Virus record (IMG/VR): IMGVR_UViG_3300043436_004687
Coordinates: 62,001 to 126,000 of that record
Strand: one strand, 5' to 3'
DNA: 64,000 nucleotides
Below the pieces are notes generated by a model. That model was not told the origin of the DNA. It saw only the letters and a list, made by a program, of their open reading frames with translations, and made no database searches. Below, in pieces: positions 1 to 64,000 of the stretch. The translations under genes were made by a program, and so were the position numbers. Within the stretch, counting starts at the first letter, position 1. Each line of letters begins with the position of its first letter.

Positions 1-894
1 TTGTATAGATTTAGCTAATTTATGATTCTTCATCATACCACTTACATTTAAATTTTCAATTACTATAACTTGGTTATCATTTAGTAATTTATTTGCTACT
101 TCATGTAAATAATTTTCTTTTTTATTAGTTAATTTTTCATTAAATTTAGCTAATTTTATTCTAGCTTTTTCTTTATTTTTACTACCATTTTCTTTTTTAC
201 TTAAATTCTTATGTAATTTAGCTAACTTGTTTTTGTTATTTCTAATTATTTTTAAGTTATCATATTCTACACCATTTGAATCAACTATAAATGTTTTTAT
301 TCCTAAATCAATTCCTACTATATTATTTTTAGGCGTATCTAATTCTAATAATTCATTTGAATCAACTAATATACTTAAAAAATATTTGTTTGATTTAGTT
401 TTAGATAGTGTAGCTGATTTAATTCCTTCTTTATATTTGTTAAGATAATTAACATACTTATCTGACGTTCTAAATTTAATATCTTTTAATTGACTTGTAA
501 GTGTTAACTTATTTGATAAATAATTATTTTTCTTAGATATTGCTTCTAATGGAAATCTACAACTTTGTATATTATCATGTTTTGATTTAAAATTAGGAAA
601 CCCACTTCCATTTATAAAAAATCGTTTATAGCTATCTAACAAATTAATTACAGATTGTTTCAATACTTTGGTATTATGATTAGTTAACCAAATATAATCT
701 GAATTTTTAGTTAGAGTTTGATGAAAATAGTTACCCAATTCTTTCAACCCCAAATTGCTTTTATCTTTTAAATAAGATTCTTTTTTAAGGGATAAGCAAT
801 TATTAAATACGAATCGATAGCTACCAAACAAATCATTTAAATATGATTGTTGTGTAGTATTAGGGTATATACGTATTTTAATTGATTTTAACAT
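1..894 (-). CDS. tnpB: TnpB-family RNA-guided endonuclease, N-terminal part (runs off the window start; absent from the ORF track)
   Basis: ATG at 894 reads MLKSIKIRIYPNTTQQSYLNDLFGSYRFVFNNCL, the typical HTH_OrfB_IS605 N-terminus. Confidence 0.85.
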   Translation of the reverse strand, partial: MLKSIKIRIYPNTTQQSYLNDLFGSYRFVFNNCLSLKKESYLKDKSNLGLKELGNYFHQTLTKNSDYIWLTNHNTKVLKQSVINLLDSYKRFFINGSGFPNFKSKHDNIQSCRFPLEAISKKNNYLSNKLTLTSQLKDIKFRTSDKYVNYLNKYKEGIKSATLSKTKSNKYFLSILVDSNELLELDTPKNNIVGIDLGIKTFIVDSNGVEYDNLKIIRNNKNKLAKLHKNLSKKENGSKNKEKARIKLAKFNEKLTNKKENYLHEVANKLLNDNQVIVIENLNVSGMMKNHKLAKSIQ

Positions 895-1095
895 AAAATT
901 TTATGGGTATATTAATACCCTGTTATTATAAATATAAGAATAAATTTAAAAAGTTCAATATTATTATGTTAAATTTAGTTAAAATTATACATTATGGTTT
1001 TAAATCTATTTAATTGTTTATGTTTGTATAAGATTGTTTAGATAATTAGTTTCTGTTACTAACCCTTCGTTTTAATAGCACTTCACCATATTTTG

Positions 1096-1179
1096 TAACC
1101 CTGACAAGATTCGAACTTGCAACCCATTGAGGGACAGCATTCTAAGTGCTGCGTGTATAGCCATTTCCACCACAGAGCC
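1096..1179 (-). tRNA. tRNA-Leu(UAG)
   Basis: Acceptor GGCTCTG/CAGGGTT, anticodon arm CAGCA-CTTAGAA-TGCTG, long variable arm, T loop GTTCGAATC; CCA not encoded. Confidence 0.9.
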
Positions 1180-1185
1180 TTCCTT

Positions 1186-1485
1186 TTATTTTAACTTAAT
1201 AAAATCTTCTTTTTCAATTGCTTTAGTAATCCATCTTATGAGTTCACTTCCTTTAATTTCACTATGAAACTCAGTTAAACCCAAATCCTCACTTAAAACA
1301 AGTGTATTGAAAGTTTCGGTTTGAAATGAATTGGAAACTTTTTTATGTTCAACTGTTGATATAGGAAATTGGAATGTTCCGTTAGATAAATCTATATTAT
1401 AAAATAACTTTCCATTATAATAATGAGAAAATTTAGCTAATGTTTTTAATTTGTATAATTCTTTTTTTATTTCTGTTGCATTCAT
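1186..1485 (-). CDS. hypothetical protein
   Basis: 99-aa ORF between two tRNAs; no motif recognised. Confidence 0.7.
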   Translation of the reverse strand: MNATEIKKELYKLKTLAKFSHYYNGKLFYNIDLSNGTFQFPISTVEHKKVSNSFQTETFNTLVLSEDLGLTEFHSEIKGSELIRWITKAIEKEDFIKLK

Positions 1486-1515
1486 TTTTTTTTATGTATT
1501 TAATTTATTAATTAG

Positions 1516-1601
1516 AACTGGAAGTAGGATTCGAACCTACGGTGCACTTTTCAGTAATTAGGGTTGCAATCTAATGAATTCGACCACTTTTCTATTCCAG
1601 C
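1516..1601 (-). tRNA. tRNA-Cys(GCA) with long variable arm
   Basis: Acceptor GCTGGAA/TTCCAGT, U73 discriminator, anticodon loop TTGCAAC, T arm GTAGG-TTCGAAT-CCTAC. Confidence 0.85.
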
Positions 1602-1614
1602 ATTTGTTTAAAAT

Positions 1615-1648
1615 AAAAAATCCGATTAAGTTTTAATTAATCGGATTT
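1615..1648 (-). terminator. Rho-independent terminator-like hairpin
   Basis: 12-bp inverted repeat AAATCCGATTAA/TTAATCGGATTT followed by a T-run on the minus strand. Confidence 0.7.
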
Positions 1649-1670
1649 AAAATTGTTTTATAATTATTTC

Positions 1671-1775
1671 TTAATGAAAATAATTTATTTCAAATTCCGA
1701 TTCTTCCAACCCTAATAGGATCAGTGAAGTTAAACATAAGTTAAGCGCCAATTTGAATTTATTTACTACTTTCAT
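1671..1775 (-). CDS. 34-aa Leu-rich small ORF, candidate leader peptide
   Basis: MKVVNKFKLALNLCLTSLILLGLEESEFEINYFH; below the ORF-track cutoff. Confidence 0.5.
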   Translation of the reverse strand: MKVVNKFKLALNLCLTSLILLGLEESEFEINYFH

Positions 1776-1830
1776 ATTTTTAATATTAGTTCTTTATTAA
1801 TATATAGTTTATTTTTCAAAAAAATAAATA

Positions 1831-2244
1831 TTATTTATTAATTTTATTTAAAATTTGTATTGAATTTGATATTGTTGCTTCATTGGTGCTGTTTTCTAAC
1901 AACCAATTAACATAATTTATTAAATCAAATTTATTTATCTCATCAATTTTTTTATAATTATATTTACCACTAATGACATAAAATGTGTTGTTAGCCTTTC
2001 TAAAAATATCACATCTTTTATTTTTGTAAACCAACTTAATTGAACATATTCTTTTCAAATTATCTACTTCGAATAAGTATCTATTCCCATAGACAAACTT
2101 AAATTGATTTTTGATGATAGTGAATTTTAAATTTTTGTTTACCTTAGCACCATATTCATTACATAAATCATGCCAAATTGATTGATCCTCACCCTCTAAA
2201 TTCTTATAACCATTATAAGTTCCAAAATATTTCTTATTTCCCAT
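1831..2244 (-). CDS. hypothetical protein
   Basis: 137-aa ORF in a packed minus-strand run. Confidence 0.7.
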   Translation of the reverse strand: MGNKKYFGTYNGYKNLEGEDQSIWHDLCNEYGAKVNKNLKFTIIKNQFKFVYGNRYLFEVDNLKRICSIKLVYKNKRCDIFRKANNTFYVISGKYNYKKIDEINKFDLINYVNWLLENSTNEATISNSIQILNKINK

Positions 2245-2589
2245 TTAATTAATAAATTCCAAAGCTTTGTTATAATCTTCTTCAGTAATGATGTGTTTTG
2301 ATATTGGTTCATAATATTTAATGTTTTTAATTTTATCAACAACATCGATTATTGAGTTTGAAAAATACTGATTTTCATCATCATAGTTTTCTAATTCAGG
2401 AAATAAAATATCTTCAACCTTTGAAACCATTTGATCATTGTAAACTCTAGATTCAACACATTCATCAACAACCATACCAACTATAACATCTCTATCTAAC
2501 CCATCAATCTCAATTAAATGGGCTATCAACTCATCTAATGTAGATTCGTAAGTATCGTAATGACAATACTGAGCGATTTTATTTTCCAT
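2245..2589 (-). CDS. hypothetical protein
   Basis: 114-aa acidic ORF abutting its neighbour. Confidence 0.7.
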   Translation of the reverse strand: MENKIAQYCHYDTYESTLDELIAHLIEIDGLDRDVIVGMVVDECVESRVYNDQMVSKVEDILFPELENYDDENQYFSNSIIDVVDKIKNIKYYEPISKHIITEEDYNKALEFIN

Positions 2590-2617
2590 TATTTTTAATT
2601 TATTATTCTAATATAAC

Positions 2618-2836
2618 TTAACAACAATTTTCACAATACCCATCACTTTCTTCAACCATTTTAAAAGATGGTTGAAATACTTGACAATTCTGACAATGTT
2701 CATATCCATTGGTGGACATTAAATCAATAATTTTATCGAAAGGTAAATCCACTCCCAATTTAATATTAATAAATTTTGAAACATTATCAAAATAAATTTC
2801 TTTATTTTTTAATAAATCAACTATATTATTTTCCAT
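2618..2836 (-). CDS. hypothetical protein with C-terminal Cys cluster
   Basis: CQNC...CENCC. Confidence 0.65.
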   Translation of the reverse strand: MENNIVDLLKNKEIYFDNVSKFINIKLGVDLPFDKIIDLMSTNGYEHCQNCQVFQPSFKMVEESDGYCENCC

Positions 2837-3082
2837 TATAATTTTTTTTGTAAATATATAAATTATTATTTATTAAACCAAATTTATTATTATATTTATT
2901 TTGATGACAAAGGGATACGTTTATTTAATATCAGAATAACTAATACTATTTATATTTGCAAATATACTACTTTATTTTAAACTACCAAAACAATATAAAA
3001 CTTTAACAGTTTATTTTTAATAATATTGAACTTTTTAAATTTATTAATATATTTATAAATATATAATGCCATACGATATTTA

Positions 3083-4360
3083 ATGATAACAATCAAATTA
3101 CCATATAAAGCTAATCAAAATGATATTGAAATAATAAATCAATATCAAAAAGACTATTCTAGTCTTGTGCGTAGCATATATAACCAAAAACTAAATGGTA
3201 AATCCGATATTGAAACTCGTTTATATTCTAAATCAATAAAACAACTTAACTGTTGGTTTGCTGAATCCGCATTATATGATGTAAAAACTCTAATTAAAAA
3301 TAATAAAGAAAATATTATTTTCGGTGGTAAAAAACAATTTATTCGTAGATGTAAAGGTTTAATAACCAACGAACAATATAGAGAAAGTAGAATACTACCC
3401 ATATATTCTGTAGGTCAAACCAATCAATTTGGAAATAGATTGTTTAAATTAAATATATTGGAAGACAATCAAATAATATTTAAACCAAATGCTAAAACTA
3501 AAATAGAGTTAAAATTACCTCAATTAAAACCAAATATTAAAAAACAATTATCACAAATTGAAACTTTATCCAAAAATAAAGAAATACCATTTACAATTAG
3601 ATTAAACAAAACACATGTTTATATTATATTTGAACCAATTGTAAATACAATTCCTAAATTAGATTTAAAAGAAAGATATTTAAGTATTGATTTAAATCCA
3701 AATCATATTGGGCTAAATATAAGTGAATATAAAGATAACAAACATGAAATAAAATATACAAAGCATATTGATTTAACTGTGTTAGTTAAAAATAATAACT
3801 CAAATAAAATAAAATTTGAGAGTATAGAAATATGCAAATCAATTATAAATTTAGCTAAGCATTTCAAATGTAAATATGTATTTATTGAAGATTTGAATAT
3901 TGCAGGAAAAAATCATGATAAGGGTAAAAATTTAAATAAATTAATAAATAATAGTTGGTTTAGAAATTTAGTTTCAAATAATTTAGAAAAAAGATGTAAA
4001 TTAGACAACATATTATTTTATAAGGTAAATCCAGCTTATAGTAGTATAATAGGTAATTTAAGTTATGAATATTCAGATCCAGTAAATGCTAGTCTTGAAA
4101 TAGGCAGAAGAGGATATGAATATAATATATTAAAAAATAAAGATGGTTTTTACCCAGAATTTAAATTAAAAGAGTCATTGCAACACCTATGGAAGGAAAT
4201 GGGTAATGATTTGTTTAAAGAATGGAAAGAATTATTTTTGTTTATTAAAAACTCTAAAATGAGATATAGAGTTCCAATAGATGATGTTAACAAACATCAT
4301 TTGGTTTATAGATATGAATACAGCAAACCACGTGGGTTATTTGAATATATTTTCAAATGA
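3083..4360 (+). CDS. tnpB: TnpB-like RuvC nuclease lacking the zinc finger
   Basis: RuvC-I YLSIDLNP, RuvC-II FIEDL, VNPAYSS followed by DPVNAS (RuvC-III); no CxxC. Confidence 0.8.
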   Translation: MITIKLPYKANQNDIEIINQYQKDYSSLVRSIYNQKLNGKSDIETRLYSKSIKQLNCWFAESALYDVKTLIKNNKENIIFGGKKQFIRRCKGLITNEQYRESRILPIYSVGQTNQFGNRLFKLNILEDNQIIFKPNAKTKIELKLPQLKPNIKKQLSQIETLSKNKEIPFTIRLNKTHVYIIFEPIVNTIPKLDLKERYLSIDLNPNHIGLNISEYKDNKHEIKYTKHIDLTVLVKNNNSNKIKFESIEICKSIINLAKHFKCKYVFIEDLNIAGKNHDKGKNLNKLINNSWFRNLVSNNLEKRCKLDNILFYKVNPAYSSIIGNLSYEYSDPVNASLEIGRRGYEYNILKNKDGFYPEFKLKESLQHLWKEMGNDLFKEWKELFLFIKNSKMRYRVPIDDVNKHHLVYRYEYSKPRGLFEYIFK

Positions 4361-4671
4361 TTGGTTATGTTTATATTATCTCAGAATATGGTGATGAAAT
4401 GCTATACAAAATAGGTTTCACAAAAAATCACCCATCCATTAGATTAAAAAAACTTTCCACTGGCAATTCCAATGAAATTAGACTCTTAAATTTTTATCAG
4501 AGCAAAAACTATGTAAAAATAGAAAAGATGCTTCATTTAAAATTTAATAAATCCAGATATAGAGGTGAATGGTTCAACTTAACTAAAAAAGAAGTTAATT
4601 CATTCACATACGAAGCCGAACTAGCTGACGCTCTAATAAACTTTTTAACTGAGAATAATTCCTTATATTAA
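4357..4671 (+). CDS. GIY-YIG nuclease (T5orf172/MUG113-like)
   Basis: GYVYII..YKIGFT...RL..L.TGN...E..LH....RGEWF. Confidence 0.85.
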   Translation: MIGYVYIISEYGDEMLYKIGFTKNHPSIRLKKLSTGNSNEIRLLNFYQSKNYVKIEKMLHLKFNKSRYRGEWFNLTKKEVNSFTYEAELADALINFLTENNSLY

Positions 4672-5370
4672 ATAAGGGATAAAATCGGATTGAATGCAAC
4701 CAGGAACTGGGGTTAAATTATCACCATTCATCATAATTGTAAATCTATCATCTTTTAATTGAGAAAAATTCTTAAACCAACTCTTTTCAAATTCCTTAGA
4801 TATTTTATCCAATTCAACTAAAATATGATAACCACCTCTAGTCTTAATAATATTACTAGCAATAGCATCCTCATTAATTAATTTATCTACGGTTAAATCC
4901 AACAATTCTAAATTAGATAATGAACAATTTTCTTTTAAATCAAGATCAATGTCAAAATATTTCTTAATACCAGTAACTTGAATTTGATTTAAGGCAACCG
5001 ATTGTGGATTATATATTTTTCTACCATCAGCCATCATTGAAACCAACTCTTTGGCTGTCTTCAAACCAGCTTTATGCATATCACGAGGATTGACCGTAAC
5101 ATACAAAACAAGACTTTCTTCGTTGATAGGAACCCCATCAATTTCATAAGAACCTAACTCAACTTCTAGTTTCTTAATCTTGTTATAAGCTTGTTCTTTA
5201 GTCGCAGTAAAACGTTTTAATTGACCTCTATCAGCTTTAAGCCCTTCAGTCTTATTAAATTTTTTCCTAGCAAATAAACAAAAATAAAATTTCTGACCAT
5301 CTTCCAAATCTGGTAACCAATTTAAAAATTTATTAAAAGACTCTTCGGATTTAATTATTTTATAATTCAT
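4663..5370 (-). CDS. archaeo-eukaryotic primase (AEP)-fold-like protein
   Basis: YFDIDLD (DxD motif I) and KTRGGYH (motif II). Confidence 0.55.
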   Translation of the reverse strand: MNYKIIKSEESFNKFLNWLPDLEDGQKFYFCLFARKKFNKTEGLKADRGQLKRFTATKEQAYNKIKKLEVELGSYEIDGVPINEESLVLYVTVNPRDMHKAGLKTAKELVSMMADGRKIYNPQSVALNQIQVTGIKKYFDIDLDLKENCSLSNLELLDLTVDKLINEDAIASNIIKTRGGYHILVELDKISKEFEKSWFKNFSQLKDDRFTIMMNGDNLTPVPGCIQSDFIPYLI

Positions 5371-6460
5371 TTTTTCTAATTTTAAGTTCTAAATCTTTGA
5401 TATACTCTAAAGAAACTTCTTCTTTTAAATCAGATTCTTCATATAACTTTTTAAGTTGATCAACTCTTATTGAAAAATAATCAATAATTTGTTTTAAGTT
5501 GGTTTCACCCTTCTTGATTGACAATAAAAAATCTCTATTTCCCGTTCTATCAACATTAATCTTTTTTTGCAATGGAATTTCTTCAGCTGTCATTATCAAT
5601 CTAACTGTGTGCATAATATTTTTCGAATCATATTGTTGACCATGTGCTTTATTAGTTGCAACTCTATGTTCATTTCTATTCTCCAACCATTTAGAATACT
5701 CTTGGAATTCTTTGCAACTAGTTGAATAGGATTCACGATTCCAATATATTACACCAACCCAACTATCAATACATTTTTTTGGTATTTCAGATAACCTTGG
5801 TTCATTAGTGTTATTTGATTCAACCCCTCTATATGGAAGTGAGTTTAAAGCTGGTATTAAATTACCGTCAAATAAAATAGTTGCATTATGATAAACTCTA
5901 TAAGTATCTCTAAAACCATCTAACTTAACTAACCCTAAATCTTCTTGTTTCCAATTCTTAGTTGATAACCATTCAGTTAAATTATGTGTTTTACCATCTT
6001 GTTTATCTATCACCTTACAAAAATCAACAATAGTTTTTCTTTCAATTCTTTTTTCTTCCCAATTGAATTTTTTATTTATACCTTGAGATTTAAGTAATTG
6101 AGTTTTAGCATAACCACTAAATGTGTTGTAACAATTTTTAGATAGAAATTCAAATCTATGTTTTCTAATGAATTCAAATTCTGGTGATGTTTCTATTATA
6201 CATCTTTCGGGTAAATAAAGTAACTCCAACACATTTGGATTACCTACTGAGAGTAATTCCAAAAAGCGTCTAAGTTCATATGCTACATCATCCTTATTTA
6301 TATCTACTTGTGGTAAATAATTGTTTGATAAGATATCATCATTACTTTGCAAATAAACTGATTTATAGTCAGTATCCGAAGTTTCTGTTGCTAAACCATA
6401 GGATTGAGAACCCACAATACCTCTAAATAATAACCTATCTGTATTTTTTAATTCTTTCAT
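5360..6460 (-). CDS. Pol-beta-superfamily nucleotidyltransferase (RlaP / T4 NrdC.11-like)
   Basis: GSQSYGLATETSDTDY (GS..DxD), GNPNVLELL, KNIMHTVRL. Confidence 0.85.
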   Translation of the reverse strand: MKELKNTDRLLFRGIVGSQSYGLATETSDTDYKSVYLQSNDDILSNNYLPQVDINKDDVAYELRRFLELLSVGNPNVLELLYLPERCIIETSPEFEFIRKHRFEFLSKNCYNTFSGYAKTQLLKSQGINKKFNWEEKRIERKTIVDFCKVIDKQDGKTHNLTEWLSTKNWKQEDLGLVKLDGFRDTYRVYHNATILFDGNLIPALNSLPYRGVESNNTNEPRLSEIPKKCIDSWVGVIYWNRESYSTSCKEFQEYSKWLENRNEHRVATNKAHGQQYDSKNIMHTVRLIMTAEEIPLQKKINVDRTGNRDFLLSIKKGETNLKQIIDYFSIRVDQLKKLYEESDLKEEVSLEYIKDLELKIRKNEL

Positions 6461-6464
6461 ATTT

Positions 6465-7262
6465 TTATATTAATTCATTTAACGATTTTATTCTTTTGAA
6501 ACCAACATCATACCTTCTATTATGCGGTGCATCAAAAAGAAAACAACATATATTAGCATTATTTAATTCAACAAAGTTTTCAAATCTATCATCCACATAA
6601 ATATCAACACCACTATTCCTCACTGCCTCTACTTTACTCATACCATGACCTATACTATACACTGGTAATGTTGGAAAACCATTCTTATCTAACCATTCTT
6701 CAGTCCATTCTTTAGGTATAGATCTAGAAGTTATGTAACAATGGGGTTCAAATGGGATTTCAGATGGTGGCGTTTTTACTGGTATTGATAACCAAAATTC
6801 TTTGTTGTTTTTTAATGATTCAAATTTATCTGCAATATCCCGATCAAAATTCCAATTTTCTGGTATTGTTTGTTTATGATGTTTAGTCCAATGTCCCACC
6901 CAATCAGCTAATACTTCATCAATATCTAAACCTATTTTAGCTCTTTTCAAATAATTATGGGGTCTATCATCACCTTGTGGATAAATTTTATAATACTCGG
7001 TTAAAAAAGCTGCATTACACATAATATGAGCTGAATGTAAAAGACCAGTTTCCTTATCATAATCCTCACCTCTCTCAAAAGCTAAAGTATGTCTTTTTAA
7101 AGAAGCCAATACTTTACTCCATTTCATACCTAATTCCCAATTCCTTTCAGCATATTTTTCACTACCTTTGGTTAAAACTTGTGCATATTGTTCTTGCGCA
7201 AATATTGGTACTAGATCATGTCTAGTCTTACCCTCATTAAATCTTAAACCTTCATTTTTCAT
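6465..7262 (-). CDS. fusion of a dATP/dGTP diphosphohydrolase domain (DUF5664-like) and a HAD-type deoxyribonucleotidase domain
   Basis: N-terminal GKTRHDL..GSEKY..NW..G..W..RH..GE..D.ETGL.H.AH; C-terminal IGLDIDEVLAD and YVDD. Confidence 0.8.
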   Translation of the reverse strand: MKNEGLRFNEGKTRHDLVPIFAQEQYAQVLTKGSEKYAERNWELGMKWSKVLASLKRHTLAFERGEDYDKETGLLHSAHIMCNAAFLTEYYKIYPQGDDRPHNYLKRAKIGLDIDEVLADWVGHWTKHHKQTIPENWNFDRDIADKFESLKNNKEFWLSIPVKTPPSEIPFEPHCYITSRSIPKEWTEEWLDKNGFPTLPVYSIGHGMSKVEAVRNSGVDIYVDDRFENFVELNNANICCFLFDAPHNRRYDVGFKRIKSLNELI

Positions 7263-7281
7263 TTATTATATTTTTATTATG

Positions 7282-7312
7282 CAAATATAATAAAAATTAT
7301 TTAATTTACAAA
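7282..7312 (-). promoter_or_regulatory. Bacteroidota-type sigma-A promoter (-33 TTTG / -7 TATATTTG)
   Basis: TTTG-19 nt-TATATTTG, 20 nt upstream of the 7262 start. Confidence 0.7.
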
Positions 7313-7332
7313 TTTTTTTAATATATTTAATT

Positions 7333-8046
7333 ATGATTACATATATTTACACATTATCAGACCCTATAACTAATCAAATTAAATATGTTGGTAAAACTAA
7401 TAATTTAAAACAAAGACTAGCTAACCATATTAGTGATGGGAGAATAAATAAAAAAAATAATTTATTAACTAATTGGATAAAATCACTTTTAAATCAAAAT
7501 TTAAAACCTAAAATAGAAATTATTGATGAAACAGTAGAAAATTGGGGTGATTTAGAACAATATTGGATATCACAACTTAAAACCTGGGGTTTTACATTAA
7601 AAAATATAACTTTAGGCGGTGAAGGAACTTATGGGCGCATTTGGTCACAAATTTCTATTAATAAAATTAGAGATACAAGATTAGCGAAGATTAAAAGTGG
7701 TGAAATTATACCAACTAAGCATAGCGAAGAATGGAAAGAAATATTAAGAAATAAATATTCAATTAACGACCCAATAATTAAAAAATTATTTAAAGAAAAT
7801 AAGGCTACTAAAGAAATAGCTGAAGAATTAGGTGTTACTACTAAAACAATATGTAGTAGATTAAAAAAAATTAATTTAACTTATAAATATAATATTGACA
7901 ATAGAATTATTCATGAAATGATTGAATCTGGTTTTAATTATTCACAAATTGCTAAAAAATTAAATGTATCTACCAGTACTATTAGTAGGAAATATAGGAA
8001 TTCAGAATTTTATACTGGAAAAAGAAGTAAATGGGATTATACTTAG
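7333..8046 (+). CDS. free-standing GIY-YIG homing endonuclease with C-terminal HTH domains
   Basis: YIYTL.DP....KYVGKT; NITLGGEG; two HTH-like segments; opposite strand to its neighbours. Confidence 0.85.
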   Translation: MITYIYTLSDPITNQIKYVGKTNNLKQRLANHISDGRINKKNNLLTNWIKSLLNQNLKPKIEIIDETVENWGDLEQYWISQLKTWGFTLKNITLGGEGTYGRIWSQISINKIRDTRLAKIKSGEIIPTKHSEEWKEILRNKYSINDPIIKKLFKENKATKEIAEELGVTTKTICSRLKKINLTYKYNIDNRIIHEMIESGFNYSQIAKKLNVSTSTISRKYRNSEFYTGKRSKWDYT

Positions 8047-8059
8047 TATTTTTCTAATT

Positions 8060-8506
8060 TTATTTTTCATTTATATATTTAATTATTTCGTTGTAATCTT
8101 CATTTTTTATCTTTTTATAACAACAACTATATAAGTCGTTGTTAGTATTTTTAGTTAAAGCTGGACAACCACTCCCTAACATAACTTTACAATATGTTTT
8201 AACATCAAAATTCCAATCAGCATTTTTAGGTACATTAATCAAACCTAACTCTTCATCTATTTTACAAGGTAATTTTCTCTCTTTTTTAATAGATTGCCAG
8301 GATTTTTTAAATTCTGTCTCAACAACCATTCTATGAGGTACTTTTAATTCTAAATTAGGATTTAATTTAGTGGTTAGAAAATAATAACCACTAAAATACA
8401 TATTTAAAATTATTTTATCCACTAAACAAGGTTGCATTAAATCAGTAATGATTATCTCTTCTTTAGAACCTCTAATTTTATACGTTCCATTTTTTAATCT
8501 ATCCAT
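8060..8506 (-). CDS. hypothetical protein
   Basis: 148-aa ORF overlapping the upstream gene end. Confidence 0.65.
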   Translation of the reverse strand: MDRLKNGTYKIRGSKEEIIITDLMQPCLVDKIILNMYFSGYYFLTTKLNPNLELKVPHRMVVETEFKKSWQSIKKERKLPCKIDEELGLINVPKNADWNFDVKTYCKVMLGSGCPALTKNTNNDLYSCCYKKIKNEDYNEIIKYINEK

Positions 8507-9305
8507 TATATTGATTGTATAAATAATTCTTTGTGTTAACCCAAGATTTTAATTCAAAATCATAAACTTCATTAGAAAGTTCCATAAATATAGGGCTATG
8601 AGTAACAATTATTAATTGATTATTTTTACTAATCGTATTTAATAATTTTCTCATTTTTAATTGAGTTTTAATTGAAAGGCTTGTTTCTGGTTCATCTAAA
8701 ACAATAAAACTATCCTTAATGTCTTTCAAGCTATTTAAAAAATCAATAGTGCTTTCACCATTAGAATCCGTTTGCATGTCCCACATATTTATAATATTTT
8801 GTGGTTTCATATAACCAGAATTATCAGTATGATTTTTTTTATAATCATTGATAAAACTATTTTTATGCACATTCTGCTCAATAACAAAGTATTGTGGGTT
8901 TGCTTTAAACTTTAAAGAATATTCTTTATTAGAAACCCATTTTGCAATTCTTTCTTTAATTATTTCATCATCAGATTTGTTACTAAAATTTAAACCAACT
9001 TCTAATTTTGGTGGTTTGAAATATTTTAATAATGACGATTTTCCACATCCATTATCACCAACAATAATAGTTAATGGTTTAAAATCAATTGATAATTCTT
9101 TATTAAAAATAATAAAAGATTTTTCAACAACTTTCATTTTTTCATAACCAATTTGCCTACCAAATCTAGCATTTTTATCATAAATTGGTTTCCTCCTATT
9201 GTCCGTTGTATATCTTTTAGTTTTAACCTTAAACTTTTTCTTATGATCTTCTCTCGTAGATTCAAAAGTAACGTCAGAATTAAATGTAATATTATTTAAA
9301 AACAT
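8499..9305 (-). CDS. ABC/AAA_21-type ATPase
   Basis: Walker A GDNGCGKS, signature SNGE, Walker B VLDEPE, H-loop VTHS. Confidence 0.85.
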   Translation of the reverse strand: MFLNNITFNSDVTFESTREDHKKKFKVKTKRYTTDNRRKPIYDKNARFGRQIGYEKMKVVEKSFIIFNKELSIDFKPLTIIVGDNGCGKSSLLKYFKPPKLEVGLNFSNKSDDEIIKERIAKWVSNKEYSLKFKANPQYFVIEQNVHKNSFINDYKKNHTDNSGYMKPQNIINMWDMQTDSNGESTIDFLNSLKDIKDSFIVLDEPETSLSIKTQLKMRKLLNTISKNNQLIIVTHSPIFMELSNEVYDFELKSWVNTKNYLYNQYNG

Positions 9306-9488
9306 ATCTTATTATTTTTCAATTAATACAGCAAAGATAAAACAAAATATTCAATTAAAAAAATTATTTATCATTTTTTAATTCCCTTAAAACATCTTTC
9401 AAAATTAAAATTCTAATTTTAAAAGAATCAATTTCATATTTTTCTAATTCAAGAATTTTATCTTCAATTATTTTTATTGCTTTTTCCA

Positions 9489-9995
9489 TTATTTAATATA
9501 ATTATTTTTTATTGAATCTACAATATATTGACTATGCTCTAAATGAAAATGGGTTGCATAACCAATAGAAACATGAAAACCATAATAAGGATCACCCAAA
9601 CCAATTTCCTTTCTTAAATCCATTAAAAAAGCGTTTTCAAGTAATTTAAAATACCAATGTTTACCATCACTCCTACAATCTAAATTTAATTCGACTTCAA
9701 CCTCAACATTTTCGTATTTTTCTTTTATTTCTTCCCAGTTATTACGTTTAATTTCGTCATTTTCACCCATTAAATCATCTATTCTATCATTGATGAATGT
9801 GATGTGAGTATTTCTAAGTGGTTTGTTTAAAACAATGTTATATCTTTTTTTGATAAACCAACTATAATAAGAACAAAAATCATCATTATCAAATAAAACC
9901 ATAGCAATAACTTTCCAAGAAGATTGTAAAATATGTTTATTAGTCTTATCTTCTGGGTTAAAATGAATTTTACCTTTTAATTTTAATGTACTCAT
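9489..9995 (-). CDS. 2H phosphodiesterase-like protein
   Basis: Two HxT/S motifs: THITF and FHVSI. Confidence 0.65.
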   Translation of the reverse strand: MSTLKLKGKIHFNPEDKTNKHILQSSWKVIAMVLFDNDDFCSYYSWFIKKRYNIVLNKPLRNTHITFINDRIDDLMGENDEIKRNNWEEIKEKYENVEVEVELNLDCRSDGKHWYFKLLENAFLMDLRKEIGLGDPYYGFHVSIGYATHFHLEHSQYIVDSIKNNYIK

Positions 9996-10003
9996 AATTA
10001 ATG

Positions 10004-10034
10004 CAAATATAATATTTTTTATTTAATAAACAAA
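10004..10034 (-). promoter_or_regulatory. Bacteroidota-type promoter
   Basis: TTTG-19 nt-TATATTTG upstream of the 9995 start. Confidence 0.7.
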
Positions 10035-10036
10035 AA

Positions 10037-10061
10037 AAATCCAATATTAAATACTGGATTT
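10037..10061 (-). terminator. terminator-like hairpin
   Basis: AAATCCA...TGGATTT followed by a T-run, just after the 10067 stop. Confidence 0.55.
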
Positions 10062-10066
10062 CTATT

Positions 10067-11656
10067 TTAAATAAATGTGGTGAATTTACCCTTGATTATA
10101 TTAACATGTGAAGCCTTACCATTTTTGTAGATAACAACATTTGAATGTAACCAACCAGAAGCACCTTTATTGTACCCCACTCTAAGATGGGTTAAAGTAC
10201 CAACACATAATGCACCATCTAATCTATTGGGTACGTGTGAATGACCAGTAATATTTTTAACTGGTAGATTCTTTAATTGTGTAGGGCTAGATCTAGAACC
10301 GTGCACCCCGATATGACCATGTATTGAAATTTCAAAATCTTTTATTTTACAGCCCTCATCAATACCCAAAGCTTTAACGTTAGTTAACTCGGTTTCAAAA
10401 ATATAGGGCACTATACCTTTGGGGGCTTTTCCATCCGCCAATAAACTAGCAAATTTTAAATATAAGAATTTATTATTACTTTTTCTCCAATCATCATTAC
10501 AAAGCCACCTATCAATAAATTCACAATGGTTTGATCTTACGGCAATAAATCTGTAAGTGGGGTAAGATTTAAACCAATTTAAAACAGTGTCTATCTCTTT
10601 CTTCAAAGACCAAGAACCATCCTCTTCTCTTTTTAATAATTGAAAAGGATCTTTCTTCTCATGGTGACTAATTGAATGTGAATTAATTGGGTCGTGCACC
10701 ACTATTTTTTTTGTATTTACTATTTCAGCTAATTTAAAAGAAGCATCAACAGCATTTTCATCATGCTCTGTTATATGCAGATCACCAAAGACAATAGCTT
10801 CAGCGGTTTTATTTGGGCGAGTGACTTTACCATCCTCAACAAGATACATTAAATCATAAAAATTACCTCTTTTATCTGCTGTAATTTGACGTATGTGAAA
10901 TATTTCTTCGTCTAATTCAACTATAACACACCCTATTTGATGATGAAAAGCTGATTTTGCCCCAATTGCTGTGTCGGTGTAATTTTCAACAGATACAGAA
11001 CCAGTCGTAACTAATAATTTATTAGGGTAACCCTCCACAACTGGCAGAGATTTTAATTGTACTCTTGGGTGGCCTATAATACAACTTTCCAGCCCAGTAA
11101 TGCCATTTAACCCAGTGGTTGGTATTGAAGCAGTTGGTTGAATTTTTACGTCAGAGAGAACTACTAAATGTTCATGTAAGTTATGTCTATTTGCATCTAA
11201 ATACGGTAACACTGATTTATCCCAACTATTTTTTAAGTTTTTTTCTTTATTTTTAATGGAATTACTAGAAGATAAAGATGTTGGGTTTTTATATCGGCCA
11301 GCAATAATAAGAATGTCTGCATCTATTTCTTTAGCATAAACCTCCATATTTTTAAGAAATTTACTATGGACAGCAGTTTCGCTTTGACACCAAGATATTA
11401 AAAACCTTTTCTTAGATGTATCGTGTTGTTTGTTTTGAGCTTCTTTGAATACATCAGTATCTTCGACTTTAGCAACATTGTTAGTAACCCCTAAAGTTTG
11501 CATTTTTTTCCTCATACCCCTCCCAAAGGTATCATCATCAAATTCTAATTTAAAATGTTTACACATTTTTCTAGTTGCTTTGGTAACTTTTTCACCATCT
11601 TCAACTAATTTTTTAACGTATTCTACCCACTCTGGTAAATATTTCTTTTTACTCAT
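10067..11656 (-). CDS. calcineurin-like metallophosphoesterase (large phage family)
   Basis: GDLH, HD, SNH, HGH and GHSH motifs in the C-terminal half. Confidence 0.75.
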   Translation of the reverse strand: MSKKKYLPEWVEYVKKLVEDGEKVTKATRKMCKHFKLEFDDDTFGRGMRKKMQTLGVTNNVAKVEDTDVFKEAQNKQHDTSKKRFLISWCQSETAVHSKFLKNMEVYAKEIDADILIIAGRYKNPTSLSSSNSIKNKEKNLKNSWDKSVLPYLDANRHNLHEHLVVLSDVKIQPTASIPTTGLNGITGLESCIIGHPRVQLKSLPVVEGYPNKLLVTTGSVSVENYTDTAIGAKSAFHHQIGCVIVELDEEIFHIRQITADKRGNFYDLMYLVEDGKVTRPNKTAEAIVFGDLHITEHDENAVDASFKLAEIVNTKKIVVHDPINSHSISHHEKKDPFQLLKREEDGSWSLKKEIDTVLNWFKSYPTYRFIAVRSNHCEFIDRWLCNDDWRKSNNKFLYLKFASLLADGKAPKGIVPYIFETELTNVKALGIDEGCKIKDFEISIHGHIGVHGSRSSPTQLKNLPVKNITGHSHVPNRLDGALCVGTLTHLRVGYNKGASGWLHSNVVIYKNGKASHVNIIKGKFTTFI

Positions 11657-11660
11657 TTAT

Positions 11661-11996
11661 TTATTTTATTAATTCCATATAAGTTGGGGCTGGACAAATC
11701 CCCAGTGTGAATTCATCAAAATGGTCATATTCATTCCCAACTTCAATAGCACCATTATCTAAAGCAGATTGTAAATCAACAAATTCTTCTAAGACCTTTT
11801 CCAAATAAAATTCCTCATCGGATAAAACATAATCTTCATTATCATCATACATTTCCCTATTAATACAATACCACTCTCTAGTTTCACCCTTAACAAATTT
11901 TTCGTTAGATTTATTTAATTCCAACGATTCTAAAAGAGGTAAATGATTTAATTTTTCATTTAAACACTTTTCAGCAAATTTTTCTCTTAATCCCAT
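11661..11996 (-). CDS. hypothetical protein
   Basis: 111-aa acidic ORF. Confidence 0.7.
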   Translation of the reverse strand: MGLREKFAEKCLNEKLNHLPLLESLELNKSNEKFVKGETREWYCINREMYDDNEDYVLSDEEFYLEKVLEEFVDLQSALDNGAIEVGNEYDHFDEFTLGICPAPTYMELIK

Positions 11997-12277
11997 ATAT
12001 TTAATTTATTTATTTCTATTGTATCATTTATTTCATATTTTTCACCAATTTTATTGGCTAAATCACTAGAATTGCCAAATTTATGAATATTGTTGTCCCC
12101 ATCCATAACAATAATAGAATACCTAAATGTCATTTTTGTTTTATCCTTTAAAAGCAAAGGTTTTTTTAGATTTTTTATCTTTATTATTGTTTGATCAGTA
12201 TATAGATTATTCATTTGAATAAAAAATAATACTGAAATTACAATATAGATAACCATTATTAATTTTAAACCTTTCAT
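11987..12277 (-). CDS. hypothetical membrane-anchored protein
   Basis: N-terminal hydrophobic helix. Confidence 0.65.
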   Translation of the reverse strand: MKGLKLIMVIYIVISVLFFIQMNNLYTDQTIIKIKNLKKPLLLKDKTKMTFRYSIIVMDGDNNIHKFGNSSDLANKIGEKYEINDTIEINKLNIWD

Positions 12278-12287
12278 ATTTCTTTTT

Positions 12288-12431
12288 TTAATTTAACTTG
12301 TTTAAATTTTCATTGAATTTAAACTGTGGTATAATGTGATCAACTTGCCAATCATCGTCTAAAGGGGTTCCAGTATAAGCACATAACCCATTATATTTAT
12401 TATACACTTGAAAACGTAATTTTTTATTCAT
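12288..12431 (-). pseudogene. truncated HNH endonuclease (47 aa)
   Basis: MNKKLRFQVYNKYNGLCAYTGTPLDDDWQVDHIIP then an early stop; the second half of the HNH motif is missing. Confidence 0.7.
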
Positions 12432-12777
12432 TAATTAAAAAATCATATAATTTTTCTGAAGTAGATAAATCTATATTTGACCCATCTTTATTAGTAACAC
12501 ATCCATTTTTATATTTAGAACCAAAATCTAATTCATAAATAAAATAATCTATCCAACTATCTTTATGATTATCATTAAATGCTATTTTTAATAAGTATAA
12601 TAAAGAGGAGTGTAAGAAACTGTTATTGTAATACCCACCAAAAGTATCTGGAAGTATTATTTTAAAAGCTTCATTGCATTTATCATCATGATTTGATTGA
12701 TTTTGGATATTCAATAAAATTTCAATGAATATTTCTTTGGTGATAATTAATTCACCCTTATTTTTATTATTTGACAT
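12424..12777 (-). CDS. hypothetical protein
   Basis: 117-aa ORF. Confidence 0.7.
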   Translation of the reverse strand: MSNNKNKGELIITKEIFIEILLNIQNQSNHDDKCNEAFKIILPDTFGGYYNNSFLHSSLLYLLKIAFNDNHKDSWIDYFIYELDFGSKYKNGCVTNKDGSNIDLSTSEKLYDFLINE

Positions 12778-12782
12778 ATAAA

Positions 12783-13505
12783 TTAAGCTAATCTTTTATC
12801 TTTTAATAATCCCCTTAAAAACACATTTTTCTCACCACCAATTTTTGTAACCCATTTACCATATAGTTTTTTATTTTCAATTTCTAATTCAATTTCATCT
12901 TCCCAAGTTGGTGTATATCCATTATAATGTTTTTCATTAGAAAATTCTTCTATTGTGATTGGGGTGAAATCTGCATATAAATCACGATTCCAAACCCTTT
13001 CGTCAACTAAGAAAACTACTGAAGTTAGCATATTATTTAAATCTGGCTCTCTAAAAGTAGCACATTTTACCCCATTATCATATAATTGTTGAGTAATAGT
13101 GTTAAGACTACCTTCATAAAATGCATCCCTAAAACCTTGTCTAATCAAAGAACCATCATTTGAAGTTCCACCATTAAGTATAATAAATGTTTTCCACTCA
13201 TTAGCAAAATATTGATATTCTGGGGTGTTCATATATTTCATCCCATATTCAACAACCGCATGACCAAATTGGATTCCTTTCTGAATTTCGCTAATATTAT
13301 AGGGTACAAAACCATACATCCTCAATTCTAAGAATTTCTCTGGTTTTATTGGTTCGATATCTTTTATCACATCATTTAAAGATAAAAATAAATCAAACTC
13401 TAATTGACTAATTGGTTTTAAAAAATATTCATCTTCATTATTAATTTCTTTTAATCTAATGTTATTTTCTAAACACCAATTATATAAACTTTGTTTTTTA
13501 CTCAT
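12783..13505 (-). CDS. peptidyl-tRNA hydrolase 2 (Pth2)-like protein; start reassigned to MSKKQ
   Basis: QKGIQFGHA, IILNGG, FREPDLNNMLTS; a promoter -7 box lies inside the longer ORF-track extension to 13553. Confidence 0.6.
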   Translation of the reverse strand: MSKKQSLYNWCLENNIRLKEINNEDEYFLKPISQLEFDLFLSLNDVIKDIEPIKPEKFLELRMYGFVPYNISEIQKGIQFGHAVVEYGMKYMNTPEYQYFANEWKTFIILNGGTSNDGSLIRQGFRDAFYEGSLNTITQQLYDNGVKCATFREPDLNNMLTSVVFLVDERVWNRDLYADFTPITIEEFSNEKHYNGYTPTWEDEIELEIENKKLYGKWVTKIGGEKNVFLRGLLKDKRLA

Positions 13506-13575
13506 TACTAAAATTTTAATTATAAGGCAAATATAAATGAAAAAACCACTCATTACAAGTAGTTTTTAAATTATT

Positions 13576-13914
13576 TTATAAATTTTTACAATATTCACTA
13601 TTCAAAAATTGAATGAAAGAGCAGTCTAAGGCATCTCTAAGTCTAAGATACTCCTTATACCTTAACTTAGCTTTTCTTTTTGAATTACTAATTAATTTTT
13701 CCTTAAAATATTCTTTTGATAGATGGGTTATACAAACAGCACCAGAAACATTATCCAAATGAACCATTAATTGATTTGAAATTAAATGTGGTGGGTAAAC
13801 AACAATTGATTTAATTGGTTCAGAATTTTCATTCGTTTCACAATCATAAAATGAATAATAATATACTTCATCACGAACTTTTATTTCATTCTCATTTAAT
13901 CCTATTAATCCCAT
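13576..13914 (-). CDS. hypothetical protein
   Basis: 112-aa ORF. Confidence 0.65.
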   Translation of the reverse strand: MGLIGLNENEIKVRDEVYYYSFYDCETNENSEPIKSIVVYPPHLISNQLMVHLDNVSGAVCITHLSKEYFKEKLISNSKRKAKLRYKEYLRLRDALDCSFIQFLNSEYCKNL

Positions 13915-14099
13915 TTTAAATTGTATTTTTCTAAAACATTATCACAATCATCACCTAATTCATTTTGAATATTAGCTCTTATATCAGCAATAAGTTTACC
14001 ACTTTCTTTAGTGGCACCCTTTAATTCATAAGAACCGCTATCATCAGCTATTGCTAACAATAATTTTAAATAACCTTTAGTTGTTTTTGGTAACTCCAT
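13905..14099 (-). CDS. hypothetical protein
   Basis: 64-aa ORF, overlaps its neighbour. Confidence 0.6.
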   Translation of the reverse strand: MELPKTTKGYLKLLLAIADDSGSYELKGATKESGKLIADIRANIQNELGDDCDNVLEKYNLKWD

Positions 14100-14100
14100 T

Positions 14101-14466
14101 TTATTTTTTTAAAAATTTAACAAAACCAAAAGATAGTTTAATACAATCTTTTCTATTATAGATATCCAACCCATGTTCTTGAATATCTGGTCTGAATAAT
14201 ATAAACCTTTTTCTAATATATTTTTTAGTGTTATTGTCTATAACATAAAAGGTACTATCACCAAATATTTGTATATTTAACCTCCAATGTTTCCCATTTT
14301 CTACTTTATCAAAATGCTTAGGTAATGATATAGAAATCCAATTTGATTTAGGGTATTTTAATACATAACAATCAAACCCAAAATTAAATAGTTTAAATTT
14401 ATATATTGGTAATTTATAATATTCCAATTCTTTTATTCTACCTGGTAACCATTTAAATAATTTCAT
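14101..14466 (-). CDS. 2OG-Fe(II) oxygenase/cupin-like protein
   Basis: LPKHFD (HxD) and distal FRPD..EH. Confidence 0.55.
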   Translation of the reverse strand: MKLFKWLPGRIKELEYYKLPIYKFKLFNFGFDCYVLKYPKSNWISISLPKHFDKVENGKHWRLNIQIFGDSTFYVIDNNTKKYIRKRFILFRPDIQEHGLDIYNRKDCIKLSFGFVKFLKK

Positions 14467-14753
14467 ATTAAAAATCTAACTCTTTTTTCAATAATTAATA
14501 ATTCTAATTCATTTTTTAATATTTCAAAATAATGTTTGGTAGTTTTATGATAATCAAAAGCATCTTGATTGTGAAATGCTTCATTTACTATAAACCATGT
14601 ATTATCTTTAGAATCTTGTTTGACATCATAAATTAAACAATCTGGTTCTTTTAAACTAAATTTAGCTAATTCATTAAATAATTCTTTAGCTTCATCTACC
14701 TTATGATCAGAAACTTTAAATTCCGCTAATATTTGTATTTTATTATTTTTCAT
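14463..14753 (-). CDS. antibiotic-biosynthesis monooxygenase (ABM/YgiN-like)
   Basis: S.KEP.CL.Y.V.QD...F.V.E.F....AF..H..T.H. Confidence 0.85.
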   Translation of the reverse strand: MKNNKIQILAEFKVSDHKVDEAKELFNELAKFSLKEPDCLIYDVKQDSKDNTWFIVNEAFHNQDAFDYHKTTKHYFEILKNELELLIIEKRVRFLI

Positions 14754-15037
14754 TTTTTTACATGAATTACTATTGAAGTGAATGTTTTTGAATTTAATTC
14801 AATTTTTTCGGAAAATATTTGTTGTTTACATTTAGAACAATTTCTACAACCCGTTCCTAATAAAATTGATCCTTTACAAACCTTATTAGGGTGTATAATA
14901 GCACTGTGCGAATTTTTCTCAATAAAATATTTATCAGAAAAAGTTTTAAACATTTCTAATAATCTAATTTCATTAGCACCAGAGTCGCATATATGACTAA
15001 TTTCCAGTTTTAATTTTTCTTCTAAATCTTTATTCAT
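14750..15037 (-). CDS. hypothetical protein
   Basis: 95-aa ORF with C..GC..C..C. Confidence 0.6.
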   Translation of the reverse strand: MNKDLEEKLKLEISHICDSGANEIRLLEMFKTFSDKYFIEKNSHSAIIHPNKVCKGSILLGTGCRNCSKCKQQIFSEKIELNSKTFTSIVIHVKK

Positions 15038-15167
15038 AATTAATTATTTTTCTTTAACCCCAAACAACAAGGTGGTTTTAATATTTTATTCAACCCCTTA
15101 ATCATTTTCTTTCTAGATGGTTTTATTTCAAAATATAAATCTAATTTTAATTGAACTTCATTCATAA

Positions 15168-16562
15168 TTATTTTAAACCCATTGCTGCATTATATATTTC
15201 AACACATTCTTCAAAAGAATTAGCCTCTGTTTTATCAGTTCTAAATTCTTTAAATGCTGGAAAAAATACTGAATTACCACCATTGGAATTAGATGAAAGA
15301 CCATTACATTTTATTTCAACTATTGTGTTTAATAAAGAATCTTGGTTTTCAGTTACATAAACCATCATATTTTCTTTCAAACCTTGAGCCTTAGCCGATA
15401 ATTTGCCGCAAGAACTCTCACAATATATTGTAGATATTACATGCTCATTTTTAGTACCCCTTTTGCCATAATTAAATGCTTTCGCTACTAAATCTAAACT
15501 AATTTCAATTTTTAATTTAATTTGGTAATTATGTTTACCATTCTTCCAAACACCATCAAGACTTTTTAAAACAGTACCCTCCTCACCCCTTTCCAAGGCT
15601 TCAGAAAAATGTTGCATAGCTTCTTCGTAGGTTTTAACAAATCTATGTTCAACTATTGATATTGAAATTGAATTTGAAAGAATTGATTTTAATCTATTTA
15701 ACCTATCTATTCTAATAGTGGGGGAGTACCCTAAGTAATATTCTTCGACATCAATTATATCCCAAACTTTTAACTCAACTAAAGATAGGGCTTCCTCAAT
15801 AGTCATACCCTTTTCTTTAATGAATTTGTTTATTTTTTTATTTGTCTCTTCTTGCGTTCTATCGGCTTTTTTATTTTCAATATCTATAATAGATGCAATT
15901 ATACCATTGCTTTCTAATCTAGATATCCCCTTCATAACTATTTCACAATTTAAAACACAATCATCTAACTTAGATAATTCTTCAACTAAATCACAATTAC
16001 CAATAAAAGAATTCTCACCAGATCTACCTTCCATTTCAACCTCATGATTAAAAATAATGATATTTAAATATTTACCATCCGCTTTTAATTCACTAATACA
16101 AGTAGCGTTATTTTCAAATAAAGCATTAGCTTTTTTTACATCAAATGGGATACAACCCATATAATTAGTTTTTTCAACCAATGATGGAAATACTTTATTA
16201 ATTAATGTGGTCCCCAAATTTATTTTACAATTCTTTTCAATTATTCGCTCTATAATGTAAGCATCATCAACATCAAGACTATTTAAAATAGATGTTAACC
16301 ACTCTATAGCTTGATGACCAGTAAAAGTTCTATCAATCAATTTATCTAAATTGCTTAAAGCATCCTCTAATGAAATATGTTCAAAATTAGAATCAAATTC
16401 ATATTCTGGTATTTGCTTTATATAAAACTTAACCCTTTTGGAGTTAGCAAGATATAATACTCTTTCAAGCAACTTATTATCTTTATATTCATTAAGAATT
16501 TCTATTTTCTTATTGGTTGATGATTCATTTGCAATCTCATCAAAGATTTGTTTTATTTTCAT
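15168..16562 (-). CDS. ATP-dependent DNA ligase (T4 gp30-like)
   Basis: Motif I ELKADG, EGTVLK, QIKLK, C-terminal OB fold FFP.F..FR.DK. Confidence 0.92.
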   Translation of the reverse strand: MKIKQIFDEIANESSTNKKIEILNEYKDNKLLERVLYLANSKRVKFYIKQIPEYEFDSNFEHISLEDALSNLDKLIDRTFTGHQAIEWLTSILNSLDVDDAYIIERIIEKNCKINLGTTLINKVFPSLVEKTNYMGCIPFDVKKANALFENNATCISELKADGKYLNIIIFNHEVEMEGRSGENSFIGNCDLVEELSKLDDCVLNCEIVMKGISRLESNGIIASIIDIENKKADRTQEETNKKINKFIKEKGMTIEEALSLVELKVWDIIDVEEYYLGYSPTIRIDRLNRLKSILSNSISISIVEHRFVKTYEEAMQHFSEALERGEEGTVLKSLDGVWKNGKHNYQIKLKIEISLDLVAKAFNYGKRGTKNEHVISTIYCESSCGKLSAKAQGLKENMMVYVTENQDSLLNTIVEIKCNGLSSNSNGGNSVFFPAFKEFRTDKTEANSFEECVEIYNAAMGLK

Positions 16563-17393
16563 TTATATTAAATTTAAAATTGAATTTCTATCTTTGCCAA
16601 ACATGGGAGTTTCAACAACCTCCCATTTACTTCTTATTGGTTTATTACATTCATCGCAAATATTAGTACAAATTTCAGTTTGGAAATTTAAACAATTTTC
16701 ACCTAAACCACCATAGGTATTCTTAACAATAAATGAACCTCTTTTCTTACTCCAATGTAAATCATTCCAATTGTGTCCTTTTTTAAAACACATTTCTTGC
16801 ATATCAGAAGTATTTTTCTTATGTAATTCAGTATGGGAATATAAAGATTGTGCAAGCATTGCAACAGAATTCTTTTCAGCATCTCTTTGTCGCCAAATGA
16901 GCATATTTACAACCTCTTCTTTTTCAGGAATTTGAAATACTCGGCTATCAAAGAAAGCTAATTTAGAATCAGTCATTATTTCTTCATAACTAATTGCACC
17001 ACCATATTCAACATCTTCAACTTGCCTACTCAATCTCAATTGATTAAACTTAGCCGTAGCTAAAGAAGCTGAAATACTTGTCATCTTCTGTACATTATAA
17101 TCAAACCAAGCTGATGTTTCTAATTTATCATAATCAGTTAAAACAAGTGTTATTTCATCACTTTGGGAAAATCCAAATTTACAACCTTGAATATTCTCAC
17201 ACAAGAACTTAGTAGTTTCTTGCATATCTTCAATAAGTCCTTCATCAAATGGTCTATTCAACCCCTTAGTATAAGTGTGAAATGCTTTCCCATCCAATCT
17301 AATGATAGTTGGCATTCTTCTGGTTAGAAATTGCTTATTTCTATTTTCATAATTTTCTTTAATTCTTTTTGAAAGAGCTGTATTATCTGGCAT
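16563..17393 (-). CDS. thg1: tRNA(His) guanylyltransferase Thg1-like protein
   Basis: IIRLDGKAFH, QSDEI, FDSR, WRQ.DA..NS. Confidence 0.93.
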   Translation of the reverse strand: MPDNTALSKRIKENYENRNKQFLTRRMPTIIRLDGKAFHTYTKGLNRPFDEGLIEDMQETTKFLCENIQGCKFGFSQSDEITLVLTDYDKLETSAWFDYNVQKMTSISASLATAKFNQLRLSRQVEDVEYGGAISYEEIMTDSKLAFFDSRVFQIPEKEEVVNMLIWRQRDAEKNSVAMLAQSLYSHTELHKKNTSDMQEMCFKKGHNWNDLHWSKKRGSFIVKNTYGGLGENCLNFQTEICTNICDECNKPIRSKWEVVETPMFGKDRNSILNLI

Positions 17394-17399
17394 AATATT

Positions 17400-17729
17400 T
17401 TATTTTTTATAATTAATATATCTTAAAAATTCATCAGTGGGTTTAACTTTATGTTCCAAAACATAATGCTTTGCAAAGTCTCCTGGCCAAATCCATTCTT
17501 CAGTTTCAAATTCTTTATTACCCAGATTTTCACCAGTAATTCTAGAACAAGAAAACCCTCTATAGGCTGTAATTTTAGCTGTTTTTTCTTTATCAATAAT
17601 TAAATCATAAATAACCTTAGCTTCATTATCATTTAATACATTTGCTACGGGCATTGGGAATTCACTAATTTTAGAATAATTAGAAAATGGTTTTTCAAAC
17701 CAATAACCCTCAATGTTTTTATCTGACAT
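17400..17729 (-). CDS. hypothetical protein
   Basis: 109-aa ORF. Confidence 0.7.
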   Translation of the reverse strand: MSDKNIEGYWFEKPFSNYSKISEFPMPVANVLNDNEAKVIYDLIIDKEKTAKITAYRGFSCSRITGENLGNKEFETEEWIWPGDFAKHYVLEHKVKPTDEFLRYINYKK

Positions 17730-17740
17730 AATTTTATATT

Positions 17741-18496
17741 TTAATAATTAAACAAATCTTCTTTATATGCAAATTCAGTCCATTCCTCGCCTAATTTAGA
17801 AACCCTAAAACCTAAACCCCTATTAGGTGATTCTGCAATAGATTCAACTGTTACAACACCATTCCTTTTAGGGTTATTAACAGTTTTCCAATAATAAGTT
17901 TCACCAATTACTATTTCTTCTGGTCTTCCAATACATACATATCCAGTCATTCGATATAATTCATCAAACATATCCTTGAATCTAATATCAAATAATTGTT
18001 TTCTAAATTCATGCATTTCTTTAGCATAACCAGAAGCCATACCACTACCTTTTGATGTTGAATATTTTACGTTAGCTAATCTATCACAAATTTTATCAAA
18101 TGTTGCCAAACCAATGGTTTCATAACAATCTCTAATACCTTGATAGTATTTATCGTTTGCACGTTCTTTTCTAGTTTTACCTTTTTCATTTGTCAACGCA
18201 TAAGTAATTTCTGCCACCACTTCACCACAAGCATCTTTAACGTTGTTGTATGTTTGCATTGTATCCTCAATAGTATCATGAGTATATGCTCCAGCAATAG
18301 CATACCCAACATATTCTTGTGGCAATAAATAAGCGTATTTAACAGCGTATTCTTTAACCATTTCAATATGTGTATAAACATATGGTTTACCATCGTATTT
18401 ATGGTTTACAGCTTCGTGACATTTAATTGCATAATCTCTAGATTTATCAATCAATTCTAAAGACTCAATAAGTGTAAGTGGTTTAATATTTTCCAT
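17741..18496 (-). CDS. HD-domain hydrolase of the RelA/SpoT/Mesh1 type
   Basis: H..Q/K.YDG.PY..H, HDTIED, K..DR..N. Confidence 0.85.
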   Translation of the reverse strand: MENIKPLTLIESLELIDKSRDYAIKCHEAVNHKYDGKPYVYTHIEMVKEYAVKYAYLLPQEYVGYAIAGAYTHDTIEDTMQTYNNVKDACGEVVAEITYALTNEKGKTRKERANDKYYQGIRDCYETIGLATFDKICDRLANVKYSTSKGSGMASGYAKEMHEFRKQLFDIRFKDMFDELYRMTGYVCIGRPEEIVIGETYYWKTVNNPKRNGVVTVESIAESPNRGLGFRVSKLGEEWTEFAYKEDLFNY

Positions 18497-18515
18497 GATT
18501 TATTATTTTAAAATA

Positions 18516-18547
18516 CAAAATTACAAAAATAATTTAAATAAAACAAA
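18516..18547 (-). promoter_or_regulatory. Bacteroidota-type promoter
   Basis: TTTG-20 nt-TAATTTTG upstream of the 18496 start. Confidence 0.6.
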
Positions 18548-18548
18548 T

Positions 18549-18869
18549 TTATTTTTGATTAATTAATATTTCCATTAAATCTACTCTAACTTTTAACCAA
18601 AGAAATAATTCAACACGCTTTTCATTTAAATCTTCGGTTCTAAACCCAACATCATAATATTTTTCTTTTGTAAAATAATCTTCTTTAACACCACAAAAGA
18701 AAATGGATTTATTGTTAAAGTGTTTCATAATTTCAGAAAAAGTTAATTGAATACTTTGTCTTGCTATGCTAATAGAACAATCTAATTTATCTGTATGAAA
18801 TTCATGACAATTAACATAAGCATATTCTAAATATTCTAATTTCTCTTTTAGAGTTAATTTATTTACCAT
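18549..18869 (-). CDS. hypothetical protein
   Basis: 106-aa ORF. Confidence 0.65.
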   Translation of the reverse strand: MVNKLTLKEKLEYLEYAYVNCHEFHTDKLDCSISIARQSIQLTFSEIMKHFNNKSIFFCGVKEDYFTKEKYYDVGFRTEDLNEKRVELFLWLKVRVDLMEILINQK

Positions 18870-18880
18870 ATTAAAATTTA

Positions 18881-19132
18881 TTATTTAAAATGAATTGTTA
18901 TTTCAGTATCACCAGATATATATCTGCCATATCTTGTTGATTTATTTTGACTATAAACCGTAACATGACCTGAACTGTGCCAAATCATTTCCCAATATAA
19001 TTGTTTCCCATTACCAATAGTGAAACCCTCATGTATATTTGAATCTAAATCCCCATTTGTCAATGTCAAATCACCAATAAAACATATTTTACCAGTAATT
19101 TTTTTATTATGCGGTATTAAAATATTTTCCAT
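18881..19132 (-). CDS. hypothetical protein
   Basis: 83-aa ORF. Confidence 0.65.
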   Translation of the reverse strand: MENILIPHNKKITGKICFIGDLTLTNGDLDSNIHEGFTIGNGKQLYWEMIWHSSGHVTVYSQNKSTRYGRYISGDTEITIHFK

Positions 19133-19134
19133 AA

Positions 19135-19296
19135 TTATTTATATTTATTAGTCATATCATTACCACATTTATGACAAACATATTTGTCAAACTCTTCTGT
19201 TTCAGATTCTTTCCAAGTCCAATTACATTTATCACAAATAATTTTGACATCTTTTTTTACAACCTCAAAAATTTTACGTAAAGATATTTTAACCAT
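19135..19296 (-). CDS. 53-aa zinc-ribbon protein
   Basis: MVKISL...CDKCNWTW...YVCHKCG; below the ORF-track cutoff; promoter at 19320..19352. Confidence 0.65.
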   Translation of the reverse strand: MVKISLRKIFEVVKKDVKIICDKCNWTWKESETEEFDKYVCHKCGNDMTNKYK

Positions 19297-19349
19297 ATTT
19301 TATTATTTAATATTTTTAGCAAATATACAATAAAATTTTCATATAAAAC

Positions 19350-19379
19350 AAAAATCCAGATAAAATTATCTGGATTTTT
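19350..19379. terminator. bidirectional terminator-like hairpin
   Basis: 14-bp perfect inverted repeat AAAAATCCAGATAA/TTATCTGGATTTTT. Confidence 0.7.
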
Positions 19380-19677
19380 GTATTTTGGGTAAAAGAGTTA
19401 AATAATGTGTACTACCTTTATTGGACACTGTTGTGAAATATTCATTAGATACTAGGGCCACATCTAATTTATTACAAGTTTTTATTTCTACTTCTATATC
19501 TCTTTCCCTATATTCAATTATCTTCTTTATTAAAGAAAATTTTGACATAATAAATGAAGTTTCATTATCTAAACCTTCCAATTCAATTATCTCACCCTCA
19601 CTATTTTTTTCTATTGCATTTATGGTTATTATTCTTTTATTTGTTATTTTTAACCAAAGTTTTAATAAACAATTCAT
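19366..19677 (-). CDS. hypothetical protein
   Basis: 103-aa ORF. Confidence 0.6.
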   Translation of the reverse strand: MNCLLKLWLKITNKRIITINAIEKNSEGEIIELEGLDNETSFIMSKFSLIKKIIEYRERDIEVEIKTCNKLDVALVSNEYFTTVSNKGSTHYLTLLPKIQKSR

Positions 19678-19718
19678 CGAGTTATTTTAAGAATAAATAT
19701 AACTAAAATATTTTAAAA

Positions 19719-20153
19719 TTATGATTTACATTTACAATTCACACAAGTGCCACATTCACTTTCAGTTAACTTAACAAATATATTTAAATTTATTAAAGAT
19801 TGGTAAACTTCTTTATTCCATTTACCAAAACTACCCTTAATTAATTCATCAAATGTTGTGAATTTAACTACATGTGGTTCTTTTTCAAAATCAAAATTAA
19901 TTTCACCAGAATAATCAGCTAAATAAGTGTAACCCATTCTACCACCCTTAGATTTTGCATAAACCAATCTCAAATTATCTATTTTTAAACCAGTTTCTTC
20001 AAATGTTTCTCTAATGGCACCTTCCTCTGGTGAATTATCAAAATCTTCTAAAGACCCACCTGGTAAACCAAAATCATTATGGTCATTTTTTCTTGAAACA
20101 CCTAAAACATAACCCCCTGGGTTAATTAAAACTACTTGTACCGTACCTATCAT
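19719..20153 (-). CDS. Nudix hydrolase
   Basis: Nudix box GGSLEDFDNSPEEGAIRETFEETGL. Confidence 0.9.
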   Translation of the reverse strand: MIGTVQVVLINPGGYVLGVSRKNDHNDFGLPGGSLEDFDNSPEEGAIRETFEETGLKIDNLRLVYAKSKGGRMGYTYLADYSGEINFDFEKEPHVVKFTTFDELIKGSFGKWNKEVYQSLINLNIFVKLTESECGTCVNCKCKS

Positions 20154-20202
20154 TTTATCTCATTTATTAATTTACGTTATTTATTACCATATTCATTTTT
20201 TT

Positions 20203-21033
20203 CTAATTTGAATCTAATATAATATGTTTCCAAATTTTACCAAGTTTTATTTTATTTATTGTAGCTGGGTCCACATTGTATTTCTTAGCTAATGAAACAC
20301 CAGATTCATTATTTTTTAAACGTTTTTTAATCTCAATAACTTTAAAATCGGTTAATTTAGCTAAATGACATTGTTCACCATGATATGAATCCCTACATTT
20401 TTGTTTAACAATATCGCTAGTCTTTTTACCATAATTATGATTTTTATCACCAATTTGAGCTAAACTAATTTTTAATTTTCTTTCTTCGGTGGCTGGTTTA
20501 GTTTTATAACCAGATTTACCTTTATTCCAAGCTGGATAATTTTTTGCTTTACCTTTACTTGCTTTAGACATTTTTTCTTTAGTTTCAATGGACTTTAAAA
20601 CACCTTTAAACCTTTGACTGGTTTTTATTCTACATAATTCAGAAGGAACTTGACCTTTATGAGAATCGCTTAATCTTTGCTTAGTTAAATCTGAGACAAC
20701 ATAATTATCCCCACCTGTTGTTAAATTATAACCATCAATAAATGTTTTATGTTCATTTATTAATTCTTTCTCTTTCTCGTTTAAAATTTTAACTATTTGA
20801 TGTTTATCTGTTTCATTTTCTATTAAATAAATCACTTCAAATTTAAAAAATTCCTTACCATTTTTTTTATAACTTGCTTGTAAATATTTATTTGTATGTA
20901 TTCCTTTATTTAAAGCATATTTATGTTTGGCGATCCTCTCCTTAACATTTATTGATTGACCTATATAACCAGCCATTGTTTTAATATTTGTTATTTTATA
21001 AATCCCAGCTTTATTCCCTTCTAACTTATTCAT
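20203..21033 (-). CDS. GIY-YIG homing endonuclease with NUMOD3 repeats
   Basis: GIYKI...YIGQS, YNLTTGG, repeated S.ETK.KMS-type motifs. Confidence 0.9.
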   Translation of the reverse strand: MNKLEGNKAGIYKITNIKTMAGYIGQSINVKERIAKHKYALNKGIHTNKYLQASYKKNGKEFFKFEVIYLIENETDKHQIVKILNEKEKELINEHKTFIDGYNLTTGGDNYVVSDLTKQRLSDSHKGQVPSELCRIKTSQRFKGVLKSIETKEKMSKASKGKAKNYPAWNKGKSGYKTKPATEERKLKISLAQIGDKNHNYGKKTSDIVKQKCRDSYHGEQCHLAKLTDFKVIEIKKRLKNNESGVSLAKKYNVDPATINKIKLGKIWKHIILDSN

Positions 21034-21096
21034 AATTTTAATTTATATATAAATATGGAAATTTAATTTAAAAAACGGTACTTTATCAATATTTTA

Positions 21097-21846
21097 TTAT
21101 AATTTATTAATAAGTACAATATTAGTTGCTATATTAGTTCCAGAATTTTTAAAAACACCTTTTTCTATTGGTAATATAGTTGCATTGACTTTGTTCAACC
21201 AAATTCTAAAATCAACACATTTCTTCTCCATTGAGAACTCCCAATGCGTTGACATTAGAGAAACTAAACGCCCACCCTCACTTAGAACTTCGTACATTTT
21301 AAGTACATGAGAAATATCAGAATTCTTACTGAATGGTGGATTCCCTATTATTTTATTCCAACCAGTTGAATTATTTTTCCCAACGTCAACTAAAAAATCT
21401 TTTCCAAACATAGATATTGCCGTTGGAATTTTATTTAAGAAGGTCCTATTAACATCCATTAACTCAAAATAATCTACCTCTAATTCTGGGAATTTTCTAT
21501 TTATTGCTTTGATAATGGCACCTTGACCAGCTGATGGTTCCAAAACCCAATCATTTTCTTTTAAATCAGCCAACTCAACCAGATAATCAGCAAGATCATC
21601 TGGAGTTGCAAAGAACTGAAATTCTTTCTTTAAATTTCTAGATTCACCATTTGCTATTTGTTCTAATAATTCAGTAGGATCTTCATTGAAGACAAACCCC
21701 ATAACTTTATTACCTTTCCATTTACCACCGATCAATTCTAATGCCTTGGCAACTTCCTGATAAAGTTTTCTATCTAATTTTACATCTGGTAATTTAACCA
21801 CTAACCCCTCGACAACACATTGCTGTAATATTTCTTCTTTATTCAT
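21097..21846 (-). CDS. N6-adenine-type DNA methyltransferase
   Basis: FFATP, VLEPSAGQG, GNPPF. Confidence 0.85.
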   Translation of the reverse strand: MNKEEILQQCVVEGLVVKLPDVKLDRKLYQEVAKALELIGGKWKGNKVMGFVFNEDPTELLEQIANGESRNLKKEFQFFATPDDLADYLVELADLKENDWVLEPSAGQGAIIKAINRKFPELEVDYFELMDVNRTFLNKIPTAISMFGKDFLVDVGKNNSTGWNKIIGNPPFSKNSDISHVLKMYEVLSEGGRLVSLMSTHWEFSMEKKCVDFRIWLNKVNATILPIEKGVFKNSGTNIATNIVLINKL

Positions 21847-21869
21847 TTATTAAATTTTTTTATTTTTCA

Positions 21870-22184
21870 TTATATTATTTTAATTAAATCACCTTCAATT
21901 AATGAATTATCTTGAAGATTATCGATATGAATCATATTATCTTTTTTAAACACAACTACTTTACCACTTTCTTTATTGGTCGGATTGAACATATCACCCT
22001 TCAATTCTATTACCACACCTGAATTATCATCCAATAATAATGATATGGTTCTTGCAAATATTAATGAACTGTTAAGCCAATCTTTTGATTCATCTTTATG
22101 AGTTTTATCATTTGGTTTGGTATAATTAACATTAGAACGATTTTCTAATTCATTTTTTAATTTCTTTTCAATCATTTTTCTCAT
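21870..22184 (-). CDS. hypothetical protein
   Basis: 104-aa ORF. Confidence 0.65.
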   Translation of the reverse strand: MRKMIEKKLKNELENRSNVNYTKPNDKTHKDESKDWLNSSLIFARTISLLLDDNSGVVIELKGDMFNPTNKESGKVVVFKKDNMIHIDNLQDNSLIEGDLIKII

Positions 22185-22614
22185 TTATTAAATATTTTTT
22201 AATTTCTTCCCAATTATCAAATTTATTACCAACCCCAAAATGTAACAATTCACCCTCAAATTCAGTTTGCCCATCATTAAGACAATCGTCAATTAGGTAA
22301 TCACCCTTAACAAGGCTCTTATCACTACATATTATCAACTTTTGACAGAAATCTAAACCAAAGTACTTCTCAACCCAAATTCGCTTCTCTGTGTAACATA
22401 ATGGATTAATATATGAAGCTCTGGTTAAAATCCAAACATCATAATAATTCATCAACTCTTTAACACTTTCTATGGCATTCTCAATAGGTTCAAGATTAGC
22501 AAAAAAACCCCAATTTGATTGGGGAAATTTATTTGTTTCTTCATTATAATATTTTCTATAAGAACCAATGAAATCGGCTAATGTACCATCAATATCTATA
22601 AAAAGTCTTTTCAT
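22168..22614 (-). CDS. 5'(3')-deoxyribonucleotidase (HAD family)
   Basis: FIDIDGTLADF, EKR.WV, GDYLIDD. Confidence 0.9.
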   Translation of the reverse strand: MKRLFIDIDGTLADFIGSYRKYYNEETNKFPQSNWGFFANLEPIENAIESVKELMNYYDVWILTRASYINPLCYTEKRIWVEKYFGLDFCQKLIICSDKSLVKGDYLIDDCLNDGQTEFEGELLHFGVGNKFDNWEEIKKYLINEKND

Positions 22615-23202
22615 TTAATTAAACCATTTTAACTCAGTACTGCCTTTATAACCATTTTCCCATATATACCAACAATATGCTACAGCTGAACTATCGGTAA
22701 AATTACCATCTTTTGAACATAATAACCTAGAACTAGATACATATACGGTTTTAGGTGGGTATTTTAAAAATAATTTCTTTCTACCTTTACCCTCTAAAAA
22801 CTGCAATTTTAAAAACATAACAACTTTACTACCAATTGGTACCGAATTTATTGATTTTTCAACCCATTCAGCGGCCATATTATAAGGTGGGTTAGTAATA
22901 ATAGAACCATTAAATTTTAAATCCGTTTTTAAAAAATCTATAATTTCCATATTATCATGTCTCTTTATTAAATCAGAGCATTTTACATTATAACCAGCAT
23001 CAATTAAAACATTGGCGATATGATTTTCACCGCATGCATTTTCCCAAATATTATTTTCAAAAGTTTCTAATTCCAGTAGCAGTTAAACTGCTACTGGGTT
23101 TGTTCGATAAAAATCATTATCTTCTCTATCATTATCTGTATGAGAACTAGCTCCAAGTGTTTTAAATACACTATTTTTATCTCCAACCCAATCTTTACCC
23201 AT
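22615..23202 (-). pseudogene. adenine DNA methyltransferase interrupted by an in-frame TAA at 23083..23085
   Basis: From ATG 23202: MGKDWVGD...DFYRTNPVAV*LLLELETF..IWENACG, then in frame into IITNPPY of the ORF-track 22615..22950. Confidence 0.85.
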
Positions 23203-23209
23203 ATTTTAC

Positions 23210-24112
23210 TTAATTAGTTATTTCGGTTGCAACACCATTTAATTTTATTTCTTTATCTAATTTAACCCAATTAGTTATTTTATTACTATCAAATGGTTTC
23301 CCACCCTCTTTTCTATTTACTGCTAATGTTATATGTGGTATTTTATTTTCAACTGGGAACCCATTTACCATTACAGCAATAGCTAAATCTGAAGTGCCAA
23401 AATGTGTTGCATTTAATTCAACATTACCACCCAACCTTTCTTTTAAATCTTCTGGAAACCCCTTACCAAAAGCAACAGTTAAATGATGCGCAATAACTTC
23501 CCAACCTTCAGGTATATTATCACCTAATTTAATTAAAAGATTGCTTCTAGATGGGTTATCTAAAACTATCGCAGAATACAATATCTTTTTTTGTTTTTCG
23601 CCAGCGGTTTCCACAATTCTTTTAACTGTTAATTCACCACTATTTTTATAAGTTTTAAACATTTTTATAATAGTATCTAAATCAACACCATGAGTATTTC
23701 TATCAGCTAATTCATGTAGAGTTTTACCACCAGTCCCAATGTCAATAATTTTTATATTATCTTCATTAAATCCCATATTTAAAGCAGCTTCTATATATGG
23801 TCTAGCATCACCAATTTTTATATTGGTGATGTCGATTATTATTGGGCTTACACCTTGTTTCATTGAAGTGATAGCATTATTTAAATTGATTGAATGCATT
23901 TTCCCATGATTGGACCAATCATTAGTTTCTTTCATCAATCTAAAATGTTTAGCATAATCACCACGTTCTGAAATAACGTCATCTGTTGAGTGAATAATCC
24001 CCTCACCAACTAATTGTTTAGCTTGTGTTGATTTAGATGAACCTGGGAGACCACGCATTATGATAAGTTTTTGATCAGGTTTTGTAATTTCTATATTAAG
24101 TATGTTTTTCAT
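23210..24112 (-). CDS. polynucleotide kinase fused to a 2H cyclic phosphodiesterase (RNA end-healing, Trl1/CNPase-like)
   Basis: P-loop GLPGSSKST; C-terminal HHLT and HITL 2H motifs. Confidence 0.8.
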   Translation of the reverse strand: MKNILNIEITKPDQKLIIMRGLPGSSKSTQAKQLVGEGIIHSTDDVISERGDYAKHFRLMKETNDWSNHGKMHSINLNNAITSMKQGVSPIIIDITNIKIGDARPYIEAALNMGFNEDNIKIIDIGTGGKTLHELADRNTHGVDLDTIIKMFKTYKNSGELTVKRIVETAGEKQKKILYSAIVLDNPSRSNLLIKLGDNIPEGWEVIAHHLTVAFGKGFPEDLKERLGGNVELNATHFGTSDLAIAVMVNGFPVENKIPHITLAVNRKEGGKPFDSNKITNWVKLDKEIKLNGVATEITN

Positions 24113-24130
24113 ATTGCAAATATAATATTT

Positions 24131-24375
24131 TTATTTTAAACTTTTAAATATTTTAGTTAAATAATTAATTTCTTTTTCAACTAAATCCATCACTTCATTT
24201 GGACTTTCGGCACTAATTAATTTTTTACTAAACCCAATATTAGCATCATAAATAGTTTGTAAACTACAATGAAAACCACAATTTTTATCATATTGTATTA
24301 CGGCTATTGGTATATGAATAGTTTTTCCTAATTTTTCATAACCATCCAATAATTTAGTTTTAACTTCAATCTTAC
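24131..24375 (-). pseudogene. 3' part of a gene interrupted by IS607 (5' part at 26314..26422)
   Basis: Joining the two flanks at G|G gives an open 117-aa frame ...GRWQLR-G-KIEVKTKLLDGYEK... Confidence 0.7.
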
Positions 24376-24446
24376 CTGTTCTTAAAATGACAATTAAATG
24401 TCATTAAATATTAATAACATCAGTTATTAACGAATCTAACGTAAAG

Positions 24447-25604
24447 TTAGATTGCTCGAACCGAGCAATTTTTTAATTTAGTTAAATTTACCCCAATTGG
24501 TTTAAATTCATCAAAATATATTTTTCTTATATTAATAGCACCATTTATATCTCTATCAATATTTAATTCACAATAAGTACAGTTATATTCCCTATCAGTT
24601 ACCTTCAATTCATATTTAACTCTACCACAACAACTACATGTTTTACTTGTGTATTCTTCATCAACTATTTTTACTTCTTTACCATATTTTGTAGCCTTAT
24701 AATTTAATAAATTAACAAATGTTGTTATACTAGATTTAGTATAACTTTTTGATATATTATTTTGCTTTTTACTACCATCTTTCTTAATTAAATTACTTAC
24801 TTCTAATTTACCTATAACTAATATATCTTCATTTAAATTTTTAATATATTTTATTGACTCTTTATGTAAATAATCATTACAACTATTTTTTAATTTAGTG
24901 TAGGCTTTATTTAATTGTTTTTTAGTTTTATTTCTGTTTTTAGAACCCTTCTTTTTCTTACTTAAACTAATATTTAGTTTATTTATTCTATTATTATAAC
25001 TATTAATTAAATTAACACTAAATCGTTTTATTTTAACACCGTTGCTGTCAGTTAAAAGTGTTTTTAAACCTAAATCACAACCTATAACATTAGTATTTTT
25101 ATTTTCTTTTACTCCAATTTCATAATCACAAATAAATGTTAAATAATAACTATTATTTTCTCTAATTAATTTAACCGTTTTATATTTAGTAGGAAATAGT
25201 TCTGTTCCTTTAAACCCTTTTTTTAATTTAGGCAAATAAACTAAATTATTTTTAACTCTAACATCAGTCTCAACAAATTCTATACTATTAAAATTATCTT
25301 TGCCTTTAAATTTAGGAAACCCCTCACCTCTAAAGAAATTATTAAATGATTTATCTACTCTAAATATTATTTCAGATAATGATTTGTTAGGCACATCTTT
25401 CCAAGATGTATCATAATTTTTAATATCAACTAATTCTTTCTTTTGTTCAAATTTATTTAAATATTTACCAGTTGCTTGATAATACCATATTTTTTCTTGT
25501 AAAGCTACATTATAAAGATAATTACATTTTCTTAACCAAAAATCAAATTTTTCTTTATCTGTTTTAGTTATAATTAATTTAATTTTCTTTACTAGATTCA
25601 TCAA
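24447..25604 (-). CDS. tnpB: IS607 TnpB
   Basis: GCDLG, DEEYTSKTCSCC, CTYC, DRDINGA. Confidence 0.92.
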   Translation of the reverse strand: MMNLVKKIKLIITKTDKEKFDFWLRKCNYLYNVALQEKIWYYQATGKYLNKFEQKKELVDIKNYDTSWKDVPNKSLSEIIFRVDKSFNNFFRGEGFPKFKGKDNFNSIEFVETDVRVKNNLVYLPKLKKGFKGTELFPTKYKTVKLIRENNSYYLTFICDYEIGVKENKNTNVIGCDLGLKTLLTDSNGVKIKRFSVNLINSYNNRINKLNISLSKKKKGSKNRNKTKKQLNKAYTKLKNSCNDYLHKESIKYIKNLNEDILVIGKLEVSNLIKKDGSKKQNNISKSYTKSSITTFVNLLNYKATKYGKEVKIVDEEYTSKTCSCCGRVKYELKVTDREYNCTYCELNIDRDINGAINIRKIYFDEFKPIGVNLTKLKNCSVRAI

Positions 25605-26199
25605 TTATATTTTTTAATTTTTCTTTATTTTTATAGCTTCTTAAACCATAAAGTCTTGACGAAAATACGTGTATAATTGACATAAGGTCATTTATCATTT
25701 CTTCTTGTGGTGATAATTTTTCTTCATCGATTATAATTAATTCTACATTATTTTCTTTACATAAATTTTCAATTAATTCAAATCCAAATCTAACTAATCT
25801 ATCTTTATGAGCAATTATTAATTTATTTATTTTTTGTGTTGTAATTTCATTTATTAATTTTAAAAAGTATTTTCGTTTATAATTTAGTCCAGAACCAATA
25901 TCTGAATATAGTTCTGATATATTGATTTGGTTTATTGTACAATAGTTTTCAACAAATTCTATTTGTGTTTTCAAATCATTTTTTTGTGAATGTGATGAAA
26001 CTCTACAATAGCATATTGTTTTTAATTCAATTAGTTCGTTTAATGGTTTATTAATATAATTTAGATATTGTTTATGCGAATATATTTTTCTCCCTTTAGG
26101 TGTAGTTATATCAGGTTTAAGAATATTTAAATTATCCCATCTTTGTATTGTTCTAATGTGAACATTTAATAGTTTAGCAAATTTACCACTTGAATACAT
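25579..26199 (-). CDS. tnpA: IS607 TnpA serine recombinase with MerR-type HTH
   Basis: N-terminal HTH, YCRVSS, DIGSGLN..R, DRLVRFGF. Confidence 0.95.
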   Translation of the reverse strand: MYSSGKFAKLLNVHIRTIQRWDNLNILKPDITTPKGRKIYSHKQYLNYINKPLNELIELKTICYCRVSSHSQKNDLKTQIEFVENYCTINQINISELYSDIGSGLNYKRKYFLKLINEITTQKINKLIIAHKDRLVRFGFELIENLCKENNVELIIIDEEKLSPQEEMINDLMSIIHVFSSRLYGLRSYKNKEKLKNIIDESSKEN

Positions 26200-26414
26200 A
26201 TATTGTTACTTGTTTATTATAAATATAAGGTAAAATAATAAAAGTTAAATAAAATGTAATTAATTTGTTATTTATTTTTACTTTTAGTTATGTTTTAACT
26301 AATAGTTAACTACCTCTTAATTGCCATCTACCAAATTTATCTGGTTTTATATTAATATTATCAATTGAATTGACTTCATTACATTTTTCTATGTAATGAT
26401 AATACCATTTTATT

Positions 26415-26648
26415 TTATTCATCTTTTTTAAATGTGTTAGTAAATAAAAATGAATTTACCACCAAAAGAAATATTGTCCCTAACATCACCACAATTAATT
26501 TCAATAATATTATAAATGGTAATAAAATTGAAGATAGAAACGTAAATTTATAATTAACTATTGTTTCATAAAAACCCCATTTAAGGGCTATAAAAACCCC
26601 AATAACATATATAAAATATAGTAAATATTCTGCTATAATTTTTCTCAT
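26415..26648 (-). CDS. hypothetical membrane protein
   Basis: Two hydrophobic helices. Confidence 0.65.
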   Translation of the reverse strand: MRKIIAEYLLYFIYVIGVFIALKWGFYETIVNYKFTFLSSILLPFIILLKLIVVMLGTIFLLVVNSFLFTNTFKKDE

Positions 26649-27397
26649 TTAATTTTATTTTCTCTTATTATTTCTTTCATTCTTCTAGCACAAGCCAATA
26701 CATAATCCTTAGAATTAAATCCATAGCTACCTATCGCCCACATGTCATTAACTTCAACTAAATATGTTTTACCATCATTTGAAACACCAACATCTAAAGT
26801 ATATGCAGACGGACAATCATTATAACTTGCTATCATCCTAGCAATTCTATTAACATCTGGAAAAACAGTAAAATCACCCAAATAATATTGAATACCTTTT
26901 AATTCACCACTCAACACGAAACATCTAAATTCAGAAACAAATTCCATCACTTCTGATTTAAAAACTTTAGTATCTGCTTTACATTTATCAAAAGTTTCAA
27001 GATAACCTAAGTGAGTTTTACTTTCAATTACACCACCAGTAAACAATTTAACTTGACCCGATGGTTTAACAAAATAAGGAAAATTATTATCTAATTCACC
27101 AAAAGTAGTTTCAACTATATCTCTACCCAAATATTTTTTAAGAGATTTGGGGTATGATAATGATTTTGGTATTGATATATTATTGATTCTAAAATACGCT
27201 TCTGTTGCTTGAACAGAACCTATTATTAAATCTTCATCAACGTTAAATGATTTATTAAGTAGTGTATTTTCCATATCACTACCATCAAATGGGATTACTT
27301 TATACCCACGTTCTATTAAAGCTTGTTTGGAAATGTAAACAAAATCATCCAACCACTCATCACCAGCTTTTTCTAAATATGCGTTAGGTTTTGCCAT
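26645..27397 (-). CDS. ATP-grasp protein (R2K-like clade)
   Basis: FVKP..K.FTG, SEFRCFV, LDVG, VEVND. Confidence 0.8.
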   Translation of the reverse strand: MAKPNAYLEKAGDEWLDDFVYISKQALIERGYKVIPFDGSDMENTLLNKSFNVDEDLIIGSVQATEAYFRINNISIPKSLSYPKSLKKYLGRDIVETTFGELDNNFPYFVKPSGQVKLFTGGVIESKTHLGYLETFDKCKADTKVFKSEVMEFVSEFRCFVLSGELKGIQYYLGDFTVFPDVNRIARMIASYNDCPSAYTLDVGVSNDGKTYLVEVNDMWAIGSYGFNSKDYVLACARRMKEIIRENKIK

Positions 27398-27744
27398 TAC
27401 ATATCGAGAATAAAATTGCTATTTATTTCAAAGTTCTTATCTGTTAAAATCATTGCTTTAGATTCCACACCACCAATGACACTAGGTTCAAGATTAAATA
27501 AAAATGGGAATATTTTACCTAAGAAATATTCTGGTTCATGTTTTTCTCCTAAGTTAGTAACCACATTAATCTCAGGAAATTCATTTTTAAATGATACATT
27601 TAATAACAACAATTTATCTTTTTTAGGTATTCTAGAAGCTGAAGTTATTAAACCTAGTCTAATATCTAATTTTTTTTCTATTTCCAAGAATTCGGAAAAT
27701 GAAATTAATTCTTTTGTTTGCATATATTCTATATTTTTATGCAA
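27397..27744 (-). CDS. stand-alone tRNA-binding OB-fold protein (Trbp111/CsaA-like)
   Basis: LDIRLG.I..A..IP..DKLL.L.V, NL.P..I.GVES.AMIL. Confidence 0.85.
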   Translation of the reverse strand: MHKNIEYMQTKELISFSEFLEIEKKLDIRLGLITSASRIPKKDKLLLLNVSFKNEFPEINVVTNLGEKHEPEYFLGKIFPFLFNLEPSVIGGVESKAMILTDKNFEINSNFILDM

Positions 27745-27773
27745 ATATAAGATAAGTTTTTTAATTAAACAAA
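27742..27773 (-). promoter_or_regulatory. Bacteroidota-type promoter
   Basis: TTTG-20 nt-TATATTTG; the -7 box overlaps the annotated 27744 start, so the true start may be slightly downstream. Confidence 0.55.
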
Positions 27774-27774
27774 T

Positions 27775-28605
27775 TTATTTGAATTTTTCTAAATTAGAAT
27801 GATAATATTGTGAAGCTCTCCTAATTAAATTCTTTTGGACTTTATCGGTCATACTTTCCCAACCAAGAAAATTACCTTTGAAGTCATTTATATAGTCATT
27901 TAAAGAAACGAATTTATTATCTTTCCTAGTATCAGTAAAATTATGAATGCTTGTTTTAGCCATTGCTTGGGTAAACCTAGTATTTATTTCGTGTTGTAAT
28001 TTTAAATATTTTTTATAATATTCTTGTTTGTCAAGATGTTTCACTTCATCACCATTTAACAAGCCACTTAACCCCGTTGGTGTAGTTTGTTTTATATAAT
28101 TTTTAGTACTCTTGGATGAATTAAATTTACCATCACTCCTATAAAAATCATAAGCATGTTGTAATTCATGAATTAAAGTAGAAAATAAATTATCTGAATA
28201 AATTCCAAAATAAATGTCTTTAATATACTCATTTTTATCTTTATTTTTAATAAAATCCTCATTATTTTCAATAAAATGTTCCCAAAATAAATTTTCATCC
28301 TCACGTAAATTTATTTCCCCAGACAATTTATTTTGATAACCCCCGAAATTACCTTTGACCTTTAAATTCTTATCAAATCTTAAAAATAAAGTAAAATCAG
28401 AAACAAATTTATTCAAATTTAAATATTCGAATTTTAAACCCTTAAAAACATTGAAAGAAACATTTGTAGGTTGACTTTGTAAATAATAGCATTTGTCAAT
28501 GAATTGTGAAATGTAATTTTTTAAACAATTATTTGCTAATTTTTCTAACTCTTGTTGAGTTGCATAATCTTCTTTTAATAGAATGTTTTTAACTTTAATT
28601 TTCAT
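27775..28605 (-). CDS. hypothetical protein with HExxH zincin-like motif
   Basis: TLIHELQHAYD. Confidence 0.65.
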   Translation of the reverse strand: MKIKVKNILLKEDYATQQELEKLANNCLKNYISQFIDKCYYLQSQPTNVSFNVFKGLKFEYLNLNKFVSDFTLFLRFDKNLKVKGNFGGYQNKLSGEINLREDENLFWEHFIENNEDFIKNKDKNEYIKDIYFGIYSDNLFSTLIHELQHAYDFYRSDGKFNSSKSTKNYIKQTTPTGLSGLLNGDEVKHLDKQEYYKKYLKLQHEINTRFTQAMAKTSIHNFTDTRKDNKFVSLNDYINDFKGNFLGWESMTDKVQKNLIRRASQYYHSNLEKFK

Positions 28606-28629
28606 AATAATAAATATCTTAAAATAAGA

Positions 28630-28657
28630 AAACCTACTACCAATTGATAATAGGTTT
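28630..28657 (-). terminator. terminator-like hairpin downstream of the tRNA cluster
   Basis: AAACCTATTATC...GTAGTAGGTTT followed by a T-run. Confidence 0.55.
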
Positions 28658-28736
28658 AACTGTCTAGGTAACTGTACACATTCCTAGCAAGACTACCAAT
28701 TTGAAAATAAATTCAGGGAATGGCAACATAATGATG

Positions 28737-28820
28737 AAGAGAGAGGTGGTCGTGACCCACATTCAGTTTCCCGAACCAACAACTTAGCAGGTTGTGCCTA
28801 CCCTGGTAGATTCACTCTCC
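28737..28820 (-). tRNA. tRNA-Ser(GCU), atypical T loop
   Basis: Anticodon arm ACAAC-CTGCTAA-GTTGT, long variable arm, T arm GTGG-GTCACGA-CCAC. Confidence 0.75.
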
Positions 28821-28829
28821 ATTTATTTG

Positions 28830-28900
28830 CTCTTCCATCCAGACTCGAACTGGAAATAACTGATTAACAGTCAGACGTGATACCATTTCACTATGAAAGA
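28830..28900 (-). tRNA. tRNA-Asn(GUU)
   Basis: Acceptor TCTTTCA/TGGAAGA, anticodon loop CTGTTAA, T loop GTTCGAGT. Confidence 0.9.
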
Positions 28901-29108
28901 ATTTATTTTTTTGTTAATTTCAGAATCTTTTGTTTAGTATTTTTCTACATATCATCTTCTAAGTATTTTTCTAAATTACCTTCATTTAATTTAGAAATAA
29001 TAGTATTAATAATTTCATCTCTTTTATTTTTTAAACTAGGGTTATTAAATATAAAAATTAAATCTACAAAATCACCAATTAATAAGGTTTGATTTTCAGT
29101 TAATACCA

Positions 29109-29516
29109 TTATTTGTCTTTAAGATTTTCTCTAACTAAACGTTTAATTATGTCTTTATTTTCCTCTAAACCATTTTTAGCTTTCTTCTCCATTTTTTCTA
29201 ATCTATCATAATAATCAACAAATTCTGAAACATGATCAGTGGCTATTTCTCTAGCTTTTTCAATATCATCAGTGTGTTCTAATTCGACACCAATACCTTT
29301 ATCTATTTGTTTATTTATTACTGAAATATCAACACCATATTTCTTAGCTAAATCACTAATCGTTAAATTATCAGCATTACCACCAACCAATTTATTTTCT
29401 TCATTTATATTAGCATGCAAGGCTGCCATATATTTATTAACATCACCCTTTGTACAACCAATTTTATCATTGGTCCCTTTATGAAAAATACATTTACCCC
29501 TAATTTCGTATTGCAT
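29109..29516 (-). CDS. DUF5661-like phage protein
   Basis: GIGVELEHT..AREIA.DH...YY.RL..ME. Confidence 0.7.
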   Translation of the reverse strand: MQYEIRGKCIFHKGTNDKIGCTKGDVNKYMAALHANINEENKLVGGNADNLTISDLAKKYGVDISVINKQIDKGIGVELEHTDDIEKAREIATDHVSEFVDYYDRLEKMEKKAKNGLEENKDIIKRLVRENLKDK

Positions 29517-29535
29517 AATTTTTAATTTATTTTTG

Positions 29536-29608
29536 TGTCCCTATCAGGATTCAAACCTGAAAAATTTGGTTAGAAGCCAAATATGATATTCATTTTCATC
29601 ATAAGGAC
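29536..29608 (-). tRNA. tRNA-Arg(UCU)
   Basis: Acceptor GTCCTTA/TAGGGAC, anticodon arm TTTGG-CTTCTAA-CCAAA. Confidence 0.88.
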
Positions 29609-29613
29609 TTTTG

Positions 29614-29698
29614 AAGAGAGTGAAGGAATCGAACCCTATTCAGTTTCCCGAATGCACGGATTTCAAGTCCGCTTGACCACCGTTGGTCACCACTCTCC
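29614..29698 (-). tRNA. tRNA-Ser(UGA)
   Basis: Acceptor GGAGAGT/ACTCTCT, anticodon loop CTTGAAA, long variable arm, T loop GTTCGATT. Confidence 0.9.
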
Positions 29699-29705
29699 AA
29701 ATTTA

Positions 29706-29918
29706 TTACTTCATAATAGAACAATAAATTGCACCTATTATTACCGAGTAAAGAATAAATAAAAATATTAAATTTATAAAATTATAAAAATAATCATAAT
29801 AATTTAAATTCCTAAATTTTAAATATTCTTTTATTGTTACACCAAAAAACCTTGCTTGAGCCCAAATAGTTAAAAAAACCATTATTAAGGTAACAATAAT
29901 TAAAAAACCTAATTTCAT
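29706..29918 (-). CDS. hypothetical membrane protein
   Basis: Two hydrophobic helices; promoter -7 box at 29937..29944. Confidence 0.6.
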   Translation of the reverse strand: MKLGFLIIVTLIMVFLTIWAQARFFGVTIKEYLKFRNLNYYDYFYNFINLIFLFILYSVIIGAIYCSIMK

Positions 29919-29989
29919 ATTAATTTATTTTTTTTGCAAATATAAATTTAATTTACTTATCTAACAATAAAATTAATTTTATATTTTAG

Positions 29990-30061
29990 CACAGATAGTA
30001 AGCCAACGCACTTACAACTCAAGTTTTGGAGACTCGTATGATACTCTTTCACCATATCTGT
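29990..30061 (-). tRNA. tRNA-Trp(CCA), atypical T loop
   Basis: Acceptor ACAGATA/TATCTGT, anticodon loop CTCCAAA, T arm GTAAG-TGCGTTGG-CTTAC. Confidence 0.75.
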
Positions 30062-30065
30062 ATTT

Positions 30066-30143
30066 TGGGGTGGTATATCGGGATTGAACCGATGACCCTC
30101 GGTACCACAAACCGATGCTCTAACCAACTGAGCTAATACCACC
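30066..30143 (-). tRNA. tRNA-His(GUG) with encoded G-1, C73 and CCA
   Basis: G-GTGGTAT/ATACCAC-C-CCA, anticodon arm TCGGT-TTGTGGT-ACCGA. Confidence 0.92.
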
Positions 30144-30152
30144 ATATATTAT

Positions 30153-30376
30153 TTAATCTTCAGTTTCTACTTCGTTTATTTCAACAAATATTACCGTAAA
30201 TCCGCCCTCCTTTTTAAATTTTAATTCACCATAATAACCAGAAGCATCTGCAATTTTTCTGTATTTATCAACAATAAAATCAAAATCATTTATTAGAGTT
30301 AATTTCTTTTCAACGCCTAATTTTCTACAATGTATCATACCACCATTAATAATTATCTTTTTGTCTATTTCTAGAA
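30153..30376 (-). pseudogene. small gene whose 5' end was probably separated by the adjacent TnpB insertion
   Basis: Frame is open upstream of the annotated Met (LEIDKKIIINGG-MIHC); it joins in frame to ATG 31687 (MKIKL) if 30377..31671 is removed. Confidence 0.5.
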
Positions 30377-31671
30377 CTGTTTAAAATCACATAATAAAAT
30401 ATAATTATTTTAACCAAGTGTTACCACTTGACTTGGATAAACAGCAATACCCTCTATTCCATTAGCAAACGCATTTGGAACTGCTTTTCTTAATATGTTA
30501 TAACTACCATTTACATCAGAGTTAATAAATTTATTTTCACCTCTAACTTTATACATACCTCGTTTATATCTATATCCACTAAACCCATTTGAATATTTAT
30601 CACCGTAAACTGGTATATAATCTAAATTTAAAAAACTAGCCTTGCTTGTATAACTTTCTTCTTGAAATAATACTTTAATACCGCTTAATAACCCTTTATA
30701 TTGTAACATACTAACTAATTTATCAAATGGTATTGAAACAAAATTTTGGTTGTTTCTCTTTCCCATATTAATTTCTTGTTTCCAAAAATTATTATGTCCA
30801 ACAATAATTGTGTTTAATTCATTTTCAAGACACCAATCAATTAAATATTTACTACTTTGATGCAAATAAGTCTCAATTTTATTATTCCTAATTAAACCTA
30901 ATTTAATTATTTTAGTGGTAGCTTTTCTTGATTTTAATTCAGCTAATTTTTTATTGAAAAATTGATTTATACTTTTTAATGGTCTACCATTAATAATGAT
31001 TGGTTTAACACCATTCTTATTTGAAGTTATAGTCATTAAATTATTTACCCCTAAATCAATAGAACAATAATTATCATTATTTTCTTTTAGTAATATGTTT
31101 TCTCTTTCATATACAATATTTATTTTAAATTTATTATAATATGGTTTAACTTGTACCTCAATTATTTTTTTATCTATATTTTTAACTTTAATTTGAATAT
31201 TTAAAGTTGATAAACCAATCAAACCGTTTTTAATATGTTTAGTTAAAACACTATTATCAATAAAAATAGCTGTAAATCTACCATCTTTTTTTAAATATTT
31301 AGGTAATTTTGGTTTACCTGTGAAACTATTTTTATTTGCTTTATATACTTTAGTTGCTTCAAAAAATCCTTTCCAATTTGCATCAAGTGTTCTAATAACA
31401 CATCTACTAACTCTAGTTGGTAATGCCTTATATTCTGGCAAATCTTTACAAATATTAAACAAATATAGTTTTCTTAACCAATTACCATTAGATATAAACT
31501 CATTTCTTATAATATAGTTTACAGAATTATATAAGTTTTTAGTTTTGAATGTTAATTCATCTAATTCTTTTGTTTTATTTACAATATGTGATTCAACTAA
31601 TTTCATTGTGTATTAATATATACTCCTTTATTATAAATATAAAACATTTTTTAAAAAAATTCAATAATTAC
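30377..31671 (-). mobile_element. non-autonomous tnpB-only element
   Basis: Ends GTAATT... and ...AAACAG resemble the IS607 ends; removal restores an ORF. Confidence 0.55.
30410..31606 (-). CDS. tnpB: TnpB (no zinc finger)
   Basis: CSIDLG, EESYTSK, NSDVNG. Confidence 0.9.
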   Translation of the reverse strand: MKLVESHIVNKTKELDELTFKTKNLYNSVNYIIRNEFISNGNWLRKLYLFNICKDLPEYKALPTRVSRCVIRTLDANWKGFFEATKVYKANKNSFTGKPKLPKYLKKDGRFTAIFIDNSVLTKHIKNGLIGLSTLNIQIKVKNIDKKIIEVQVKPYYNKFKINIVYERENILLKENNDNYCSIDLGVNNLMTITSNKNGVKPIIINGRPLKSINQFFNKKLAELKSRKATTKIIKLGLIRNNKIETYLHQSSKYLIDWCLENELNTIIVGHNNFWKQEINMGKRNNQNFVSIPFDKLVSMLQYKGLLSGIKVLFQEESYTSKASFLNLDYIPVYGDKYSNGFSGYRYKRGMYKVRGENKFINSDVNGSYNILRKAVPNAFANGIEGIAVYPSQVVTLG

Positions 31672-32051
31672 GAAGTTTTATCTTCATACAAAACAACCTT
31701 AATTTTTAAACATTTTTGTTTAGCATAACTAACTAAATCCCCAATTACCTTAGATTTACCATCCCAAAAACAAATCAAAGCATCTGCATAATCAACTATT
31801 TCTTTATTTCTAATTGAAACTGCTGTTAAGTTATATTTATACCAATCTGGCGGGAAATCTTTTATTCTATAATTATTTTCTTTAGCCCAAATTTCACCAA
31901 ATTTATCAGGACCTTGAAAACATTTACATGAAATAACTTCAATTTCAGTTTTATTTTTAAGCATAAAATCACAAGTATCCTTTAATAATTTATAATCATT
32001 AAATCGTCTACCCCCAGTAATAATTACCTTAAACATATATTTTATTATCAT
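31668..32051 (-). CDS. SLOG/YspA-like (DUF2493) protein
   Basis: VIITGGR.F.DY, RN...V..AD..I.FWDGKS. Confidence 0.8.
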   Translation of the reverse strand: MIIKYMFKVIITGGRRFNDYKLLKDTCDFMLKNKTEIEVISCKCFQGPDKFGEIWAKENNYRIKDFPPDWYKYNLTAVSIRNKEIVDYADALICFWDGKSKVIGDLVSYAKQKCLKIKVVLYEDKTS

Positions 32052-32388
32052 TTGTTACCAAAGTATCAAACTTATTAAAATCAACATCAACCTCATTCAT
32101 TTCCCAATAAGGATTGTTTCGTGGGTTGTATTTTATTTCAATTAAATCTTCAACATTAATTGGTTTGGATAGGATTTCCAATTTTTCACATTCAACCCAA
32201 GCACAAACTCTTTTATTAGCACCATCGAATATTTCTTCAGAAGTTTTTTTATTATTTTTCAATAAACAATTAGTTAATCTAAATGTAACCTCATTCGGAT
32301 TATAATAAAATATTAGTTTACTAGGATATGTTACCTTCCATTTTTTAAAATTTTTACCCCTGGATAAATTAAATCTAACTTTAAACAT
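32029..32388 (-). CDS. hypothetical protein
   Basis: 119-aa ORF overlapping both neighbours. Confidence 0.7.
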   Translation of the reverse strand: MFKVRFNLSRGKNFKKWKVTYPSKLIFYYNPNEVTFRLTNCLLKNNKKTSEEIFDGANKRVCAWVECEKLEILSKPINVEDLIEIKYNPRNNPYWEMNEVDVDFNKFDTLVTNDNKIYV

Positions 32389-32830
32389 TTTGAATTATTT
32401 CCCTTATTTTCATTATTAATCTACCAAGATGGTTTTCACCTAAATTTGGGTTAGTATTCAAATCAACACCCCAAAATAAATCGTTGTGATAATTACCCTC
32501 TTGTATATTTTGGTTACCAGTTTCAATTAACTTACTCCTAAAAGGTTCTTTATTGAATTTTAATGAGAGACATTCCTCCATAACTTTCAGTTTTATATTA
32601 TCCCAATTATCTACAAATGGTTCCATATTTATTCGTTCTTGAGATAACTTTTTAATATTATATGGGGTTATTGTTTTACTAGTACAAAGTTCTTTCCAAT
32701 CAATAGAATTAAATTTTTCACTCATATAAACATGTTCAACTGATTGGAAAGTTCTACCCTTGTAAGTTATTTCAACCAGAGCCATATTAGATAACCACCT
32801 AAATTCTGGGTTTTTGAATGAATGGATCAT
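32381..32830 (-). CDS. NADAR (YbiA-like) domain protein
   Basis: WLSN, F.SVEH, KF, L..TG, D.FWG, G.N.LGRL.M..R. Confidence 0.9.
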   Translation of the reverse strand: MIHSFKNPEFRWLSNMALVEITYKGRTFQSVEHVYMSEKFNSIDWKELCTSKTITPYNIKKLSQERINMEPFVDNWDNIKLKVMEECLSLKFNKEPFRSKLIETGNQNIQEGNYHNDLFWGVDLNTNPNLGENHLGRLIMKIREIIQNV

Positions 32831-33984
32831 TAAATTAATTTTTTAAATTCTTCAATTTCTAATTTATTTACCATTTTACCAACTTCTGGACCAGATACAT
32901 TATATTTGTTAATCACATCCTGACCACTAATACTTAATTTATACTTAATAAAAGCATTTAAGAGATTATTATCTATTTCATGAACTAAATGTCCAAACCT
33001 TCTTAATTGTTCATCAGATAATCTTATGTTTGATTGTAATTTCTTAGCTAATGGTGCGTTTTCAATTGTTAAACCCAATAAAGAAACTAAAAATGAAATT
33101 GATTTTACTTCCTCACTTGAATAGGTAAGAGTATTTAACTGTTTTTTTAATAAATCAACAGAATTATTTCTCAATAAAAAAGCTAATAGAATAACATAAT
33201 CCTTTTCTTCAATAAAATCACTATCAACATTCAACCCCCTAAATATTTCTTTAAAGAGATCATATCTTTTATATAAATCCAATAAAAATTTGATTGATTG
33301 TGCTGATTGAATTGATTTTAATAATTCATCTCTAATTCTTTCATTTGAAACTCCGTTTAAACTAGAATTTTTTAATAATTGTTTATCAACATCCTCATCA
33401 ATTTTTGAGTTATATCTAGCACTAAACCTACAAAATCTTAAAATCCTTAGTGGGTCTTCTTCAAATCTATCTTCTGCTTTACCAACAGTTCTAACAATAT
33501 TATGTTTAATATCACTAATACCACCAACCAAATCAATTATTTCACCCTTATCAATGTCATAATAAAGAGCGTTGCAAGTAAGATCTCTTCTTTCAGCATC
33601 GGTGTTTATTGAAACACCTAATTTAACTTCTGGGTGTCTTCCACTAGAATCTGAACGCATAGTTGCTATTTCATATTCATCATTATCGGTGAAAACATTG
33701 ATAACACCGAACGACTTCCCAGTGGCTAATGTTTTATAACCAGATTGTTGTAACATATTTTCAACACTATCTGGTAAAGCATCGGTAACCAAATCATAAT
33801 CTTTTATTTTTTTCCCCAATAAAGAATCTCTAACGGCCCCACCAACAATAAAAATAGAATAATTATTATCTTTAAATAATTTATTCATTTTTTTTATATC
33901 TTCTGGTACATTTATAGGGAATTTTAATCTAATTTCCCCATTTAAAGCCTCATTAAGCCTTTGCTTTATAAAATTTTTAATCAT
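32830..33984 (-). CDS. cca: CCA-adding tRNA nucleotidyltransferase (class II)
   Basis: VGGAVRD, DYD, RRDLT.NAL, EDPLRILR, ERI..EL. Confidence 0.9.
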   Translation of the reverse strand: MIKNFIKQRLNEALNGEIRLKFPINVPEDIKKMNKLFKDNNYSIFIVGGAVRDSLLGKKIKDYDLVTDALPDSVENMLQQSGYKTLATGKSFGVINVFTDNDEYEIATMRSDSSGRHPEVKLGVSINTDAERRDLTCNALYYDIDKGEIIDLVGGISDIKHNIVRTVGKAEDRFEEDPLRILRFCRFSARYNSKIDEDVDKQLLKNSSLNGVSNERIRDELLKSIQSAQSIKFLLDLYKRYDLFKEIFRGLNVDSDFIEEKDYVILLAFLLRNNSVDLLKKQLNTLTYSSEEVKSISFLVSLLGLTIENAPLAKKLQSNIRLSDEQLRRFGHLVHEIDNNLLNAFIKYKLSISGQDVINKYNVSGPEVGKMVNKLEIEEFKKLI

Positions 33985-34051
33985 GTACTATATTTTTTAT
34001 TAATTTTATTTATTTTAGCTCCCCTTGAAGAATACTTTTGTAGCCAATTAC

Positions 34052-35382
34052 CGTTCATTAAAACTTATGAAAATCTAGGATTCTCACTTATCCCAATTTC
34101 TATAGATTAACTCTATATGGGTGAACGGCAACACCCTCTATTCCGTCAGCAAAAGCATTCGGAACTGCTTTTTTAAGTATATTATAACTTCCATTTACGT
34201 CAGCATTAATAAGTGTATTACTCGCAGATTGAAATAACCCTCGCTTGATTCGTTTACCTACGTAAACCTCATGTTTAGTTATTTTTTCATTATCTAAAAA
34301 TGAACACTTACTGGTATAACTCTCTTCATGTGTTATAAAATTAATTCCGTGTTTCTCACATTTATATGTAAGCATTTGAATTATTTTATAATAAGGGATC
34401 TGAACAAAGTTCTGGTTGTTGACTCTACCAATATTAATACCTTGTTTCCAATTCTCATTATAGCCAACAACAAGTGTATTTAATTCATTCTGTAAACAGA
34501 ATTTAACAAGATAATCAGTTGATTTATGTAAGTAATCATTTACTTTACAATCTCTTTTAAAAGTTAACTTCTGAATACGTTTAGATGTCTTTACATTTTT
34601 AGGTAATGCGCTTTGGTAATTAGATTTTTGTTTATTGTAAAATTGATTTATGGATTTTAATGGTCTACCGTTAACTACTACAGGTTTAGTTCCTGCCTTG
34701 TTTGATGTTATAGTCATTAAATTGTTAAGTCCTAAATCAACTGAACTATAATGTTTATTATCTTTCTTTAAAGGTTGTTCTTTATGGTCATATATTATAT
34801 TGATTTTAAATTTATTTGTTCTTGTGGGGATTACTTGCACTTCGATTAATTTACCAGTTGTTTGTAATGGTATTCTTAATTTAAGTGAAGATAATCCAAT
34901 TTTACCATTTTTAGGTTTAAGTATTGCTGTTTCATAAAACAAGGCAGTAAACTTTCCATTTTTAGGTAAATACTTGGGTAAATTAGGTTTAGCTTTAAAC
35001 AGTTGCTTATTAGCTCTCCATTTTTTAATACAAGAGAAGAATGATTGCCAGTTAGCATCTAAAGTTCTAAGAACACCACGAGCAATACGTACTGGTAGAC
35101 ACTTATATTCTTCAATATCTTTACAGATGGTAAACATATCGAATTTAGAAATGTATTTACCAGTAGAAATAAATTCGTTACGGATAATGTAATTAGCTTT
35201 ATTATAAAGGTTTTTACATTTAAACGTAATTTGGTTTAGTTCGATAGACTGATTAATGATATGTGATTCAACTAGCAGCATTTAATAAGTGTAATAATTT
35301 TCTTTACTCTACATATAAATATATAGAAAAATGTAAAAGTTTGATTTAGATAAAGAATAAATTATTAAATAATGTTAATAAC
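34052..35382 (-). mobile_element. non-autonomous tnpB-only element (ends approximate)
   Basis: Left end GTTATTAAC resembles IS607 GTAGTTAAC; right end ...TGAACG|G. Confidence 0.45.
34100..35281 (-). CDS. tnpB: TnpB, paralogue of 30410..31606
   Basis: SSVDLG, EESYTSKCS, NADVNG; shared VESHI N-terminus. Confidence 0.9.
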   Translation of the reverse strand: MLLVESHIINQSIELNQITFKCKNLYNKANYIIRNEFISTGKYISKFDMFTICKDIEEYKCLPVRIARGVLRTLDANWQSFFSCIKKWRANKQLFKAKPNLPKYLPKNGKFTALFYETAILKPKNGKIGLSSLKLRIPLQTTGKLIEVQVIPTRTNKFKINIIYDHKEQPLKKDNKHYSSVDLGLNNLMTITSNKAGTKPVVVNGRPLKSINQFYNKQKSNYQSALPKNVKTSKRIQKLTFKRDCKVNDYLHKSTDYLVKFCLQNELNTLVVGYNENWKQGINIGRVNNQNFVQIPYYKIIQMLTYKCEKHGINFITHEESYTSKCSFLDNEKITKHEVYVGKRIKRGLFQSASNTLINADVNGSYNILKKAVPNAFADGIEGVAVHPYRVNL

Positions 35383-35418
35383 TAATTTTTCGTATGAAAA
35401 CATATATTTTCTTAGAAT

Positions 35419-35682
35419 TTATTGAACAGTTAAATTACCCCATTTTTCTTTTTGTATGTCGTAATAAGTCATATCTTTAATTTTAGATGGGATATATTCA
35501 CCTGGTTTAGAGGATATGTGATATTTATTTTTGCACAAATCACATTGATAAATGGAAAGTTCATCTCTCCATGGATTTTTATCACTTCTTGATAAGATTG
35601 AGAATAATGCTTTTTTAGCTTCCCATTTTGTATTATAAGATTTTTTATTACAATTCATATTAAACATATTTTTAAAATACAA
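35419..35682 (-). CDS. hypothetical protein with CxxC/H zinc motif
   Basis: C.K.SY...Y.C..C...YHISS. Confidence 0.6.
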   Translation of the reverse strand: MYFKNMFNMNCNKKSYNTKWEAKKALFSILSRSDKNPWRDELSIYQCDLCKNKYHISSKPGEYIPSKIKDMTYYDIQKEKWGNLTVQ

Positions 35683-35756
35683 ATATACTAAAAAAAATTA
35701 TATTATAACAATAAAATTTATATTTATTATTATAACAAAGACCTAAAAAAAATATT

Positions 35757-35846
35757 ATGTGTAGTTGCAAACCAAAACCTCAAACACAAACTGTGATTTC
35801 AATTCAAAAACCAGCTCAACCAGCTCCGACAAATCAACCAAAATAA
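35757..35846 (+). CDS. 29-aa peptide MCSCKPKP...
   Basis: Clean small ORF preceded by a TATTTAT late-type motif. Confidence 0.45.
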   Translation: MCSCKPKPQTQTVISIQKPAQPAPTNQPK

Positions 35847-35853
35847 CGATACT

Positions 35854-36168
35854 TTAAAGTATCGTTATTTTTTTATCTTGAACATATTTTTTATTGTTAT
35901 AAAATATTGTAGTTACTCTAAACAAATATTCACCACTTTTTAATAAAAGTTTACCCTTTAACATACAATTATTGACTTTTTCTGTAAGAATATTTTTTTT
36001 TGTTTTAACTTCAATAAGTTCAATTACCTTAAACGAATTTTCTTTATTAAAATTAAAGCTTAACATATCACCATCAATGCTAATATTAACATTCTGATTA
36101 GTTATTGTTTGACTAATTACCTTATTAGAAACAAGAAAAATAAAAAAAATTATAAATAGATTTTTCAT
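35854..36168 (-). CDS. hypothetical secreted protein
   Basis: Signal-peptide-like N-terminus. Confidence 0.65.
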   Translation of the reverse strand: MKNLFIIFFIFLVSNKVISQTITNQNVNISIDGDMLSFNFNKENSFKVIELIEVKTKKNILTEKVNNCMLKGKLLLKSGEYLFRVTTIFYNNKKYVQDKKITIL

Positions 36169-36235
36169 ATATTAAAAATTTAATAATCAAAATTACAAAA
36201 AAAATATTAAAATACCAAATATTTTTTATTTTTTT

Positions 36236-37492
36236 TTAATTACAATTACCTTTTAAATTAAAACCAGTTTTACCAACTGGTGAATAAACACTAACTTTAG
36301 TTTCTGAATCATTAACGTCGTATTTTAAAATACCCTTTTTCATGGTATAAAATACAAATTCTCTTTGACCAGAATCCCATAGTTGTTTTAACTTAATAAC
36401 ACCATTTTTAATTTCATTTCTACTATCCTTTAAATAATCATAATTTGAGTCATTTAATAAGGTATTTAATAATTCATCAAAACTATTAAATTTTTTTAAA
36501 TCCTTTAAACCCTCCATTGCTGGTATTTTAGGGTTGGGAATATTGATTTGCGTTAATTCAGCTACATATAATGGGACTAATTTCCATTCTTTATAATTGT
36601 GTTGTTTATCCACAAAATAACCAGTATCCGCAATTATGTTTCCATTAGAAGTTATTACCATCCTATCTGGAATTGAACCTGGGGAGATGTTCATTTCTCC
36701 ACCATCATTTAATTGTTGTTCAAAACTAAGATAACCATTTTTTTCGGAACTTTGGGAACCATCGTTTTTAGAAAAAGAAATCTCACAAGGTTTAACCTCA
36801 TTCTTACCCTCTAAAAATACATCTAATCTAACATATTGATCTTTAGTGTATTTTTCATCATCCTTATTATAACCATCCCAAGGAACATCACCAATGTTGG
36901 TTACCTTATCGATTTTTATATTTAAATTATTTTGCTTTAGATATGAATTTACTAAATTAGACATTTTGTTAACCCTCATATTAGCTAACTCACCACTTTT
37001 TAAATTATTTTGATTTGGTACTTGAGATTCTGATGCTGTTATTTTTATAGAGTACTTAACATTACTATTTGAATTTAAAAACCCCTTTAGGCTATTTAAT
37101 TTGCTTAAAACACTACCCTCATCAATTTCGTAAGCACCACTTTTAAAACTATTTGTTAAATTTATTGAATATTCAGCTTTTTTATTTTCTTTTCTGATGT
37201 TTGAATTTATGTTGGTCAATTGACTTATTAAATTTTTATTTTCTTTTGTTGTATTTTGATAAGCTTGTGAAAAAGATGGGTTTGCCATAAGTGTTGATAT
37301 GACTGCGGCAGTTATAAATTTTCTTTGGTTTGATTTTAAAACTGATATCAATCTGTTGATTAATTCAGATGAATTTACTTCATCTATAGTTTCACCTAAT
37401 ATAAAATCAATTACTTTTTGATCGGTTTTATTTAAATGTTGTTTATTTTCAAATTCTAATAATGCAACCCTAACCTTATCTTTAACAAACAT
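36236..37492 (-). CDS. hypothetical protein with an OmpA-C-like central domain
   Basis: F.SG.Y.I ... I.I.ASES ... LA..R pattern. Confidence 0.5.
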   Translation of the reverse strand: MFVKDKVRVALLEFENKQHLNKTDQKVIDFILGETIDEVNSSELINRLISVLKSNQRKFITAAVISTLMANPSFSQAYQNTTKENKNLISQLTNINSNIRKENKKAEYSINLTNSFKSGAYEIDEGSVLSKLNSLKGFLNSNSNVKYSIKITASESQVPNQNNLKSGELANMRVNKMSNLVNSYLKQNNLNIKIDKVTNIGDVPWDGYNKDDEKYTKDQYVRLDVFLEGKNEVKPCEISFSKNDGSQSSEKNGYLSFEQQLNDGGEMNISPGSIPDRMVITSNGNIIADTGYFVDKQHNYKEWKLVPLYVAELTQINIPNPKIPAMEGLKDLKKFNSFDELLNTLLNDSNYDYLKDSRNEIKNGVIKLKQLWDSGQREFVFYTMKKGILKYDVNDSETKVSVYSPVGKTGFNLKGNCN

Positions 37493-37530
37493 AAATTCTT
37501 TTAATATAAATAGAAAAAAACCTTAATTAA

Positions 37531-37884
37531 TTAAGGTTTTAAAGTGTTTTTGATTAATTTTATTTCAATTAATTCTTTTATAAAATCACCATGGCAAAAT
37601 AATGGAGCACAATAACAGACCAAATTTACATTACCATTTTTAGCTTTTAAATATATTCTATTTAATTCATCACAAATTTGAGTATTTTTATTATTTATTT
37701 CATTTAATAGATATTCTTTATATTTTTCAATTGCTTCTTCACGAGAATTGCATTGAAATAAAGCTTTAGTATTAATAATGTCTTTAGAACCTGTATATGG
37801 ATTACCGAGTATTGAACCTCGACCAACATAAACATCTTCTTTGGAAGATATGAAATGTTTAGATTTATTTACTACTTTAATCAT
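37531..37884 (-). CDS. DUF4326-like protein
   Basis: VYVGRGS.LGNPY, L.CYCAP..CHGD. Confidence 0.85.
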   Translation of the reverse strand: MIKVVNKSKHFISSKEDVYVGRGSILGNPYTGSKDIINTKALFQCNSREEAIEKYKEYLLNEINNKNTQICDELNRIYLKAKNGNVNLVCYCAPLFCHGDFIKELIEIKLIKNTLKP

Positions 37885-38035
37885 TTATCTTAAAAACCAT
37901 CTTCGATATGTTCTTCGGTAATATAACCAACCCATGGGTGGTAAGGCTTTCTATCAATAAAATGGTCATTACCATATAATTCAATATCTTCTAATTCTTC
38001 TTCTGTCATATTTATATAATAAGTATTTTAAAATA

Positions 38036-38065
38036 AAAAACCATTATAATATTATAATGGTTTTT
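38036..38065. terminator. perfect 30-nt palindrome, terminator-like
   Basis: AAAAACCATTATAAT/ATTATAATGGTTTTT. Confidence 0.65.
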
Positions 38066-38073
38066 ATAGTTTA

Positions 38074-38499
38074 TTATGCCTTATCTTCACCCTCTTTCTT
38101 AGCAAATAACGTCCTAACGGATTCTTGAAAAACCTCATATTTATCATAACCATGTTTAGATAAAACACCAGAGAAAGTTTTTACGTCAGCTGTATTAGTC
38201 ACTGGTAATTCTTTATCATGAGAATAAGAAACCCCAGCTAAAACACTCTCAATTGCAATTACTTTTTGTTCAGCGGTTAATTGTTCAAAAATACCTTGAT
38301 TTACGGTTAATATCACATCTTCACCAGTTAAATGATAAGTAATGTCATTAGTCTTATGAACTTTAATCACATCTTTTTTCTGTCTTTCATCACCTAAGAC
38401 TTTAATATTCATCAAATTATCCAAATTTGTGGATAAGATAACCGAATCAAATTCGTTTTGTACATCATCATGCACTTCATCATACTTTCTTCTTGCCAT
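38074..38499 (-). CDS. hypothetical protein (possible degenerate phage metallopeptidase)
   Basis: 141-aa ORF; F..L...Q pattern without HExxH. Confidence 0.5.
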   Translation of the reverse strand: MARRKYDEVHDDVQNEFDSVILSTNLDNLMNIKVLGDERQKKDVIKVHKTNDITYHLTGEDVILTVNQGIFEQLTAEQKVIAIESVLAGVSYSHDKELPVTNTADVKTFSGVLSKHGYDKYEVFQESVRTLFAKKEGEDKA

Positions 38500-38532
38500 T
38501 TTTAATTAATTTAATTGTTAAAATTTATATTG

Positions 38533-38563
38533 CAAATATATAACTTATTTTTATTCTTGCAAA
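38533..38563 (-). promoter_or_regulatory. Bacteroidota-type promoter
   Basis: TTTG-19 nt-TATATTTG. Confidence 0.65.
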
Positions 38564-39576
38564 TTATTTTCTCTAATTTTTTCTAATAATTTTAATTCAG
38601 TTTCACTAATATCATCAAATTCTAATAATTCCAATATTATATACATATCACCCCTAGAATTGGAGTTGTAAACTTTCATACCCTTACCTTTGACCCTAAG
38701 ATTTGAGTTTATCTTACTATTTTTGGGTATTGTAATCTTAATTTTAAGACCTTCTATAGTATTAATTTCTTTTTCACACCCTAAAATTAAATCATAATAT
38801 TTTAATTTTAATTTACAAATTAAATTATCACCTTGTCTCTCAAATTCCTTATGCCTTACTTCATTAATAATAACCTCTAAATCACCGTGATTACCTGATT
38901 TTATCTTATGGCCCTTACCATTCAATATTAACCTATTACCACCATAAACACCAATTGGTATGTTTATTTCTTCCTCTATAGTTTCATCTACTTTACCCGA
39001 TTTACAATTACCACATTTAGTTTTATATGTTTTACCAGTTTGATTACAACTTTGACAAGGCTTTTGTTGGATGAATTGTTGGTTACCCATTTGGAATACT
39101 TCGCTTTTAATACCCTGACCATTACAAGACTTACAAGTTTCTTTTTCACCACCACTACCGTTACAAGTATTACAATCATTAGTGATTTTATAAGTAACTT
39201 TTTTATTCACTCCATTAAAAATATCTTCTAATGAAAGGTTGAATTGAATTCTAGCATTTTGTCCCTTTTCTACTGGTTGTCTTTGAGAATATCTATTTCC
39301 TCTATTAAACATTTGATTAAATATATCATTCATATCAAATCCATCAAATCCGTTTGAATTTTCTTGGTGGCCGAATTTATCATAATGAGCTCTTTTTTTA
39401 GGGTCCGATAAATATTCGTTAGCTTCAGCTATTTCTTTAAATTTTTCTTCAGCTTCTTTATTGTCTGGATTTAAATCTGGATGAAATTTTTTAGATAAAT
39501 TTCTATAAGCTTTTTTTATTTCTCTTTCATTAGCGGTTTTTTCTAAACCAAGAATTTCATAATAATCTCTTTTCAT
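38551..39576 (-). CDS. dnaJ: DnaJ chaperone
   Basis: J domain with HPD, four CxxCxG-like repeats, C-terminal GD.YI. Confidence 0.95.
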
Positions 39577-39611
39577 TTTATTAACTATTGTATAACATTA
39601 ATTTTTTAACT

Positions 39612-39971
39612 TTAATTATTTATATAATGTAAATAATCCTCAATTTGTTTTTTATAATAAACCGCTTCTTGACGTGCTTCTCTTAATATTTCCCAACCAT
39701 GACCATCATAATTTTTTTCATGCATTAAAATATCACTTGTTTTAATTAATTTATCCAAAACACTATCTAAAGAATAGGGTCTATTTAAACCTAAAAATGA
39801 AGTAATAAATTCATTATTAAATTCTTTTTCAAGGTGTTCAGGGTGTTCAGATTTTGAAAACACATCATCAGCTTCTTTTAATAATTGAAGGGTCTTATCG
39901 AACCCAATTACTTCCGAAACCTTACCTAAAAACAATTGTCTTATTAATTTTTTACTATTTTCTTTTGACAT
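39612..39971 (-). CDS. hypothetical protein
   Basis: 119-aa ORF. Confidence 0.7.
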   Translation of the reverse strand: MSKENSKKLIRQLFLGKVSEVIGFDKTLQLLKEADDVFSKSEHPEHLEKEFNNEFITSFLGLNRPYSLDSVLDKLIKTSDILMHEKNYDGHGWEILREARQEAVYYKKQIEDYLHYINN

Positions 39972-40237
39972 TAATTTTTATTTAACTTATTTTCCAATTC
40001 ACTAATCTTATCTTTTAATTTTCGAATAACCTGACTCACAGCATAATCATTTACCCACTTTGGGTCTGGAATGAATGATAACACAACAGATTCATTTCTA
40101 TTTAAATCATATAGAATACCATCTGCTGGTTGTTTTATAAATTCATCTAATGATGTTATTCTTAATCCTTCAAAAGTGGCAACAATAACATTACCTTTCT
40201 TATACTCTTCTAGTATTTTATCTTTTAAATTTTCCAT
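39971..40237 (-). CDS. hypothetical protein
   Basis: 88-aa ORF. Confidence 0.7.
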   Translation of the reverse strand: MENLKDKILEEYKKGNVIVATFEGLRITSLDEFIKQPADGILYDLNRNESVVLSFIPDPKWVNDYAVSQVIRKLKDKISELENKLNKN

Positions 40238-40541
40238 TTTTTATTAAGTTAAAATTTAACAATTCATTCGTTTTTATAATTGCTGATTGCATCACTTCTA
40301 ATCTAGAATTAAAACTAAAATTAGATTTATAATTTTTAATATGAAACATAAACCTCTCACACTTTTTACGGTGGCCGAATTTACTTTTTATATTAATAAA
40401 CCACCCAATAGAATCAAAATATTCTACTATATAAGCATATTGAATAATTTTTGACATACCATAAAACAATGATTTATTATCAAAAATATTAGTTTCAATT
40501 AACCAATTTTCAAAATCACTTTTTACTTTATCTGTTAACAT
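40218..40541 (-). CDS. hypothetical protein
   Basis: 107-aa ORF. Confidence 0.7.
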   Translation of the reverse strand: MLTDKVKSDFENWLIETNIFDNKSLFYGMSKIIQYAYIVEYFDSIGWFINIKSKFGHRKKCERFMFHIKNYKSNFSFNSRLEVMQSAIIKTNELLNFNLIKNGKFKR

Positions 40542-40553
40542 ATTTTTAAAAAT

Positions 40554-40775
40554 TTAAGAACTAACAACATCCGTATAATTTTTAATTGATTGGTCAACTA
40601 AAATATTATCTCTAATTGATAATTGAATGGGTCTTAAATTCATTGGAACACGAAGATAATTGTATCCATTATTTAAGTTATCCATATCATCTAAGTTTTT
40701 AAAAGAAATATAAGCAAAAGTCCCATTTTCCGTTATTTCAATGTGAAACACTTCAATATTTGTTAAATTTTTCAT
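40554..40775 (-). CDS. hypothetical protein
   Basis: 73-aa ORF. Confidence 0.6.
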   Translation of the reverse strand: MKNLTNIEVFHIEITENGTFAYISFKNLDDMDNLNNGYNYLRVPMNLRPIQLSIRDNILVDQSIKNYTDVVSS

Positions 40776-40798
40776 ATTTTAATTATTTATTTATTTAT

Positions 40799-41341
40799 TT
40801 ATTTTTTATCATTCATAATTAACCCTTCGGATATCCAACTTTGATCTTGTATTAAACGATATGTTCTAACCACAGCAAAATTAGTAATCTTAAAATATTC
40901 AAATTTTATCCCATAGTCATCTGCTTTTAATTTAGATAATACAGCAGTTTCAAGTTTCTCTGGTGTAATACCACCTAAATCGTTATTCCATATAAAATTA
41001 GCAACTTCACTCATTGCAATATTTTGAAGTGTTTTTTCTGGGTGATATAAAGTTTGATATAATTTTTCAATATTAGATATTGAATAACCAAATGAACTAT
41101 TTAAAGTTATTGTTTTCAAATCTTTGGAGGTTAAGGTTTGCATTGGCATTTCCGTAACTCTTAATCTATTTTCTTGAATGAAAATACTATCTAAATATGG
41201 TAATCTAAAATAGATACCACCCTCCAATCTTTTTATTTGTTTACCATTACGAACCCTAACACCACTTTGCCAAGGTTGTACTATAACCCATATCTTAACA
41301 GCATTAAATATATATTCAAAAAAATCTTTTACTTGATTCAT
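40799..41341 (-). CDS. SPFH/band-7 domain protein
   Basis: VQPWQSGVRVRNG..L.GG.YF..P.LD, Q.LTSKD. Confidence 0.85.
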   Translation of the reverse strand: MNQVKDFFEYIFNAVKIWVIVQPWQSGVRVRNGKQIKRLEGGIYFRLPYLDSIFIQENRLRVTEMPMQTLTSKDLKTITLNSSFGYSISNIEKLYQTLYHPEKTLQNIAMSEVANFIWNNDLGGITPEKLETAVLSKLKADDYGIKFEYFKITNFAVVRTYRLIQDQSWISEGLIMNDKK

Positions 41342-41432
41342 ATCGGTTGTTCTAACTTTAATGCAAATATATAATACAATTTTTACTTTACCAAACTATT
41401 TATTATTTATTTTTATATTTTAAATTAATAAT

Positions 41433-42095
41433 ATGGAATATAGAGTTATATTAACACAAAATGGTGAATTTAAACAAAATTTCCTAATCACCAAAAATAA
41501 AAGAACTGCTTTTGATAAATTCAAGGAAATAAAACGAAAGTCAGAAAAAGTTTTATTTGAAGTACAGCATGTGAACACAAAAAAAATATTTCCAGTTAAA
41601 CATATGCTTTATATTGTTAAAGAGTATGAATCAACTGATATTAAAAGAGCAATCCCAGATGGGAACGGTTCTTATATTGAAGAACCATTGTTATTTGATA
41701 AATGGTTCGTTATGGCCTCTGAAAAATATAAAAAAGAAGAAAAATTTGCCATTTACGGTATGGACACTAGAGCCGAAAGGCAACCTATTAGTGGGGTAAT
41801 GAAAATTTTAATGAAAGGTCTTACAGACACAAAACAAAATAAACAAGTTATTGTGGTGCATAATAAATTAGTTATTTACAATGACCAAAATTTTGATATG
41901 ATATTCTGTAAATGTATTAAGGATTGTAAAAGACTACATGACACACTTTATAAGACCGCTGTTGCAATTAAACTTAAAAACCTTATGTTTATGGGTATTG
42001 CCTCAAATGCCTCGTTATATCACATAAATAAAACAATTATTCAATGGACTGGTTGGGATTATAATAAAGTTAGAAGACAGACAACTAGACCGTAA
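41433..42095 (+). CDS. hypothetical protein
   Basis: 220-aa plus-strand ORF, divergent from the 41341 gene. Confidence 0.75.
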   Translation: MEYRVILTQNGEFKQNFLITKNKRTAFDKFKEIKRKSEKVLFEVQHVNTKKIFPVKHMLYIVKEYESTDIKRAIPDGNGSYIEEPLLFDKWFVMASEKYKKEEKFAIYGMDTRAERQPISGVMKILMKGLTDTKQNKQVIVVHNKLVIYNDQNFDMIFCKCIKDCKRLHDTLYKTAVAIKLKNLMFMGIASNASLYHINKTIIQWTGWDYNKVRRQTTRP

Positions 42096-42165
42096 ATTAT
42101 TTTCTATTTCTTTATTGTTACATCTTTAAATTCACAATAATCACATTATGACATTCTCCCAATCT

Positions 42166-43392
42166 TTAAAGAAAATTGGGTTTTTTGTTTAAAGATTTAT
42201 TCATAATATTAAAATTATGAATCACATTAGATAAATCTAATGGCTCTGCCATAAGAGCAATATGGTTATTAAAGTATCTGTTTAAAATATTAATAGCAGC
42301 ATTTAAATCTCTATCTATTTCTATATCATTACTTAATTTAACTGTTCTATCACTTAAATTAATTTTATTTTTAAATTGTTTACCAGTTAATGAATTAGTT
42401 TGTGTTGTATATTGTTCATTTTGCTTTAGAATATCTGTTTTATACTTAAAACTTTTTTGTTTCAATAATTCAATAAACATATTAAGATTACTCATCCCAA
42501 ATGATTTACTTATCTTTTTATATTTATTCTCATAATTATTCATTAATTTTTTAACGGATAAATCACCAATAACTATAGTTTTATAGTTCATGTTCAATAA
42601 TTGTTTACTCTGAACATGTAGAGTTTGTTTGACTTGCTTATTTTTCTTATTATATAATTTATTAATAGTTATTTTTAATTTTTTATATTTTCTACTACTA
42701 TTATTTTTATTACTTAATTTACTCTGAACTTTAGCAATTTGTTTTAAATAATATTTAGATATCTGTTTAGATTTATTTGTAATAATAATTTGATTACCTT
42801 TATTATCTACACCAGTACCTAATCGTTTTAATCCTAAATCAATTGCTAATATTTTATTTTCTTGTGTAATAGTATCCACATATATCAATTCTTCTTCAAT
42901 AACAATATCACACAACCATTTATTATTAACAAATTTAACCCTAATTTCTTTAATATCTAATTTAGTTAAATCCAAATGTGATTTATAATTGAGTTTAATT
43001 TTATTAATTGTGATTAATTCATTAGAATTAACAACCCAACCAGATTGATTAAATATGATAGTATGAAATTTATTAATATCCTTTATTTTATATGGCGATT
43101 TAGCTGTTTTATCTTTTTTAATTAATTCGAAAAAACCCCTATATGAAGAATAAACTTCTTTAGATATCCGCTGACATGCTTTAGAATTTAATTTACATAA
43201 ATTACTATTTTTTCTTAATACTGTTATTTCTTTATCTAAGTCATAATTATGTCTAATTGATTTATTTAATTCATAAGACTCTTGTTCAAGATCAATTAGT
43301 TTATTCCATAATTCATTTCTTAATGATGATACCTCATGAAGTTGTTCAACTTGTAATTTATTAGGAAACAATCTAATTATGTAAGTTTTCAT
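42166..43392 (-). CDS. tnpB: solo TnpB
   Basis: IRLFPN N-terminus, LAIDLG, NEQYTTQ, DRDLNAA. Confidence 0.9.
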   Translation of the reverse strand: MKTYIIRLFPNKLQVEQLHEVSSLRNELWNKLIDLEQESYELNKSIRHNYDLDKEITVLRKNSNLCKLNSKACQRISKEVYSSYRGFFELIKKDKTAKSPYKIKDINKFHTIIFNQSGWVVNSNELITINKIKLNYKSHLDLTKLDIKEIRVKFVNNKWLCDIVIEEELIYVDTITQENKILAIDLGLKRLGTGVDNKGNQIIITNKSKQISKYYLKQIAKVQSKLSNKNNSSRKYKKLKITINKLYNKKNKQVKQTLHVQSKQLLNMNYKTIVIGDLSVKKLMNNYENKYKKISKSFGMSNLNMFIELLKQKSFKYKTDILKQNEQYTTQTNSLTGKQFKNKINLSDRTVKLSNDIEIDRDLNAAINILNRYFNNHIALMAEPLDLSNVIHNFNIMNKSLNKKPNFL

Positions 43393-43493
43393 TATTTACT
43401 TAAAGTATTTATATATAAATATACAGTAATTATACAAAAGTTTAAAATAATAAATGGTTCGTAAACCATTCCAATCTATTTTAACTTCTTCCA

Positions 43494-43715
43494 TCATTTC
43501 TTTTTTATTAATTGAATAATTATCCCATCGCTTTCTAACTCAAATACGTTTGCTGGTTTAAATTCATCGTTAGAATTTCTCAAATTAAAAACATGTTCCT
43601 CTAATTCCCTATGATTATGACGATCTAACTCATAAACTAATTTTAACCCTGGTTTATAAATATTTTCATTATTTATTACCTCACTAAGCGTTCCTAATAG
43701 TTGATTATAATTCAT
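43494..43715 (-). CDS. hypothetical protein
   Basis: 73-aa ORF. Confidence 0.65.
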   Translation of the reverse strand: MNYNQLLGTLSEVINNENIYKPGLKLVYELDRHNHRELEEHVFNLRNSNDEFKPANVFELESDGIIIQLIKKK

Positions 43716-43718
43716 AGA

Positions 43719-43934
43719 TTAAAATCTTTTTAAAAAATTTATAATTTTTTCCCTAAAGCTTATTTTTTTTTGTGGTAATATTACCACTTCATTAGAAATC
43801 GCTTTTATTTCTTCACCTAAACCATTTTTTAATTCATCAATGAATTTCTTTTTAACTAATTTAGATTTTATTTCATTAGACTTTATTTCGTCTTTGAAAG
43901 AATCTATTTCTTCCTCTATAATAGTTTTTTTCAT
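43719..43934 (-). CDS. hypothetical protein
   Basis: 71-aa ORF. Confidence 0.65.
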   Translation of the reverse strand: MKKTIIEEEIDSFKDEIKSNEIKSKLVKKKFIDELKNGLGEEIKAISNEVVILPQKKISFREKIINFLKRF

Positions 43935-43935
43935 A

Positions 43936-44238
43936 TTAATTAAAATAAGCGCCCCTAAAAGCTTCTTCTAAACCAGAAAATTCTAAAAAATCATCGGTTA
44001 ATAACCTTTTATTATATCTTCTGGATTGTAATTCTTCTATTTTTTGGTCATAATCTATTTTTAACTTTTTATCAATTGTTTTTAAAACACAATTAGAAAA
44101 CTTTATATTAGGTAAATCTTTTAACCATAATACATAATTTAAATCAATAAAAATAAGATTTACAACATTTAATTTACTATTTTTATATTTACCAAATGGT
44201 ATTTTATCAAATCTACCTAATTTATATTCAAGAACCAT
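43936..44238 (-). CDS. ExoX C-terminal/DUF3820-like small protein
   Basis: IPFGKYK....D..Y..W. Confidence 0.6.
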   Translation of the reverse strand: MVLEYKLGRFDKIPFGKYKNSKLNVVNLIFIDLNYVLWLKDLPNIKFSNCVLKTIDKKLKIDYDQKIEELQSRRYNKRLLTDDFLEFSGLEEAFRGAYFN

Positions 44239-44245
44239 AATTTAA

Positions 44246-44530
44246 TCAAATTTTATAATTAATAATTTCTAATTTAATGTTATTAGGTAATTCTATAATA
44301 TGATTATCAACATCATAAAATCTAACAAAATACTCACCTATTTTACCATTTTTATAATAATTCAAAGATTTTATAAGTGGTTTTAATATTTTAGGAATTT
44401 TAAGTAAAATTAAAGATTCGTTATCTTTAATTAAATAATTAATCATGGTTACTAAAGTTTGATTCCAATCATTTTGAGAATCTTTGTCTAATTTACCCAT
44501 AGCTGAATAATTCCAAATATTTTTACCCAT
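44246..44530 (-). CDS. hypothetical protein
   Basis: 94-aa ORF. Confidence 0.6.
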   Translation of the reverse strand: MGKNIWNYSAMGKLDKDSQNDWNQTLVTMINYLIKDNESLILLKIPKILKPLIKSLNYYKNGKIGEYFVRFYDVDNHIIELPNNIKLEIINYKI

Positions 44531-44536
44531 AATTTA

Positions 44537-44966
44537 TTAATAAAATCTACTTGTTAGTGGTACATAAACATTAAATTCTATTTCACCATTAATTAATTTT
44601 TGAAGAATCCTATGATACCCATCGATAATAACATCTTTAGCAAAACTACTATCACCAATTAACCCGTAAGATGTTACTGGTATTTTTTTAAGTGTTTTAT
44701 CATCACCATTGAATTCTGAATTTATAAATTCTTTTAAATCTAAATCATTTTTTAAAAGGTCATTTATATTTATGGTACGTAATACGTAATCATTTTTAAT
44801 TATTTGATTTTTATGTTGATTTTTAATTGGATCTTCATCATCTGAATGATTTTCAGATTTTAAATTATAAAAATAATTCCAAACTAAATTACCAGGTATC
44901 ACCTCATTATTTTTATGTTCCTTTAAAATTTTTTTTTACTGCTAAAGTTATTTTATTTTTGTTCAT
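44537..44966 (-). CDS. ParB-N-like protein; probable true start at 44966 with a frameshift in an A9 tract
   Basis: IIDGYHR; removing one A gives MNKNKITLAVKKILKEH in frame with the 44902 GTG. Confidence 0.55.
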
Positions 44967-45213
44967 AATTTATTTTATTTTTATCTAAAAACCATTTAGG
45001 TGCGTTAATAAAATAACGATGCGCTAAAACTTCTTTACCGAAATGATTATAATAATATTCTTCCACTATTTCTTCACAAATAGATTTAGGGAACCATACT
45101 AATCTACTTGCACTACTCATTTCTCCTTTATCATTGTATCGCAAATCAACTAAAGCACCAATACTTTTATCCGATTCTCTTGTACCAGAAACCTGGACCT
45201 TAATTTTATCCAT
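44953..45213 (-). CDS. hypothetical protein
   Basis: 86-aa ORF; promoter at 45233..45264. Confidence 0.65.
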   Translation of the reverse strand: MDKIKVQVSGTRESDKSIGALVDLRYNDKGEMSSASRLVWFPKSICEEIVEEYYYNHFGKEVLAHRYFINAPKWFLDKNKINYEQK

Positions 45214-45268
45214 TAAAACGTTTAATTTTATGCAAATATAATTATATTGTAATTATAAAACAAATGTT

Positions 45269-45595
45269 ATGCAAAATATTTTATTCTTATTCCTAATTTA
45301 TGGTATCACAAATATAATTATATTTGGTTCGATTTTCACATCATTTAGAGACTTCTGGTTAAAATATAATCCTAATTTTTTTGGTAAACTTTTCACTTGC
45401 CCCCTATGTTTAAGTACATGGGTGGGTGGGATTATATCCTTAACTTTCAATTATTTTGGTTATAAAACACCATTTTCTAACTATGGTTTAGAAATACTAC
45501 CATTAATTATTTTTTGTGATGCTTGCCTTAGTAGTGGGGTTGTTTGGGTTATACATAATTTTGAAGAAATGTTAGAACGTGTAGGAAATAATTAG
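45269..45595 (+). CDS. DUF1360-like membrane protein
   Basis: Hydrophobic helices with LFTCPLCLSTWVG. Confidence 0.7.
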   Translation: MQNILFLFLIYGITNIIIFGSIFTSFRDFWLKYNPNFFGKLFTCPLCLSTWVGGIISLTFNYFGYKTPFSNYGLEILPLIIFCDACLSSGVVWVIHNFEEMLERVGNN

Positions 45596-46275
45596 ATATT
45601 TTCCATACAATTTATACAAAAGGTATCTGGACTATGATTACAAACCCCAGAATTAGGAATGTAAAAATCCTCAACCTCAATAATTAACTTACCATTTTTG
45701 TCTTTCTTAGGTAAATCAAGTTCTGACATACTTTTATTGAAGGCTTCAACATCATCATTAACAATTGGATGGTGACCTATTTCTATTGTGGGTTCAAACA
45801 CTTCTAAATCATTTACTAATTCTTGATTTATTACCCCAAAATCTTCATTTTGAATGGATTTTATTTCTAATGAAACATCAACTACATTTTCATTATTATC
45901 TGCCTTTAAATCTAATATTTCATCTTCAAAGACAAATCTTAAATTATTTAATTCATTAAGGCTATTTGTTCTAAATAATTTCTTTAATTCTTCAACTCTA
46001 ACTTTAAAATATTCTTTTTTTTGTTCTTTCTCAATATTAATATCAATTGTTTCTTTAATAAACTCTAATAAATCATCAATAGTTATGTTTATATCTTCAG
46101 AAAAAAACATATAATAATTTAAAGATTGGGTATCTCTTGTGGTTTCTATAAATTCTGATTTAGGTACCACCCAACCATCTTTTAAAATTACATCAACAAC
46201 TGATAAGTTATCAACAAATCTAATACCACTAACATATGGTTTTAATTGATTTATTTTTTCTTGTATGCTAATCAT
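45592..46275 (-). CDS. hypothetical protein
   Basis: 227-aa acidic ORF ending C.H...C..C. Confidence 0.7.
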   Translation of the reverse strand: MISIQEKINQLKPYVSGIRFVDNLSVVDVILKDGWVVPKSEFIETTRDTQSLNYYMFFSEDINITIDDLLEFIKETIDINIEKEQKKEYFKVRVEELKKLFRTNSLNELNNLRFVFEDEILDLKADNNENVVDVSLEIKSIQNEDFGVINQELVNDLEVFEPTIEIGHHPIVNDDVEAFNKSMSELDLPKKDKNGKLIIEVEDFYIPNSGVCNHSPDTFCINCMENI

Positions 46276-46484
46276 AATGAGAAACCAGTTATAATTAGTG
46301 TTATAAAGTAAGAAATTGACAACCCTAATAATAATAAAGAAGATTTACTAATAATATATTTTTTCGTATTATCCTCAGTTGAAGTAACGAACATTTGAAC
46401 ACAAAAAAAAGAATGTCTTATTATATTTAAAATTGATAATATAAATACTATCATAATGAATTTATTAATTATTTCTACCAGCAT
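46272..46484 (-). CDS. small membrane protein
   Basis: Two hydrophobic helices. Confidence 0.65.
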   Translation of the reverse strand: MLVEIINKFIMIVFILSILNIIRHSFFCVQMFVTSTEDNTKKYIISKSSLLLLGLSISYFITLIITGFSL

Positions 46485-46485
46485 A

Positions 46486-46713
46486 TTAATCTTTTTTATC
46501 TTCTAAATTATCATTCACTTTTGGTGTTGTGATATTCCCCCATTTTATAAACATAGTTTCAAATAAAACTATTTTTTTTAAACATTCCAAAACCATTTTA
46601 GTCTTATCTTCAATATCCATATTGGAATTTATTGTGTTTTCTAATCTTTCTTCGAAAACCATTTTTTTATTTGCTAATTCGGTGATTATTATTTGATTTA
46701 TTCTATTATCCAT
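46486..46713 (-). CDS. hypothetical protein
   Basis: 75-aa ORF. Confidence 0.65.
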   Translation of the reverse strand: MDNRINQIIITELANKKMVFEERLENTINSNMDIEDKTKMVLECLKKIVLFETMFIKWGNITTPKVNDNLEDKKD

Positions 46714-46748
46714 ATTTTATTTTAATTATAATTTTAGAAAAATAAACA

Positions 46749-47234
46749 TTATTTAATTTTATTAAGATAACTTAATTCAAAATCATTATAAATATTTATA
46801 AATGTTTTTATATCATTTAAGGATTTGTTATTATTGTAATCAAACAAATAAATAAAAATAGATTCGATTGTTGGGGGTATGTTTGAATTTTCCTTATCCG
46901 AAACACTATAAAAAGTTTTAAATAAAAAATCTTTAAAATAATCATACAACACTGGATTATCTAAAAAAAATATACCATAAATTTCAAACTCTTCACAAAC
47001 CTTAATCCAACACCAGTTAAAATGTTTTTTTTGATCTGCCTTACTCGTAAATTCATCACCCATATAAGTGTTTTGGACCAACTTATTTAATTTTAATGTG
47101 AATTTTAAATATAGGTCGACTCTTTCAAAAACTATGTTGTTTTCAACATAAATTTTTTCAACACTATTATTTGATGATGGTTCCATAACCAATTTTAAAA
47201 AATTTTTACTATTATTTAAATTTTCAATACTCAA
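46749..47234 (-). CDS. hypothetical protein
   Basis: 161-aa ORF, TTG start. Confidence 0.65.
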   Translation of the reverse strand: MSIENLNNSKNFLKLVMEPSSNNSVEKIYVENNIVFERVDLYLKFTLKLNKLVQNTYMGDEFTSKADQKKHFNWCWIKVCEEFEIYGIFFLDNPVLYDYFKDFLFKTFYSVSDKENSNIPPTIESIFIYLFDYNNNKSLNDIKTFINIYNDFELSYLNKIK

Positions 47235-47291
47235 TTCTATTAGATTATATATTTTAATTTAGACATTTTTAAGTAAAAATAAAGATAAATA

Positions 47292-47319
47292 AAAAATCCC
47301 TTATTAATAAGGGATTTTT
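47292..47319. terminator. perfect 28-nt palindrome, terminator-like
   Basis: AAAAATCCCTTATT/AATAAGGGATTTTT. Confidence 0.7.
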
Positions 47320-47334
47320 AAATTAGTTTATATT

Positions 47335-47967
47335 TTAACCTCTATAATTTGTTGAAATGAATTCTTCCAATTTTTGTTGATTTTCTCTATCTAAATTAAC
47401 GAAAAATTTAAAGAATGCCGCACCTGCACCAACATCTTTATAATATCCTAAGAACTTATTTTGTAAATGTTGCCCAATATTGTTATCCCCCCAAATTTTA
47501 GTTACAAAATCATGTGGATAATTATAACCAAAATAAATTATTTTAGCCATATCTGATTTACCACTAGAACCATCTTCACTCACGTTTTTATCAAAGTGTA
47601 TTTCGTCTGGTGGTGATTTTAATTGACCACCATCTTCATTTACCAAAGATTTAACTTTATTTAAACTCTCAAAGAATAAATTATCCTCATTTATTCTTTC
47701 ATCACCCTTTAATTTACCTAAAGTATCTTTTGAATTATAAGCGAACAAATGTTTAATCTTATTCATTGATTCGTTCATATCCTTTTTGTTGGTAGATTCA
47801 AGCATTATTGCTCTACCCTCATTTACAGTTCCTTCCCATCTAATTTTATAACTTTCATTACCATCAGACATGATAAACGTATTTTTATCTAATTTATGAT
47901 TTTCAGGAATCAAATTCAACGCATTAGCTAAACCATTGAATTGTTTGTTAAAATTTAATTGTTTCAT
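47335..47967 (-). CDS. probable virion/internal head protein, paralogous to 47983..49347
   Basis: Shares the FNGL.NA.NLIPE..IRWEGTVNEG.A domain. Confidence 0.55.
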   Translation of the reverse strand: MKQLNFNKQFNGLANALNLIPENHKLDKNTFIMSDGNESYKIRWEGTVNEGRAIMLESTNKKDMNESMNKIKHLFAYNSKDTLGKLKGDERINEDNLFFESLNKVKSLVNEDGGQLKSPPDEIHFDKNVSEDGSSGKSDMAKIIYFGYNYPHDFVTKIWGDNNIGQHLQNKFLGYYKDVGAGAAFFKFFVNLDRENQQKLEEFISTNYRG

Positions 47968-47982
47968 ATTTTTATTTATTGA

Positions 47983-49347
47983 TTAGTAACCTTGAACACT
48001 TTTAGGTCTGTTTTTATTATTTGCTATAGTTAATCCTCTAGCTGCTTCATGGTCTGTTGAATTTTTAGTTTTAGACCAATCTTTTATTTCTTTTTGTTTA
48101 GCAGCATATTCAGCATCTAAATCTTCGTTTACATTATTTTCAATTATATTAGTAATCATTTGAGTTAATTCAACAGCTAATTTAGGGTTTTGTAATTCAG
48201 TTGAATTTATAAATTCTTGAGGAGATTTATCATATCTTAACATAGTACCTCGATAATAACTATAACTACCTTTATTATTTTCAACTTCATCAACTACCTT
48301 ATAAATGCCTAATGATTTATTAGATGGGTAATAATAAAACATAAAATCACCTTTTTTAACTTGTGGAAAATGATGTTCATATTGATAGGTATTATCTTTA
48401 ATTTTAACTTTCCCAAAATCATCTTTACCTTTAATTTTAAAGACAAAATTAGTATTACCAAATTTCATTTCCTGACCTTCCTTAATTATGGCCTTAGCTT
48501 TATCCCAAACCTTCGTAAAATTAGTTTCCTCAGCCAATCTTTCAGCGCTATTTAACCTACCAGAAGTATCACTTGATTTAAACCCCATAAGATGTTTAAT
48601 CTTATCCATTGATTCATTTACAAGTTTTTTGTTTTCAGCTTTAAGAACAATAGCTTGACCTTCATTTACAGTCCCTTCCCATCTAATTCTATAAGTTTCA
48701 TTAATGTCAGCCATTTCAAAGACCTTTTTATCAACTTTATATGTTTCTGGAATAAGATTGATGGCATTTTCTAAACCATTGAATTCTTTTTTATAATTCA
48801 GTCTTTTAATACCCTCAAGAGCAACTTTTCTTTTATTAGCAATCTTTTTAGTATCTTTAGGTAAAACTTCAACATCATCACCAAATTGAACTATTGGGGT
48901 GATTGAATCATTTCTCTTTTTTGTAGATTTTTTTATTGTTTTAACCAAATTTTTAGCAAAATCTTTAGTTGATCCACCAAAAGTTGGTTCTGAATTATCT
49001 TTATTACCCATTTTACTATCCCCAACTATAGCCATTTCAGCTCTTTCTTTGAATTTTTCATCTGGTTCATTATCATATCTTGTCATTTCAAGACCATTTC
49101 TAATTTCAACCTCATCGTGAATTTCTTTATCTGATTCACTATAATTATATTTTACTGGTTCAATAGCATTCTTATCTTCTTTTTTAGAAGATTTATCATA
49201 CTCACCCATTTTTTTATCAACTTCTTTGTAATAATCTTTATTGATATTATCCTCTTCTTTTTGAGTTTTCTCAGTAGAGACTAAACCTTTTGGTTTTTCT
49301 TCTGAAATTAAATTTGTTAATTTCAATTTAATTAAATCTTTATTCAT
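47983..49347 (-). CDS. probable virion/internal head protein
   Basis: Multiple (I/L/V)xE motifs; domain duplicated in the downstream gene. Confidence 0.55.
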   Translation of the reverse strand: MNKDLIKLKLTNLISEEKPKGLVSTEKTQKEEDNINKDYYKEVDKKMGEYDKSSKKEDKNAIEPVKYNYSESDKEIHDEVEIRNGLEMTRYDNEPDEKFKERAEMAIVGDSKMGNKDNSEPTFGGSTKDFAKNLVKTIKKSTKKRNDSITPIVQFGDDVEVLPKDTKKIANKRKVALEGIKRLNYKKEFNGLENAINLIPETYKVDKKVFEMADINETYRIRWEGTVNEGQAIVLKAENKKLVNESMDKIKHLMGFKSSDTSGRLNSAERLAEETNFTKVWDKAKAIIKEGQEMKFGNTNFVFKIKGKDDFGKVKIKDNTYQYEHHFPQVKKGDFMFYYYPSNKSLGIYKVVDEVENNKGSYSYYRGTMLRYDKSPQEFINSTELQNPKLAVELTQMITNIIENNVNEDLDAEYAAKQKEIKDWSKTKNSTDHEAARGLTIANNKNRPKSVQGY

Positions 49348-50384
49348 TATAGTTTATTTGAATTTCTTTCTATTATAGTTTTAACCTCTTCAATAGTTTT
49401 ACCAGTCTTATTAGCAACTTCTAAATATAAATTTTCTTTAAGTTTAACGACATTATCAACAGCACCTTGACTACATTTACCTTCTTGAGCCTCTTTGTTG
49501 TTGTTTAATTTTGTACAATCATCGAATTCAACACCAATAAGATTATCTTCCAAGCCTTCCTTCACAACAGATTCAGTAGAAGTAGAACCAAATGCCATTT
49601 CTTTTAACTTTGTAACTCTAGCTGAAGCATCGTATTTTTTATTTATGGCTCTAGCAATATTATTAGCTTCAACATATGCTTGTTTTTCATCACTTGCATG
49701 CACATACATATCCATTTCTACAACAAATCTACTTAAAGATAATTTATCTAACTCGGTAATATTATTTTTAAGGATTTTACCCTTTTCAAATGCTGGTTTT
49801 TTACTAAACCTAGCATTGTTCTTATCTTTAGCTAAAAATGCTGGTTGTTCATAAGAACCACCCACAGAAGCTGTCGTTGTTTCTTCGGCTAAATCATTTT
49901 CCACCACATCTGGAGTTGGTTCATCTTTTGTTATGACTTTACCACCATTTTTCATATCATAACGTTTTTCAACCAATATATTGTAAAGTCTTTTTAAACC
50001 ACCATTTCTTAATTTAAGGAAAAACTCTTTTTTAGGGGCTAATTTTATTACAGCATCTGCACCTAAACCAGTAGCAGTAATTAAACCCATACTAGAAAAT
50101 AATGTTATAATATCACCCCAAGTAACACCCAACTTAACCCAAAATGGATCTAAACCTTTTTGAGATGGGTTAGTCATTATATGTTTTACTAATTCTTTAA
50201 AATGAGTTAAAAATTCAGCAGTTGATATTAAAGTATCCACATCCTCACTAATACCCTCATTGATTGGTTTAAAAAGTCTATTATATTGCTCCTCCGAAAT
50301 TTTAATAACTTTGTTAGGTTTTATTGCATCGTGTTTTCTCAACATTTCAACCTGAGTTTCAGTTAATTTTATTCTTTTACTCAT
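49347..50384 (-). CDS. probable virion/internal head protein
   Basis: TATTTATA motif upstream; many (I/L)xE segments (KLTE, LAEE, VKE). Confidence 0.5.
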   Translation of the reverse strand: MSKRIKLTETQVEMLRKHDAIKPNKVIKISEEQYNRLFKPINEGISEDVDTLISTAEFLTHFKELVKHIMTNPSQKGLDPFWVKLGVTWGDIITLFSSMGLITATGLGADAVIKLAPKKEFFLKLRNGGLKRLYNILVEKRYDMKNGGKVITKDEPTPDVVENDLAEETTTASVGGSYEQPAFLAKDKNNARFSKKPAFEKGKILKNNITELDKLSLSRFVVEMDMYVHASDEKQAYVEANNIARAINKKYDASARVTKLKEMAFGSTSTESVVKEGLEDNLIGVEFDDCTKLNNNKEAQEGKCSQGAVDNVVKLKENLYLEVANKTGKTIEEVKTIIERNSNKL

Positions 50385-50421
50385 TTAAATTATTTTATAT
50401 CTATAAATATAAAAATATAAC

Positions 50422-50447
50422 AAAAAATCCGCTATTTAGCGGATTTT
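50422..50447 (-). terminator. terminator-like hairpin
   Basis: AAAATCCGCTA/TAGCGGATTTT followed by a T-run. Confidence 0.7.
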
Positions 50448-50467
50448 AAATATTACATCATATTTTA

Positions 50468-51265
50468 TTAAAAATTGAATAGAGAATAGTTAAAACCTAC
50501 TCCAAATTGTGGGGCTAATAATACGGTACTATTATTTATATTTAAACCATAACCACCATAAAAACCAAAACCAAACCTTTTTTGTTTACTTGATTTACTA
50601 AATTTTTTTAATATTGGATTTTTATCTGGACTTATAACCATAGAATTTAAATCATTTACTTCAAATCCAGGATGGTCTGACCTAACGAACATTTCAACCT
50701 CACCATTTTTATTTTCCCTTAAACCTTGTATTATATTAAACCCTAAATCAAATTTGGTTATTTCTGTTGATAGTGGAATTATTTCATATGTTAAATTAGA
50801 AAAATTTATTTTAAATTTACTAACGCCCTCAACTTTTCTATAATTTTTATTATTAAAAATAGTGTCATACTTCCAAGCCAAACCCCTATCACCATTAGGG
50901 TAAGTAATTAACTCACTAGGTATCTTTATAGTATCATTAGGTTTAGATTTTATTGATGCTATTAAAGATGATAATTCACTAACTTTCCCCTTCTCTTTTT
51001 TAAATTCATCATATAGTTCTTTATTTAACTTTTCCAATGTGTTTTTATCAGCAATTAAAATATTTTTAGAAAACTCCAAATCACCAACCTTATTTTTACT
51101 TACCCTAACACTATCATTCAAAGCGCTTTGATTTTGCTTATAAATTTCTAAATCAACATTCTTATTTGAATTCAACTTATATAAAACCCCAACAATAATT
51201 AATAATAGGATAATCACACCTATTAATATATTTCTAAATTTATTTTCATTCATATTTTTATACAT
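50468..51265 (-). CDS. membrane-anchored coiled-coil protein (possible spanin-like lysis protein)
   Basis: N-terminal TM helix, coiled coil, C-terminal G.G..GGYG...G.G.NY strand. Confidence 0.45.
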   Translation of the reverse strand: MYKNMNENKFRNILIGVIILLLIIVGVLYKLNSNKNVDLEIYKQNQSALNDSVRVSKNKVGDLEFSKNILIADKNTLEKLNKELYDEFKKEKGKVSELSSLIASIKSKPNDTIKIPSELITYPNGDRGLAWKYDTIFNNKNYRKVEGVSKFKINFSNLTYEIIPLSTEITKFDLGFNIIQGLRENKNGEVEMFVRSDHPGFEVNDLNSMVISPDKNPILKKFSKSSKQKRFGFGFYGGYGLNINNSTVLLAPQFGVGFNYSLFNF

Positions 51266-51692
51266 TTGAATTTGAGTTAGATTTATATTCAGTAGCTAAT
51301 TTGTTTGACCACTCACTAGCCCAATTATCATAATAACCTTTTAGTTTTTGGATTCTATTTACAACATCATCCGAAACTTGCATATTATTTGAAGTGATAT
51401 AAAGACCATCGGTTTCTTCTAAAGAAAATTGCCACTCCATATTGTCCATATCTTGAAATTTACCCCCAAACACAACATTACCAGCTTGTGGATAAATATT
51501 AAAAGAAGTAAATTCGACTCTTGAGGTGATCACATCTCTAAATTTAGATTGTTCCTGGTTTAACTCTTCACCAGATAGTTGAATACTATCTTGCTCATTG
51601 TTTGAATTTTCTTTTAACAACTTTTTGCCATTACTTTGAACTTCTCTAATTGTCTTTAGCATGTTCTTAGTTATTTCATATTGATTTTCCAT
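51258..51692 (-). CDS. hypothetical protein
   Basis: 144-aa ORF. Confidence 0.7.
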   Translation of the reverse strand: MENQYEITKNMLKTIREVQSNGKKLLKENSNNEQDSIQLSGEELNQEQSKFRDVITSRVEFTSFNIYPQAGNVVFGGKFQDMDNMEWQFSLEETDGLYITSNNMQVSDDVVNRIQKLKGYYDNWASEWSNKLATEYKSNSNSNV

Positions 51693-51693
51693 A

Positions 51694-52185
51694 TTAATTT
51701 TCTATTTTTTGTTTAAATGATTCTATATCAAAGGCTGGTGAAACATCATAATAAAATTTACTATAATTACTTCTAAAAGCTATCCCCTCAAACTCATTAA
51801 TATTTACAATATATGTATTATTTGAGACAACATATGGTGGGATTTTATTTTCAACACAAATCTTTTTACATAATTTAATTAAATTATTTATTTGTTTTTT
51901 TGTATATGGTTCCCAAAATTCCCTACCCCTCCATTTTTTTTTAATTACCTTACCCTTATAAATAGTTCCAATATAATTAATGTATTCATTTTTATGGTTA
52001 GAAAGAAAACCTTGATTTTCTAAAGCTATTGAAATTGATAAAGAATCATAATCACCAATCTTTATAAACTTATTGTTTTTAAAATTTTCAATCACATCAC
52101 CATTTTTTAAAATAACAAATGATGAATTAAATTCATCATTTATATTTAATAGATTACCTATTACTATTTGTTTTTTACCCCCCAT
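51694..52185 (-). CDS. N-acetylmuramoyl-L-alanine amidase-like protein, apparently degenerate
   Basis: FVI..NG.V, SISIALEN.G, YT..Q...L..L, DVSP; the expected Zn-binding His residues are not seen. Confidence 0.6.
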   Translation of the reverse strand: MGGKKQIVIGNLLNINDEFNSSFVILKNGDVIENFKNNKFIKIGDYDSLSISIALENQGFLSNHKNEYINYIGTIYKGKVIKKKWRGREFWEPYTKKQINNLIKLCKKICVENKIPPYVVSNNTYIVNINEFEGIAFRSNYSKFYYDVSPAFDIESFKQKIEN

Positions 52186-53192
52186 TATATTTTAGTAATA
52201 CTATTATTATCTCTTTTAGGTACTCTAGTGTAACCATTTTTAGCACTTGGTATTTCAACTGAAAAACCTCTTTCACGTTCCTTTACCTTTTCAATATCAA
52301 CTCTTTCTTTTTCGATGGTATTTTGTTGTGTTTGAATAACATTGGTTTTATCATTTTGAATCGTTTGTTCTTCAATTACTTCTTTCTCATCAGTTTTAGG
52401 GTATTCCTTTATTTCAGAATCTAAACTTTCATTAAATTCTTTTTTCTTTTTTTCTTTTTCAAAAACCCATGTGGTTGCAATAATAAGGGCAATTGCTAAT
52501 GGATCAAAAACAAATATTAAAAGCAATATAAAATAATTCACAACAACATCCATTGGTTTACCCGTTAATTTAGATAAATATTTTAATGGACCCACCTCAC
52601 CAGCTACTTTGGAATTTATGGTTGATTCTGATTTAATTGAATTATATTTACCGATGGAATCTATCAATTTACTATTTTCAACATTTAAAAAATCAATATT
52701 AGAGTTAACTTCTTTAATTTCATTTCTGTTACCCCTATTTGATTTACCAGTTGAAATATCTTGGTTATTTAATTGATCAACTCTTTTATTTCTCGTCTCA
52801 ATTAAAAGCTTATTAGAATTTAATTTATTTTGAAATTGATTAATCTTACTATCTAAAATATTTATTTTACTATCATATAATTCTAAATTTGAAGCTGTTT
52901 TTTGATAAGCCGAAGATAAAAACCCATAAATACCAGCAGATGTTATAGAAACTAAAATAATAACACCAACAGTCAGATAAATCCTTAATGTTTTAGATAT
53001 GTCACCCCAATATTTATGTAGAAAACTAGCGGTTATTACTTTACTCAATTCTAAAGCAGATGCCATAATTATTACTGAAATATTCGCACCAGCAAATAAC
53101 ATAGATAAACCTATAACCGAAAAAAAACCAGAGCAAATCGCTAATATAATTGATGAAAACCCCAATAAATGACCAAAATGAATTTTAAACAT
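52185..53192 (-). CDS. multi-pass membrane protein with coiled coil
   Basis: Three N-terminal TM helices, coiled coil, IFVFDPLAI TM helix. Confidence 0.7.
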   Translation of the reverse strand: MFKIHFGHLLGFSSIILAICSGFFSVIGLSMLFAGANISVIIMASALELSKVITASFLHKYWGDISKTLRIYLTVGVIILVSITSAGIYGFLSSAYQKTASNLELYDSKINILDSKINQFQNKLNSNKLLIETRNKRVDQLNNQDISTGKSNRGNRNEIKEVNSNIDFLNVENSKLIDSIGKYNSIKSESTINSKVAGEVGPLKYLSKLTGKPMDVVVNYFILLLIFVFDPLAIALIIATTWVFEKEKKKKEFNESLDSEIKEYPKTDEKEVIEEQTIQNDKTNVIQTQQNTIEKERVDIEKVKERERGFSVEIPSAKNGYTRVPKRDNNSITKI

Positions 53193-53194
53193 TA

Positions 53195-54025
53195 TTAATT
53201 ATTTTTAAGAAAATTATATAATTCACTAGAATTTAATCGTAATTTTTTTATAGTTGAAGCATTAATTTGTCTAACCCTCTCCTTTGAGAGATTAAACTTT
53301 TCACCAATATCTTCTAAATCCATTGTTTCTGGGTAAGAATTTAAACCATAGTACATTTCAATCATATCTCTCTCCCTAGGTTGTAATAAACTTAATGTTT
53401 TTTCCAACACTTTAGCTAATTTTGTATTATCTATTTTAGATAAATCTTCTTCAATACTACTATCTAATAAATATTCTAAAGCCTCATCATTATCTTCACC
53501 AATAAAATTATTTATTGAAGTACAAATTGGTAGAACTAATTCTTCATATTCTTCACCGTCAATCATTTCACCATTTATTGGATATCTTTTATTGATGGAT
53601 TCAAATCTTTCAATTCTTTTTTTATTAAGCGTTTCTTTTATTATAACATTTACTGGTAATCTAATGGTCCTAGCGTTAAAATTAAGACTTTCTATTATAG
53701 ATTGTCTAATCCAATAAACTGCATATGATATAAATTTAAATCCTTTAGTGTAATCAAATTTTTTAGCAGCTTTGATTAAACCATAATTACCTTCACTAAT
53801 TAAATCACTAAATAACAAACCTTGACCTTGATAATCCTTAGCTATTGAAACTACAAATTTTAAATTAGCTGACACTAAGGCATCGACTGCTTTAGGATCA
53901 CCATTTTGTATTCTTTTTGCTAATTCAACCTCTTCTTCTGGGGTTAAAGATTTAGTTTTTTTAATTTCTTTGAAATAATTATTTATGGTATCTTCTGAAC
54001 TAATGGTTGCATAATTACTTTTCAT
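53195..54025 (-). CDS. RNA polymerase sigma70-family factor (no region 1.1)
   Basis: ANLKFVVSIAK.Y, DLI.EGN.GL..A..KFD...GF.F.SYAV.WIRQ, region 4 LS.ERVRQI. Confidence 0.92.
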   Translation of the reverse strand: MKSNYATISSEDTINNYFKEIKKTKSLTPEEEVELAKRIQNGDPKAVDALVSANLKFVVSIAKDYQGQGLLFSDLISEGNYGLIKAAKKFDYTKGFKFISYAVYWIRQSIIESLNFNARTIRLPVNVIIKETLNKKRIERFESINKRYPINGEMIDGEEYEELVLPICTSINNFIGEDNDEALEYLLDSSIEEDLSKIDNTKLAKVLEKTLSLLQPRERDMIEMYYGLNSYPETMDLEDIGEKFNLSKERVRQINASTIKKLRLNSSELYNFLKNN

Positions 54026-54538
54026 TTATTTGTTAATATTTCCTACTTTGTTATTGTTAAAGAGCGCATTTAATATGTTTTTTTCCTCTTCATTTATATT
54101 TTCTAACCCCTTATCTAATATTTCATCAATAAGTTTTATTTTTTCTTCTTGTGAATAAACTATGGGTTCTTGTTTAAGTATTTTAATGTCAACATCAATA
54201 TACTTAACCTTAGTTTTAGGTTGCACTAAAATTTCAACCTTATTTTTATTTTGTTTGACACAAAACTTATCGAATAAATGCCCTTTAATCCTATCTGGTA
54301 AATTATAAATTAAATTTTTTTCTTCATTTATAAACAAAAAGAAAACTAAACCATCGTGTTCACTTAATAAATTTTCAATTTCACCTAATTCAAAAGCGGA
54401 TGTAAATGTTATAAAAAAATTATTTTTTATGTAAGCATAACTTGGAGCTTCATTGGAAATTGATTTTATTTCTTCTTTGAGAATTTTGCTTAATTTTTCG
54501 TCAATAAAAGCAATCAAACAATATTTTTTTATTTGCAT
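54026..54538 (-). CDS. hypothetical protein
   Basis: 170-aa ORF ending IDEILDKG. Confidence 0.7.
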   Translation of the reverse strand: MQIKKYCLIAFIDEKLSKILKEEIKSISNEAPSYAYIKNNFFITFTSAFELGEIENLLSEHDGLVFFLFINEEKNLIYNLPDRIKGHLFDKFCVKQNKNKVEILVQPKTKVKYIDVDIKILKQEPIVYSQEEKIKLIDEILDKGLENINEEEKNILNALFNNNKVGNINK

Positions 54539-54589
54539 AGTTAATATTTAATTAAGGCAAATATAGTAATAAGATCAATACTTTACAAC

Positions 54590-56833
54590 CTATTTGAGCA
54601 TTAATTTTGAGATGTGATTTATCTTATTGATTGTTATTAAGTTATCAGCCCAATTTTTAACCTCTTCTTTGTGGGTTATAAAGAAAACAATATCAAACAT
54701 GGCCTTTATTTTCTCAAACATAGGTTTAATCAATGGTATATTTTCTTCAGCAACCGTACCACTAATAACCTCATCAAATGTTATAAAATTAGGCATTGGT
54801 AGATGTGATAATTTACCCAAAACGCATCTTAATGCAATACTAGAAACGGTCTTCTCAAAACCACTACCAGATTTTAAAGGTTGTTCAATACCATCTTTAC
54901 TGATTAAATACTCCACTTCATTTTTTGAATTAATGATAAGCTCCAATTCAAAATCACAAACATCATCCATAAGTCTAACTAATTCTGAATTTATAATAGG
55001 TAAAACAGACCTTAAAACAAGTTTACTAATACCTTTTTTCCCCATCATTTCAATATAAACTTTAAAAATCTTCTCTAATTCTTCTTCAACTTTAATTTTT
55101 TTAAGTATTAATTCATTATTTAAAATAGATTTATCTTTATCCTCTAATAACAATTCCGTTGTAGTAATGAATCGATTAGAATCATCCCTTTCTTTTTCTT
55201 TGACTAGAATATCGGTTTTTACTAAAGAAACTTCGACATCGACATTACTATTAAATGTGATTGAATTCTTATTTTGTTCATATTTTTTTAAATCACTATT
55301 TTTAGATTTTATTTTTTCCCTAAGTCCATTTAATTCAACTTCTAACCTTTCTTTTTTCAATTCAAAGTTATTCTTTTTATCAACTTTAACTTTGGTTTCA
55401 TTTAAAACATCGATCTTACCTTTTAAATCTATAATAATTTTATTAATTTTCGACAATTCTTTGTGTTTATCATCTAATAAACCATTATTTTTTTTAATAT
55501 CTTCTGAGTGATCTACATTATCTAAAGGTTTTGAACATGTTGGGCAGAACTCACCATTGACAAGTTGATCAACCAACTCATTTAATTTTAATATTTCAGA
55601 ATCTAAAATTATTTTCTTAGAATTTTGCTCATTTAATGTTTTATTTAAATTTTGATATTCATTTTCATTATACTCTACATTACCTATAAGTTGTATTTCT
55701 TTAACTAAATCATCTATCTGTTGTTTAACAGATTTCCCAGTTATTGTTATTTTATCAACATCATCTTTTAAAGTTAGTGGATTTAACTGAGTAATAACAA
55801 CATCAATAGTGTGTTTAGAAGATAATAATTCATCTTTTTTATTATTTAAATTTACTAACTCATTATTAATTAATAATAAATTATTTTTTTCATTTTTTAA
55901 TAATTCTTTATTTGTATTGATGTCTTCTTTAGCTGTTGAAATTTCTTCCAGTAAAGTTGTTTCATTATATATGTTAGTTTGTTTAGTTTTAGAAAAGGAA
56001 TTATACATTTCTCTAACAGCCTTTTCTTTTAAGTCTAAAATTTCTAAACCAATAAACCTGGTTAATAACTTACCACTTTCAGTTGGTGAACTATCAATTA
56101 AATCTTCTAGATTTTTAGCGGTTGCTAATATAGTTATGTCAAAATCTTTTTCATTACCAACTATCTTTTCTATTTCTAATGAGGTTTTTTTAGCATCCTC
56201 ATCATTCATTAAGATTTCTTCACCATCTGGAAGAATTTCAAAATAGTTAACATTATTTTTTATATTAAAGCCACCCTCCCTTTTAGAACTTCTAGTCATC
56301 TTTCTTTCGATAATAATTTCTTTATTATCGAATCCTACCATACCTCTAACACTCAATTCATTTTTATCCGAAAATAAGTTAAATATTTGCTCGTTTTTAT
56401 CTGTTTTTGTTGTTTTACCAAAAAATAAAAATTTAACAGAATCAACTGAAAATGTTGTATTATGTGAAACTATACCATTTGAATAATATTGGTGGACATC
56501 ATCTACTTGAATATCGAATAAATCATTTTTTTCAGGTAGAATTTTAATATTTTCTACTTCACTTAATCCATCTATGGTTTCTATTAAATCACCAATTTTA
56601 ATTTCATTTAAATTAATGAAATCACCATTATTATTTTTTAATTTATGTAAATCAGCACCTTCAACATACATACCATTTTTTAAATCACATCTATAAACCT
56701 CGGCATTTTTTTCAGTTATACCACACCAACTAATATTATGGTAACCATAAGGATTTTTAACTTTAAACCCCAAATCACCATACTTTTCATATATTTTATT
56801 TAAATCACCAATTTTAATTTCTTTATTCATCAT
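54590..56833 (-). CDS. sbcC: split intein C-part (aa 1-125) fused to the C-extein of an SbcC/gp46-like ATPase
   Basis: Block B GADLH, blocks F/G DLFDIQV..YYSNGIVSHN|T; then coiled coil, CPTC hook, SGSGFE signature, FDE Walker B, ITH. Confidence 0.92.
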   Translation of the reverse strand: MMNKEIKIGDLNKIYEKYGDLGFKVKNPYGYHNISWCGITEKNAEVYRCDLKNGMYVEGADLHKLKNNNGDFINLNEIKIGDLIETIDGLSEVENIKILPEKNDLFDIQVDDVHQYYSNGIVSHNTTFSVDSVKFLFFGKTTKTDKNEQIFNLFSDKNELSVRGMVGFDNKEIIIERKMTRSSKREGGFNIKNNVNYFEILPDGEEILMNDEDAKKTSLEIEKIVGNEKDFDITILATAKNLEDLIDSSPTESGKLLTRFIGLEILDLKEKAVREMYNSFSKTKQTNIYNETTLLEEISTAKEDINTNKELLKNEKNNLLLINNELVNLNNKKDELLSSKHTIDVVITQLNPLTLKDDVDKITITGKSVKQQIDDLVKEIQLIGNVEYNENEYQNLNKTLNEQNSKKIILDSEILKLNELVDQLVNGEFCPTCSKPLDNVDHSEDIKKNNGLLDDKHKELSKINKIIIDLKGKIDVLNETKVKVDKKNNFELKKERLEVELNGLREKIKSKNSDLKKYEQNKNSITFNSNVDVEVSLVKTDILVKEKERDDSNRFITTTELLLEDKDKSILNNELILKKIKVEEELEKIFKVYIEMMGKKGISKLVLRSVLPIINSELVRLMDDVCDFELELIINSKNEVEYLISKDGIEQPLKSGSGFEKTVSSIALRCVLGKLSHLPMPNFITFDEVISGTVAEENIPLIKPMFEKIKAMFDIVFFITHKEEVKNWADNLITINKINHISKLMLK

Positions 56834-57839
56834 TATTTTTTAAAAAATTAATACATTTATTTAATTCTACTTCTGGATTACTTCTATATTCCGAATCCCA
56901 TATTATTAAAACCTCAAAACCTTCTTTTTTAGCTAAGTTTATTTTTTTTTCATCTCTATCCCAAATCTCTTTAGCGGTTAATTTTTTATTAAATGGGTTT
57001 GGGAAACTGTCTGCATTATAAAGTTTAGGATTCCCATGAAATAAATCGCCATTATATTCAATAATTTTTTTATTTTTTAAATCAGTAAAATCATATCTAA
57101 AAAAACTTCTTTTATCTTTTATCATTAACTCACCACCCATTTCACTAAATTTAATATAATTTAAATCGCTCAAATTATAAATTTTAATTAATTCTCTAAA
57201 CATTTTTTGAGATATTTCAGAACAACCTACTTTTAATTTGCCATTTCTAAATAAACTTTCTTGCCATTTAATTTGTCTTTCATTCCAAACTTTTAAACCC
57301 TCTTCTTCCCCATACTTTTCTATGCATTTTGATAAATTAAATGTAGTTTGTCTTTCAGATTGTTTTATTTTAGCTTCTTCTTTATTAAACCCTTTTTTTA
57401 ACCAAAATTCGATATTAGCACTACCCATTTTACCACAAGTACTTCTTAACTTTTCCCTACTATTCCATTTTAACAATCCTTCTTTTTCACCAAATCTAGC
57501 AATACAGCCTTTTAAAGAGCACATTTTTTGGCCGTCTGTTTGATCTTTAGCTTCCTTATCAGAATAACCTCTACTAGTCCAATATTCAATATTCGTTGGT
57601 TGTAACGTCTTAACATGTTTTATTGCCTCTTCTTCATTTAAACCTCTTTGTATCCAATATTTTATAGAATAAGCCGACCCTTTTGCAATTGAAACCCCAC
57701 TATTTTTTAATCTATTAGTAATTACCTCTGGATCAACATTAAACTTATCTGCAATAAATCTTGTTGATTTTAACTCAATTAAATATAAATTAACCATTTC
57801 ATTTAATTGTTCTTCTGTAAATTTAATTTTATTCGCCAT
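56823..57839 (-). CDS. free-standing Vsr-like/PD-(D/E)XK homing endonuclease with internal repeats
   Basis: C-terminal IIEYNGDLFHGNP..W.RD..K...LIIWDSE; three YW..RG-type repeats. Confidence 0.8.
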   Translation of the reverse strand: MANKIKFTEEQLNEMVNLYLIELKSTRFIADKFNVDPEVITNRLKNSGVSIAKGSAYSIKYWIQRGLNEEEAIKHVKTLQPTNIEYWTSRGYSDKEAKDQTDGQKMCSLKGCIARFGEKEGLLKWNSREKLRSTCGKMGSANIEFWLKKGFNKEEAKIKQSERQTTFNLSKCIEKYGEEEGLKVWNERQIKWQESLFRNGKLKVGCSEISQKMFRELIKIYNLSDLNYIKFSEMGGELMIKDKRSFFRYDFTDLKNKKIIEYNGDLFHGNPKLYNADSFPNPFNKKLTAKEIWDRDEKKINLAKKEGFEVLIIWDSEYRSNPEVELNKCINFLKNNDE

Positions 57840-57897
57840 TATATCTATTTTAAAATAAATATAACCGACTAATTAAAAAGGCAAATAGATTTAAATT

Positions 57898-58473
57898 TTA
57901 TTTTAGTTCATCAGGTAAAAAACCTATTTTTTTTATTATTTCACTGGGGTCAAATTCAATATCTATAATAGTATCATATTTCACACATTTACCACCAAAA
58001 TTTGCTGGTGATGATGTGATTATATTAAGCCCACTTAACTTATCAAATGAAATAAAATTACCTTCTCCAAAACAAAGAAAATTATTTATACTCAACCATT
58101 TTAATGAATAAGATCTTTGTTTCACATCTTCACCATGAAAACTAACATCCGTATTAATTTTATCATCTAACTTTAAAAGTCTATCAAAATCAACATCTTT
58201 TTTTTCATTATCAAACCAACTTTTCATTAATTGTCTTTGATAATTCACATCCATTATATTTTCAACCCCAGCTCCAGTTATCTCAATTAGCTCACCATTT
58301 TTATCTGTTTTAACTGGTGTATAAATAACCGTAATATTTTCTTTATTTATATTATATTTTTTAGAAAAATCATTTCTAATTTTTAATTTAGCTTCTCTAG
58401 AATAATTTTCTGTTTTATCAGACCATTGTACTTTTACCTTTGCATTAGGTGGAACCATTAATTTATCTTTCAT
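57898..58473 (-). CDS. sbcC: SbcC/gp46 N-extein (162 aa) plus a 29-aa split intein N-part
   Basis: LSINNFLCFG, then NFGGK|CVKYDTII (intein block A) and a stop 29 aa later. Confidence 0.9.
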   Translation of the reverse strand: MKDKLMVPPNAKVKVQWSDKTENYSREAKLKIRNDFSKKYNINKENITVIYTPVKTDKNGELIEITGAGVENIMDVNYQRQLMKSWFDNEKKDVDFDRLLKLDDKINTDVSFHGEDVKQRSYSLKWLSINNFLCFGEGNFISFDKLSGLNIITSSPANFGGKCVKYDTIIDIEFDPSEIIKKIGFLPDELK

Positions 58474-58485
58474 TAATTTAATATT

Positions 58486-58680
58486 TTATTTATTTATCTT
58501 TTTTTCCCAAATTTTATAACCTTCATTATAACAAAAATTATGAAATTCATCACTTTGATTTACTATCCAACTCCCATTATCTAATTTAATTGAACCACCA
58601 TTTTTATTTATGTACCAACTAATAAAATCATTATTTGATGAAAATAAACGCATGCAAAAGTATTTTAAATATTTACTCAT
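58486..58680 (-). CDS. hypothetical protein
   Basis: 64-aa ORF. Confidence 0.6.
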   Translation of the reverse strand: MSKYLKYFCMRLFSSNNDFISWYINKNGGSIKLDNGSWIVNQSDEFHNFCYNEGYKIWEKKINK

Positions 58681-58858
58681 CTTTTTCTATTTTAAAACCA
58701 CAAGATTCACACTTACCATATTTTTCGGAACATTCTAAGCATATTTTATCACAAGGGATATGTGCAGTAGATACTTCTGTATCACACAATTCACATTTAC
58801 CATAAGAAAATGCATGTAATACTATTTTATTTTTACAAGAGCTGCAATAGTTACTCAT
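58673..58858 (-). CDS. small Cys-rich zinc-finger protein
   Basis: Four CxxC-type pairs. Confidence 0.65.
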   Translation of the reverse strand: MSNYCSSCKNKIVLHAFSYGKCELCDTEVSTAHIPCDKICLECSEKYGKCESCGFKIEKDE

Positions 58859-59064
58859 TATTTAATTTCATATTTAATAACATCAAATATTGGTTCGAAT
58901 TTTGATGTTTCCTTATTTAACTTTAAAGCCATATATGTACCCGCTGGACCATCATTTATATATCCAGGTATGTAATAATTAATATAATACATAGAATTAT
59001 TACTATCTTCAATAAAACAATATTTATAATAAAGTTTAGCTATGACATTCTTAATAACTTTCAT
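58858..59064 (-). CDS. hypothetical protein
   Basis: 68-aa ORF. Confidence 0.55.
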   Translation of the reverse strand: MKVIKNVIAKLYYKYCFIEDSNNSMYYINYYIPGYINDGPAGTYMALKLNKETSKFEPIFDVIKYEIK

Positions 59065-59065
59065 A

Positions 59066-59290
59066 TTATTTATTGGTTAGGATTTCTTTATTATTTTCAA
59101 TATCCTCAACAGATTTAACCTTAAAATTATAAAAACCAAAGTTTGTTTCTATATTATGTTCAGTAAATTCTCTACTTTCAACATCCCAACTTAAAAACCC
59201 ATGATTACCAACAGATTCCCCAAAATTGTTTTGTAAAAGACTACCGCTAAAACAAATAGGTGTTAATTTTTTTATTTTAATTTTTTTCAT
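59066..59290 (-). CDS. sbcD: C-terminal fragment of the SbcD/gp47-like nuclease
   Basis: ICFSGSLLQNNFGE..HGFL.WD matches the Y.GS..Q..FGE segment that follows GDIH in Mre11/SbcD. Confidence 0.85.
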   Translation of the reverse strand: MKKIKIKKLTPICFSGSLLQNNFGESVGNHGFLSWDVESREFTEHNIETNFGFYNFKVKSVEDIENNKEILTNK

Positions 59291-59294
59291 ATTT

Positions 59295-60149
59295 TTATAC
59301 TGTTAAATTATTAAACCAATTAATAACTTCTTTATTTTTATTATCATAACCCATAAAATTAATTTTATATCTAATATTTAAACTATTGAAATAAAGTAAA
59401 GAAGCCTCACATTTTAATTTAAAATTATTAATATTAATTATATAACCTTTTACTTCTTCCATTATTTTAGTACCATCTTTATTAATAATTAAAAAATCTG
59501 GTAAATATCTTTTTACTTTATTATCTTCAATATATTTAATTACATGACCATGTTTTTTTGTCCAAAAAATAACCTCATCATCTAAATCTAATTCATTCAT
59601 CCTTTTCTCTTCAAAAGATGAATGATAATATTCTTTAACATTTGTTTTTTTATTATCATAATACCCTCTTTTAAAATTATTTGAACCAATAACCCCATTT
59701 TCAGATATTCGTTTAATATTAGCTATTGAAATTTTATTTCTAAATTCATCATTTTGAAAATCAAAACTACCATCTTCAGTTCTATGCCTATCTAAGAATG
59801 CTAAATGTTTCACTAATCTTTCAGGAGTTTCCCAACTTTCTGTTATTTTTTTACTTATTAACAACCTCATATCAGCATTATGGAAACCCCATTTATTTTC
59901 TCTACCAAAATTACCATTATTTTCACCTAACTGATAATATTTTTGCCAATTTATTTGACAACTTATTGAACAAAATTTACGTTTAGCTGTGATTGTGGTT
60001 TCAAATATATTAGTACAACCAGTGTATTCACATTGTTTATTAATTCTTTCTAATTTTTTATTAGATTGCCCACAAATTCTGGAACAATATTTTTGTTTTG
60101 TTTTATAAGTTTTAAATTCTAATTTACAAGATTCACAAGTTTTTATCAT
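59295..60149 (-). CDS. free-standing endonuclease: Cys/Zn repeats plus a TnsA-like PD-(D/E)XK domain; start reassigned to MIKTC
   Basis: C..C...KYCS..C twice; S.FE, Y.PDF, EVKG; TATTTATA motif lies inside the longer ORF-track extension. Confidence 0.75.
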   Translation of the reverse strand: MIKTCESCKLEFKTYKTKQKYCSRICGQSNKKLERINKQCEYTGCTNIFETTITAKRKFCSISCQINWQKYYQLGENNGNFGRENKWGFHNADMRLLISKKITESWETPERLVKHLAFLDRHRTEDGSFDFQNDEFRNKISIANIKRISENGVIGSNNFKRGYYDNKKTNVKEYYHSSFEEKRMNELDLDDEVIFWTKKHGHVIKYIEDNKVKRYLPDFLIINKDGTKIMEEVKGYIININNFKLKCEASLLYFNSLNIRYKINFMGYDNKNKEVINWFNNLTV

Positions 60150-60195
60150 ATTTATATCTTTATTTATAAATATCACCAAAAAAAACTAAATCACA

Positions 60196-60882
60196 TTAAT
60201 TATCAATTAACCACCCATCTTTTATATATTGTTTTAACTCATTTTCATCAATTTCTTTAGTTTGTTTATAATAAAAATTTTGCCTTTTATGAATATCACC
60301 AAGCATTACGATATCACAACCCTCAAAATGTTCTAATGAAGTTGCGTGCTCAAATTCATAACCAATATCTGTTTTTGCACCTAATATTGGCCCATGAAAA
60401 AGTCCTATTGTAGTATATTCACCCTTATTATTAATTTTAAAAGCTTCAATATCTGGTCTTTCATTATCCTGAAAAATGGAATAATTTGCCCAGATAATAT
60501 TATCATCCAAATAACATTCACTATCTTTAAAATAAGAAATGTTTGGGTTGTTTAATAATTTAACCATGGGAGTGATAGAATCCATTCTATCTTTATTATT
60601 TAGATTTAAATCATGGTTACCAGCCACTATTATAAGTGGCGCAATATCAGAGAGTTTTTTTAAAAATTGAGTACATATTGTTAATTGTTCATTGGAGATT
60701 ATTGTCTTGCTATGTACCAGATCACCAACTAAAGCAATTCTAACTTCACTATATTCATACCCCACCATTAATTCTTTTAATTTAAGATATAAATCATCAA
60801 ATACTTCTTGAAACTCTTTATGTAAGACATAGGTTCTGATATGGATATCACTAATGTGAAAAATTAATTTTACTTTATTCAT
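60196..60882 (-). CDS. sbcD: N-terminal fragment of the SbcD/gp47-like nuclease
   Basis: SDIH, GDLVH, GNHD, FHG, GDIH motifs; stops before the GS..Q..FGE segment. Confidence 0.9.
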   Translation of the reverse strand: MNKVKLIFHISDIHIRTYVLHKEFQEVFDDLYLKLKELMVGYEYSEVRIALVGDLVHSKTIISNEQLTICTQFLKKLSDIAPLIIVAGNHDLNLNNKDRMDSITPMVKLLNNPNISYFKDSECYLDDNIIWANYSIFQDNERPDIEAFKINNKGEYTTIGLFHGPILGAKTDIGYEFEHATSLEHFEGCDIVMLGDIHKRQNFYYKQTKEIDENELKQYIKDGWLIDN

Positions 60883-60951
60883 TTAATATTATTTATTGCA
60901 AATATAAATTCAAAACTAATAAGTTGCAACTATTTATAGTAAAATAATAGA

Positions 60952-61443
60952 ATGAAAGAATTTATATTAAATAAACTAAGAGAGAATTTATTAAAAGAGT
61001 CTGTAGACACTAAAAAGTTGTTAGATTTAGCCTTAAAAAGTTCGTTTGAAAGTGAAAGTTTAGCTAAAAATTATATCACAAAATCAATAAAAGAATTAAA
61101 TAACTTACCTGATATAATTACATTATATAGGGTTATATTTGCTAAAGATAAAAATTCAATAAATCAAAAAGAAATTGGTAGTCATTATGTGATGAATAGA
61201 AGACAATTAGAACAAAGTCATCAATTTATTAGTCATGTGGGTGGTGGGACTCCATTTATGTTAACAGTAAAGGCACCAAAATCATTAATTGATTTGGAAA
61301 CTACGTTGGAGAACAAAGTAATGTACCCACATGAAAATGAAATAACTTTAAAGAATAAAGGTGTTGGTGCTAAGATAATTAGGATTGACTCATTTCAAGC
61401 GGAAGAAGATGGATTTGATGGATTTGATCCTTATGATTATTAA
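60952..61443 (+). CDS. hypothetical protein with ADP-ribosyltransferase-like motifs
   Basis: LYR ... GSH ... ENE spacing (R-S-ExE). Confidence 0.45.
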   Translation: MKEFILNKLRENLLKESVDTKKLLDLALKSSFESESLAKNYITKSIKELNNLPDIITLYRVIFAKDKNSINQKEIGSHYVMNRRQLEQSHQFISHVGGGTPFMLTVKAPKSLIDLETTLENKVMYPHENEITLKNKGVGAKIIRIDSFQAEEDGFDGFDPYDY

Positions 61444-62390
61444 ATTCTACTTTCTTTAAGTTTATGTGCCGTTTTTAAGACATTATAAACCCCCCTTTTT
61501 GATTGTTTTTGGTGAATTAATGATAAGTCCCAATCTTCACCTAATTTAACGATTCTAACCCTATTATATAAATTTAAAGTATTTAATTGTTTATATAATC
61601 TAACAGCATCTTTATAAGCATCACCATCAAACACAATTACAACTAAACCAGTTGCTTTATATTGTAAGTCGTAAAATAATTTTTCAGAAACCATTTTACC
61701 CAAATTTATTATTGGGTTAGGGCAAACTATCCCATCGAATGCACCCTCAACAAGATATATCGTTGCATCCCAATTAATCATTGATTCATTAAAATGAATG
61801 AGTGTTTTTTTAAATTCTGGGTTTAAATATTTAGGTTTACCCCACTTTAAAAAAGTTCTTGCAATAAAAAAATCTAATTCGTTATTTAAATTATATGATG
61901 GAATTATAATTCTATTTGCAAATTTACCTATTGTGGTAAAACCAATTTTATATTTTTCTATTATATCTGGGGTAATATTCCTAATTTTTAAATAAGTCAT
62001 AGCTTCTTTATATTTTGGAATATTGGGGTTGCAGTTAATTAATGGAGTATAACCCTCTGGTAAAGAAATTACTTCAGAAATTAGTGGTATATTATCTTCT
62101 GTTTTGTAAATTGGGTTTACTAGGGAATAATCTTTTAAGTTTTGTGATGTCCCAAATCTTTTTATTAACTTAGGTAATGAACCACCCATATTATCAGTAT
62201 CATAACAAGACCAACATCTAAATTTATTTTTAATGTAATTTACTTCTAAATTATGTTTACCATCACCTTTTGTTAGACCCTTATTAAATGCACATGCTGG
62301 GCAATCATATTGCAATTGCCCAGAATCCTCATTATGATAATGAGGTTCACCTAAAAAACTATCTAATATATTTACAATTAAATGTGACAT
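61440..62390 (-). CDS. DnaG-type DNA primase (zinc finger + TOPRIM)
   Basis: CPAC..CWSC, RIIIP, YLVEG.FD, FDGDA. Confidence 0.85.
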   Translation of the reverse strand: MSHLIVNILDSFLGEPHYHNEDSGQLQYDCPACAFNKGLTKGDGKHNLEVNYIKNKFRCWSCYDTDNMGGSLPKLIKRFGTSQNLKDYSLVNPIYKTEDNIPLISEVISLPEGYTPLINCNPNIPKYKEAMTYLKIRNITPDIIEKYKIGFTTIGKFANRIIIPSYNLNNELDFFIARTFLKWGKPKYLNPEFKKTLIHFNESMINWDATIYLVEGAFDGIVCPNPIINLGKMVSEKLFYDLQYKATGLVVIVFDGDAYKDAVRLYKQLNTLNLYNRVRIVKLGEDWDLSLIHQKQSKRGVYNVLKTAHKLKESRI

Positions 62391-62489
62391 TTTATTATAT
62401 TTTATTCGGAATGTATTACGTATATTCCGATCTTAATGGTGTTAAGTGTTTATTTTATTGGTGTTGATGAGTGTGTTTACATATAGGTG

Positions 62490-62669
62490 TTATACGTCAG
62501 TTTGCTTAATCAAGCCTTTTGGCATATAACATTTAGTGCAATACAAATCACCGAAGCGTGGATGAACAGCAAACTCGTGGTCGCAAACCGAACGTATAAC
62601 ATTGGTTTGTGGCAAGTGCGGTTTCTGAGGTTTAACCAACTTTAGTGCTTCTAATAATCTTCGTATCAT
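62490..62669 (-). CDS. 59-aa zinc-ribbon-like protein starting inside the hairpin element
   Basis: MIRRLL...VCDHEF...YCTKC...DV; below the ORF-track cutoff. Confidence 0.55.
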   Translation of the reverse strand: MIRRLLEALKLVKPQKPHLPQTNVIRSVCDHEFAVHPRFGDLYCTKCYMPKGLIKQTDV

Positions 62670-62729
62670 AATTTAAGTTTTGTACTTTTAATTCCGCACC
62701 TGACCACAAGCCAAGTGCCGTTAGCAGTC
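62593..62729 (-). repeat. attC-like / Flavo-1-like long imperfect hairpin
   Basis: CTAAC..TTGGCTTGTGG-T-CAGGTGCGG...CCGCACTTG-CCACAAACCAAT-GTTA; upstream stop codon lies within CTAAC. Confidence 0.6.
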
Positions 62730-63041
62730 ATTGCGCAACAACTTAATGTCTTTAACTAGGTTTACAACTGTTTTCATCCAATCTTCTTTAAGTATTCCTG
62801 CATCATATTTTAACACAAATTCTGCATTCTCTATCATGTTATCTAATTCTGCAATATTATAATGCAACGAACTACTAACAGCATTTTCATACAATTTCAA
62901 GGCTTGGTAGTTTTTAGCAAACTGAATTACTAAATCAATTGCTTTTGAAAGTTCTTTTGGTTCAGCCATTGTAACTTCTTCTGAACCTTTTCGCCATTTA
63001 TTATGGTTTTTTAAAATTTTTATTGCTTTTTGAATTTTCAT
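62721..63041 (-). CDS. hypothetical protein
   Basis: 106-aa ORF ending in the hairpin's TAAC. Confidence 0.7.
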   Translation of the reverse strand: MKIQKAIKILKNHNKWRKGSEEVTMAEPKELSKAIDLVIQFAKNYQALKLYENAVSSSLHYNIAELDNMIENAEFVLKYDAGILKEDWMKTVVNLVKDIKLLRNDC

Positions 63042-63087
63042 AATTTTTGTGATTTTTAGTGATTAATATTTGCAACTGTCTATAACC

Positions 63088-63279
63088 TCAATCGTTATCC
63101 CATATATCACCTATACTTTCAAATATCCATCCTAAACAATCCCCAAACCAATCTAATAGCATTAGTTCTATTAGAAAGTTTATAAATCCTGTGTATGGTG
63201 CAAACATCACCCTGATAATTCCGATTAGGATAATTATTCCAAGTATCATTAACCCTATTGTCATTAAAATTTCCATCAC
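63088..63279 (-). CDS. small membrane protein
   Basis: Hydrophobic 63-aa ORF. Confidence 0.6.
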   Translation of the reverse strand: MMEILMTIGLMILGIIILIGIIRVMFAPYTGFINFLIELMLLDWFGDCLGWIFESIGDIWDND

Positions 63280-63323
63280 TAAAATAAGTTTTTAATTTGG
63301 TTTTACATTAATAAGTTTGGATT

Positions 63324-63482
63324 TTAATTCCCTCTAATTTGCACATCTTTTAAGGAATGTAAACATTGTTCTAACCAATCTTCACCATATTTTTCACCCA
63401 TCGAGATTTCTATCCATTGTTTACCGCAAATCTTTTTATGGTTAAATAAAAAGTTAAATATTGTTTTTAAAGTATTTTTCAT
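63324..63482 (-). CDS. hypothetical protein (start reassigned to MKNTLK)
   Basis: Promoter TTTG-19 nt-TATATTTG at 63499..63529 lies inside the longer ORF-track extension. Confidence 0.55.
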   Translation of the reverse strand: MKNTLKTIFNFLFNHKKICGKQWIEISMGEKYGEDWLEQCLHSLKDVQIRGN

Positions 63483-63526
63483 AATTAAATAATTTATGCA
63501 AATATATAAAAATAATTCTAATAAAC

Positions 63527-63560
63527 AAAAAAAATCCACTAATATTACATTAGTGGATTT
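63527..63560 (-). terminator. terminator-like hairpin
   Basis: AAATCCACTAAT/ATTAGTGGATTT followed by a T-run. Confidence 0.7.
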
Positions 63561-63585
63561 AAATATAGAGTTAAATTAGATTATA

Positions 63586-64000
63586 TTACTTCCATTTTCC
63601 AATTTTTTTCATTTGACCAAGCACAACACAATAAGCATCTGATTGATCATAATTTTCTTTCTTTAATTTATTATTTTTATCATAAGACCAATTAATTAAA
63701 GGTTCCAAATCAGCAACAAGATTATATACAACTTCTTTTTTATCAACATCCCATTTATATTCACCAAACAAAGTTGGTTTCATTTTACTTCTCTCTTTAT
63801 CAGTATATAATTCATTTTTTTTATTATATTTTCTAATTTGCATAAGTTCTGGAAAGCCAAAAGCCCTAGCATCATATGAGCTAATATATTCTGGAACAAT
63901 ACCTAATAATTTATAAACTGAATTTGATACAAGTGTATTAAACCTAATTAAAATTTCAACAGTATAAACATTATTAGACCTCAATAAAGGTTCTTCTATA
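63586..64000 (-). CDS. RuvC-like Holliday junction resolvase, 5' end beyond the window
   Basis: Frame is open to the edge: IEEPLLRSNN..L.RFN; C-terminal D..DAY. Confidence 0.7.
   Translation of the reverse strand, partial: IEEPLLRSNNVYTVEILIRFNTLVSNSVYKLLGIVPEYISSYDARAFGFPELMQIRKYNKKNELYTDKERSKMKPTLFGEYKWDVDKKEVVYNLVADLEPLINWSYDKNNKLKKENYDQSDAYCVVLGQMKKIGKWK

What the first reader, a model, noticed from the sequence alone, without database searches (positions are those of the whole stretch)
927..43442. Same bipartite motif, AACTTTT-N13-15-TATTTATA, upstream of all six TnpB/IS cassettes
Seen (coding strand): 927..955 (N14), 3029..3057 (N14), 26218..26246 (N14, before tnpA), 35314..35341 (N13), 43414..43442 (N14), and the variant AATTTTT-N15 at 31632..31661. 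The copies at 927 and 3029 share about 35 nearly identical nt although the proteins are divergent. TATTTAT alone precedes putative virion genes (28605, 37492, 50384, 60952) and homing endonucleases (21033, 57839, 60149), whereas ordinary genes use the host TAnnTTTG promoter. Inference: unrelated selfish elements have converged on, or captured, a phage late promoter with an upstream element, or the motif is a left-end site used in trans by the single TnpA.
Basis: partly seen in the sequence, partly recalled or inferred. Interest (0 to 1): 0.7.

Follow-up and report, generated by a model that had tools for sequence, protein, structure and literature searches.

The report
Portable late-type promoter inside phage TnpB elements
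The repeated motif is real and is most likely a promoter that IS607-type TnpB insertion elements carry inside their own left ends, built on the late-gene promoter box of the jumbo phage they live in, so it looks like ordinary selfish-element biology in a neat and undescribed form, with no transcription data yet.

Summary
AACTTTT-N13-15-TATTTATA occurs 5 times in the window against 0.05 expected. One AATTTTT variant makes six sites, each 19-33 nt before the first gene of a TnpB/IS unit.

The window lies in a complete 339.6-kb, 26% GC jumbo phage whose ordinary genes use Bacteroidota-type promoters (TTTG-N19-TAnnTTTG).

- **Downstream half.** TATTTATA is a second promoter class of the phage. It lies 0-50 nt before 47 genes, including tail sheath, baseplate, tail fibres and two homing endonucleases.
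- **Upstream half.** The AACTTTT box is nearly confined to TnpB units: 8 of 8 against 2 of 39 other TATTTATA genes (p = 1.4e-7).
- **Position.** Three elements have mapped ends, and in each the motif lies 65-135 nt inside the left end. So the elements carry it.
- **Other phages.** Homologous units in other AT-rich phages have it too. In one related phage it also precedes non-TnpB genes.

The TnpA-site reading is not supported. The motif is not at element tips, it is absent from right ends, and the IS607 tips have no other copy in the genome. Transcription itself is untested, because no RNA run was listed.

Verdict: a new variant of a known kind, of moderate interest.

The parts
927..955 (-). 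Bipartite motif before tnpB1 (AACTTTT-N14-TATTTATA). It lies 107-135 nt inside the left end of the B1 element.
3029..3057 (+). Bipartite motif before the TnpB-like gene B2. It shares 41 nt with the 927 copy, with 2 mismatches.
26218..26246 (-). Bipartite motif before tnpA. It lies 65-93 nt inside the left end of the IS607-like element.
31632..31661 (-). Variant motif AATTTTT-N15-TATTTATA before tnpB4. It begins 6 nt after the stop codon of the upstream gene, which appears intact.
35314..35341 (-). Bipartite motif (N13) before tnpB5. It lies 96-123 nt inside the left end of the B5 element.
43414..43442 (-). Bipartite motif (N14) before tnpB6.
24375..26312 (-). IS607-like element carrying tnpA and tnpB3, 1,938 bp. 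It is inserted after AGAGG, ends in GG, and has no target duplication. The junction is ambiguous within the shared AGGTA.
   Evidence: NCBIfam NF033518 at 220 bits
25579..26199 (-). tnpA, a serine recombinase with an N-terminal MerR-type helix-turn-helix domain.
24447..25604 (-). tnpB3 (OrfB_IS605 and Cas12f1-like TNB domains).
24131..24376 (-). C-terminal piece of the 118-aa gene split by the IS607-like element. The N-terminal piece is at 26306..26422.
26306..26422 (-). N-terminal piece of the split gene.
1..1062 (-). B1 solo-tnpB element. Its ORF occupies 1..894 in the window, and the element runs on to genome position 61638, beyond the window start. The left end is 168 nt. The element is bounded by GGG and GG inside a tRNA-like gene.
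1063..1087 (-). 5' part (acceptor strand and D arm) of the tRNA-like gene interrupted by B1.
3083..4360 (+). B2, a TnpB-like protein of the PF27229/SSO2105 family.
30410..31606 (-). tnpB4.
34021..35437 (-). B5 solo-tnpB element, 1,417 bp (ORF 34100..35281). It is bounded by GGGG on both sides and splits a conserved 94-aa gene.
42166..43392 (-). tnpB6.
21048..21055 (-). TATTTATA box alone, 15 nt before the GIY-YIG homing endonuclease gene 20203..21033.
37505..37512 (-). TATTTATA box alone, directly after a terminator-like hairpin, before the 418-aa gene 36236..37492.
50402..50409 (-). TATTTATA box alone, directly after a terminator-like hairpin, before the 345-aa gene 49347..50384.
53195..54025 (-). 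One of the phage's two RpoD/RpoS-like sigma factors, with regions 1.2, 2 and 4. It is a candidate reader of the promoter; this is inference only.

Best explanation
The motif is a promoter carried inside the left end of IS607-type elements and their solo-tnpB and TnpB-like derivatives that live in this Bacteroidota-type jumbo phage.

**Downstream half.** TA-TATTTATA is the phage's second promoter class. It looks like a late class because it precedes the tail sheath, baseplate and tail-fibre genes and the homing endonucleases.

**Upstream half.** (T)T-n-AACTTTT sits where a -35 or activator box would sit: AAC-N15-17-TATATT. The phage's own late genes almost never have it.

**Consequence.** The elements take their transcription signal with them when they move, so tnpA/tnpB, and presumably the guide RNA cut from the tnpB transcript, are expressed on the phage's schedule rather than the host's.

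**What is shown**
- The motif's statistics.
- Its position inside three elements with mapped ends.
- Its retention in two copies that have no other left-end sequence.
- Its recurrence in homologous units of other phages.
- The association of the TATTTATA box with structural genes.

**What is inferred**
- That it is transcribed.
- That the timing is late.
- Which polymerase or sigma factor reads it. The phage encodes two RpoD-like sigma factors with region 4.
For: - **Not chance.** The window holds 5 exact sites against 0.05 expected.
- **TATTTATA placement.**
  - Of its 161 genomic copies, 45 end 5-45 nt before a start codon, against 2 and 1 in the next two 41-nt bins.
  - Among all 256 AT-only 8-mers it has the highest upstream fraction.
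  - It precedes the tail sheath, baseplate hub, baseplate wedge/tail-fibre and minor-tail genes and the HNH and GIY-YIG endonucleases.
- **Box association.** The AACTTTT box (at most 1 mismatch, spacer 13-15) is present at 8 of 8 TnpB/IS units. It is present at 2 of 39 other TATTTATA genes. Fisher p = 1.4e-7.
- **Mapped ends.**
  - An uninterrupted homologue, P0122/L178, fixes the IS607-like element at 24375..26312.
  - The flanks of B1 form a tRNA only when joined.
  - B5 splits a conserved 94-aa gene.
  - In all three the motif lies 65-135 nt inside the left end.
- **Truncated copies.** B4 and B8 have nothing left of the box: an upstream gene that appears intact, or a divergent early promoter, abuts it. 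The box and the late box are nevertheless retained.
- **Other phages.**
  - 10 of 54 AT-rich IMG/VR loci with a related TnpB have the motif in the 90 nt before tnpA or tnpB, against a background of 0.003 per 90 nt.
  - A homologue of B2 has it too.
- **Promoter class of the clade.** In phage G007 there are 5 exact sites against 0 in the reversed control. Two precede TnpB genes and three precede other genes. G002 shows the same.
Against: - There is no transcript evidence of any kind. No RNA run was listed.
- 'Late' rests only on the kind of genes downstream. A UvsX-like gene also has the box.
- TATTTATA is not over-represented genome-wide (161 copies against about 239 in shuffles). The case rests on its position, not its abundance.
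- Its lead over other AT-only 8-mers is modest (0.27 against 0.15-0.20).
- The box resembles the host geometry TTG-N19-TAnnTTT, so a weak host promoter is not excluded.
- B9 lacks the motif, and only about a fifth of related phage loci have it.
- Left-end boundaries are unproven for B2, B6 and B7.
Confidence: 0.62

Rival explanations
1. The motif is a weak variant of the host sigma-A promoter (TTG-N19-TAnnTTTG with a final A in place of G). It would give low, constitutive or early expression of the transposon genes and would have nothing to do with late transcription.
For: - The geometry matches. In B1, B2 and B4 a TTG lies 19-20 nt before TATATTTA.
- The phage's many host-type promoters include TATATTTG, which is one base away.
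Against: - The final G of the -7 box is absent in 8 of 8 units, and only 3 of 8 have TTG.
- The conserved letters (AACTTTT, and TATA after TATTT) are not those of the host consensus.
- The same TATTTATA box, without any TTG, heads structural genes.
Confidence: 0.15
2. The shared sequence only reflects recent copying of one promoter module between cassettes within this genome, by gene conversion or recombination. On this view the upstream box has no function of its own.
For: - B1 and B2 share 41 nt with 2 mismatches.
- tnpA and B8 share 39 nt at 92% identity (61 nt with 53 identities in the longer alignment), although the genes behind them are unrelated or only about 26% identical.
Against: - B4, B5, B6 and B7 share only the two boxes, with unrelated spacers of variable length.
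- The same two boxes recur before homologous units in other phages from other samples.
- They also recur before non-mobile genes.
Confidence: 0.1
3. The motif is a left-end recombination or binding site through which the single IS607 TnpA mobilises all cassettes in trans.
For: - There is only one tnpA for nine TnpB-type genes.
- The motif is on the left side of every unit.
- IS607 TnpA has a MerR-type DNA-binding domain.
Against: - The motif is 65-135 nt from the mapped left tips.
- No half-site recurs within 300 nt of the tnpB stop codons, which cover the right ends (B8 has a lone TATTTATA there, before the next gene). The left and right tips of the IS607 copy have no other copy in the genome.
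- The motif precedes non-transposon genes here and in relatives.
- Its downstream half is a general promoter box.
Confidence: 0.05

Closest known systems
IS607-family insertion sequences and their solo-tnpB derivatives
   Same: - The TnpA is a serine recombinase with a MerR-like helix-turn-helix domain.
- tnpB overlaps it downstream.
- Insertion is after GG, the element ends in GG, and there are no inverted repeats or target duplication. These traits are described in PMC13565253.
- Expression signals lie in the left end.
   Different: - The copies live in a jumbo phage.
- The left-end promoter is of the phage's own second (late-type) class plus an extra upstream box. The cyanobacterial relatives instead have a host-type promoter, TTGTAA-N17-TAGTAT.
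- No Rfam guide-RNA family matched the two 3' ends searched, those of B3 and B5.
T4-type late promoters and the late or middle expression of phage homing-endonuclease genes (own knowledge: T4 late box TATAAATA read by gp55, the MotA box of middle promoters, seg/mob genes)
   Same: - An 8-bp AT-only box close to the start codon of structural genes, without a conserved -35.
- Selfish nuclease genes are wired to the same box.
- An additional box about 30 bp upstream defines a subclass.
   Different: - The box is TATTTATA, not TATAAATA.
- The phage has Bacteroidota-type early promoters and two full-length RpoD-like sigma factors.
- gp55 and MotA homologues were not looked for.
Bacteroidota sigma-A promoters (TTTG-N19-TAnnTTTG; own knowledge, Bayley 2000 and Chen 2007)
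   Same: The same overall spacing, and the same TAnnTTT core.
   Different: - The terminal G is missing in every copy.
- The -33 TTG is present in only 3 of 8.
- Different letters are conserved.

Membership tests
IS607 family (element 24375..26312) | Serine-recombinase TnpA with an N-terminal MerR-type helix-turn-helix domain | tested here: met
   Pfam Resolvase and MerR domains. NCBIfam NF033518 'IS607 family transposase' scores 220 bits against a cut-off of 110.
IS607 family (element 24375..26312) | Inserted after GG, ends in GG, no terminal inverted repeats, no target duplication | tested here: met
   The empty site in L178 reads CTAAGAGGTAAAATTGAAG. The left junction is AAGAGGTA|GTTAAC and the right junction is AACAGGTA|AGATTG. 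The rule itself is taken from PMC13565253.
IS607 family (element 24375..26312) | tnpB with an intact RuvC D-E-D triad downstream of tnpA | tested here: met
   OrfB_IS605 and TNB domains. D184, E317 and D364 (B4 numbering) are invariant in the alignment of B3-B6. Their assignment to the RuvC D-E-D triad is my reading.
IS607 family (element 24375..26312) | Guide (omega) RNA scaffold at the 3' end | tested here: inconclusive
   No Rfam match at E <= 1. Hairpins are visible in the 75 nt after the stop codon. No RNA data.
IS607-type solo tnpB elements (B1, B5) | GG-bounded insertion that interrupts a recognisable gene | tested here: met
   B1: a tRNA is called only on the joined flanks, and a 7-bp acceptor stem forms across the junction. 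B5: homologues P0124-P0134 span the junction.
TnpB (gene B2, 3083..4360) | Recognisable TnpB domains or fold | tested here: inconclusive
   No Pfam-A or PHROG hit, and no BLAST similarity to the other copies. Homologues carry PF27229 and some are named IS605 OrfB. The Atlas model matches TnpB clusters at TM 0.58-0.67.
Late promoter class of the phage (TATTTATA) | Fixed position before structural genes | tested here: met
   45 of 161 copies end 5-45 nt before a start codon. Tail sheath, baseplate and fibre genes are among them.
Late promoter class of the phage (TATTTATA) | Transcription start just downstream, active late in infection | not testable with these tools
   No RNA run was listed. The phage is known only from lake metagenomes.
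Host sigma-A promoter (TTTG-N19-TAnnTTTG) | Terminal G of the -7 box and TTG at -33 | tested here: not met
   G is absent in 8 of 8 units, and TTG is present in 3 of 8.
Transposase end-binding site | Located at the element tips and present at both ends | tested here: not met
   The motif is 65-135 nt from the left tips. No half-site recurs within 300 nt of the tnpB stop codons. The tips are unique in the genome.

The most novel reading that the evidence does not exclude
A lineage of IS607/TnpB elements has specialised in AT-rich jumbo phages of Bacteroidota. On this reading:
- The elements carry a portable two-box promoter read by a phage-encoded RpoD-like sigma factor, with AACTTTT serving as its -35 element.
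- TnpB and its guide RNA are therefore made exactly while phage genomes replicate, which would drive homing between co-infecting phage genomes.
- Decayed copies that have lost their transposon ends keep the promoter because the nuclease is still useful to the element or to the phage.
Probability: 0.3. Interest if true: 0.6.

Novelty: new variant of a known kind. Interest (0 to 1): 0.4.

Why it matters
- **Promoter classes.** It defines three promoter classes for an uncultured group of Bacteroidota jumbo phages: host-type early, TATTTATA, and AACTTTT + TATTTATA. Gene timing can then be predicted from sequence.
- **Adaptation of the elements.** It shows that RNA-guided-nuclease transposons can adapt their expression signal to a viral transcription programme rather than a cellular one.
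- **A test case for TnpB homing.** If confirmed, it gives a handle for testing whether TnpB acts as a homing nuclease between phage genomes.
- **A practical tool.** It would also be a compact promoter for expressing genes late in such phages.

None of this overturns current understanding.

Tried and rejected
- **Nucleotide relatives.** A megablast of 10 kb against the deposited phage collection found nothing.
- **Empty sites from metagenome contigs.** Contigs of four lake runs were too fragmentary to help. One 28-nt-sided joint was judged spurious.
- **Synteny for empty sites of B4 and B5.**
  - Other 300-350 kb phages share only the TnpB regions at 65-68% DNA identity.
  - Loci around CCA-enzyme homologues share no neighbouring genes.
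- **The split gene in viral contigs.** The search found nothing there or in five large relatives. The large protein database then gave the decisive homologue.
- **Guide-RNA families.** Rfam found only tRNAs and nothing at two tnpB 3' ends.
- **RNA runs.** None was listed.
- **AACTTTT as an inherited left tip.** I considered whether the box is homologous to the TATTGTAAAACTTC tip of the cyanobacterial relatives. I rejected this as unproven: the resemblance is about 12 nt in AT-rich DNA, and in three mapped elements the box is not at the tip.
- **The box as the TAM.** Rejected for the same reason. The mapped flanks instead end in AGAGG, AAGGG and TGGGG, as expected for IS607.
- **The box as an independent element elsewhere.** Alone, it shows no positional enrichment beyond the TnpB set.


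Full report
**Setting**

The window is bases 62,001-126,000 of a single 339,635-bp contig with 26% GC. IMG/VR classes the record as complete, with direct terminal repeats.
- It encodes a tail sheath, baseplate and fibre proteins, a UvsX-like recombinase, a DNA ligase, a CCA-adding enzyme, tRNAs, and homing endonucleases. It is a jumbo myovirus-like phage.
- It is known only from lake-water metagenomes.
- About 115 genes are preceded, 5-45 nt before the start codon, by TAnnTTTG. Most of these have TTTG 19 nt further upstream. This is the Bacteroidota sigma-A promoter pattern (own knowledge), so the host is probably a member of that phylum.

**The observation**

- The exact pattern occurs five times in the window, against 0.05 expected from shuffles. 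The AATTTTT variant gives a sixth site. Every site is on the coding strand, 19-33 nt before the first gene of a TnpB/IS unit.
- Genome-wide there are nine TnpB-type genes and one tnpA. Eight of the nine units carry the motif with at most one mismatch in the upstream half. B9 does not.
- The gene at 3083..4360 has no Pfam-A hit. It belongs to a large, mostly viral family (PF27229) that JGI names IS605 OrfB. Its predicted structure resembles TnpB.

**The downstream half is a general promoter box**

- TATTTATA is not over-represented in the genome as a whole (161 copies), but its placement is extreme. Forty-five copies end 5-45 nt before a start codon, against 2 and 1 in the next two bins.
- It has the highest upstream fraction of all 256 AT-only 8-mers.
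- It precedes 47 distinct genes (48 sites). These include the tail sheath, baseplate hub, baseplate wedge/fibre and minor-tail proteins, and an HNH and a GIY-YIG homing endonuclease. It often follows directly after a terminator-like hairpin.
- I read it as the phage's late promoter box. The timing is an inference from the kind of genes downstream.

**The upstream half marks the TnpB units**

- Among TATTTATA-headed genes, AACTTTT (at most 1 mismatch, spacer 13-15) is present at 8 of 8 TnpB/IS units. It is present at 2 of 39 others: the HNH gene and a 55-aa ORF. Fisher p = 1.4e-7.
- The TnpB copies also always have TA before TATTTATA. Their consensus is TT-n-AACTTTT-n-AAAT-N8-TATATTTATAA.
- The box sits where a -35 or activator box would sit: AAC-N15-17-TATATT.
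- Alone, the box shows no positional signal elsewhere in the genome.

**The motif lies inside the elements**

- **IS607-like element (tnpA + tnpB3).**
  - A 118-aa protein from another lake sample (P0122, contig L178) is the uninterrupted form of a gene that is split here into 26306..26422 and 24131..24376.
  - DNA comparison places the element at 24375..26312, inserted after AGAGG and ending in GG with no duplication. These are the IS607 rules summarised in PMC13565253.
  - TnpA passes the NCBIfam IS607 model.
  - The motif is 65-93 nt inside the left end.
- **B1.**
  - It is bounded by GGG and GG.
  - Its two flanks give a tRNA call only when joined.
  - The joined flanks fold with a 7-bp acceptor stem across the junction.
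  - The motif is 107-135 nt inside.
- **B5.** It is bounded by GGGG on both sides and splits a conserved 94-aa gene, whose last 12 codons resume right after the element. The motif is 96-123 nt inside.
- **B4 and B8.**
  - These copies have no left-end DNA beyond the box.
  - In B4 the box starts 6 nt after the stop codon of a gene that aligns to its family up to residue 125 of 127.
  - In B8 the box lies 12 nt from the -33 box of a divergent early promoter.
  - These look like end-truncated copies that kept only the promoter.

**Not a transposase site**

- The left and right tips of the IS607-like element have no other copy in the genome.
- The only part of its left end that recurs is the motif itself: 92% over 39 nt with B8.
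- Neither half-site recurs within 300 nt of the tnpB stop codons, except a lone TATTTATA after B8 that precedes the next gene.

**Relatives**

- Among 54 AT-rich viral loci that encode a relative of TnpB4/5/7/8, ten have the motif in the 90 nt before tnpA or tnpB. The background rate is 0.003 per 90 nt. Nineteen have TATTTATA.
- A homologue of B2 in a 196-kb contig has it too.
- In the complete 349-kb phage behind L095 the exact motif occurs five times, against none in the reversed control. Two copies precede TnpB genes and three precede unrelated genes of unknown function. The 43-kb contig behind L113 shows the same.
- So the two-box form is a promoter class of this phage group, and the elements carry it.
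- Cyanobacterial relatives of the same TnpB family carry a different, host-type promoter in their left end. That fits adaptation of the left end to whichever genome the element lives in.

**Module exchange**

- The 41-nt near-identity between the B1 and B2 promoters shows recent copying of the promoter module. So does the 39-61 nt near-identity between the tnpA and B8 promoters. In both pairs the genes behind the promoters are unrelated or only about 26% identical.
- The other copies share only the two boxes, which points to selection on the boxes themselves.

**Limits**

- There is no transcript evidence. No RNA run was listed.
- The guide RNAs were not identified.
- It is unknown which polymerase form reads the promoter. 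The phage has two RpoD/RpoS-like sigma factors with region 4, which makes a -35-type reading plausible but unproven.
- A weak host-type promoter remains a rival. The spacing is the same, but the defining G is absent in all eight copies.

**Verdict**

This is a new variant of known things: insertion sequences with internal promoters, and selfish nuclease genes wired to phage late transcription. I found no prior description in the literature searches I ran.

Noticed in passing
window 1063..1087 (-) and genome 61555..61637 (outside the window, just left of it): The B1 element interrupts a tRNA-like gene (anticodon TAG) at the GG of its D loop. ARAGORN calls a tRNA only on the joined flanks. A normal tRNA-Leu(TAG) lies next to it at 1095..1179.
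   Followed up: partly
window 33981..34020 and 35438..35682 (-): The gene split by B5 lacks 10 residues (NWLQNYAKNG) that all homologues have between two GG-containing codons. This could be an adjacent deletion made at insertion, or natural variation.
   Followed up: partly
window 905..920, 43395..43405; L003:1017-1029; L004:1315-1324; relatives L090-L120: Short G/C-clamped palindromes lie between the late box and the ATG of solo tnpB genes: GGGTATTAATATACCC, TACTTTAAGTA, AGTCTATTAGACT and GTATATATAC. Relatives have GTCTATATAGAC, TGGGTATATATACCCA and GTGTATACAC. The stems change in a compensating way, which suggests a 5'-leader hairpin. Significance against other AT-rich leaders was not established.
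   Followed up: partly
window 4357..4671 (+): A 104-aa ORF with weak matches to endonuclease and homing-endonuclease PHROGs (from its sequence I read it as T5orf172/GIY-YIG-like) overlaps the stop codon of the TnpB-like gene B2 (ATGA). It may belong to the same mobile unit.
   Followed up: no
window 53195..54025 (-) and genome 22464..23348 (L195:465-1349, -): The phage encodes two full-length RpoD/RpoS-like sigma factors. The one in the window lies in an operon headed by a host-type promoter.
   Followed up: partly
genome 295,000-335,000 (outside the window): Dozens of small genes carry an almost identical ~60-nt early promoter, ...TTTG-N19-TATCTTTGTAGTGTATTAATCA. The conserved GTAGTGTATTAATCA after the -7 box is unexplained.
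   Followed up: no
window 26247..26312 (-); L003 and L004 upstream of tnpB7/8: Directly left of the box, B7 and B8 abut a divergent host-type early promoter. The left end of the IS607-like element holds a degenerate copy of such a promoter facing outward (TTTG-N20-TATGTTTT). Outward transcription from the left end is possible.
   Followed up: no
L005:1317-2435 (genome 262817..263935, -): The ninth TnpB (B9), which has all three Pfam TnpB domains, lacks the motif. At best it has a degenerate AACTTGT-N14-TATAGTAC.
   Followed up: partly
window 30143..30409 (-): The 267 nt between tnpB4 and tRNA-His contain a coding-looking stretch (...KLGVEKKLTLINDFDFIVDKYRKIADASGYYGELKFKKEGGFTVIFVEINEVETED*) with no obvious start codon. 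It may be a gene remnant cut by the B4 insertion.
   Followed up: no
genome 249175..249203 (-), L006: The only exact bipartite motif in this genome that is not before a TnpB-type gene precedes a 55-aa ORF of unknown function.
   Followed up: no

What the first reader, a model, noticed from the sequence alone, without database searches (positions are those of the whole stretch)
32830..33984. Capsid-targeting-like N-terminal peptide on the CCA-adding enzyme and other proteins
Seen: a short basic/hydrophobic leader ending in (L/I)xE precedes the catalytic core: MIKNFIKQRLNE. Similar segments occur in 60952 (MKEFILNKLRE..LLKE), 36236 (KVRVALLE), 27775 (KNILLKE), 47983 (LTNLISE), 49347 (RIKLTE), restored 44966 (KKILKE) and the C-terminus of 29109 (IKRLVRE). 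Known: T4 internal proteins use a roughly 10-aa capsid-targeting sequence cleaved by gp21 after (I/L)xE. Inference: a tRNA-repair enzyme is packaged and injected to act before phage transcription.
Basis: partly seen in the sequence, partly recalled or inferred. Interest (0 to 1): 0.65.

Follow-up and report, generated by a model that had tools for sequence, protein, structure and literature searches.

The report
Shared leader peptide on phage enzymes
A 340-kb T4-like phage puts the same short, optional N-terminal tag on its tRNA CCA-adding enzyme and on unrelated enzymes; it is most likely an address label that loads them into the capsid for injection, but no virion data exist to prove it.

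Summary

Comparative data still rescue the core of the idea for two of the eight ORFs.
- The first ~17 residues of the CCA-adding enzyme (window 32830-33984, minus strand) are a modular leader.
- Cellular CCA enzymes lack the leader. So do some close phage homologues, which start exactly at the junction.
- In other phages the leader is replaced by other leader types.
- A model built only from non-CCA proteins recognises it: 19.2 bits against a best decoy of 9.6.
- The same leader heads the unrelated 163-aa protein at 60952. In relatives it heads ADP-ribosyltransferases, GNATs, kinases and a lysozyme fusion.

The phage has a T4-type head module with a gp21-family protease. The inferred capsid-protein maturation site is (L/I/M)NE|S/A. 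Leader genes are tenfold enriched for the promoter-like motif that precedes the protease, sheath and tube genes.

A T4-like capsid-targeting propeptide is therefore the best explanation (about 0.55). Packaging and cleavage remain unproven.

The parts
32830..33984 (-). Gene for a 384-aa class II tRNA nucleotidyltransferase (CCA-adding enzyme) with an N-terminal leader
   Evidence: PF01743 at 122 bits and PF12627 at 26 bits. phrog_2244 at E 8e-59. AF2 model with mean pLDDT 89.9. Foldseek TM 0.70 to solved CCA enzymes 6qy6 and 1miv.
33934..33984 (-). Leader, residues 1-17 (MIKNFIKQRLNEALNGE). L-N-E ends at residue 12 (nt 33949-33984). The junction to the core lies before IRLKF.
   Evidence: Type A leader: 19.2 bits on a model built from non-CCA proteins, against a best decoy of 9.6. 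The helix at residues 2-14 has pLDDT of about 59 or below 50, while the core is above 90. The boundary is fixed by leaderless homologues that start M(E)|KRIKF. Cellular enzymes lack the leader.
32833..33933 (-). Catalytic core and body of the enzyme, residues 18-384
   Evidence: Solved CCA enzymes align from query residues 19-37 onward. Invariant residues of the clade begin at E17/R19.
60952..61443 (+). 163-aa protein of unknown function carrying the same type A leader (MKEFILNKLRENLLKES, nt 60952-61002)
   Evidence: Hit by the CCA-family leader HMM at E 4e-5. Its body is not homologous to CCA. Its homologues keep the leader, followed by a linker of variable length. No Pfam or PHROG match.
60931..60938 (+). 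Promoter-like TATTTATA motif 13 nt upstream of ORF 60952
   Evidence: Located. The same motif is conserved before protease, sheath, tube and TerL orthologues in four genomes.
49347..50384 (-). 345-aa protein with a type-B-like N-terminus (MSKRIKLTETQVEML). The promoter-like motif lies at 50402-50410.
   Evidence: Orthologues in G004 and G005 keep MGKIKLTESQI although homology in the body is limited to the C-terminus. The type-B score is 9.4 bits, below the decoy maximum of 13.2. Support is weak.
47983..49347 (-). 454-aa protein whose N-terminus (MNKDLIKLKLTNLISE) is conserved in orthologues and ends in I/L-S/N-E
   Evidence: Orthologues in G004 and G005 shown. No leader-family match. No Pfam or PHROG match.
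56823..57839 (-). 338-aa protein with a type-B-like N-terminus (MANKIKFTEEQLNEM). The promoter-like motif lies at 57855-57862.
   Evidence: Type-B score of 12.8 bits, just under the decoy maximum of 13.2. Grouped with other type-B-like N-termini in the all-against-all comparison.
34100..35281 (-). TnpB-like gene directly upstream of the CCA gene. The promoter-like motif lies at 35314-35322.
   Evidence: OrfB_IS605 plus Cas12f1-like TNB domains. Motif position. In G001 and G005 the motif lies directly before the CCA gene itself.
32381..32830 (-). NADAR-domain gene; its start overlaps the CCA stop codon
   Evidence: PF08719 at 73.6 bits.
28829..30142 (-). Three tRNA genes (Asn 28829-28900, Arg 29535-29608, His 30066-30142) near the CCA gene
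   Evidence: ARAGORN and Rfam. Genome-wide, 11 of 13 tRNA genes lack an encoded CCA.

Best explanation
Residues 1 to about 17 of the CCA-adding enzyme are a modular N-terminal leader of the T4 capsid-targeting-sequence kind.

Proposed mechanism (inferred):
- Late in infection the leader docks the enzyme to the scaffolding core of the T4-type prohead.
- The gp21-family prohead protease then removes it after a (L/I)xE site. L-N-E12 is the candidate in this phage. In relatives the candidates are L-R-E11 and/or L-I-x-E16, right at the junction with the catalytic core.
- The mature enzyme is packaged with the DNA and enters the next host cell with it. There it could restore tRNA 3' ends before phage genes are expressed.
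- Unpackaged enzyme would mature the phage's own CCA-less tRNAs.

The same address system, in three or four interchangeable leader types, serves a set of unrelated single-domain enzymes in this clade of jumbo phages.

Shown here: modularity, sharing between unrelated proteins, the genome-specific leader type, the T4-type head module, and the link to the promoter motif. Inferred: docking, cleavage, packaging and injection.
For: 1. T4-type machinery is present.
- PF03420 protease at 80 bits and gp23 capsid protein at 203 bits.
- Protease, scaffold, capsid protein and portal lie together.
- By homology to T4 gp23, the capsid-protein site is FLMNE|S in this genome, LLNE|S in G004 and G005, LINE|A in G001 and LISE|A in Microcystis phage Mel-JY01.

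2. The leader is optional and has a sharp boundary.
- Over 100 homologues at 50-58% identity keep MKxxIKQILREGLIxE.
- Other homologues at 46-56% identity start M(E)|KRIKF with no leader.
- Still others carry a type B leader, a type C leader or a DUF5661-like domain instead.
- Cellular enzymes have only 29-38 residues before GGxVRD.
- Solved structures align from residue 19-37 onward.

3. The leader is shared by unrelated proteins.
- An iterated search of four genomes gives 22 N-termini above a decoy threshold that allows about 1-2 false hits.
- The bodies of these proteins are not homologous to each other.
- A model built without any CCA sequence scores CCA at 23.1 and 19.2 bits, against a best decoy of 9.6.
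- About 35 more carriers lie within 3 kb of CCA genes in other contigs.

4. The leader type follows the genome, not the protein family.
- CCA has type B in G001 and type C in L081, and its neighbours there carry types B and C.
- Elsewhere both CCA and its neighbours carry type A.

5. The cargo resembles known injected effectors.
- Two ART-PolyVal ADP-ribosyltransferases whose domain starts right after the leader.
- GNATs, one of them fused to a phage lysozyme; an AAA_33 kinase; an HD domain; a Tae4 amidase.
- T4 Alt is a packaged ART processed by gp21 (PMC5512222, PMC5694885). T4 internal proteins share only a 10-19-residue CTS (PMC9026906, PMC3012670).

6. Leader genes are co-regulated with virion genes.
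- 25 of 45 leader genes against 209 of 1935 other genes carry ATATTTAT/TATTTATA within 45 nt upstream (odds ratio 10.3, p 7e-13).
- That motif is conserved before protease, sheath, tube and TerL orthologues.

7. The AF2 model gives the leader helix low confidence and does not pack it confidently on the core.

8. Conservation is at the protein level. Codons at identical residues differ about as often as random expectation.
Against: - There is no virion proteome, no N-terminal sequence and no cultured member of the clade.
- In this phage the junction reads L-N-G-E|I, which is not (L/I)xE. Only L-N-E12 fits the rule, and cleavage there would leave ALNGE on the mature enzyme.
- This genome has few clear carriers: two of type A, plus two to four weaker ones.
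- The CCA gene here lacks the promoter motif directly upstream, because a TnpB gene intervenes.
- The gene lies among tRNA, NADAR and other non-structural genes, far from the head module.
- Eleven of 13 phage tRNAs need CCA addition, so a purely cytoplasmic role would be sufficient.
- The promoter motif also precedes TnpB and homing-endonuclease-like genes. Its timing is inferred only from the genes it precedes.
- In type B leaders, conservation continues past the ITE site.
- At least one type-B hit, a pterin dehydratase, is probably native domain sequence.
- Sequence similarity to the T4 CTS was not tested.
- The resemblance to the processed SPN3US gp53/54 N-terminus is not significant (6-7 bits).
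Confidence: 0.55

Rival explanations
1. The leader is a real modular tag, but for something other than capsid loading. Examples are docking of several phage enzymes onto a common hub or complex, a membrane or replication site, or a removable inhibitory or degradation tag that controls activity or half-life.
For: The evidence for modularity, sharing and genome-specific type fits any common receptor. The cargo is mostly enzymes that could act in the producing cell. The CCA enzyme has an obvious cytoplasmic job, since 11 of 13 tRNA genes lack an encoded CCA. Conservation in type B leaders runs beyond the putative cleavage site.
Against: - It does not explain why all four leader types carry (L/I)xE within residues 5-20, matching the inferred capsid-protein maturation site.
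- It does not explain the tenfold enrichment of the virion-gene promoter motif.
- It does not explain the parallel with T4 Alt and the internal proteins (PMC9026906, PMC5512222).
- No candidate hub was found.
Confidence: 0.25
2. The N-terminal segment is an integral part of this CCA-enzyme subfamily, for example an extra helix for tRNA binding or stability. Its likeness to other N-termini would then be coincidental.
For: The segment is conserved across more than 100 homologues. E17 and R19 are invariant or nearly invariant in the clade. Some cellular CCA enzymes also have N-terminal extensions of varied length.
Against: - Close homologues (46-56% identity) lack it and start exactly at the junction, or carry unrelated leaders.
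- A model trained without any CCA sequence finds it at 19-23 bits, against a best decoy of 9.6.
- AF2 gives it low confidence while the core is above 90.
Confidence: 0.05
3. The pattern is chance or composition: AT-rich codon usage and start-proximal codon preferences (MK..., A-rich codons), or a repeated DNA cassette, produce look-alike N-termini.
For: [LI]xE alone is at chance level. The proteome is rich in K, L, N, I and E. Many ORFs start with MK.
Against: - Decoys that also start with M and have the same composition reach at most 9.6 bits, against 19-35 bits for carriers.
- Similar N-terminal pairs exceed internal decoys several-fold in each of the four genomes.
- Codons at identical residues differ as often as random, so this is not a DNA repeat.
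- Upstream regions share only a short motif at variable spacing.
Confidence: 0.05

Closest known systems
T4 capsid targeting sequence (CTS) of internal proteins IPI, IPII and IPIII, and the N-terminal propeptide of Alt, removed by prohead protease gp21
   Same: - A short N-terminal peptide: 10-19 residues in T4 and about 11-17 here.
- It is shared by otherwise unrelated proteins of one phage.
- It ends in (L/I)xE.
- The phage has a gp21-family protease, a scaffold and a gp23-type capsid protein.
- The cargo includes ADP-ribosyltransferases, as Alt is in T4 (PMC9026906, PMC3012670, PMC5694885).
   Different: - Packaging and cleavage are not shown here.
- Sequence relatedness to the T4 CTS was not tested.
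- There are at least three or four leader types that swap between genomes.
- The cargo is mainly enzymes (CCA-adding enzyme, GNAT, kinase, HD, lysozyme) rather than small basic anti-restriction proteins.
- A CCA-adding enzyme as cargo did not turn up in the papers I searched.
Propeptides of ejection and inner-body proteins of phiKZ-like giant phages (SPN3US gp53/gp54, phiKZ gp93), cut by a gp21-like protease
   Same: N-terminal sequences are conserved between diverged paralogues. Several cleavage motifs ending in E lie close to the N-terminus. A role in head targeting has been proposed (PMC5694885). The 15-residue N-terminus printed for SPN3US gp53/54 looks like the type A leader by eye.
   Different: The likeness is not significant: 6-7 bits against a decoy maximum of 9.6. 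Those phages use A/S/G-x-E sites and mostly propeptides longer than 100 residues, and they have a different head architecture.
Polyvalent proteins of phages and conjugative elements (Iyer et al. 2017)
   Same: The enzymatic repertoire predicted to be delivered with the DNA overlaps: ART (PF18760 is named after them), GNAT, kinases, Pol-beta-superfamily nucleotidyltransferases, and lysozymes or peptidases (PMC5512222).
   Different: Here the domains are mostly separate small proteins, each with its own leader, not fused into one giant polypeptide. None is fused to MuF, portal or RNAP modules.
Phage-encoded CCA-adding enzymes of jumbo phages (tRNA maturation and repair)
   Same: A class II CCA-adding enzyme lies next to a phage tRNA set. 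This is common in jumbo phages and is read as tRNA 3'-end restoration (PMC7824862, PMC5852040).
   Different: An added N-terminal leader is shared with unrelated proteins. Matches to cultured-phage CCA enzymes start at query residues 7-44, mostly after residue 19, so they do not cover the leader.

Membership tests
T4-type capsid targeting sequence / gp21-processed propeptide | Short N-terminal segment (10-19/20 residues) that precedes, and is separable from, the mature protein | tested here: met
   The leader is about 17 residues long. Leaderless close homologues start at the junction. Cellular and solved enzymes lack it. The AF2 helix has low confidence.
T4-type capsid targeting sequence / gp21-processed propeptide | Ends in the protease's cleavage motif, (L/I)-x-E | tested here: met
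   L-N-E ends at residue 12. Relatives have L-R-E11 and L-I-x-E16. Caveats: the junction in this phage is N-G-E, and the motif alone is frequent (25.6% of ORFs).
T4-type capsid targeting sequence / gp21-processed propeptide | The phage encodes a gp21-family prohead protease with a scaffold-based T4-type prohead | tested here: met
   PF03420 at 80.3 bits. PF07068 at 203 bits. Module order is protease, scaffold-like acidic protein, capsid protein, portal.
T4-type capsid targeting sequence / gp21-processed propeptide | The same leader is shared by otherwise unrelated proteins of the phage | tested here: met
   ORF 60952 in this genome. 22 carriers in four genomes with non-homologous bodies. Independent model.
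T4-type capsid targeting sequence / gp21-processed propeptide | Sequence relatedness to the T4 IPIII/IPII/IPI CTS | not tested
   No T4 CTS sequence was obtained from a tool, and I did not type it from memory.
T4-type capsid targeting sequence / gp21-processed propeptide | The protein is present in virions with the propeptide removed, and the leader is sufficient to package a foreign protein | not testable with these tools
   The record is an uncultured metagenomic virus. No proteome is available.
T4-type capsid targeting sequence / gp21-processed propeptide | Physical affinity of the leader for the scaffolding core | tested here: inconclusive
   The complex prediction of the scaffold with CCA residues 1-40 gave no verdict.
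Class II CCA-adding enzyme (tRNA nucleotidyltransferase, Pol-beta superfamily) | PolyA_pol head domain with the GGxVRD / DxD nucleotidyltransferase signature | tested here: met
   PF01743 at E 2e-35 over residues 44-165. GGAVRD and DYD are visible in the translation.
Class II CCA-adding enzyme (tRNA nucleotidyltransferase, Pol-beta superfamily) | Full-length head-neck-body-tail fold | tested here: met
   The AF2 model has mean pLDDT 89.9. Foldseek gives TM 0.70 over 361-389 alignment columns to 6qy6, 7oqx and 1miv.
Class II CCA-adding enzyme (tRNA nucleotidyltransferase, Pol-beta superfamily) | CCA-adding specificity rather than A-adding, CC-adding or poly(A) polymerase | not testable with these tools
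   The best sequence and fold matches are CCA-adding enzymes, but poly(A) polymerases and A-adding enzymes also match.
Polyvalent proteins (Iyer et al. 2017) | Two to 15 disparate domains in one polypeptide, linked to virion or conjugation genes | tested here: not met
   The CCA enzyme and most carriers are single-domain proteins. Only L071:1265-2446 combines GNAT with lysozyme.

The most novel reading that the evidence does not exclude
A clade of uncultured 290-370-kb T4-like phages uses several interchangeable N-terminal 'address codes' to load its capsids with a large, fast-evolving arsenal of single-domain enzymes. The arsenal would include a CCA-adding enzyme, ADP-ribosyltransferases, acetyltransferases, kinases, an HD phosphohydrolase and wall hydrolases. 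If so, a ready-made tRNA 3'-end repair enzyme would be injected with the DNA. To my knowledge and in the papers I searched, that would be the first case of pre-packaged RNA repair as a counter-defence, and the leaders would be a sequence handle for finding injected effectors in metagenomes.
Probability: 0.4. Interest if true: 0.8.

Novelty: new variant of a known kind. Interest (0 to 1): 0.62.

Why it matters
If the leaders are capsid addresses, they give a simple sequence rule for listing the proteins that these giant phages inject. That class of protein is otherwise found only by virion proteomics of cultured phages.

The cargo list points to host takeover and counter-defence at the moment of entry. 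It includes ADP-ribosylation, acetylation, phosphorylation and tRNA end repair. A packaged CCA-adding enzyme would imply that hosts attack tRNA 3' ends early in infection, or that the phage needs its own CCA-less tRNAs working at once.

The leaders could also serve as packaging tags for protein delivery, as the T4 CTS does.

If the leaders turn out to be some other common tag, they would still define a previously undescribed sorting signal shared by dozens of phage enzyme families.

Tried and rejected
- **Megablast of 8 kb against cultured phages:** no match.
- **ART-PolyVal in the window's own genome:** none found. The control genomes gave nothing either, so this is uninformative.
- **Homologues of the 163-aa protein in five related genomes:** none found.
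- **Cluster names for NCBI-sourced homologues:** no organism names returned.
- **Complex prediction of the scaffold protein with CCA residues 1-40:** no verdict. It is not evidence either way.
- **Likeness of type A leaders to the processed SPN3US gp53/54 N-terminus:** only 6-7 bits, below the decoy maximum. Rejected as evidence.
- **Head region of Microcystis phage Mel-JY01:** no leader above threshold; best 9.4 bits.
- **Literature search for a virion-packaged CCA enzyme:** nothing relevant. No paper on Mel-JY01 is held.
- **DNA repeat or start-codon-context artefact:** rejected by the codon test and by the non-conserved upstream regions.
- **Leaders reflecting paralogy of whole proteins:** rejected, because the bodies are not homologous.
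- **A false hit:** the type-B hit on a pterin-4a-carbinolamine dehydratase overlaps the Pfam domain and is probably native sequence.
- I redid the step from stored hits by reference.
- **The big representative protein search:** not used, because no claim here needed it.
Full report
**Setting.** The window is bases 62001-126000 of a complete 339,635-bp virus record with direct terminal repeats and about 26% G+C. The genome carries a T4-type head module:
- a gp21-family prohead protease (PF03420, 80 bits; genome 232854-233582);
- a 488-aa acidic scaffold-like protein;
- a gp23-type major capsid protein (PF07068, 203 bits; 229515-231269);
- a portal protein.

The nearest cultured capsid proteins reach only 38-41% identity. 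They belong to Microcystis phage Mel-JY01 and Flavobacterium phage immuto. Megablast finds no cultured relative.

**The observation.** ORF 32830-33984 (minus strand) encodes a 384-aa class II CCA-adding enzyme that starts MIKNFIKQRLNE. Its AlphaFold model has mean pLDDT 89.9 and superposes on solved CCA-adding enzymes at TM 0.70.

- [LI]xE ending at residues 6-15 is found in 86 of 498 ORFs, against 73±7 for equal-sized internal windows.
- It is found in 26 of 102 ORFs of the window, and 25.6% of ORFs in four related genomes have it within residues 5-20.

Eight hits in a 64-kb window are therefore expected by chance.

**What is really there.** The N-terminus of the enzyme is nevertheless special. 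More than 100 homologues at 50-58% identity, on contigs of up to 372 kb, keep a leader of consensus MKxxIKQILRE-GLIxE directly before a conserved (E/K)RIKF strand.

An HMM of this leader finds one other N-terminus in the same genome: ORF 60952-61443 (MKEFILNKLRENLLKES). It scores E 4e-5 (18 bits); the best hit anywhere inside proteins is 10.5 bits.

I fetched three whole relatives: G001 (287 kb), G004 (363 kb) and G005 (353 kb). I then iterated the search against decoys made of internal segments that also start with M. This gave 22 N-termini above a threshold that allows about one or two false hits. Apart from orthologues, the bodies of these proteins are not homologous to each other.

A model built only from the non-CCA carriers ranks the CCA enzymes of G005 (23.1 bits) and of this genome (19.2 bits) as its best new hits. 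The best of 4955 decoys scores 9.6.

In each of the four genomes, an all-against-all comparison of N-terminal 14-mers shows several-fold more similar pairs than internal decoys do. It recovers expected controls, namely lipoprotein signal peptides and one paralogue family. It also reveals further leader types:
- type B, MKIIITESQLKxxI, on about 16 genes at 111-140 kb of G001;
- type C, MNLQENIQRIKEMMGLxxE;
- a fourth type, MKLxxIYxSLINE.

**Modularity.** Across 80 viral loci, CCA homologues at 46-58% identity fall into four groups:
- those with the type A leader;
- those with no leader at all, starting M(E)|KRIKF exactly at the junction;
- those with type B (L032 = G001) or type C (L081);
- those with a DUF5661-like N-terminal domain (L091, L093, L096).

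The G004 enzyme has the type A leader behind a GTG start. Chromosomal bacterial CCA enzymes have only 29-38 residues before GGxVRD and show nothing like the leader. Solved enzymes align from query residue 19-37 onward.

In the AlphaFold model the leader is a helix (residues 2-14) with pLDDT of about 59 or below 50, while the core from strand 18-21 onward is above 90.

The leader type follows the genome and not the protein family. Where CCA carries type B or C, its neighbours carry B and C. Everywhere else both carry type A. About 35 further non-CCA type A carriers lie within 3 kb of CCA genes.

The 163-aa family of ORF 60952 also keeps the leader, followed by a linker of variable length.

At positions with identical residues, the codons differ about as often as random codon choice predicts (33 against 39.5, 32 against 29.0, 57 against 70.7). 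Conservation therefore acts on the peptide and not on a DNA repeat. The upstream regions share only a short motif.

**Why a capsid address is the best reading.**

First, the protease rule appears to be kept. By homology to the T4 gp23 propeptide (65 residues; PMC5694885; alignment), the capsid-protein site reads:
- FLMNE|STTAD in this genome;
- HLLNE|STTAD in G004 and G005;
- YLINE|AAVAD in G001;
- LISE|ANRTG in Mel-JY01.

A second (I/L)(F/Y)E site lies eleven residues upstream in G000, G004, G005 and G001 (not in Mel-JY01). All four leader types contain (L/I)xE within residues 5-20. In type A it sits at residue 11 and again at about 16, at the junction.

Second, in T4 the internal proteins share nothing but a 10-19-residue CTS. 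It targets them to the scaffolding core and is removed by gp21. Alt, an ADP-ribosyltransferase, is likewise processed, packaged and injected (PMC9026906, PMC3012670, PMC5694885, PMC5512222).

Here the carriers include:
- two ART-PolyVal ADP-ribosyltransferases whose catalytic domain begins right after the leader;
- GNAT acetyltransferases, one fused to a phage lysozyme;
- an AAA_33 kinase, an HD phosphohydrolase and a Tae4-type amidase.

This is the repertoire that Iyer et al. predicted to be delivered with phage DNA in polyvalent proteins. Their list explicitly includes Pol-beta-superfamily nucleotidyltransferases (PMC5512222).

Third, a promoter-like motif, (C/T)ATATTTAT(A/T), lies a median of 15-17 nt before start codons. 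It is conserved in front of the protease, sheath, tube and large-terminase orthologues of all four genomes. It precedes 25 of 45 leader genes against 209 of 1935 other genes (odds ratio 10.3, p 7e-13). It lies directly before the CCA genes of G001 and G005 and before ORF 60952.

**Limits.**
- None of this shows packaging, cleavage or injection.
- In this phage the junction is L-N-G-E|I. Only L-N-E12 fits the rule.
- The CCA gene here is separated from the nearest promoter motif by a TnpB gene.
- It sits among tRNA, NADAR and SLOG genes, not among head genes.
- This genome has few clear carriers.
- Eleven of its 13 tRNA genes lack an encoded CCA, so a cytoplasmic maturation role is expected in any case.
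- The promoter motif also precedes TnpB and GIY-YIG-like genes. Its timing is inferred only from the genes it precedes.
- A prediction of the scaffold-leader complex gave no verdict.
- The eye-catching likeness to the processed N-terminus of SPN3US gp53/54 is not significant.

I put the capsid-targeting reading at about 0.55. A different common sorting or regulatory tag gets about 0.25. 'Integral part of the enzyme' and 'chance' get about 0.05 each.

- **49347** and its G004 and G005 orthologues share MxK(R)IKLTE(T/S)Q although their bodies have diverged. The score stays below the decoy maximum.
- **47983** keeps an N-terminus ending in I/L-S/N-E in orthologues.
- **36236 and 27775** have only the trivial motif. 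Both have the promoter motif upstream.
- **'Restored 44966'** follows a stop codon and has no start.
- **The C-terminal motif of 29109** lies in a DUF5661 protein and has no support.

**Comparison and novelty.** The system works like the T4 CTS with gp21. It meets the features of that system that can be tested here (see the membership table). It is a new variant rather than a new kind of system:
- the leader families are new;
- there are several interchangeable types;
- the cargo is much broader and enzymatic;
- a CCA-adding enzyme as cargo did not turn up in the papers I searched.

The catalytic part is an ordinary jumbo-phage CCA-adding enzyme (PMC7824862).

Noticed in passing
window 24447-25604, 30410-31606, 34100-35281, 42166-43392 (all minus strand): The 64-kb window holds at least four TnpB-like genes (OrfB_IS605 plus Cas12f1-like TNB domains), and the genome has more. 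Most copies carry the ATATTTAT promoter-like motif 22-33 nt upstream. One copy sits between that motif and the CCA gene, as if it had inserted into the gene's leader region.
   Followed up: partly
window 60931-60938, 50402-50410, 57855-57862, 35314-35322, 28610-28617, 37505-37512; genome-wide: A promoter-like motif, (C/T)ATATTTAT(A/T), lies a median of 15-17 nt before start codons. It is conserved before protease, sheath, tube and TerL orthologues in four related genomes. It is probably the virion-gene (late) promoter of this clade. TATTTATA is the reverse complement of the T4 late promoter TATAAATA (the T4 sequence is from my own knowledge).
   Followed up: partly
window 31668-32830 (minus strand): Three genes lie directly downstream of the CCA gene: NADAR (32381-32830), a mycobacteriophage L5 gp82-like protein (32029-32388) and a SLOG/YAcAr protein (31668-32051). 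This looks like a small block linked to NAD/ADP-ribose or nucleotide signalling.
   Followed up: no
window 29109-29516 (minus strand); L091, L093, L096: This is a DUF5661 protein. In some related phages a DUF5661-like domain (ELEHT motif) is fused to the N-terminus of the CCA enzyme at exactly the place of the leader.
   Followed up: partly
genome 24286-92142 and 224906-224977; window 1095-1179, 1515-1601, 28829-28900, 29535-29608, 30066-30142: The genome has 13 tRNA genes. Only tRNA-Asp and tRNA-His have an encoded 3' CCA; the other 11 need CCA addition.
   Followed up: yes
G001 (L011-L025), about 111-140 kb: A dense cluster of about 20 co-oriented genes, most with type B or C leaders. It includes the CCA enzyme, an HD-domain protein, a Tae4-like amidase and a P-loop kinase-like protein. 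It may be a 'cargo island'.
   Followed up: partly
genome 269556-294057, 51943-52392, 338948-339376 (outside the window): A family of 11 small paralogues (122-149 aa) shares the N-terminus MxEQLVSFETAKLAKEKGF / MNKEF(I/V)PYEQAL. Function is unknown.
   Followed up: no
several ORFs in G000, G004 and G005 (for example genome 7078-7389 and 36724-37617): Many phage ORFs start with lipoprotein-type signal peptides (MKKLLF...SC). This fits a didermic host; combined with the low G+C and the Flavobacterium-phage affinity of the capsid protein, that host is perhaps a member of the Bacteroidota.
   Followed up: no
window 38551-39576 and 15168-16562 (minus strand): The window also encodes a full-length DnaJ (J domain, zinc-finger and C-terminal domains) and an ATP-dependent DNA ligase.
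   Followed up: no
L143, L144, L145 (genome contigs): The closest 'bacterial or archaeal' hits to the CCA enzyme lie on contigs binned into Methanobacterium and Gammaproteobacteria MAGs (6.7 kb, 20.6 kb and, for L145, 170.7 kb). L143 and L144 carry the phage leader; L145 lacks it and starts at the junction. They are probably phage contigs mis-binned into MAGs.
   Followed up: no

Follow-up and report, generated by a model that had tools for sequence, protein, structure and literature searches.

Organization of the split sbcC locus

The window analyzed here is a 64,000-nucleotide stretch of viral DNA (positions 62,001 to 126,000 of IMG/VR record IMGVR_UViG_3300043436_004687). Three co-oriented ORFs on its minus strand encode the N-terminal part of a predicted SbcC/Rad50 (162 aa) fused to a 29-aa intein N-fragment (IntN), a 338-aa nuclease-like protein, and an intein C-fragment (IntC, 124/125 aa) fused to the remaining 622 aa of SbcC. 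The first ORF (57898..58473) is 191 aa long and comprises the N-extein (57988..58473), which ends with the first part of the Walker A motif (…SSPANFGGK), followed by IntN (57901..57987) and a TAA stop codon (57898..57900). The IntN coding DNA begins TGT GTG AAA and ends CTA AAA, and the protein reads GGK/CVKYD…GFLPDELK and then stops, the slash marking the extein-intein junction.

A 58 nt leader (57840..57897) precedes the gene for the 338-aa protein, a putative free-standing homing endonuclease (56823..57839); in a DNA alignment of occupied and empty sites the leader shares the motif CCTTTTTA-TTA…GGTATATTTATTT with the orthologous cassette in locus L008. The TAA of the nuclease ORF overlaps the start of IntC (ATGATGAATAA). 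The third ORF (54590..56833, 747 aa) begins with IntC (56459..56833), which has 125 aa, or 124 aa if initiated at the second of two adjacent ATGs (56830). IntC ends …VSHN and is followed by the C-extein (54590..56458, 622 aa plus stop), which starts TTFSVD; its first residue, Thr+1, is encoded at 56456..56458 and occupies the Walker A Ser/Thr position. The extein-IntN and IntC-extein segments are thus separate ORFs with their own stop and start. Re-reading of the sequence showed the coordinates, junctions and ORFs of an earlier note on this DNA to be correct base for base, including its short IntN and long IntC. A scan for promoters and terminators gave matches at chance level.

The SbcC/Rad50 host gene and its orthologues

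The two exteins match complementary parts of the PHROG SbcC profile phrog_77: positions 218-327 are covered by the N half and 334-952 by the C half (E=1.2e-30), and what is missing between them is exactly the P-loop. The C-extein contains a zinc-hook CxxC, the signature motif, the Walker B DE and the H-loop, and the residues C305/C308, S532-G533, D562-E563 and H596 (A5 numbering) are invariant. From these ATPase motifs and the adjacent SbcD gene we identify the host protein as a predicted SbcC/Rad50 ABC ATPase of a jumbo phage, a protein of DNA repair. As a single-protein query the C-extein matched only its source contig, and a profile search was required to recover orthologues. A near-identity DNA search of cultured phages with the locus gave no match, and tblastn with the C half reached only the SbcC of Twort-like Staphylococcus phages, at ~24% identity; there is therefore no cultured relative in the collection searched.

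The 80 closest SbcC orthologues include 62 that are intein-free, 14 that are split and 4 with a contiguous intein. In the intein-free genes the P-loop reads GGK/T(T) without interruption (62/80); the part before it spans 161-168 aa up to …N(Q)GGK and is followed directly by TTFSVD…, and precise splicing at our locus would therefore restore the native P-loop. The predicted spliced product of 784 aa (162+622), which had been proposed previously, agrees well with the single ORFs of 782-790 aa in the seven intein-free orthologues measured. The extein sequences evolve with dN/dS of 0.07-0.26.

SbcD adjoins SbcC upstream and is itself fractured without any intein; it carries conserved extra tails at the break, and the fracture is apparently tolerated, an arrangement of the kind described by Dassa et al. 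A HINT-profile match in the ORF that splits SbcD (E=0.017, 11 bits) is weak and was rejected as noise. The genome is rich in selfish elements, with four TnpB-like ORFs and a GIY-YIG HEG in addition to the fractured SbcD.

Intein identity and fold

The interruption of the jumbo-phage SbcC/Rad50 is very probably a class-1 intein, naturally and atypically split, that follows the Walker A lysine and has a free-standing homing-endonuclease gene at its break. IntC exceeds the curated cutoff of 15.6 bits for TIGR01443 ('intein C-terminal splicing region'), scoring 22.9 bits. Its Pfam HINT matches are all sub-threshold, and on Pfam evidence alone the intein would have been underrated, had TIGR01443 and the comparison with relatives not been available. 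An exhaustive search recovered 483 IntC relatives at E<=1e-3, 72 of them at E<=1e-10, and the IntC-first architecture of ~740 aa is common to >200 protein clusters.

The residues expected to act in splicing are present and conserved. A cysteine directly follows the N-extein (GGK/C in the window) and Cys1 is present in 14/14 related IntNs; His63 of block B, Asp107 of block F and His124-Asn125 of block G are invariant among 22 proteins, and every locus has Thr or Ser at +1. Block B reads GADLH here, with an invariant His; it counts against the intein reading that the Thr of most inteins is replaced by Ala in the clade of the window and by Ser (SPxH) in others; block B variants lacking this Thr are tolerated in some inteins. 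The intein pieces have dN/dS values of 0.05-0.16. This comparative evidence bears out the earlier note's reading of a naturally split intein with Thr+1, inserted in the P-loop after the Walker A lysine.

Fold evidence comes from the natural contiguous relative L005, which is 66% identical over IntC and stands in for the two separate pieces of the window. Its AF2 model adopts a HINT fold (pLDDT 93.6), and all 50 of the 50 Foldseek matches listed are intein or intein-like (BIL) HINT domains. A PDB search with IntN extended by 15 extein residues gave no match.

The break site and the IntN tail

IntN is 29 aa long in 14 loci, in 13 of which it ends …GF(L/I)PxELK before the stop, with L015 ending …ELS; the IntN of L016 is 30 aa. 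Residues G22, F23, P25, E27 and L28 are invariant while their codons vary synonymously, and the last 13 residues are a conserved element, not a mere run-on after block A. This refines the earlier description of IntN as block A and a stop after 29 aa. The ELK-terminal stop codon and the initiator Met of IntC are kept in 14 loci, which are diverged and include some with gaps of only 27-46 nt.

In the L005 model the break lies in a coil between an extra helix (residues 17-24) and strand 34-36 and helix alpha1 (37-47), and in the alignment with VidaL the IntC begins at the residues that lead into helix alpha1. S1 is defined in the literature as a break before helix alpha1, as in VidaL, and S2 as one after it. 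The modeled break, between beta2 and alpha1, is thus S1-type, as proposed previously, and lies past a family-specific helix and GFLPDELK tail in IntN.

VidaL (PDB 6vgv/6vgw), an atypical S1-split, Cys-dependent intein, is the closest solved structure. It has a homologous HINT domain (profile E=1.4e-13) and superimposes on the L005 model with Foldseek E=1e-11, TM 0.80/0.87, rmsd 2.4 A and 25% identity. It shares the break between beta2 and alpha1, Cys1 and a …GIVSH(N) C-terminus, but its IntN has 16 aa compared to 29 aa in the SbcC intein; the 13 extra residues (helix plus GFLPDELK) are absent from both VidaL and the contiguous relative P0025. The SbcC intein also has Thr at +1 and lies in the P-loop of SbcC, a host protein that VidaL may share. 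By its sequence relationships the locus can be placed in a large unannotated intein family related to VidaL.

The AceL-TerL, GOS-TerL and Cat-TerL inteins likewise have a short IntN (25-37 aa), a long IntC and a phage P-loop ATPase host, and CatC is a detectable relative (profile E=2.8e-8). They break after alpha1 (S2 in the literature), whereas in the SbcC intein alpha1 belongs to IntC, and they have a terminase host and Cys at +1 where the SbcC intein has Thr. The one-strand order of extein-IntN, endonuclease ORF and IntC-extein is that described by Dassa et al. 2009 (PMC2677866) for gp41-1, NrdJ-1, IMPDH-1 and others, which share with our locus a phage origin, DNA-metabolism hosts and endonucleases of the GIY-YIG or, putatively in the window, Vsr-like kind; the host genes listed there do not include SbcC. 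The structures nearest to the SbcC intein include gp41-1 and NrdJ-1.

The putative nuclease between the halves

The 338-aa ORF matches phrog_22677 (E=8.7e-31) and has orthologues at the same site in 7 loci (44-58% identity), with dN/dS of 0.14-0.35. E261, D265, H268 and D315 are invariant in the 7 orthologues, as are D250 and D253. The protein is predicted to consist of N-terminal helical, HTH-like repeat modules and a C-terminal Vsr/EDxHD-like nuclease domain (AF2 model, pLDDT 79.8). With the whole protein as query, Foldseek retrieved Vsr (1cw0, prob 1.00, TM(target) 0.59; 1vsr, 0.97/0.54) and I-Bth0305I (3r3p, 0.93/0.64) with E-values of 0.06-0.6, these being the sole nuclease folds retrieved. 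Sequence profiles do not reproduce these matches: the vsr model TIGR00632 falls short of its cutoff of 97.85 bits (12.9 bits, E=0.098), PF18741 is sub-threshold (E=0.033), and a profile of the 7 orthologues searched against the PDB found neither Vsr nor 3r3p and only weak HTH matches. Pfam recognized no NUMOD in the N-terminal repeats. The 'Vsr-like' label given previously is thus backed by modest fold-level matches and the conserved E/D/H/D pattern, but not by sequence profiles.

The EDxHD nuclease I-Bth0305I (PMC3239194) has a comparable bipartite layout, with an N-terminal helical DNA-binding region and a C-terminal nuclease domain of ~100 aa, and its E, D, H and D residues may correspond to those conserved in the 338-aa protein. 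The 338-aa protein differs from it in having no significant profile match to it and in being free-standing at an intein break, not in a group I intron.

Proposed splicing and alternatives

We infer splicing, fragment association and nuclease activity from sequence. IntN would contribute Cys1, beta1-beta2 and the conserved helix with its GFLPDELK tail, and IntC the remainder of the HINT fold. A test for complementary charges on the two fragments was negative, so the docking mode of IntN on IntC is a guess; it is probably through hydrophobic contacts. An N-S acyl shift at Cys1 would be followed by transfer of the N-extein to the hydroxyl of Thr+1, then by cyclization of Asn125 and an O-N shift, yielding a 784-aa SbcC with an intact GGK-TT P-loop.

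It is improbable that the intein halves serve merely as a non-covalent clamp on the two SbcC pieces, or that their splicing is very inefficient, so that the intein stays in place in a two-piece SbcC, whether working or not. The tolerated fracture of SbcD without an intein does indicate that non-covalent reassembly exists in the same complex, but a domain of ~150 aa between the Lys and Thr of the P-loop would be expected from ABC ATPase structure to block ATP binding. Moreover, a dimerization handle would not need Cys1, the block B His, the block F Asp, the His-Asn pair and Thr/Ser at +1, which are invariant and under strong purifying selection.

Distinctly less probable again is that the gap is a self-splicing intron with a nuclease ORF, or is read through at the stop, so that the intein precursor is contiguous. 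Vsr-like HEGs are known inside group I introns and the gap length is a multiple of three in L001 and L010, but the window's gap of 1064 nt is not, and an Rfam scan of 54000..61500 found no family at E<=1. The gaps of 27-46 nt in relatives are too short for an intron and have their own stop and ATG with further in-frame stops, and the conservation of the ELK stop and IntC Met start over diverged loci also argues against this explanation.

That SbcC was broken by insertion of the nuclease gene and is a decaying pseudogene, or that the arrangement is an assembly artifact, is very hard to credit even in a genome so crowded with selfish elements, since both SbcC halves are full-length, conserved and under the selection noted above, the window region matches the IMG/VR contig at 100%, and the architecture recurs in many independent assemblies and the >200 protein clusters, so that the misassembly of which the earlier note had warned is not borne out. 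The data examined show neither a build-up of frameshifts or stops in the halves of relatives nor long reads at odds with the junctions.

Gap contents and mobility

The gap between the halves ranges across loci from 27 nt (empty) to ~1590 nt. L001, L007 and L010 are empty sites without a nuclease gene, L020 has a GIY-YIG/NUMOD3 HEG, and others contain Ros/MucR zinc-finger proteins. The nuclease gene at the break is facultative. The expectation of an endonuclease gene between the halves is supported by the nuclease-like ORF in the window, its orthologues in 7 loci and the GIY-YIG gene of L020.

Intein presence on the host tree requires at least 12 changes; this scattered distribution indicates that the intein moves between genomes while split. 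When the tree was confined to intein-bearing genes it had suggested vertical inheritance of the split in one clade, which was overturned when intein-free orthologues were added. Three close pairs have unsaturated dS, and in each of them the intein value lies below that of the host. The nuclease may cut cassette-free related phage genomes during co-infection, repair then copying the element in; the nuclease gene would often be lost or replaced, and the split intein would persist because SbcC needs its precise removal.

The short-IntN form accounts for 14/18 intein-bearing alleles of the SbcC gene, and related short-IntN splits are found in other phage ATPases. The 'rare' status previously given to this form thus applies among characterized inteins but not in nature, where these SbcC alleles are mostly so split. 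We tentatively suggest, as a possibility that falls somewhat short of even, that the split form, and not the contiguous one, is the long-lived, horizontally moving state, that the loop after beta2 with its helix-GFLPDELK tail is a second, non-canonical HINT landing site for free-standing nuclease genes of several families, and that the few contiguous alleles (L003, L005) arose secondarily by re-fusion of a split intein. In that case the short-IntN split would be the common natural form in phage P-loop ATPases and no curiosity, and intein splitting would be reversible in nature.

Relevance to split-intein engineering

Fractured phage genes, atypical splits and P-loop insertions are already known, and the locus, though useful, is no new category. 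In the literature consulted only four short-IntN split inteins from nature are named (AceL-TerL, GOS-TerL, VidaL and PolB16), and such inteins are prized for protein semisynthesis, since an IntN no larger than a peptide can be synthesized chemically. The SbcC family offers hundreds of diverged IntN/IntC pairs in which +1 is Thr or Ser. The family is a relative of the fast VidaL, with which it may cross-react, so that the new orthogonal pair proposed previously is a candidate. Its longer, strongly conserved tail is a candidate docking element; the family can thus supply pairs for trial, and its natural variation bears on the role of the tail. Split-with-nuclease, split-empty, contiguous and intein-free alleles all occur in one gene of one phage group, which gives direct access to the order in which fracture, nuclease turnover and any re-fusion took place.

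Architecture of the fractured sbcC gene

The sbcC gene of the window is divided between two open reading frames with a third lying between them, all transcribed leftwards and all borne out exactly as the earlier note described them. The first (57898..58473, -) codes for 191 aa comprising the SbcC N-terminal part and IntN, and ends …SSPANFGGK|CVKYDTIIDIEFDPSEIIKKIGFLPDELK*. It is followed by a nuclease-like gene (56823..57839, -; 338 aa), with a stop codon overlapping the start of the following frame (ATGATGAATAA), and by the IntC plus SbcC C-terminal frame (54590..56833, -; 747 aa), which starts MMNKEIKIGDL… and reads …YYSNGIVSHN|TTFSVD at residue 125/126. Matches to the PHROG SbcC profile stop at position 327 in the first frame (218-327) and resume at 334 in the third (334-952), such that the absent stretch is the P-loop, a known hot spot for intein insertion, and the Walker A Ser/Thr is itself the +1 Thr of the intein. 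Because intein-free orthologues read …N(Q)GGK|TTFSVD…, precise splicing (162 + 622 = 784 aa) would recreate a native Walker A motif. The seven intein-free genes measured are single reading frames of 782-790 aa, with N-terminal parts of 161-168 aa. The window's intein passes the curated NCBIfam model for the intein C-terminal splicing region (22.9 bits, cutoff 15.6), and has only sub-threshold matches to the Pfam HINT models.

Distribution and conservation

Searching exhaustively with the 125-aa IntC, HMMER recovered 483 proteins at E<=1e-3; among representatives of clusters at 50% identity, dozens are ~740-770 aa long with the IntC-type domain beginning at residue 1, and clustering at 90% leaves more than 200 such proteins (IntC identity 61-71%) from JGI, ENA, Logan and NCBI, on contigs reaching 365 kb and annotated only as SbcC or hypothetical. 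Relatives are encoded at 366 IMG/VR loci. A locus search by an extein-only profile, without bias toward intein presence, showed that 62 of the 80 closest SbcC orthologues are intein-free, 14 are split, and four contain a contiguous intein.

The 29-aa IntN ends the upstream frame in 14 loci, 13 of which finish …(L/I)GF(L/I)P(D/E/N)ELK* and one (L015) …ELS*; a fifteenth, L016, has a 30-aa IntN ending …KELIE. IntN residues Gly22, Phe23, Pro25, Glu27 and Leu28 are invariant although their codons differ, with all four codons used at Pro25, and His63, Asp107, His124 and Asn125 of IntC are invariant among 22 diverse members. Estimates of dN/dS lie at 0.11-0.14 in IntN and 0.05-0.16 in IntC; the C-extein gives 0.07-0.26 and the nuclease 0.14-0.35. 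The split-intein arrangement thus exceeds chance. The SbcC fragments could instead assemble non-covalently without splicing, but this is unlikely because the catalytic residues of the intein are conserved and the site lies inside the P-loop. An intron or readthrough generating a contiguous precursor was rejected. Misassembly is excluded because a 339,635-bp IMG/VR contig matches the region with 100% identity and the same arrangement recurs in independent assemblies; recurrence, the protein clusters, contig identity and dN/dS likewise dispose of pseudogene and artefact readings.

The arrangement is that of the fractured genes reported by Dassa et al. 2009 (PMC2677866), although SbcC is absent among their hosts, and the break is canonical there whereas it is near the intein N-terminus here. 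A literature search, with InBase, patents and the VidaL papers outside its scope, found no papers naming a SbcC, gp46 or Rad50 split intein. The locus is of interest chiefly for its rich family, whose members are candidate tools for semisynthesis, and as an evolutionary series.

Position of the break and intein fold

The sequence profile matches the solved split intein VidaL (E=1.4e-13), followed by gp41-1 (2.7e-10), CatC (2.8e-8) and NrdJ-1 (9e-6). An AlphaFold2 model of the contiguous intein at the related viral locus L005 is confident (pLDDT 93.6, pTM 0.86), and the 50 Foldseek matches listed for it are all to inteins or to HINT domains of the intein-like (BIL) type, with VidaL first (E=1e-11, TM 0.80/0.87, rmsd 2.4 A). 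The earlier call of an S1 split is correct, since the first IntC residues align to those immediately before the first helix of VidaL, and S1 in the literature denotes a break after beta2 (VidaL, PolB16), with S2 falling after alpha1 (AceL/GOS-TerL). The window's intein is thus homologous to VidaL with a VidaL-type S1 break, but has a longer IntN.

In the L005 model, strands beta1 and beta2 lead into an extra helix (residues 17-24); the coil FLPDELNE and a short strand follow, before a long helix (37-47). The L005 sequence is …KKLGFLPDEL-N-EEITIGEL…, and L003, L019, P0015, P0016, P0032 and P0035 (P-numbers denoting related proteins) are similar; another contiguous natural relative, P0025, reads GGK|CVTKETKIKIKIND-DIKEITIGELNDIF… and has no tail. 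The 13-residue insertion (helix plus GFLPDELK) is kept with IntN, where only Cys1 is better conserved, and we infer that it is a docking handle. Charge complementarity between the IntN and IntC fragments was looked for and not found, which makes docking through hydrophobic contacts the likelier mode.

Further short-IntN split inteins occupy P-loops at more distant viral loci, whose hosts were read from the C-extein start only, and such splits seem to be common among phage ATPases. Ten of these loci (L024, L027, L028, L030-L033, L035, L047 and L062) have gp46/Rad50-like hosts and a 26-32-aa IntN whose amphipathic tail (…DPxxxKKFKEFLKN) is of another kind. At L055 and L065 the hosts are SbcC-like and the S2-like IntN, of 33-37 aa, includes helix alpha1; other P-loop hosts (L039, L042, L046, L057; L044) look terminase-like or DnaB-like.

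Genes between the intein halves

Between the IntN stop and the IntC ATG lie 27, 45 or 46 nt where the gap is gene-free, and otherwise 96, 271, 555, 901, ~1060-1080, 1208, 1376, 1499 or ~1590 nt. Orthologues of the 338-aa protein occupy the same site in seven loci (44-58% identity). The L020 gap instead contains a GIY-YIG/NUMOD3 endonuclease (E=1.2e-10), those of L012, L015 and L016 encode proteins with Ros/MucR zinc-finger modules, and L006, L011 and L002 have an additional ORF of ~140-170 aa.

The N-terminal half of the 338-aa protein is all-helical with repeated motifs and weak HTH matches, and E261, D265, H268 and D315 are invariant in its C-terminal alpha/beta domain. Foldseek recovers no nuclease folds other than those of Vsr (1cw0, 1vsr) and of the catalytic domain from I-Bth0305I (3r3p); these matches have probabilities of 0.93-1.0 and TM values (target) of 0.54-0.64, though their E-values are 0.06-0.6. 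They suggest a Vsr-like endonuclease at the level of fold with modest strength, and sequence models for Vsr/EDxHD fall below threshold, leaving 'Vsr/EDxHD-like homing endonuclease' as the best, if unproven, label. Residues ~55-200 of this protein (gene 56823..57839, -) contain two alternating repeat motifs, approximately [Y-W-x-x-R-G-x-s-x-x-E-A] x3 and [C-I-x-k-f-G-E-x-e-G-l-x-x-W-x-x-R] x2, which match no Pfam NUMOD model. The inserts of L012 (437 aa) and L015 (391 aa) have them too, although they differ in other respects.

Mobility and possible re-fusion

Mapped onto a tree of 79 SbcC C-exteins, the presence of the intein requires at least 12 changes (shuffled mean, 16.4), and near-identical hosts can differ in intein state (none in L096, split in L135). 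L119 (split) and L115 (contiguous) have extein DNA ~95% identical but intein segments only ~60-80% identical, and intein dS is lower than host-gene dS in the three close pairs whose dS is unsaturated (0.53 vs 1.68, 0.64 vs 1.24, 0.98 vs 2.11). These observations jointly point to horizontal spread of the element in its split form.

Two contiguous forms lie inside an otherwise all-split 18-member clade of the intein tree, for which re-fusion of a split intein is the simplest reading; support is moderate, and the domain is short. The contiguous inteins of L003 (5923-6363) and L005 (5920-6372) (also L115/L116 and L146/L147) fall within groups of split relatives on the host tree and the intein tree alike, differ at their junctions (…GVLPDE-ITIGEL… vs …GFLPDEL-N-EEITIGEL…), and may be independent re-fusions. 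In P0016 (=L019) and P0032, SbcD and SbcC are fused (1000-1200 aa), with a contiguous intein retained in the SbcC P-loop.

Other elements in the genome

Selfish elements and RNA-repair genes crowd the 340-kb phage genome to which the window (~25% GC) belongs. Immediately upstream of sbcC lies its partner gene sbcD (59066..60882, -), which is fractured as well, in this case by another nuclease gene and with no intein; it matches the 'SbcD-like' gene that Dassa et al. 2009 described as fractured but intein-less. The N-terminal piece of sbcD (60196..60882, -; 228 aa) has an extra tail of ~25 aa (…KQTKEIDENELKQYIKDGWLIDN*), its C-terminal piece (59066..59290, -; 74 aa) begins with ~10 additional residues, and the ORF in the break (59295..60179, -; 294 aa) has zinc ribbons and weak TnsA/endonuclease-I-like matches. 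The same break and conserved tail occur in L002, L003, L005 and L006, and sbcD is intact (~268 aa) in L001, L004, L007, L010 and L014; the tails may hold the halves together.

Four TnpB/OrfB_IS605-like ORFs with Cas12f-like TNB domains (24447..25604, 30410..31606, 34100..35281 and 42166..43392, all -; Pfam matches above cutoffs) lie within 18 kb, and there is a free-standing GIY-YIG plus NUMOD3 homing endonuclease gene (20203..21033, -). Five tRNA genes, an RlaP-like nucleotidyltransferase, a Thg1-like tRNA-His guanylyltransferase and a CCA-adding/poly(A) polymerase-like enzyme (1095..1601, 28829..30142; 5360..6460; 16563..17393; 32830..33984) together form a phage tRNA repair and maturation toolkit.
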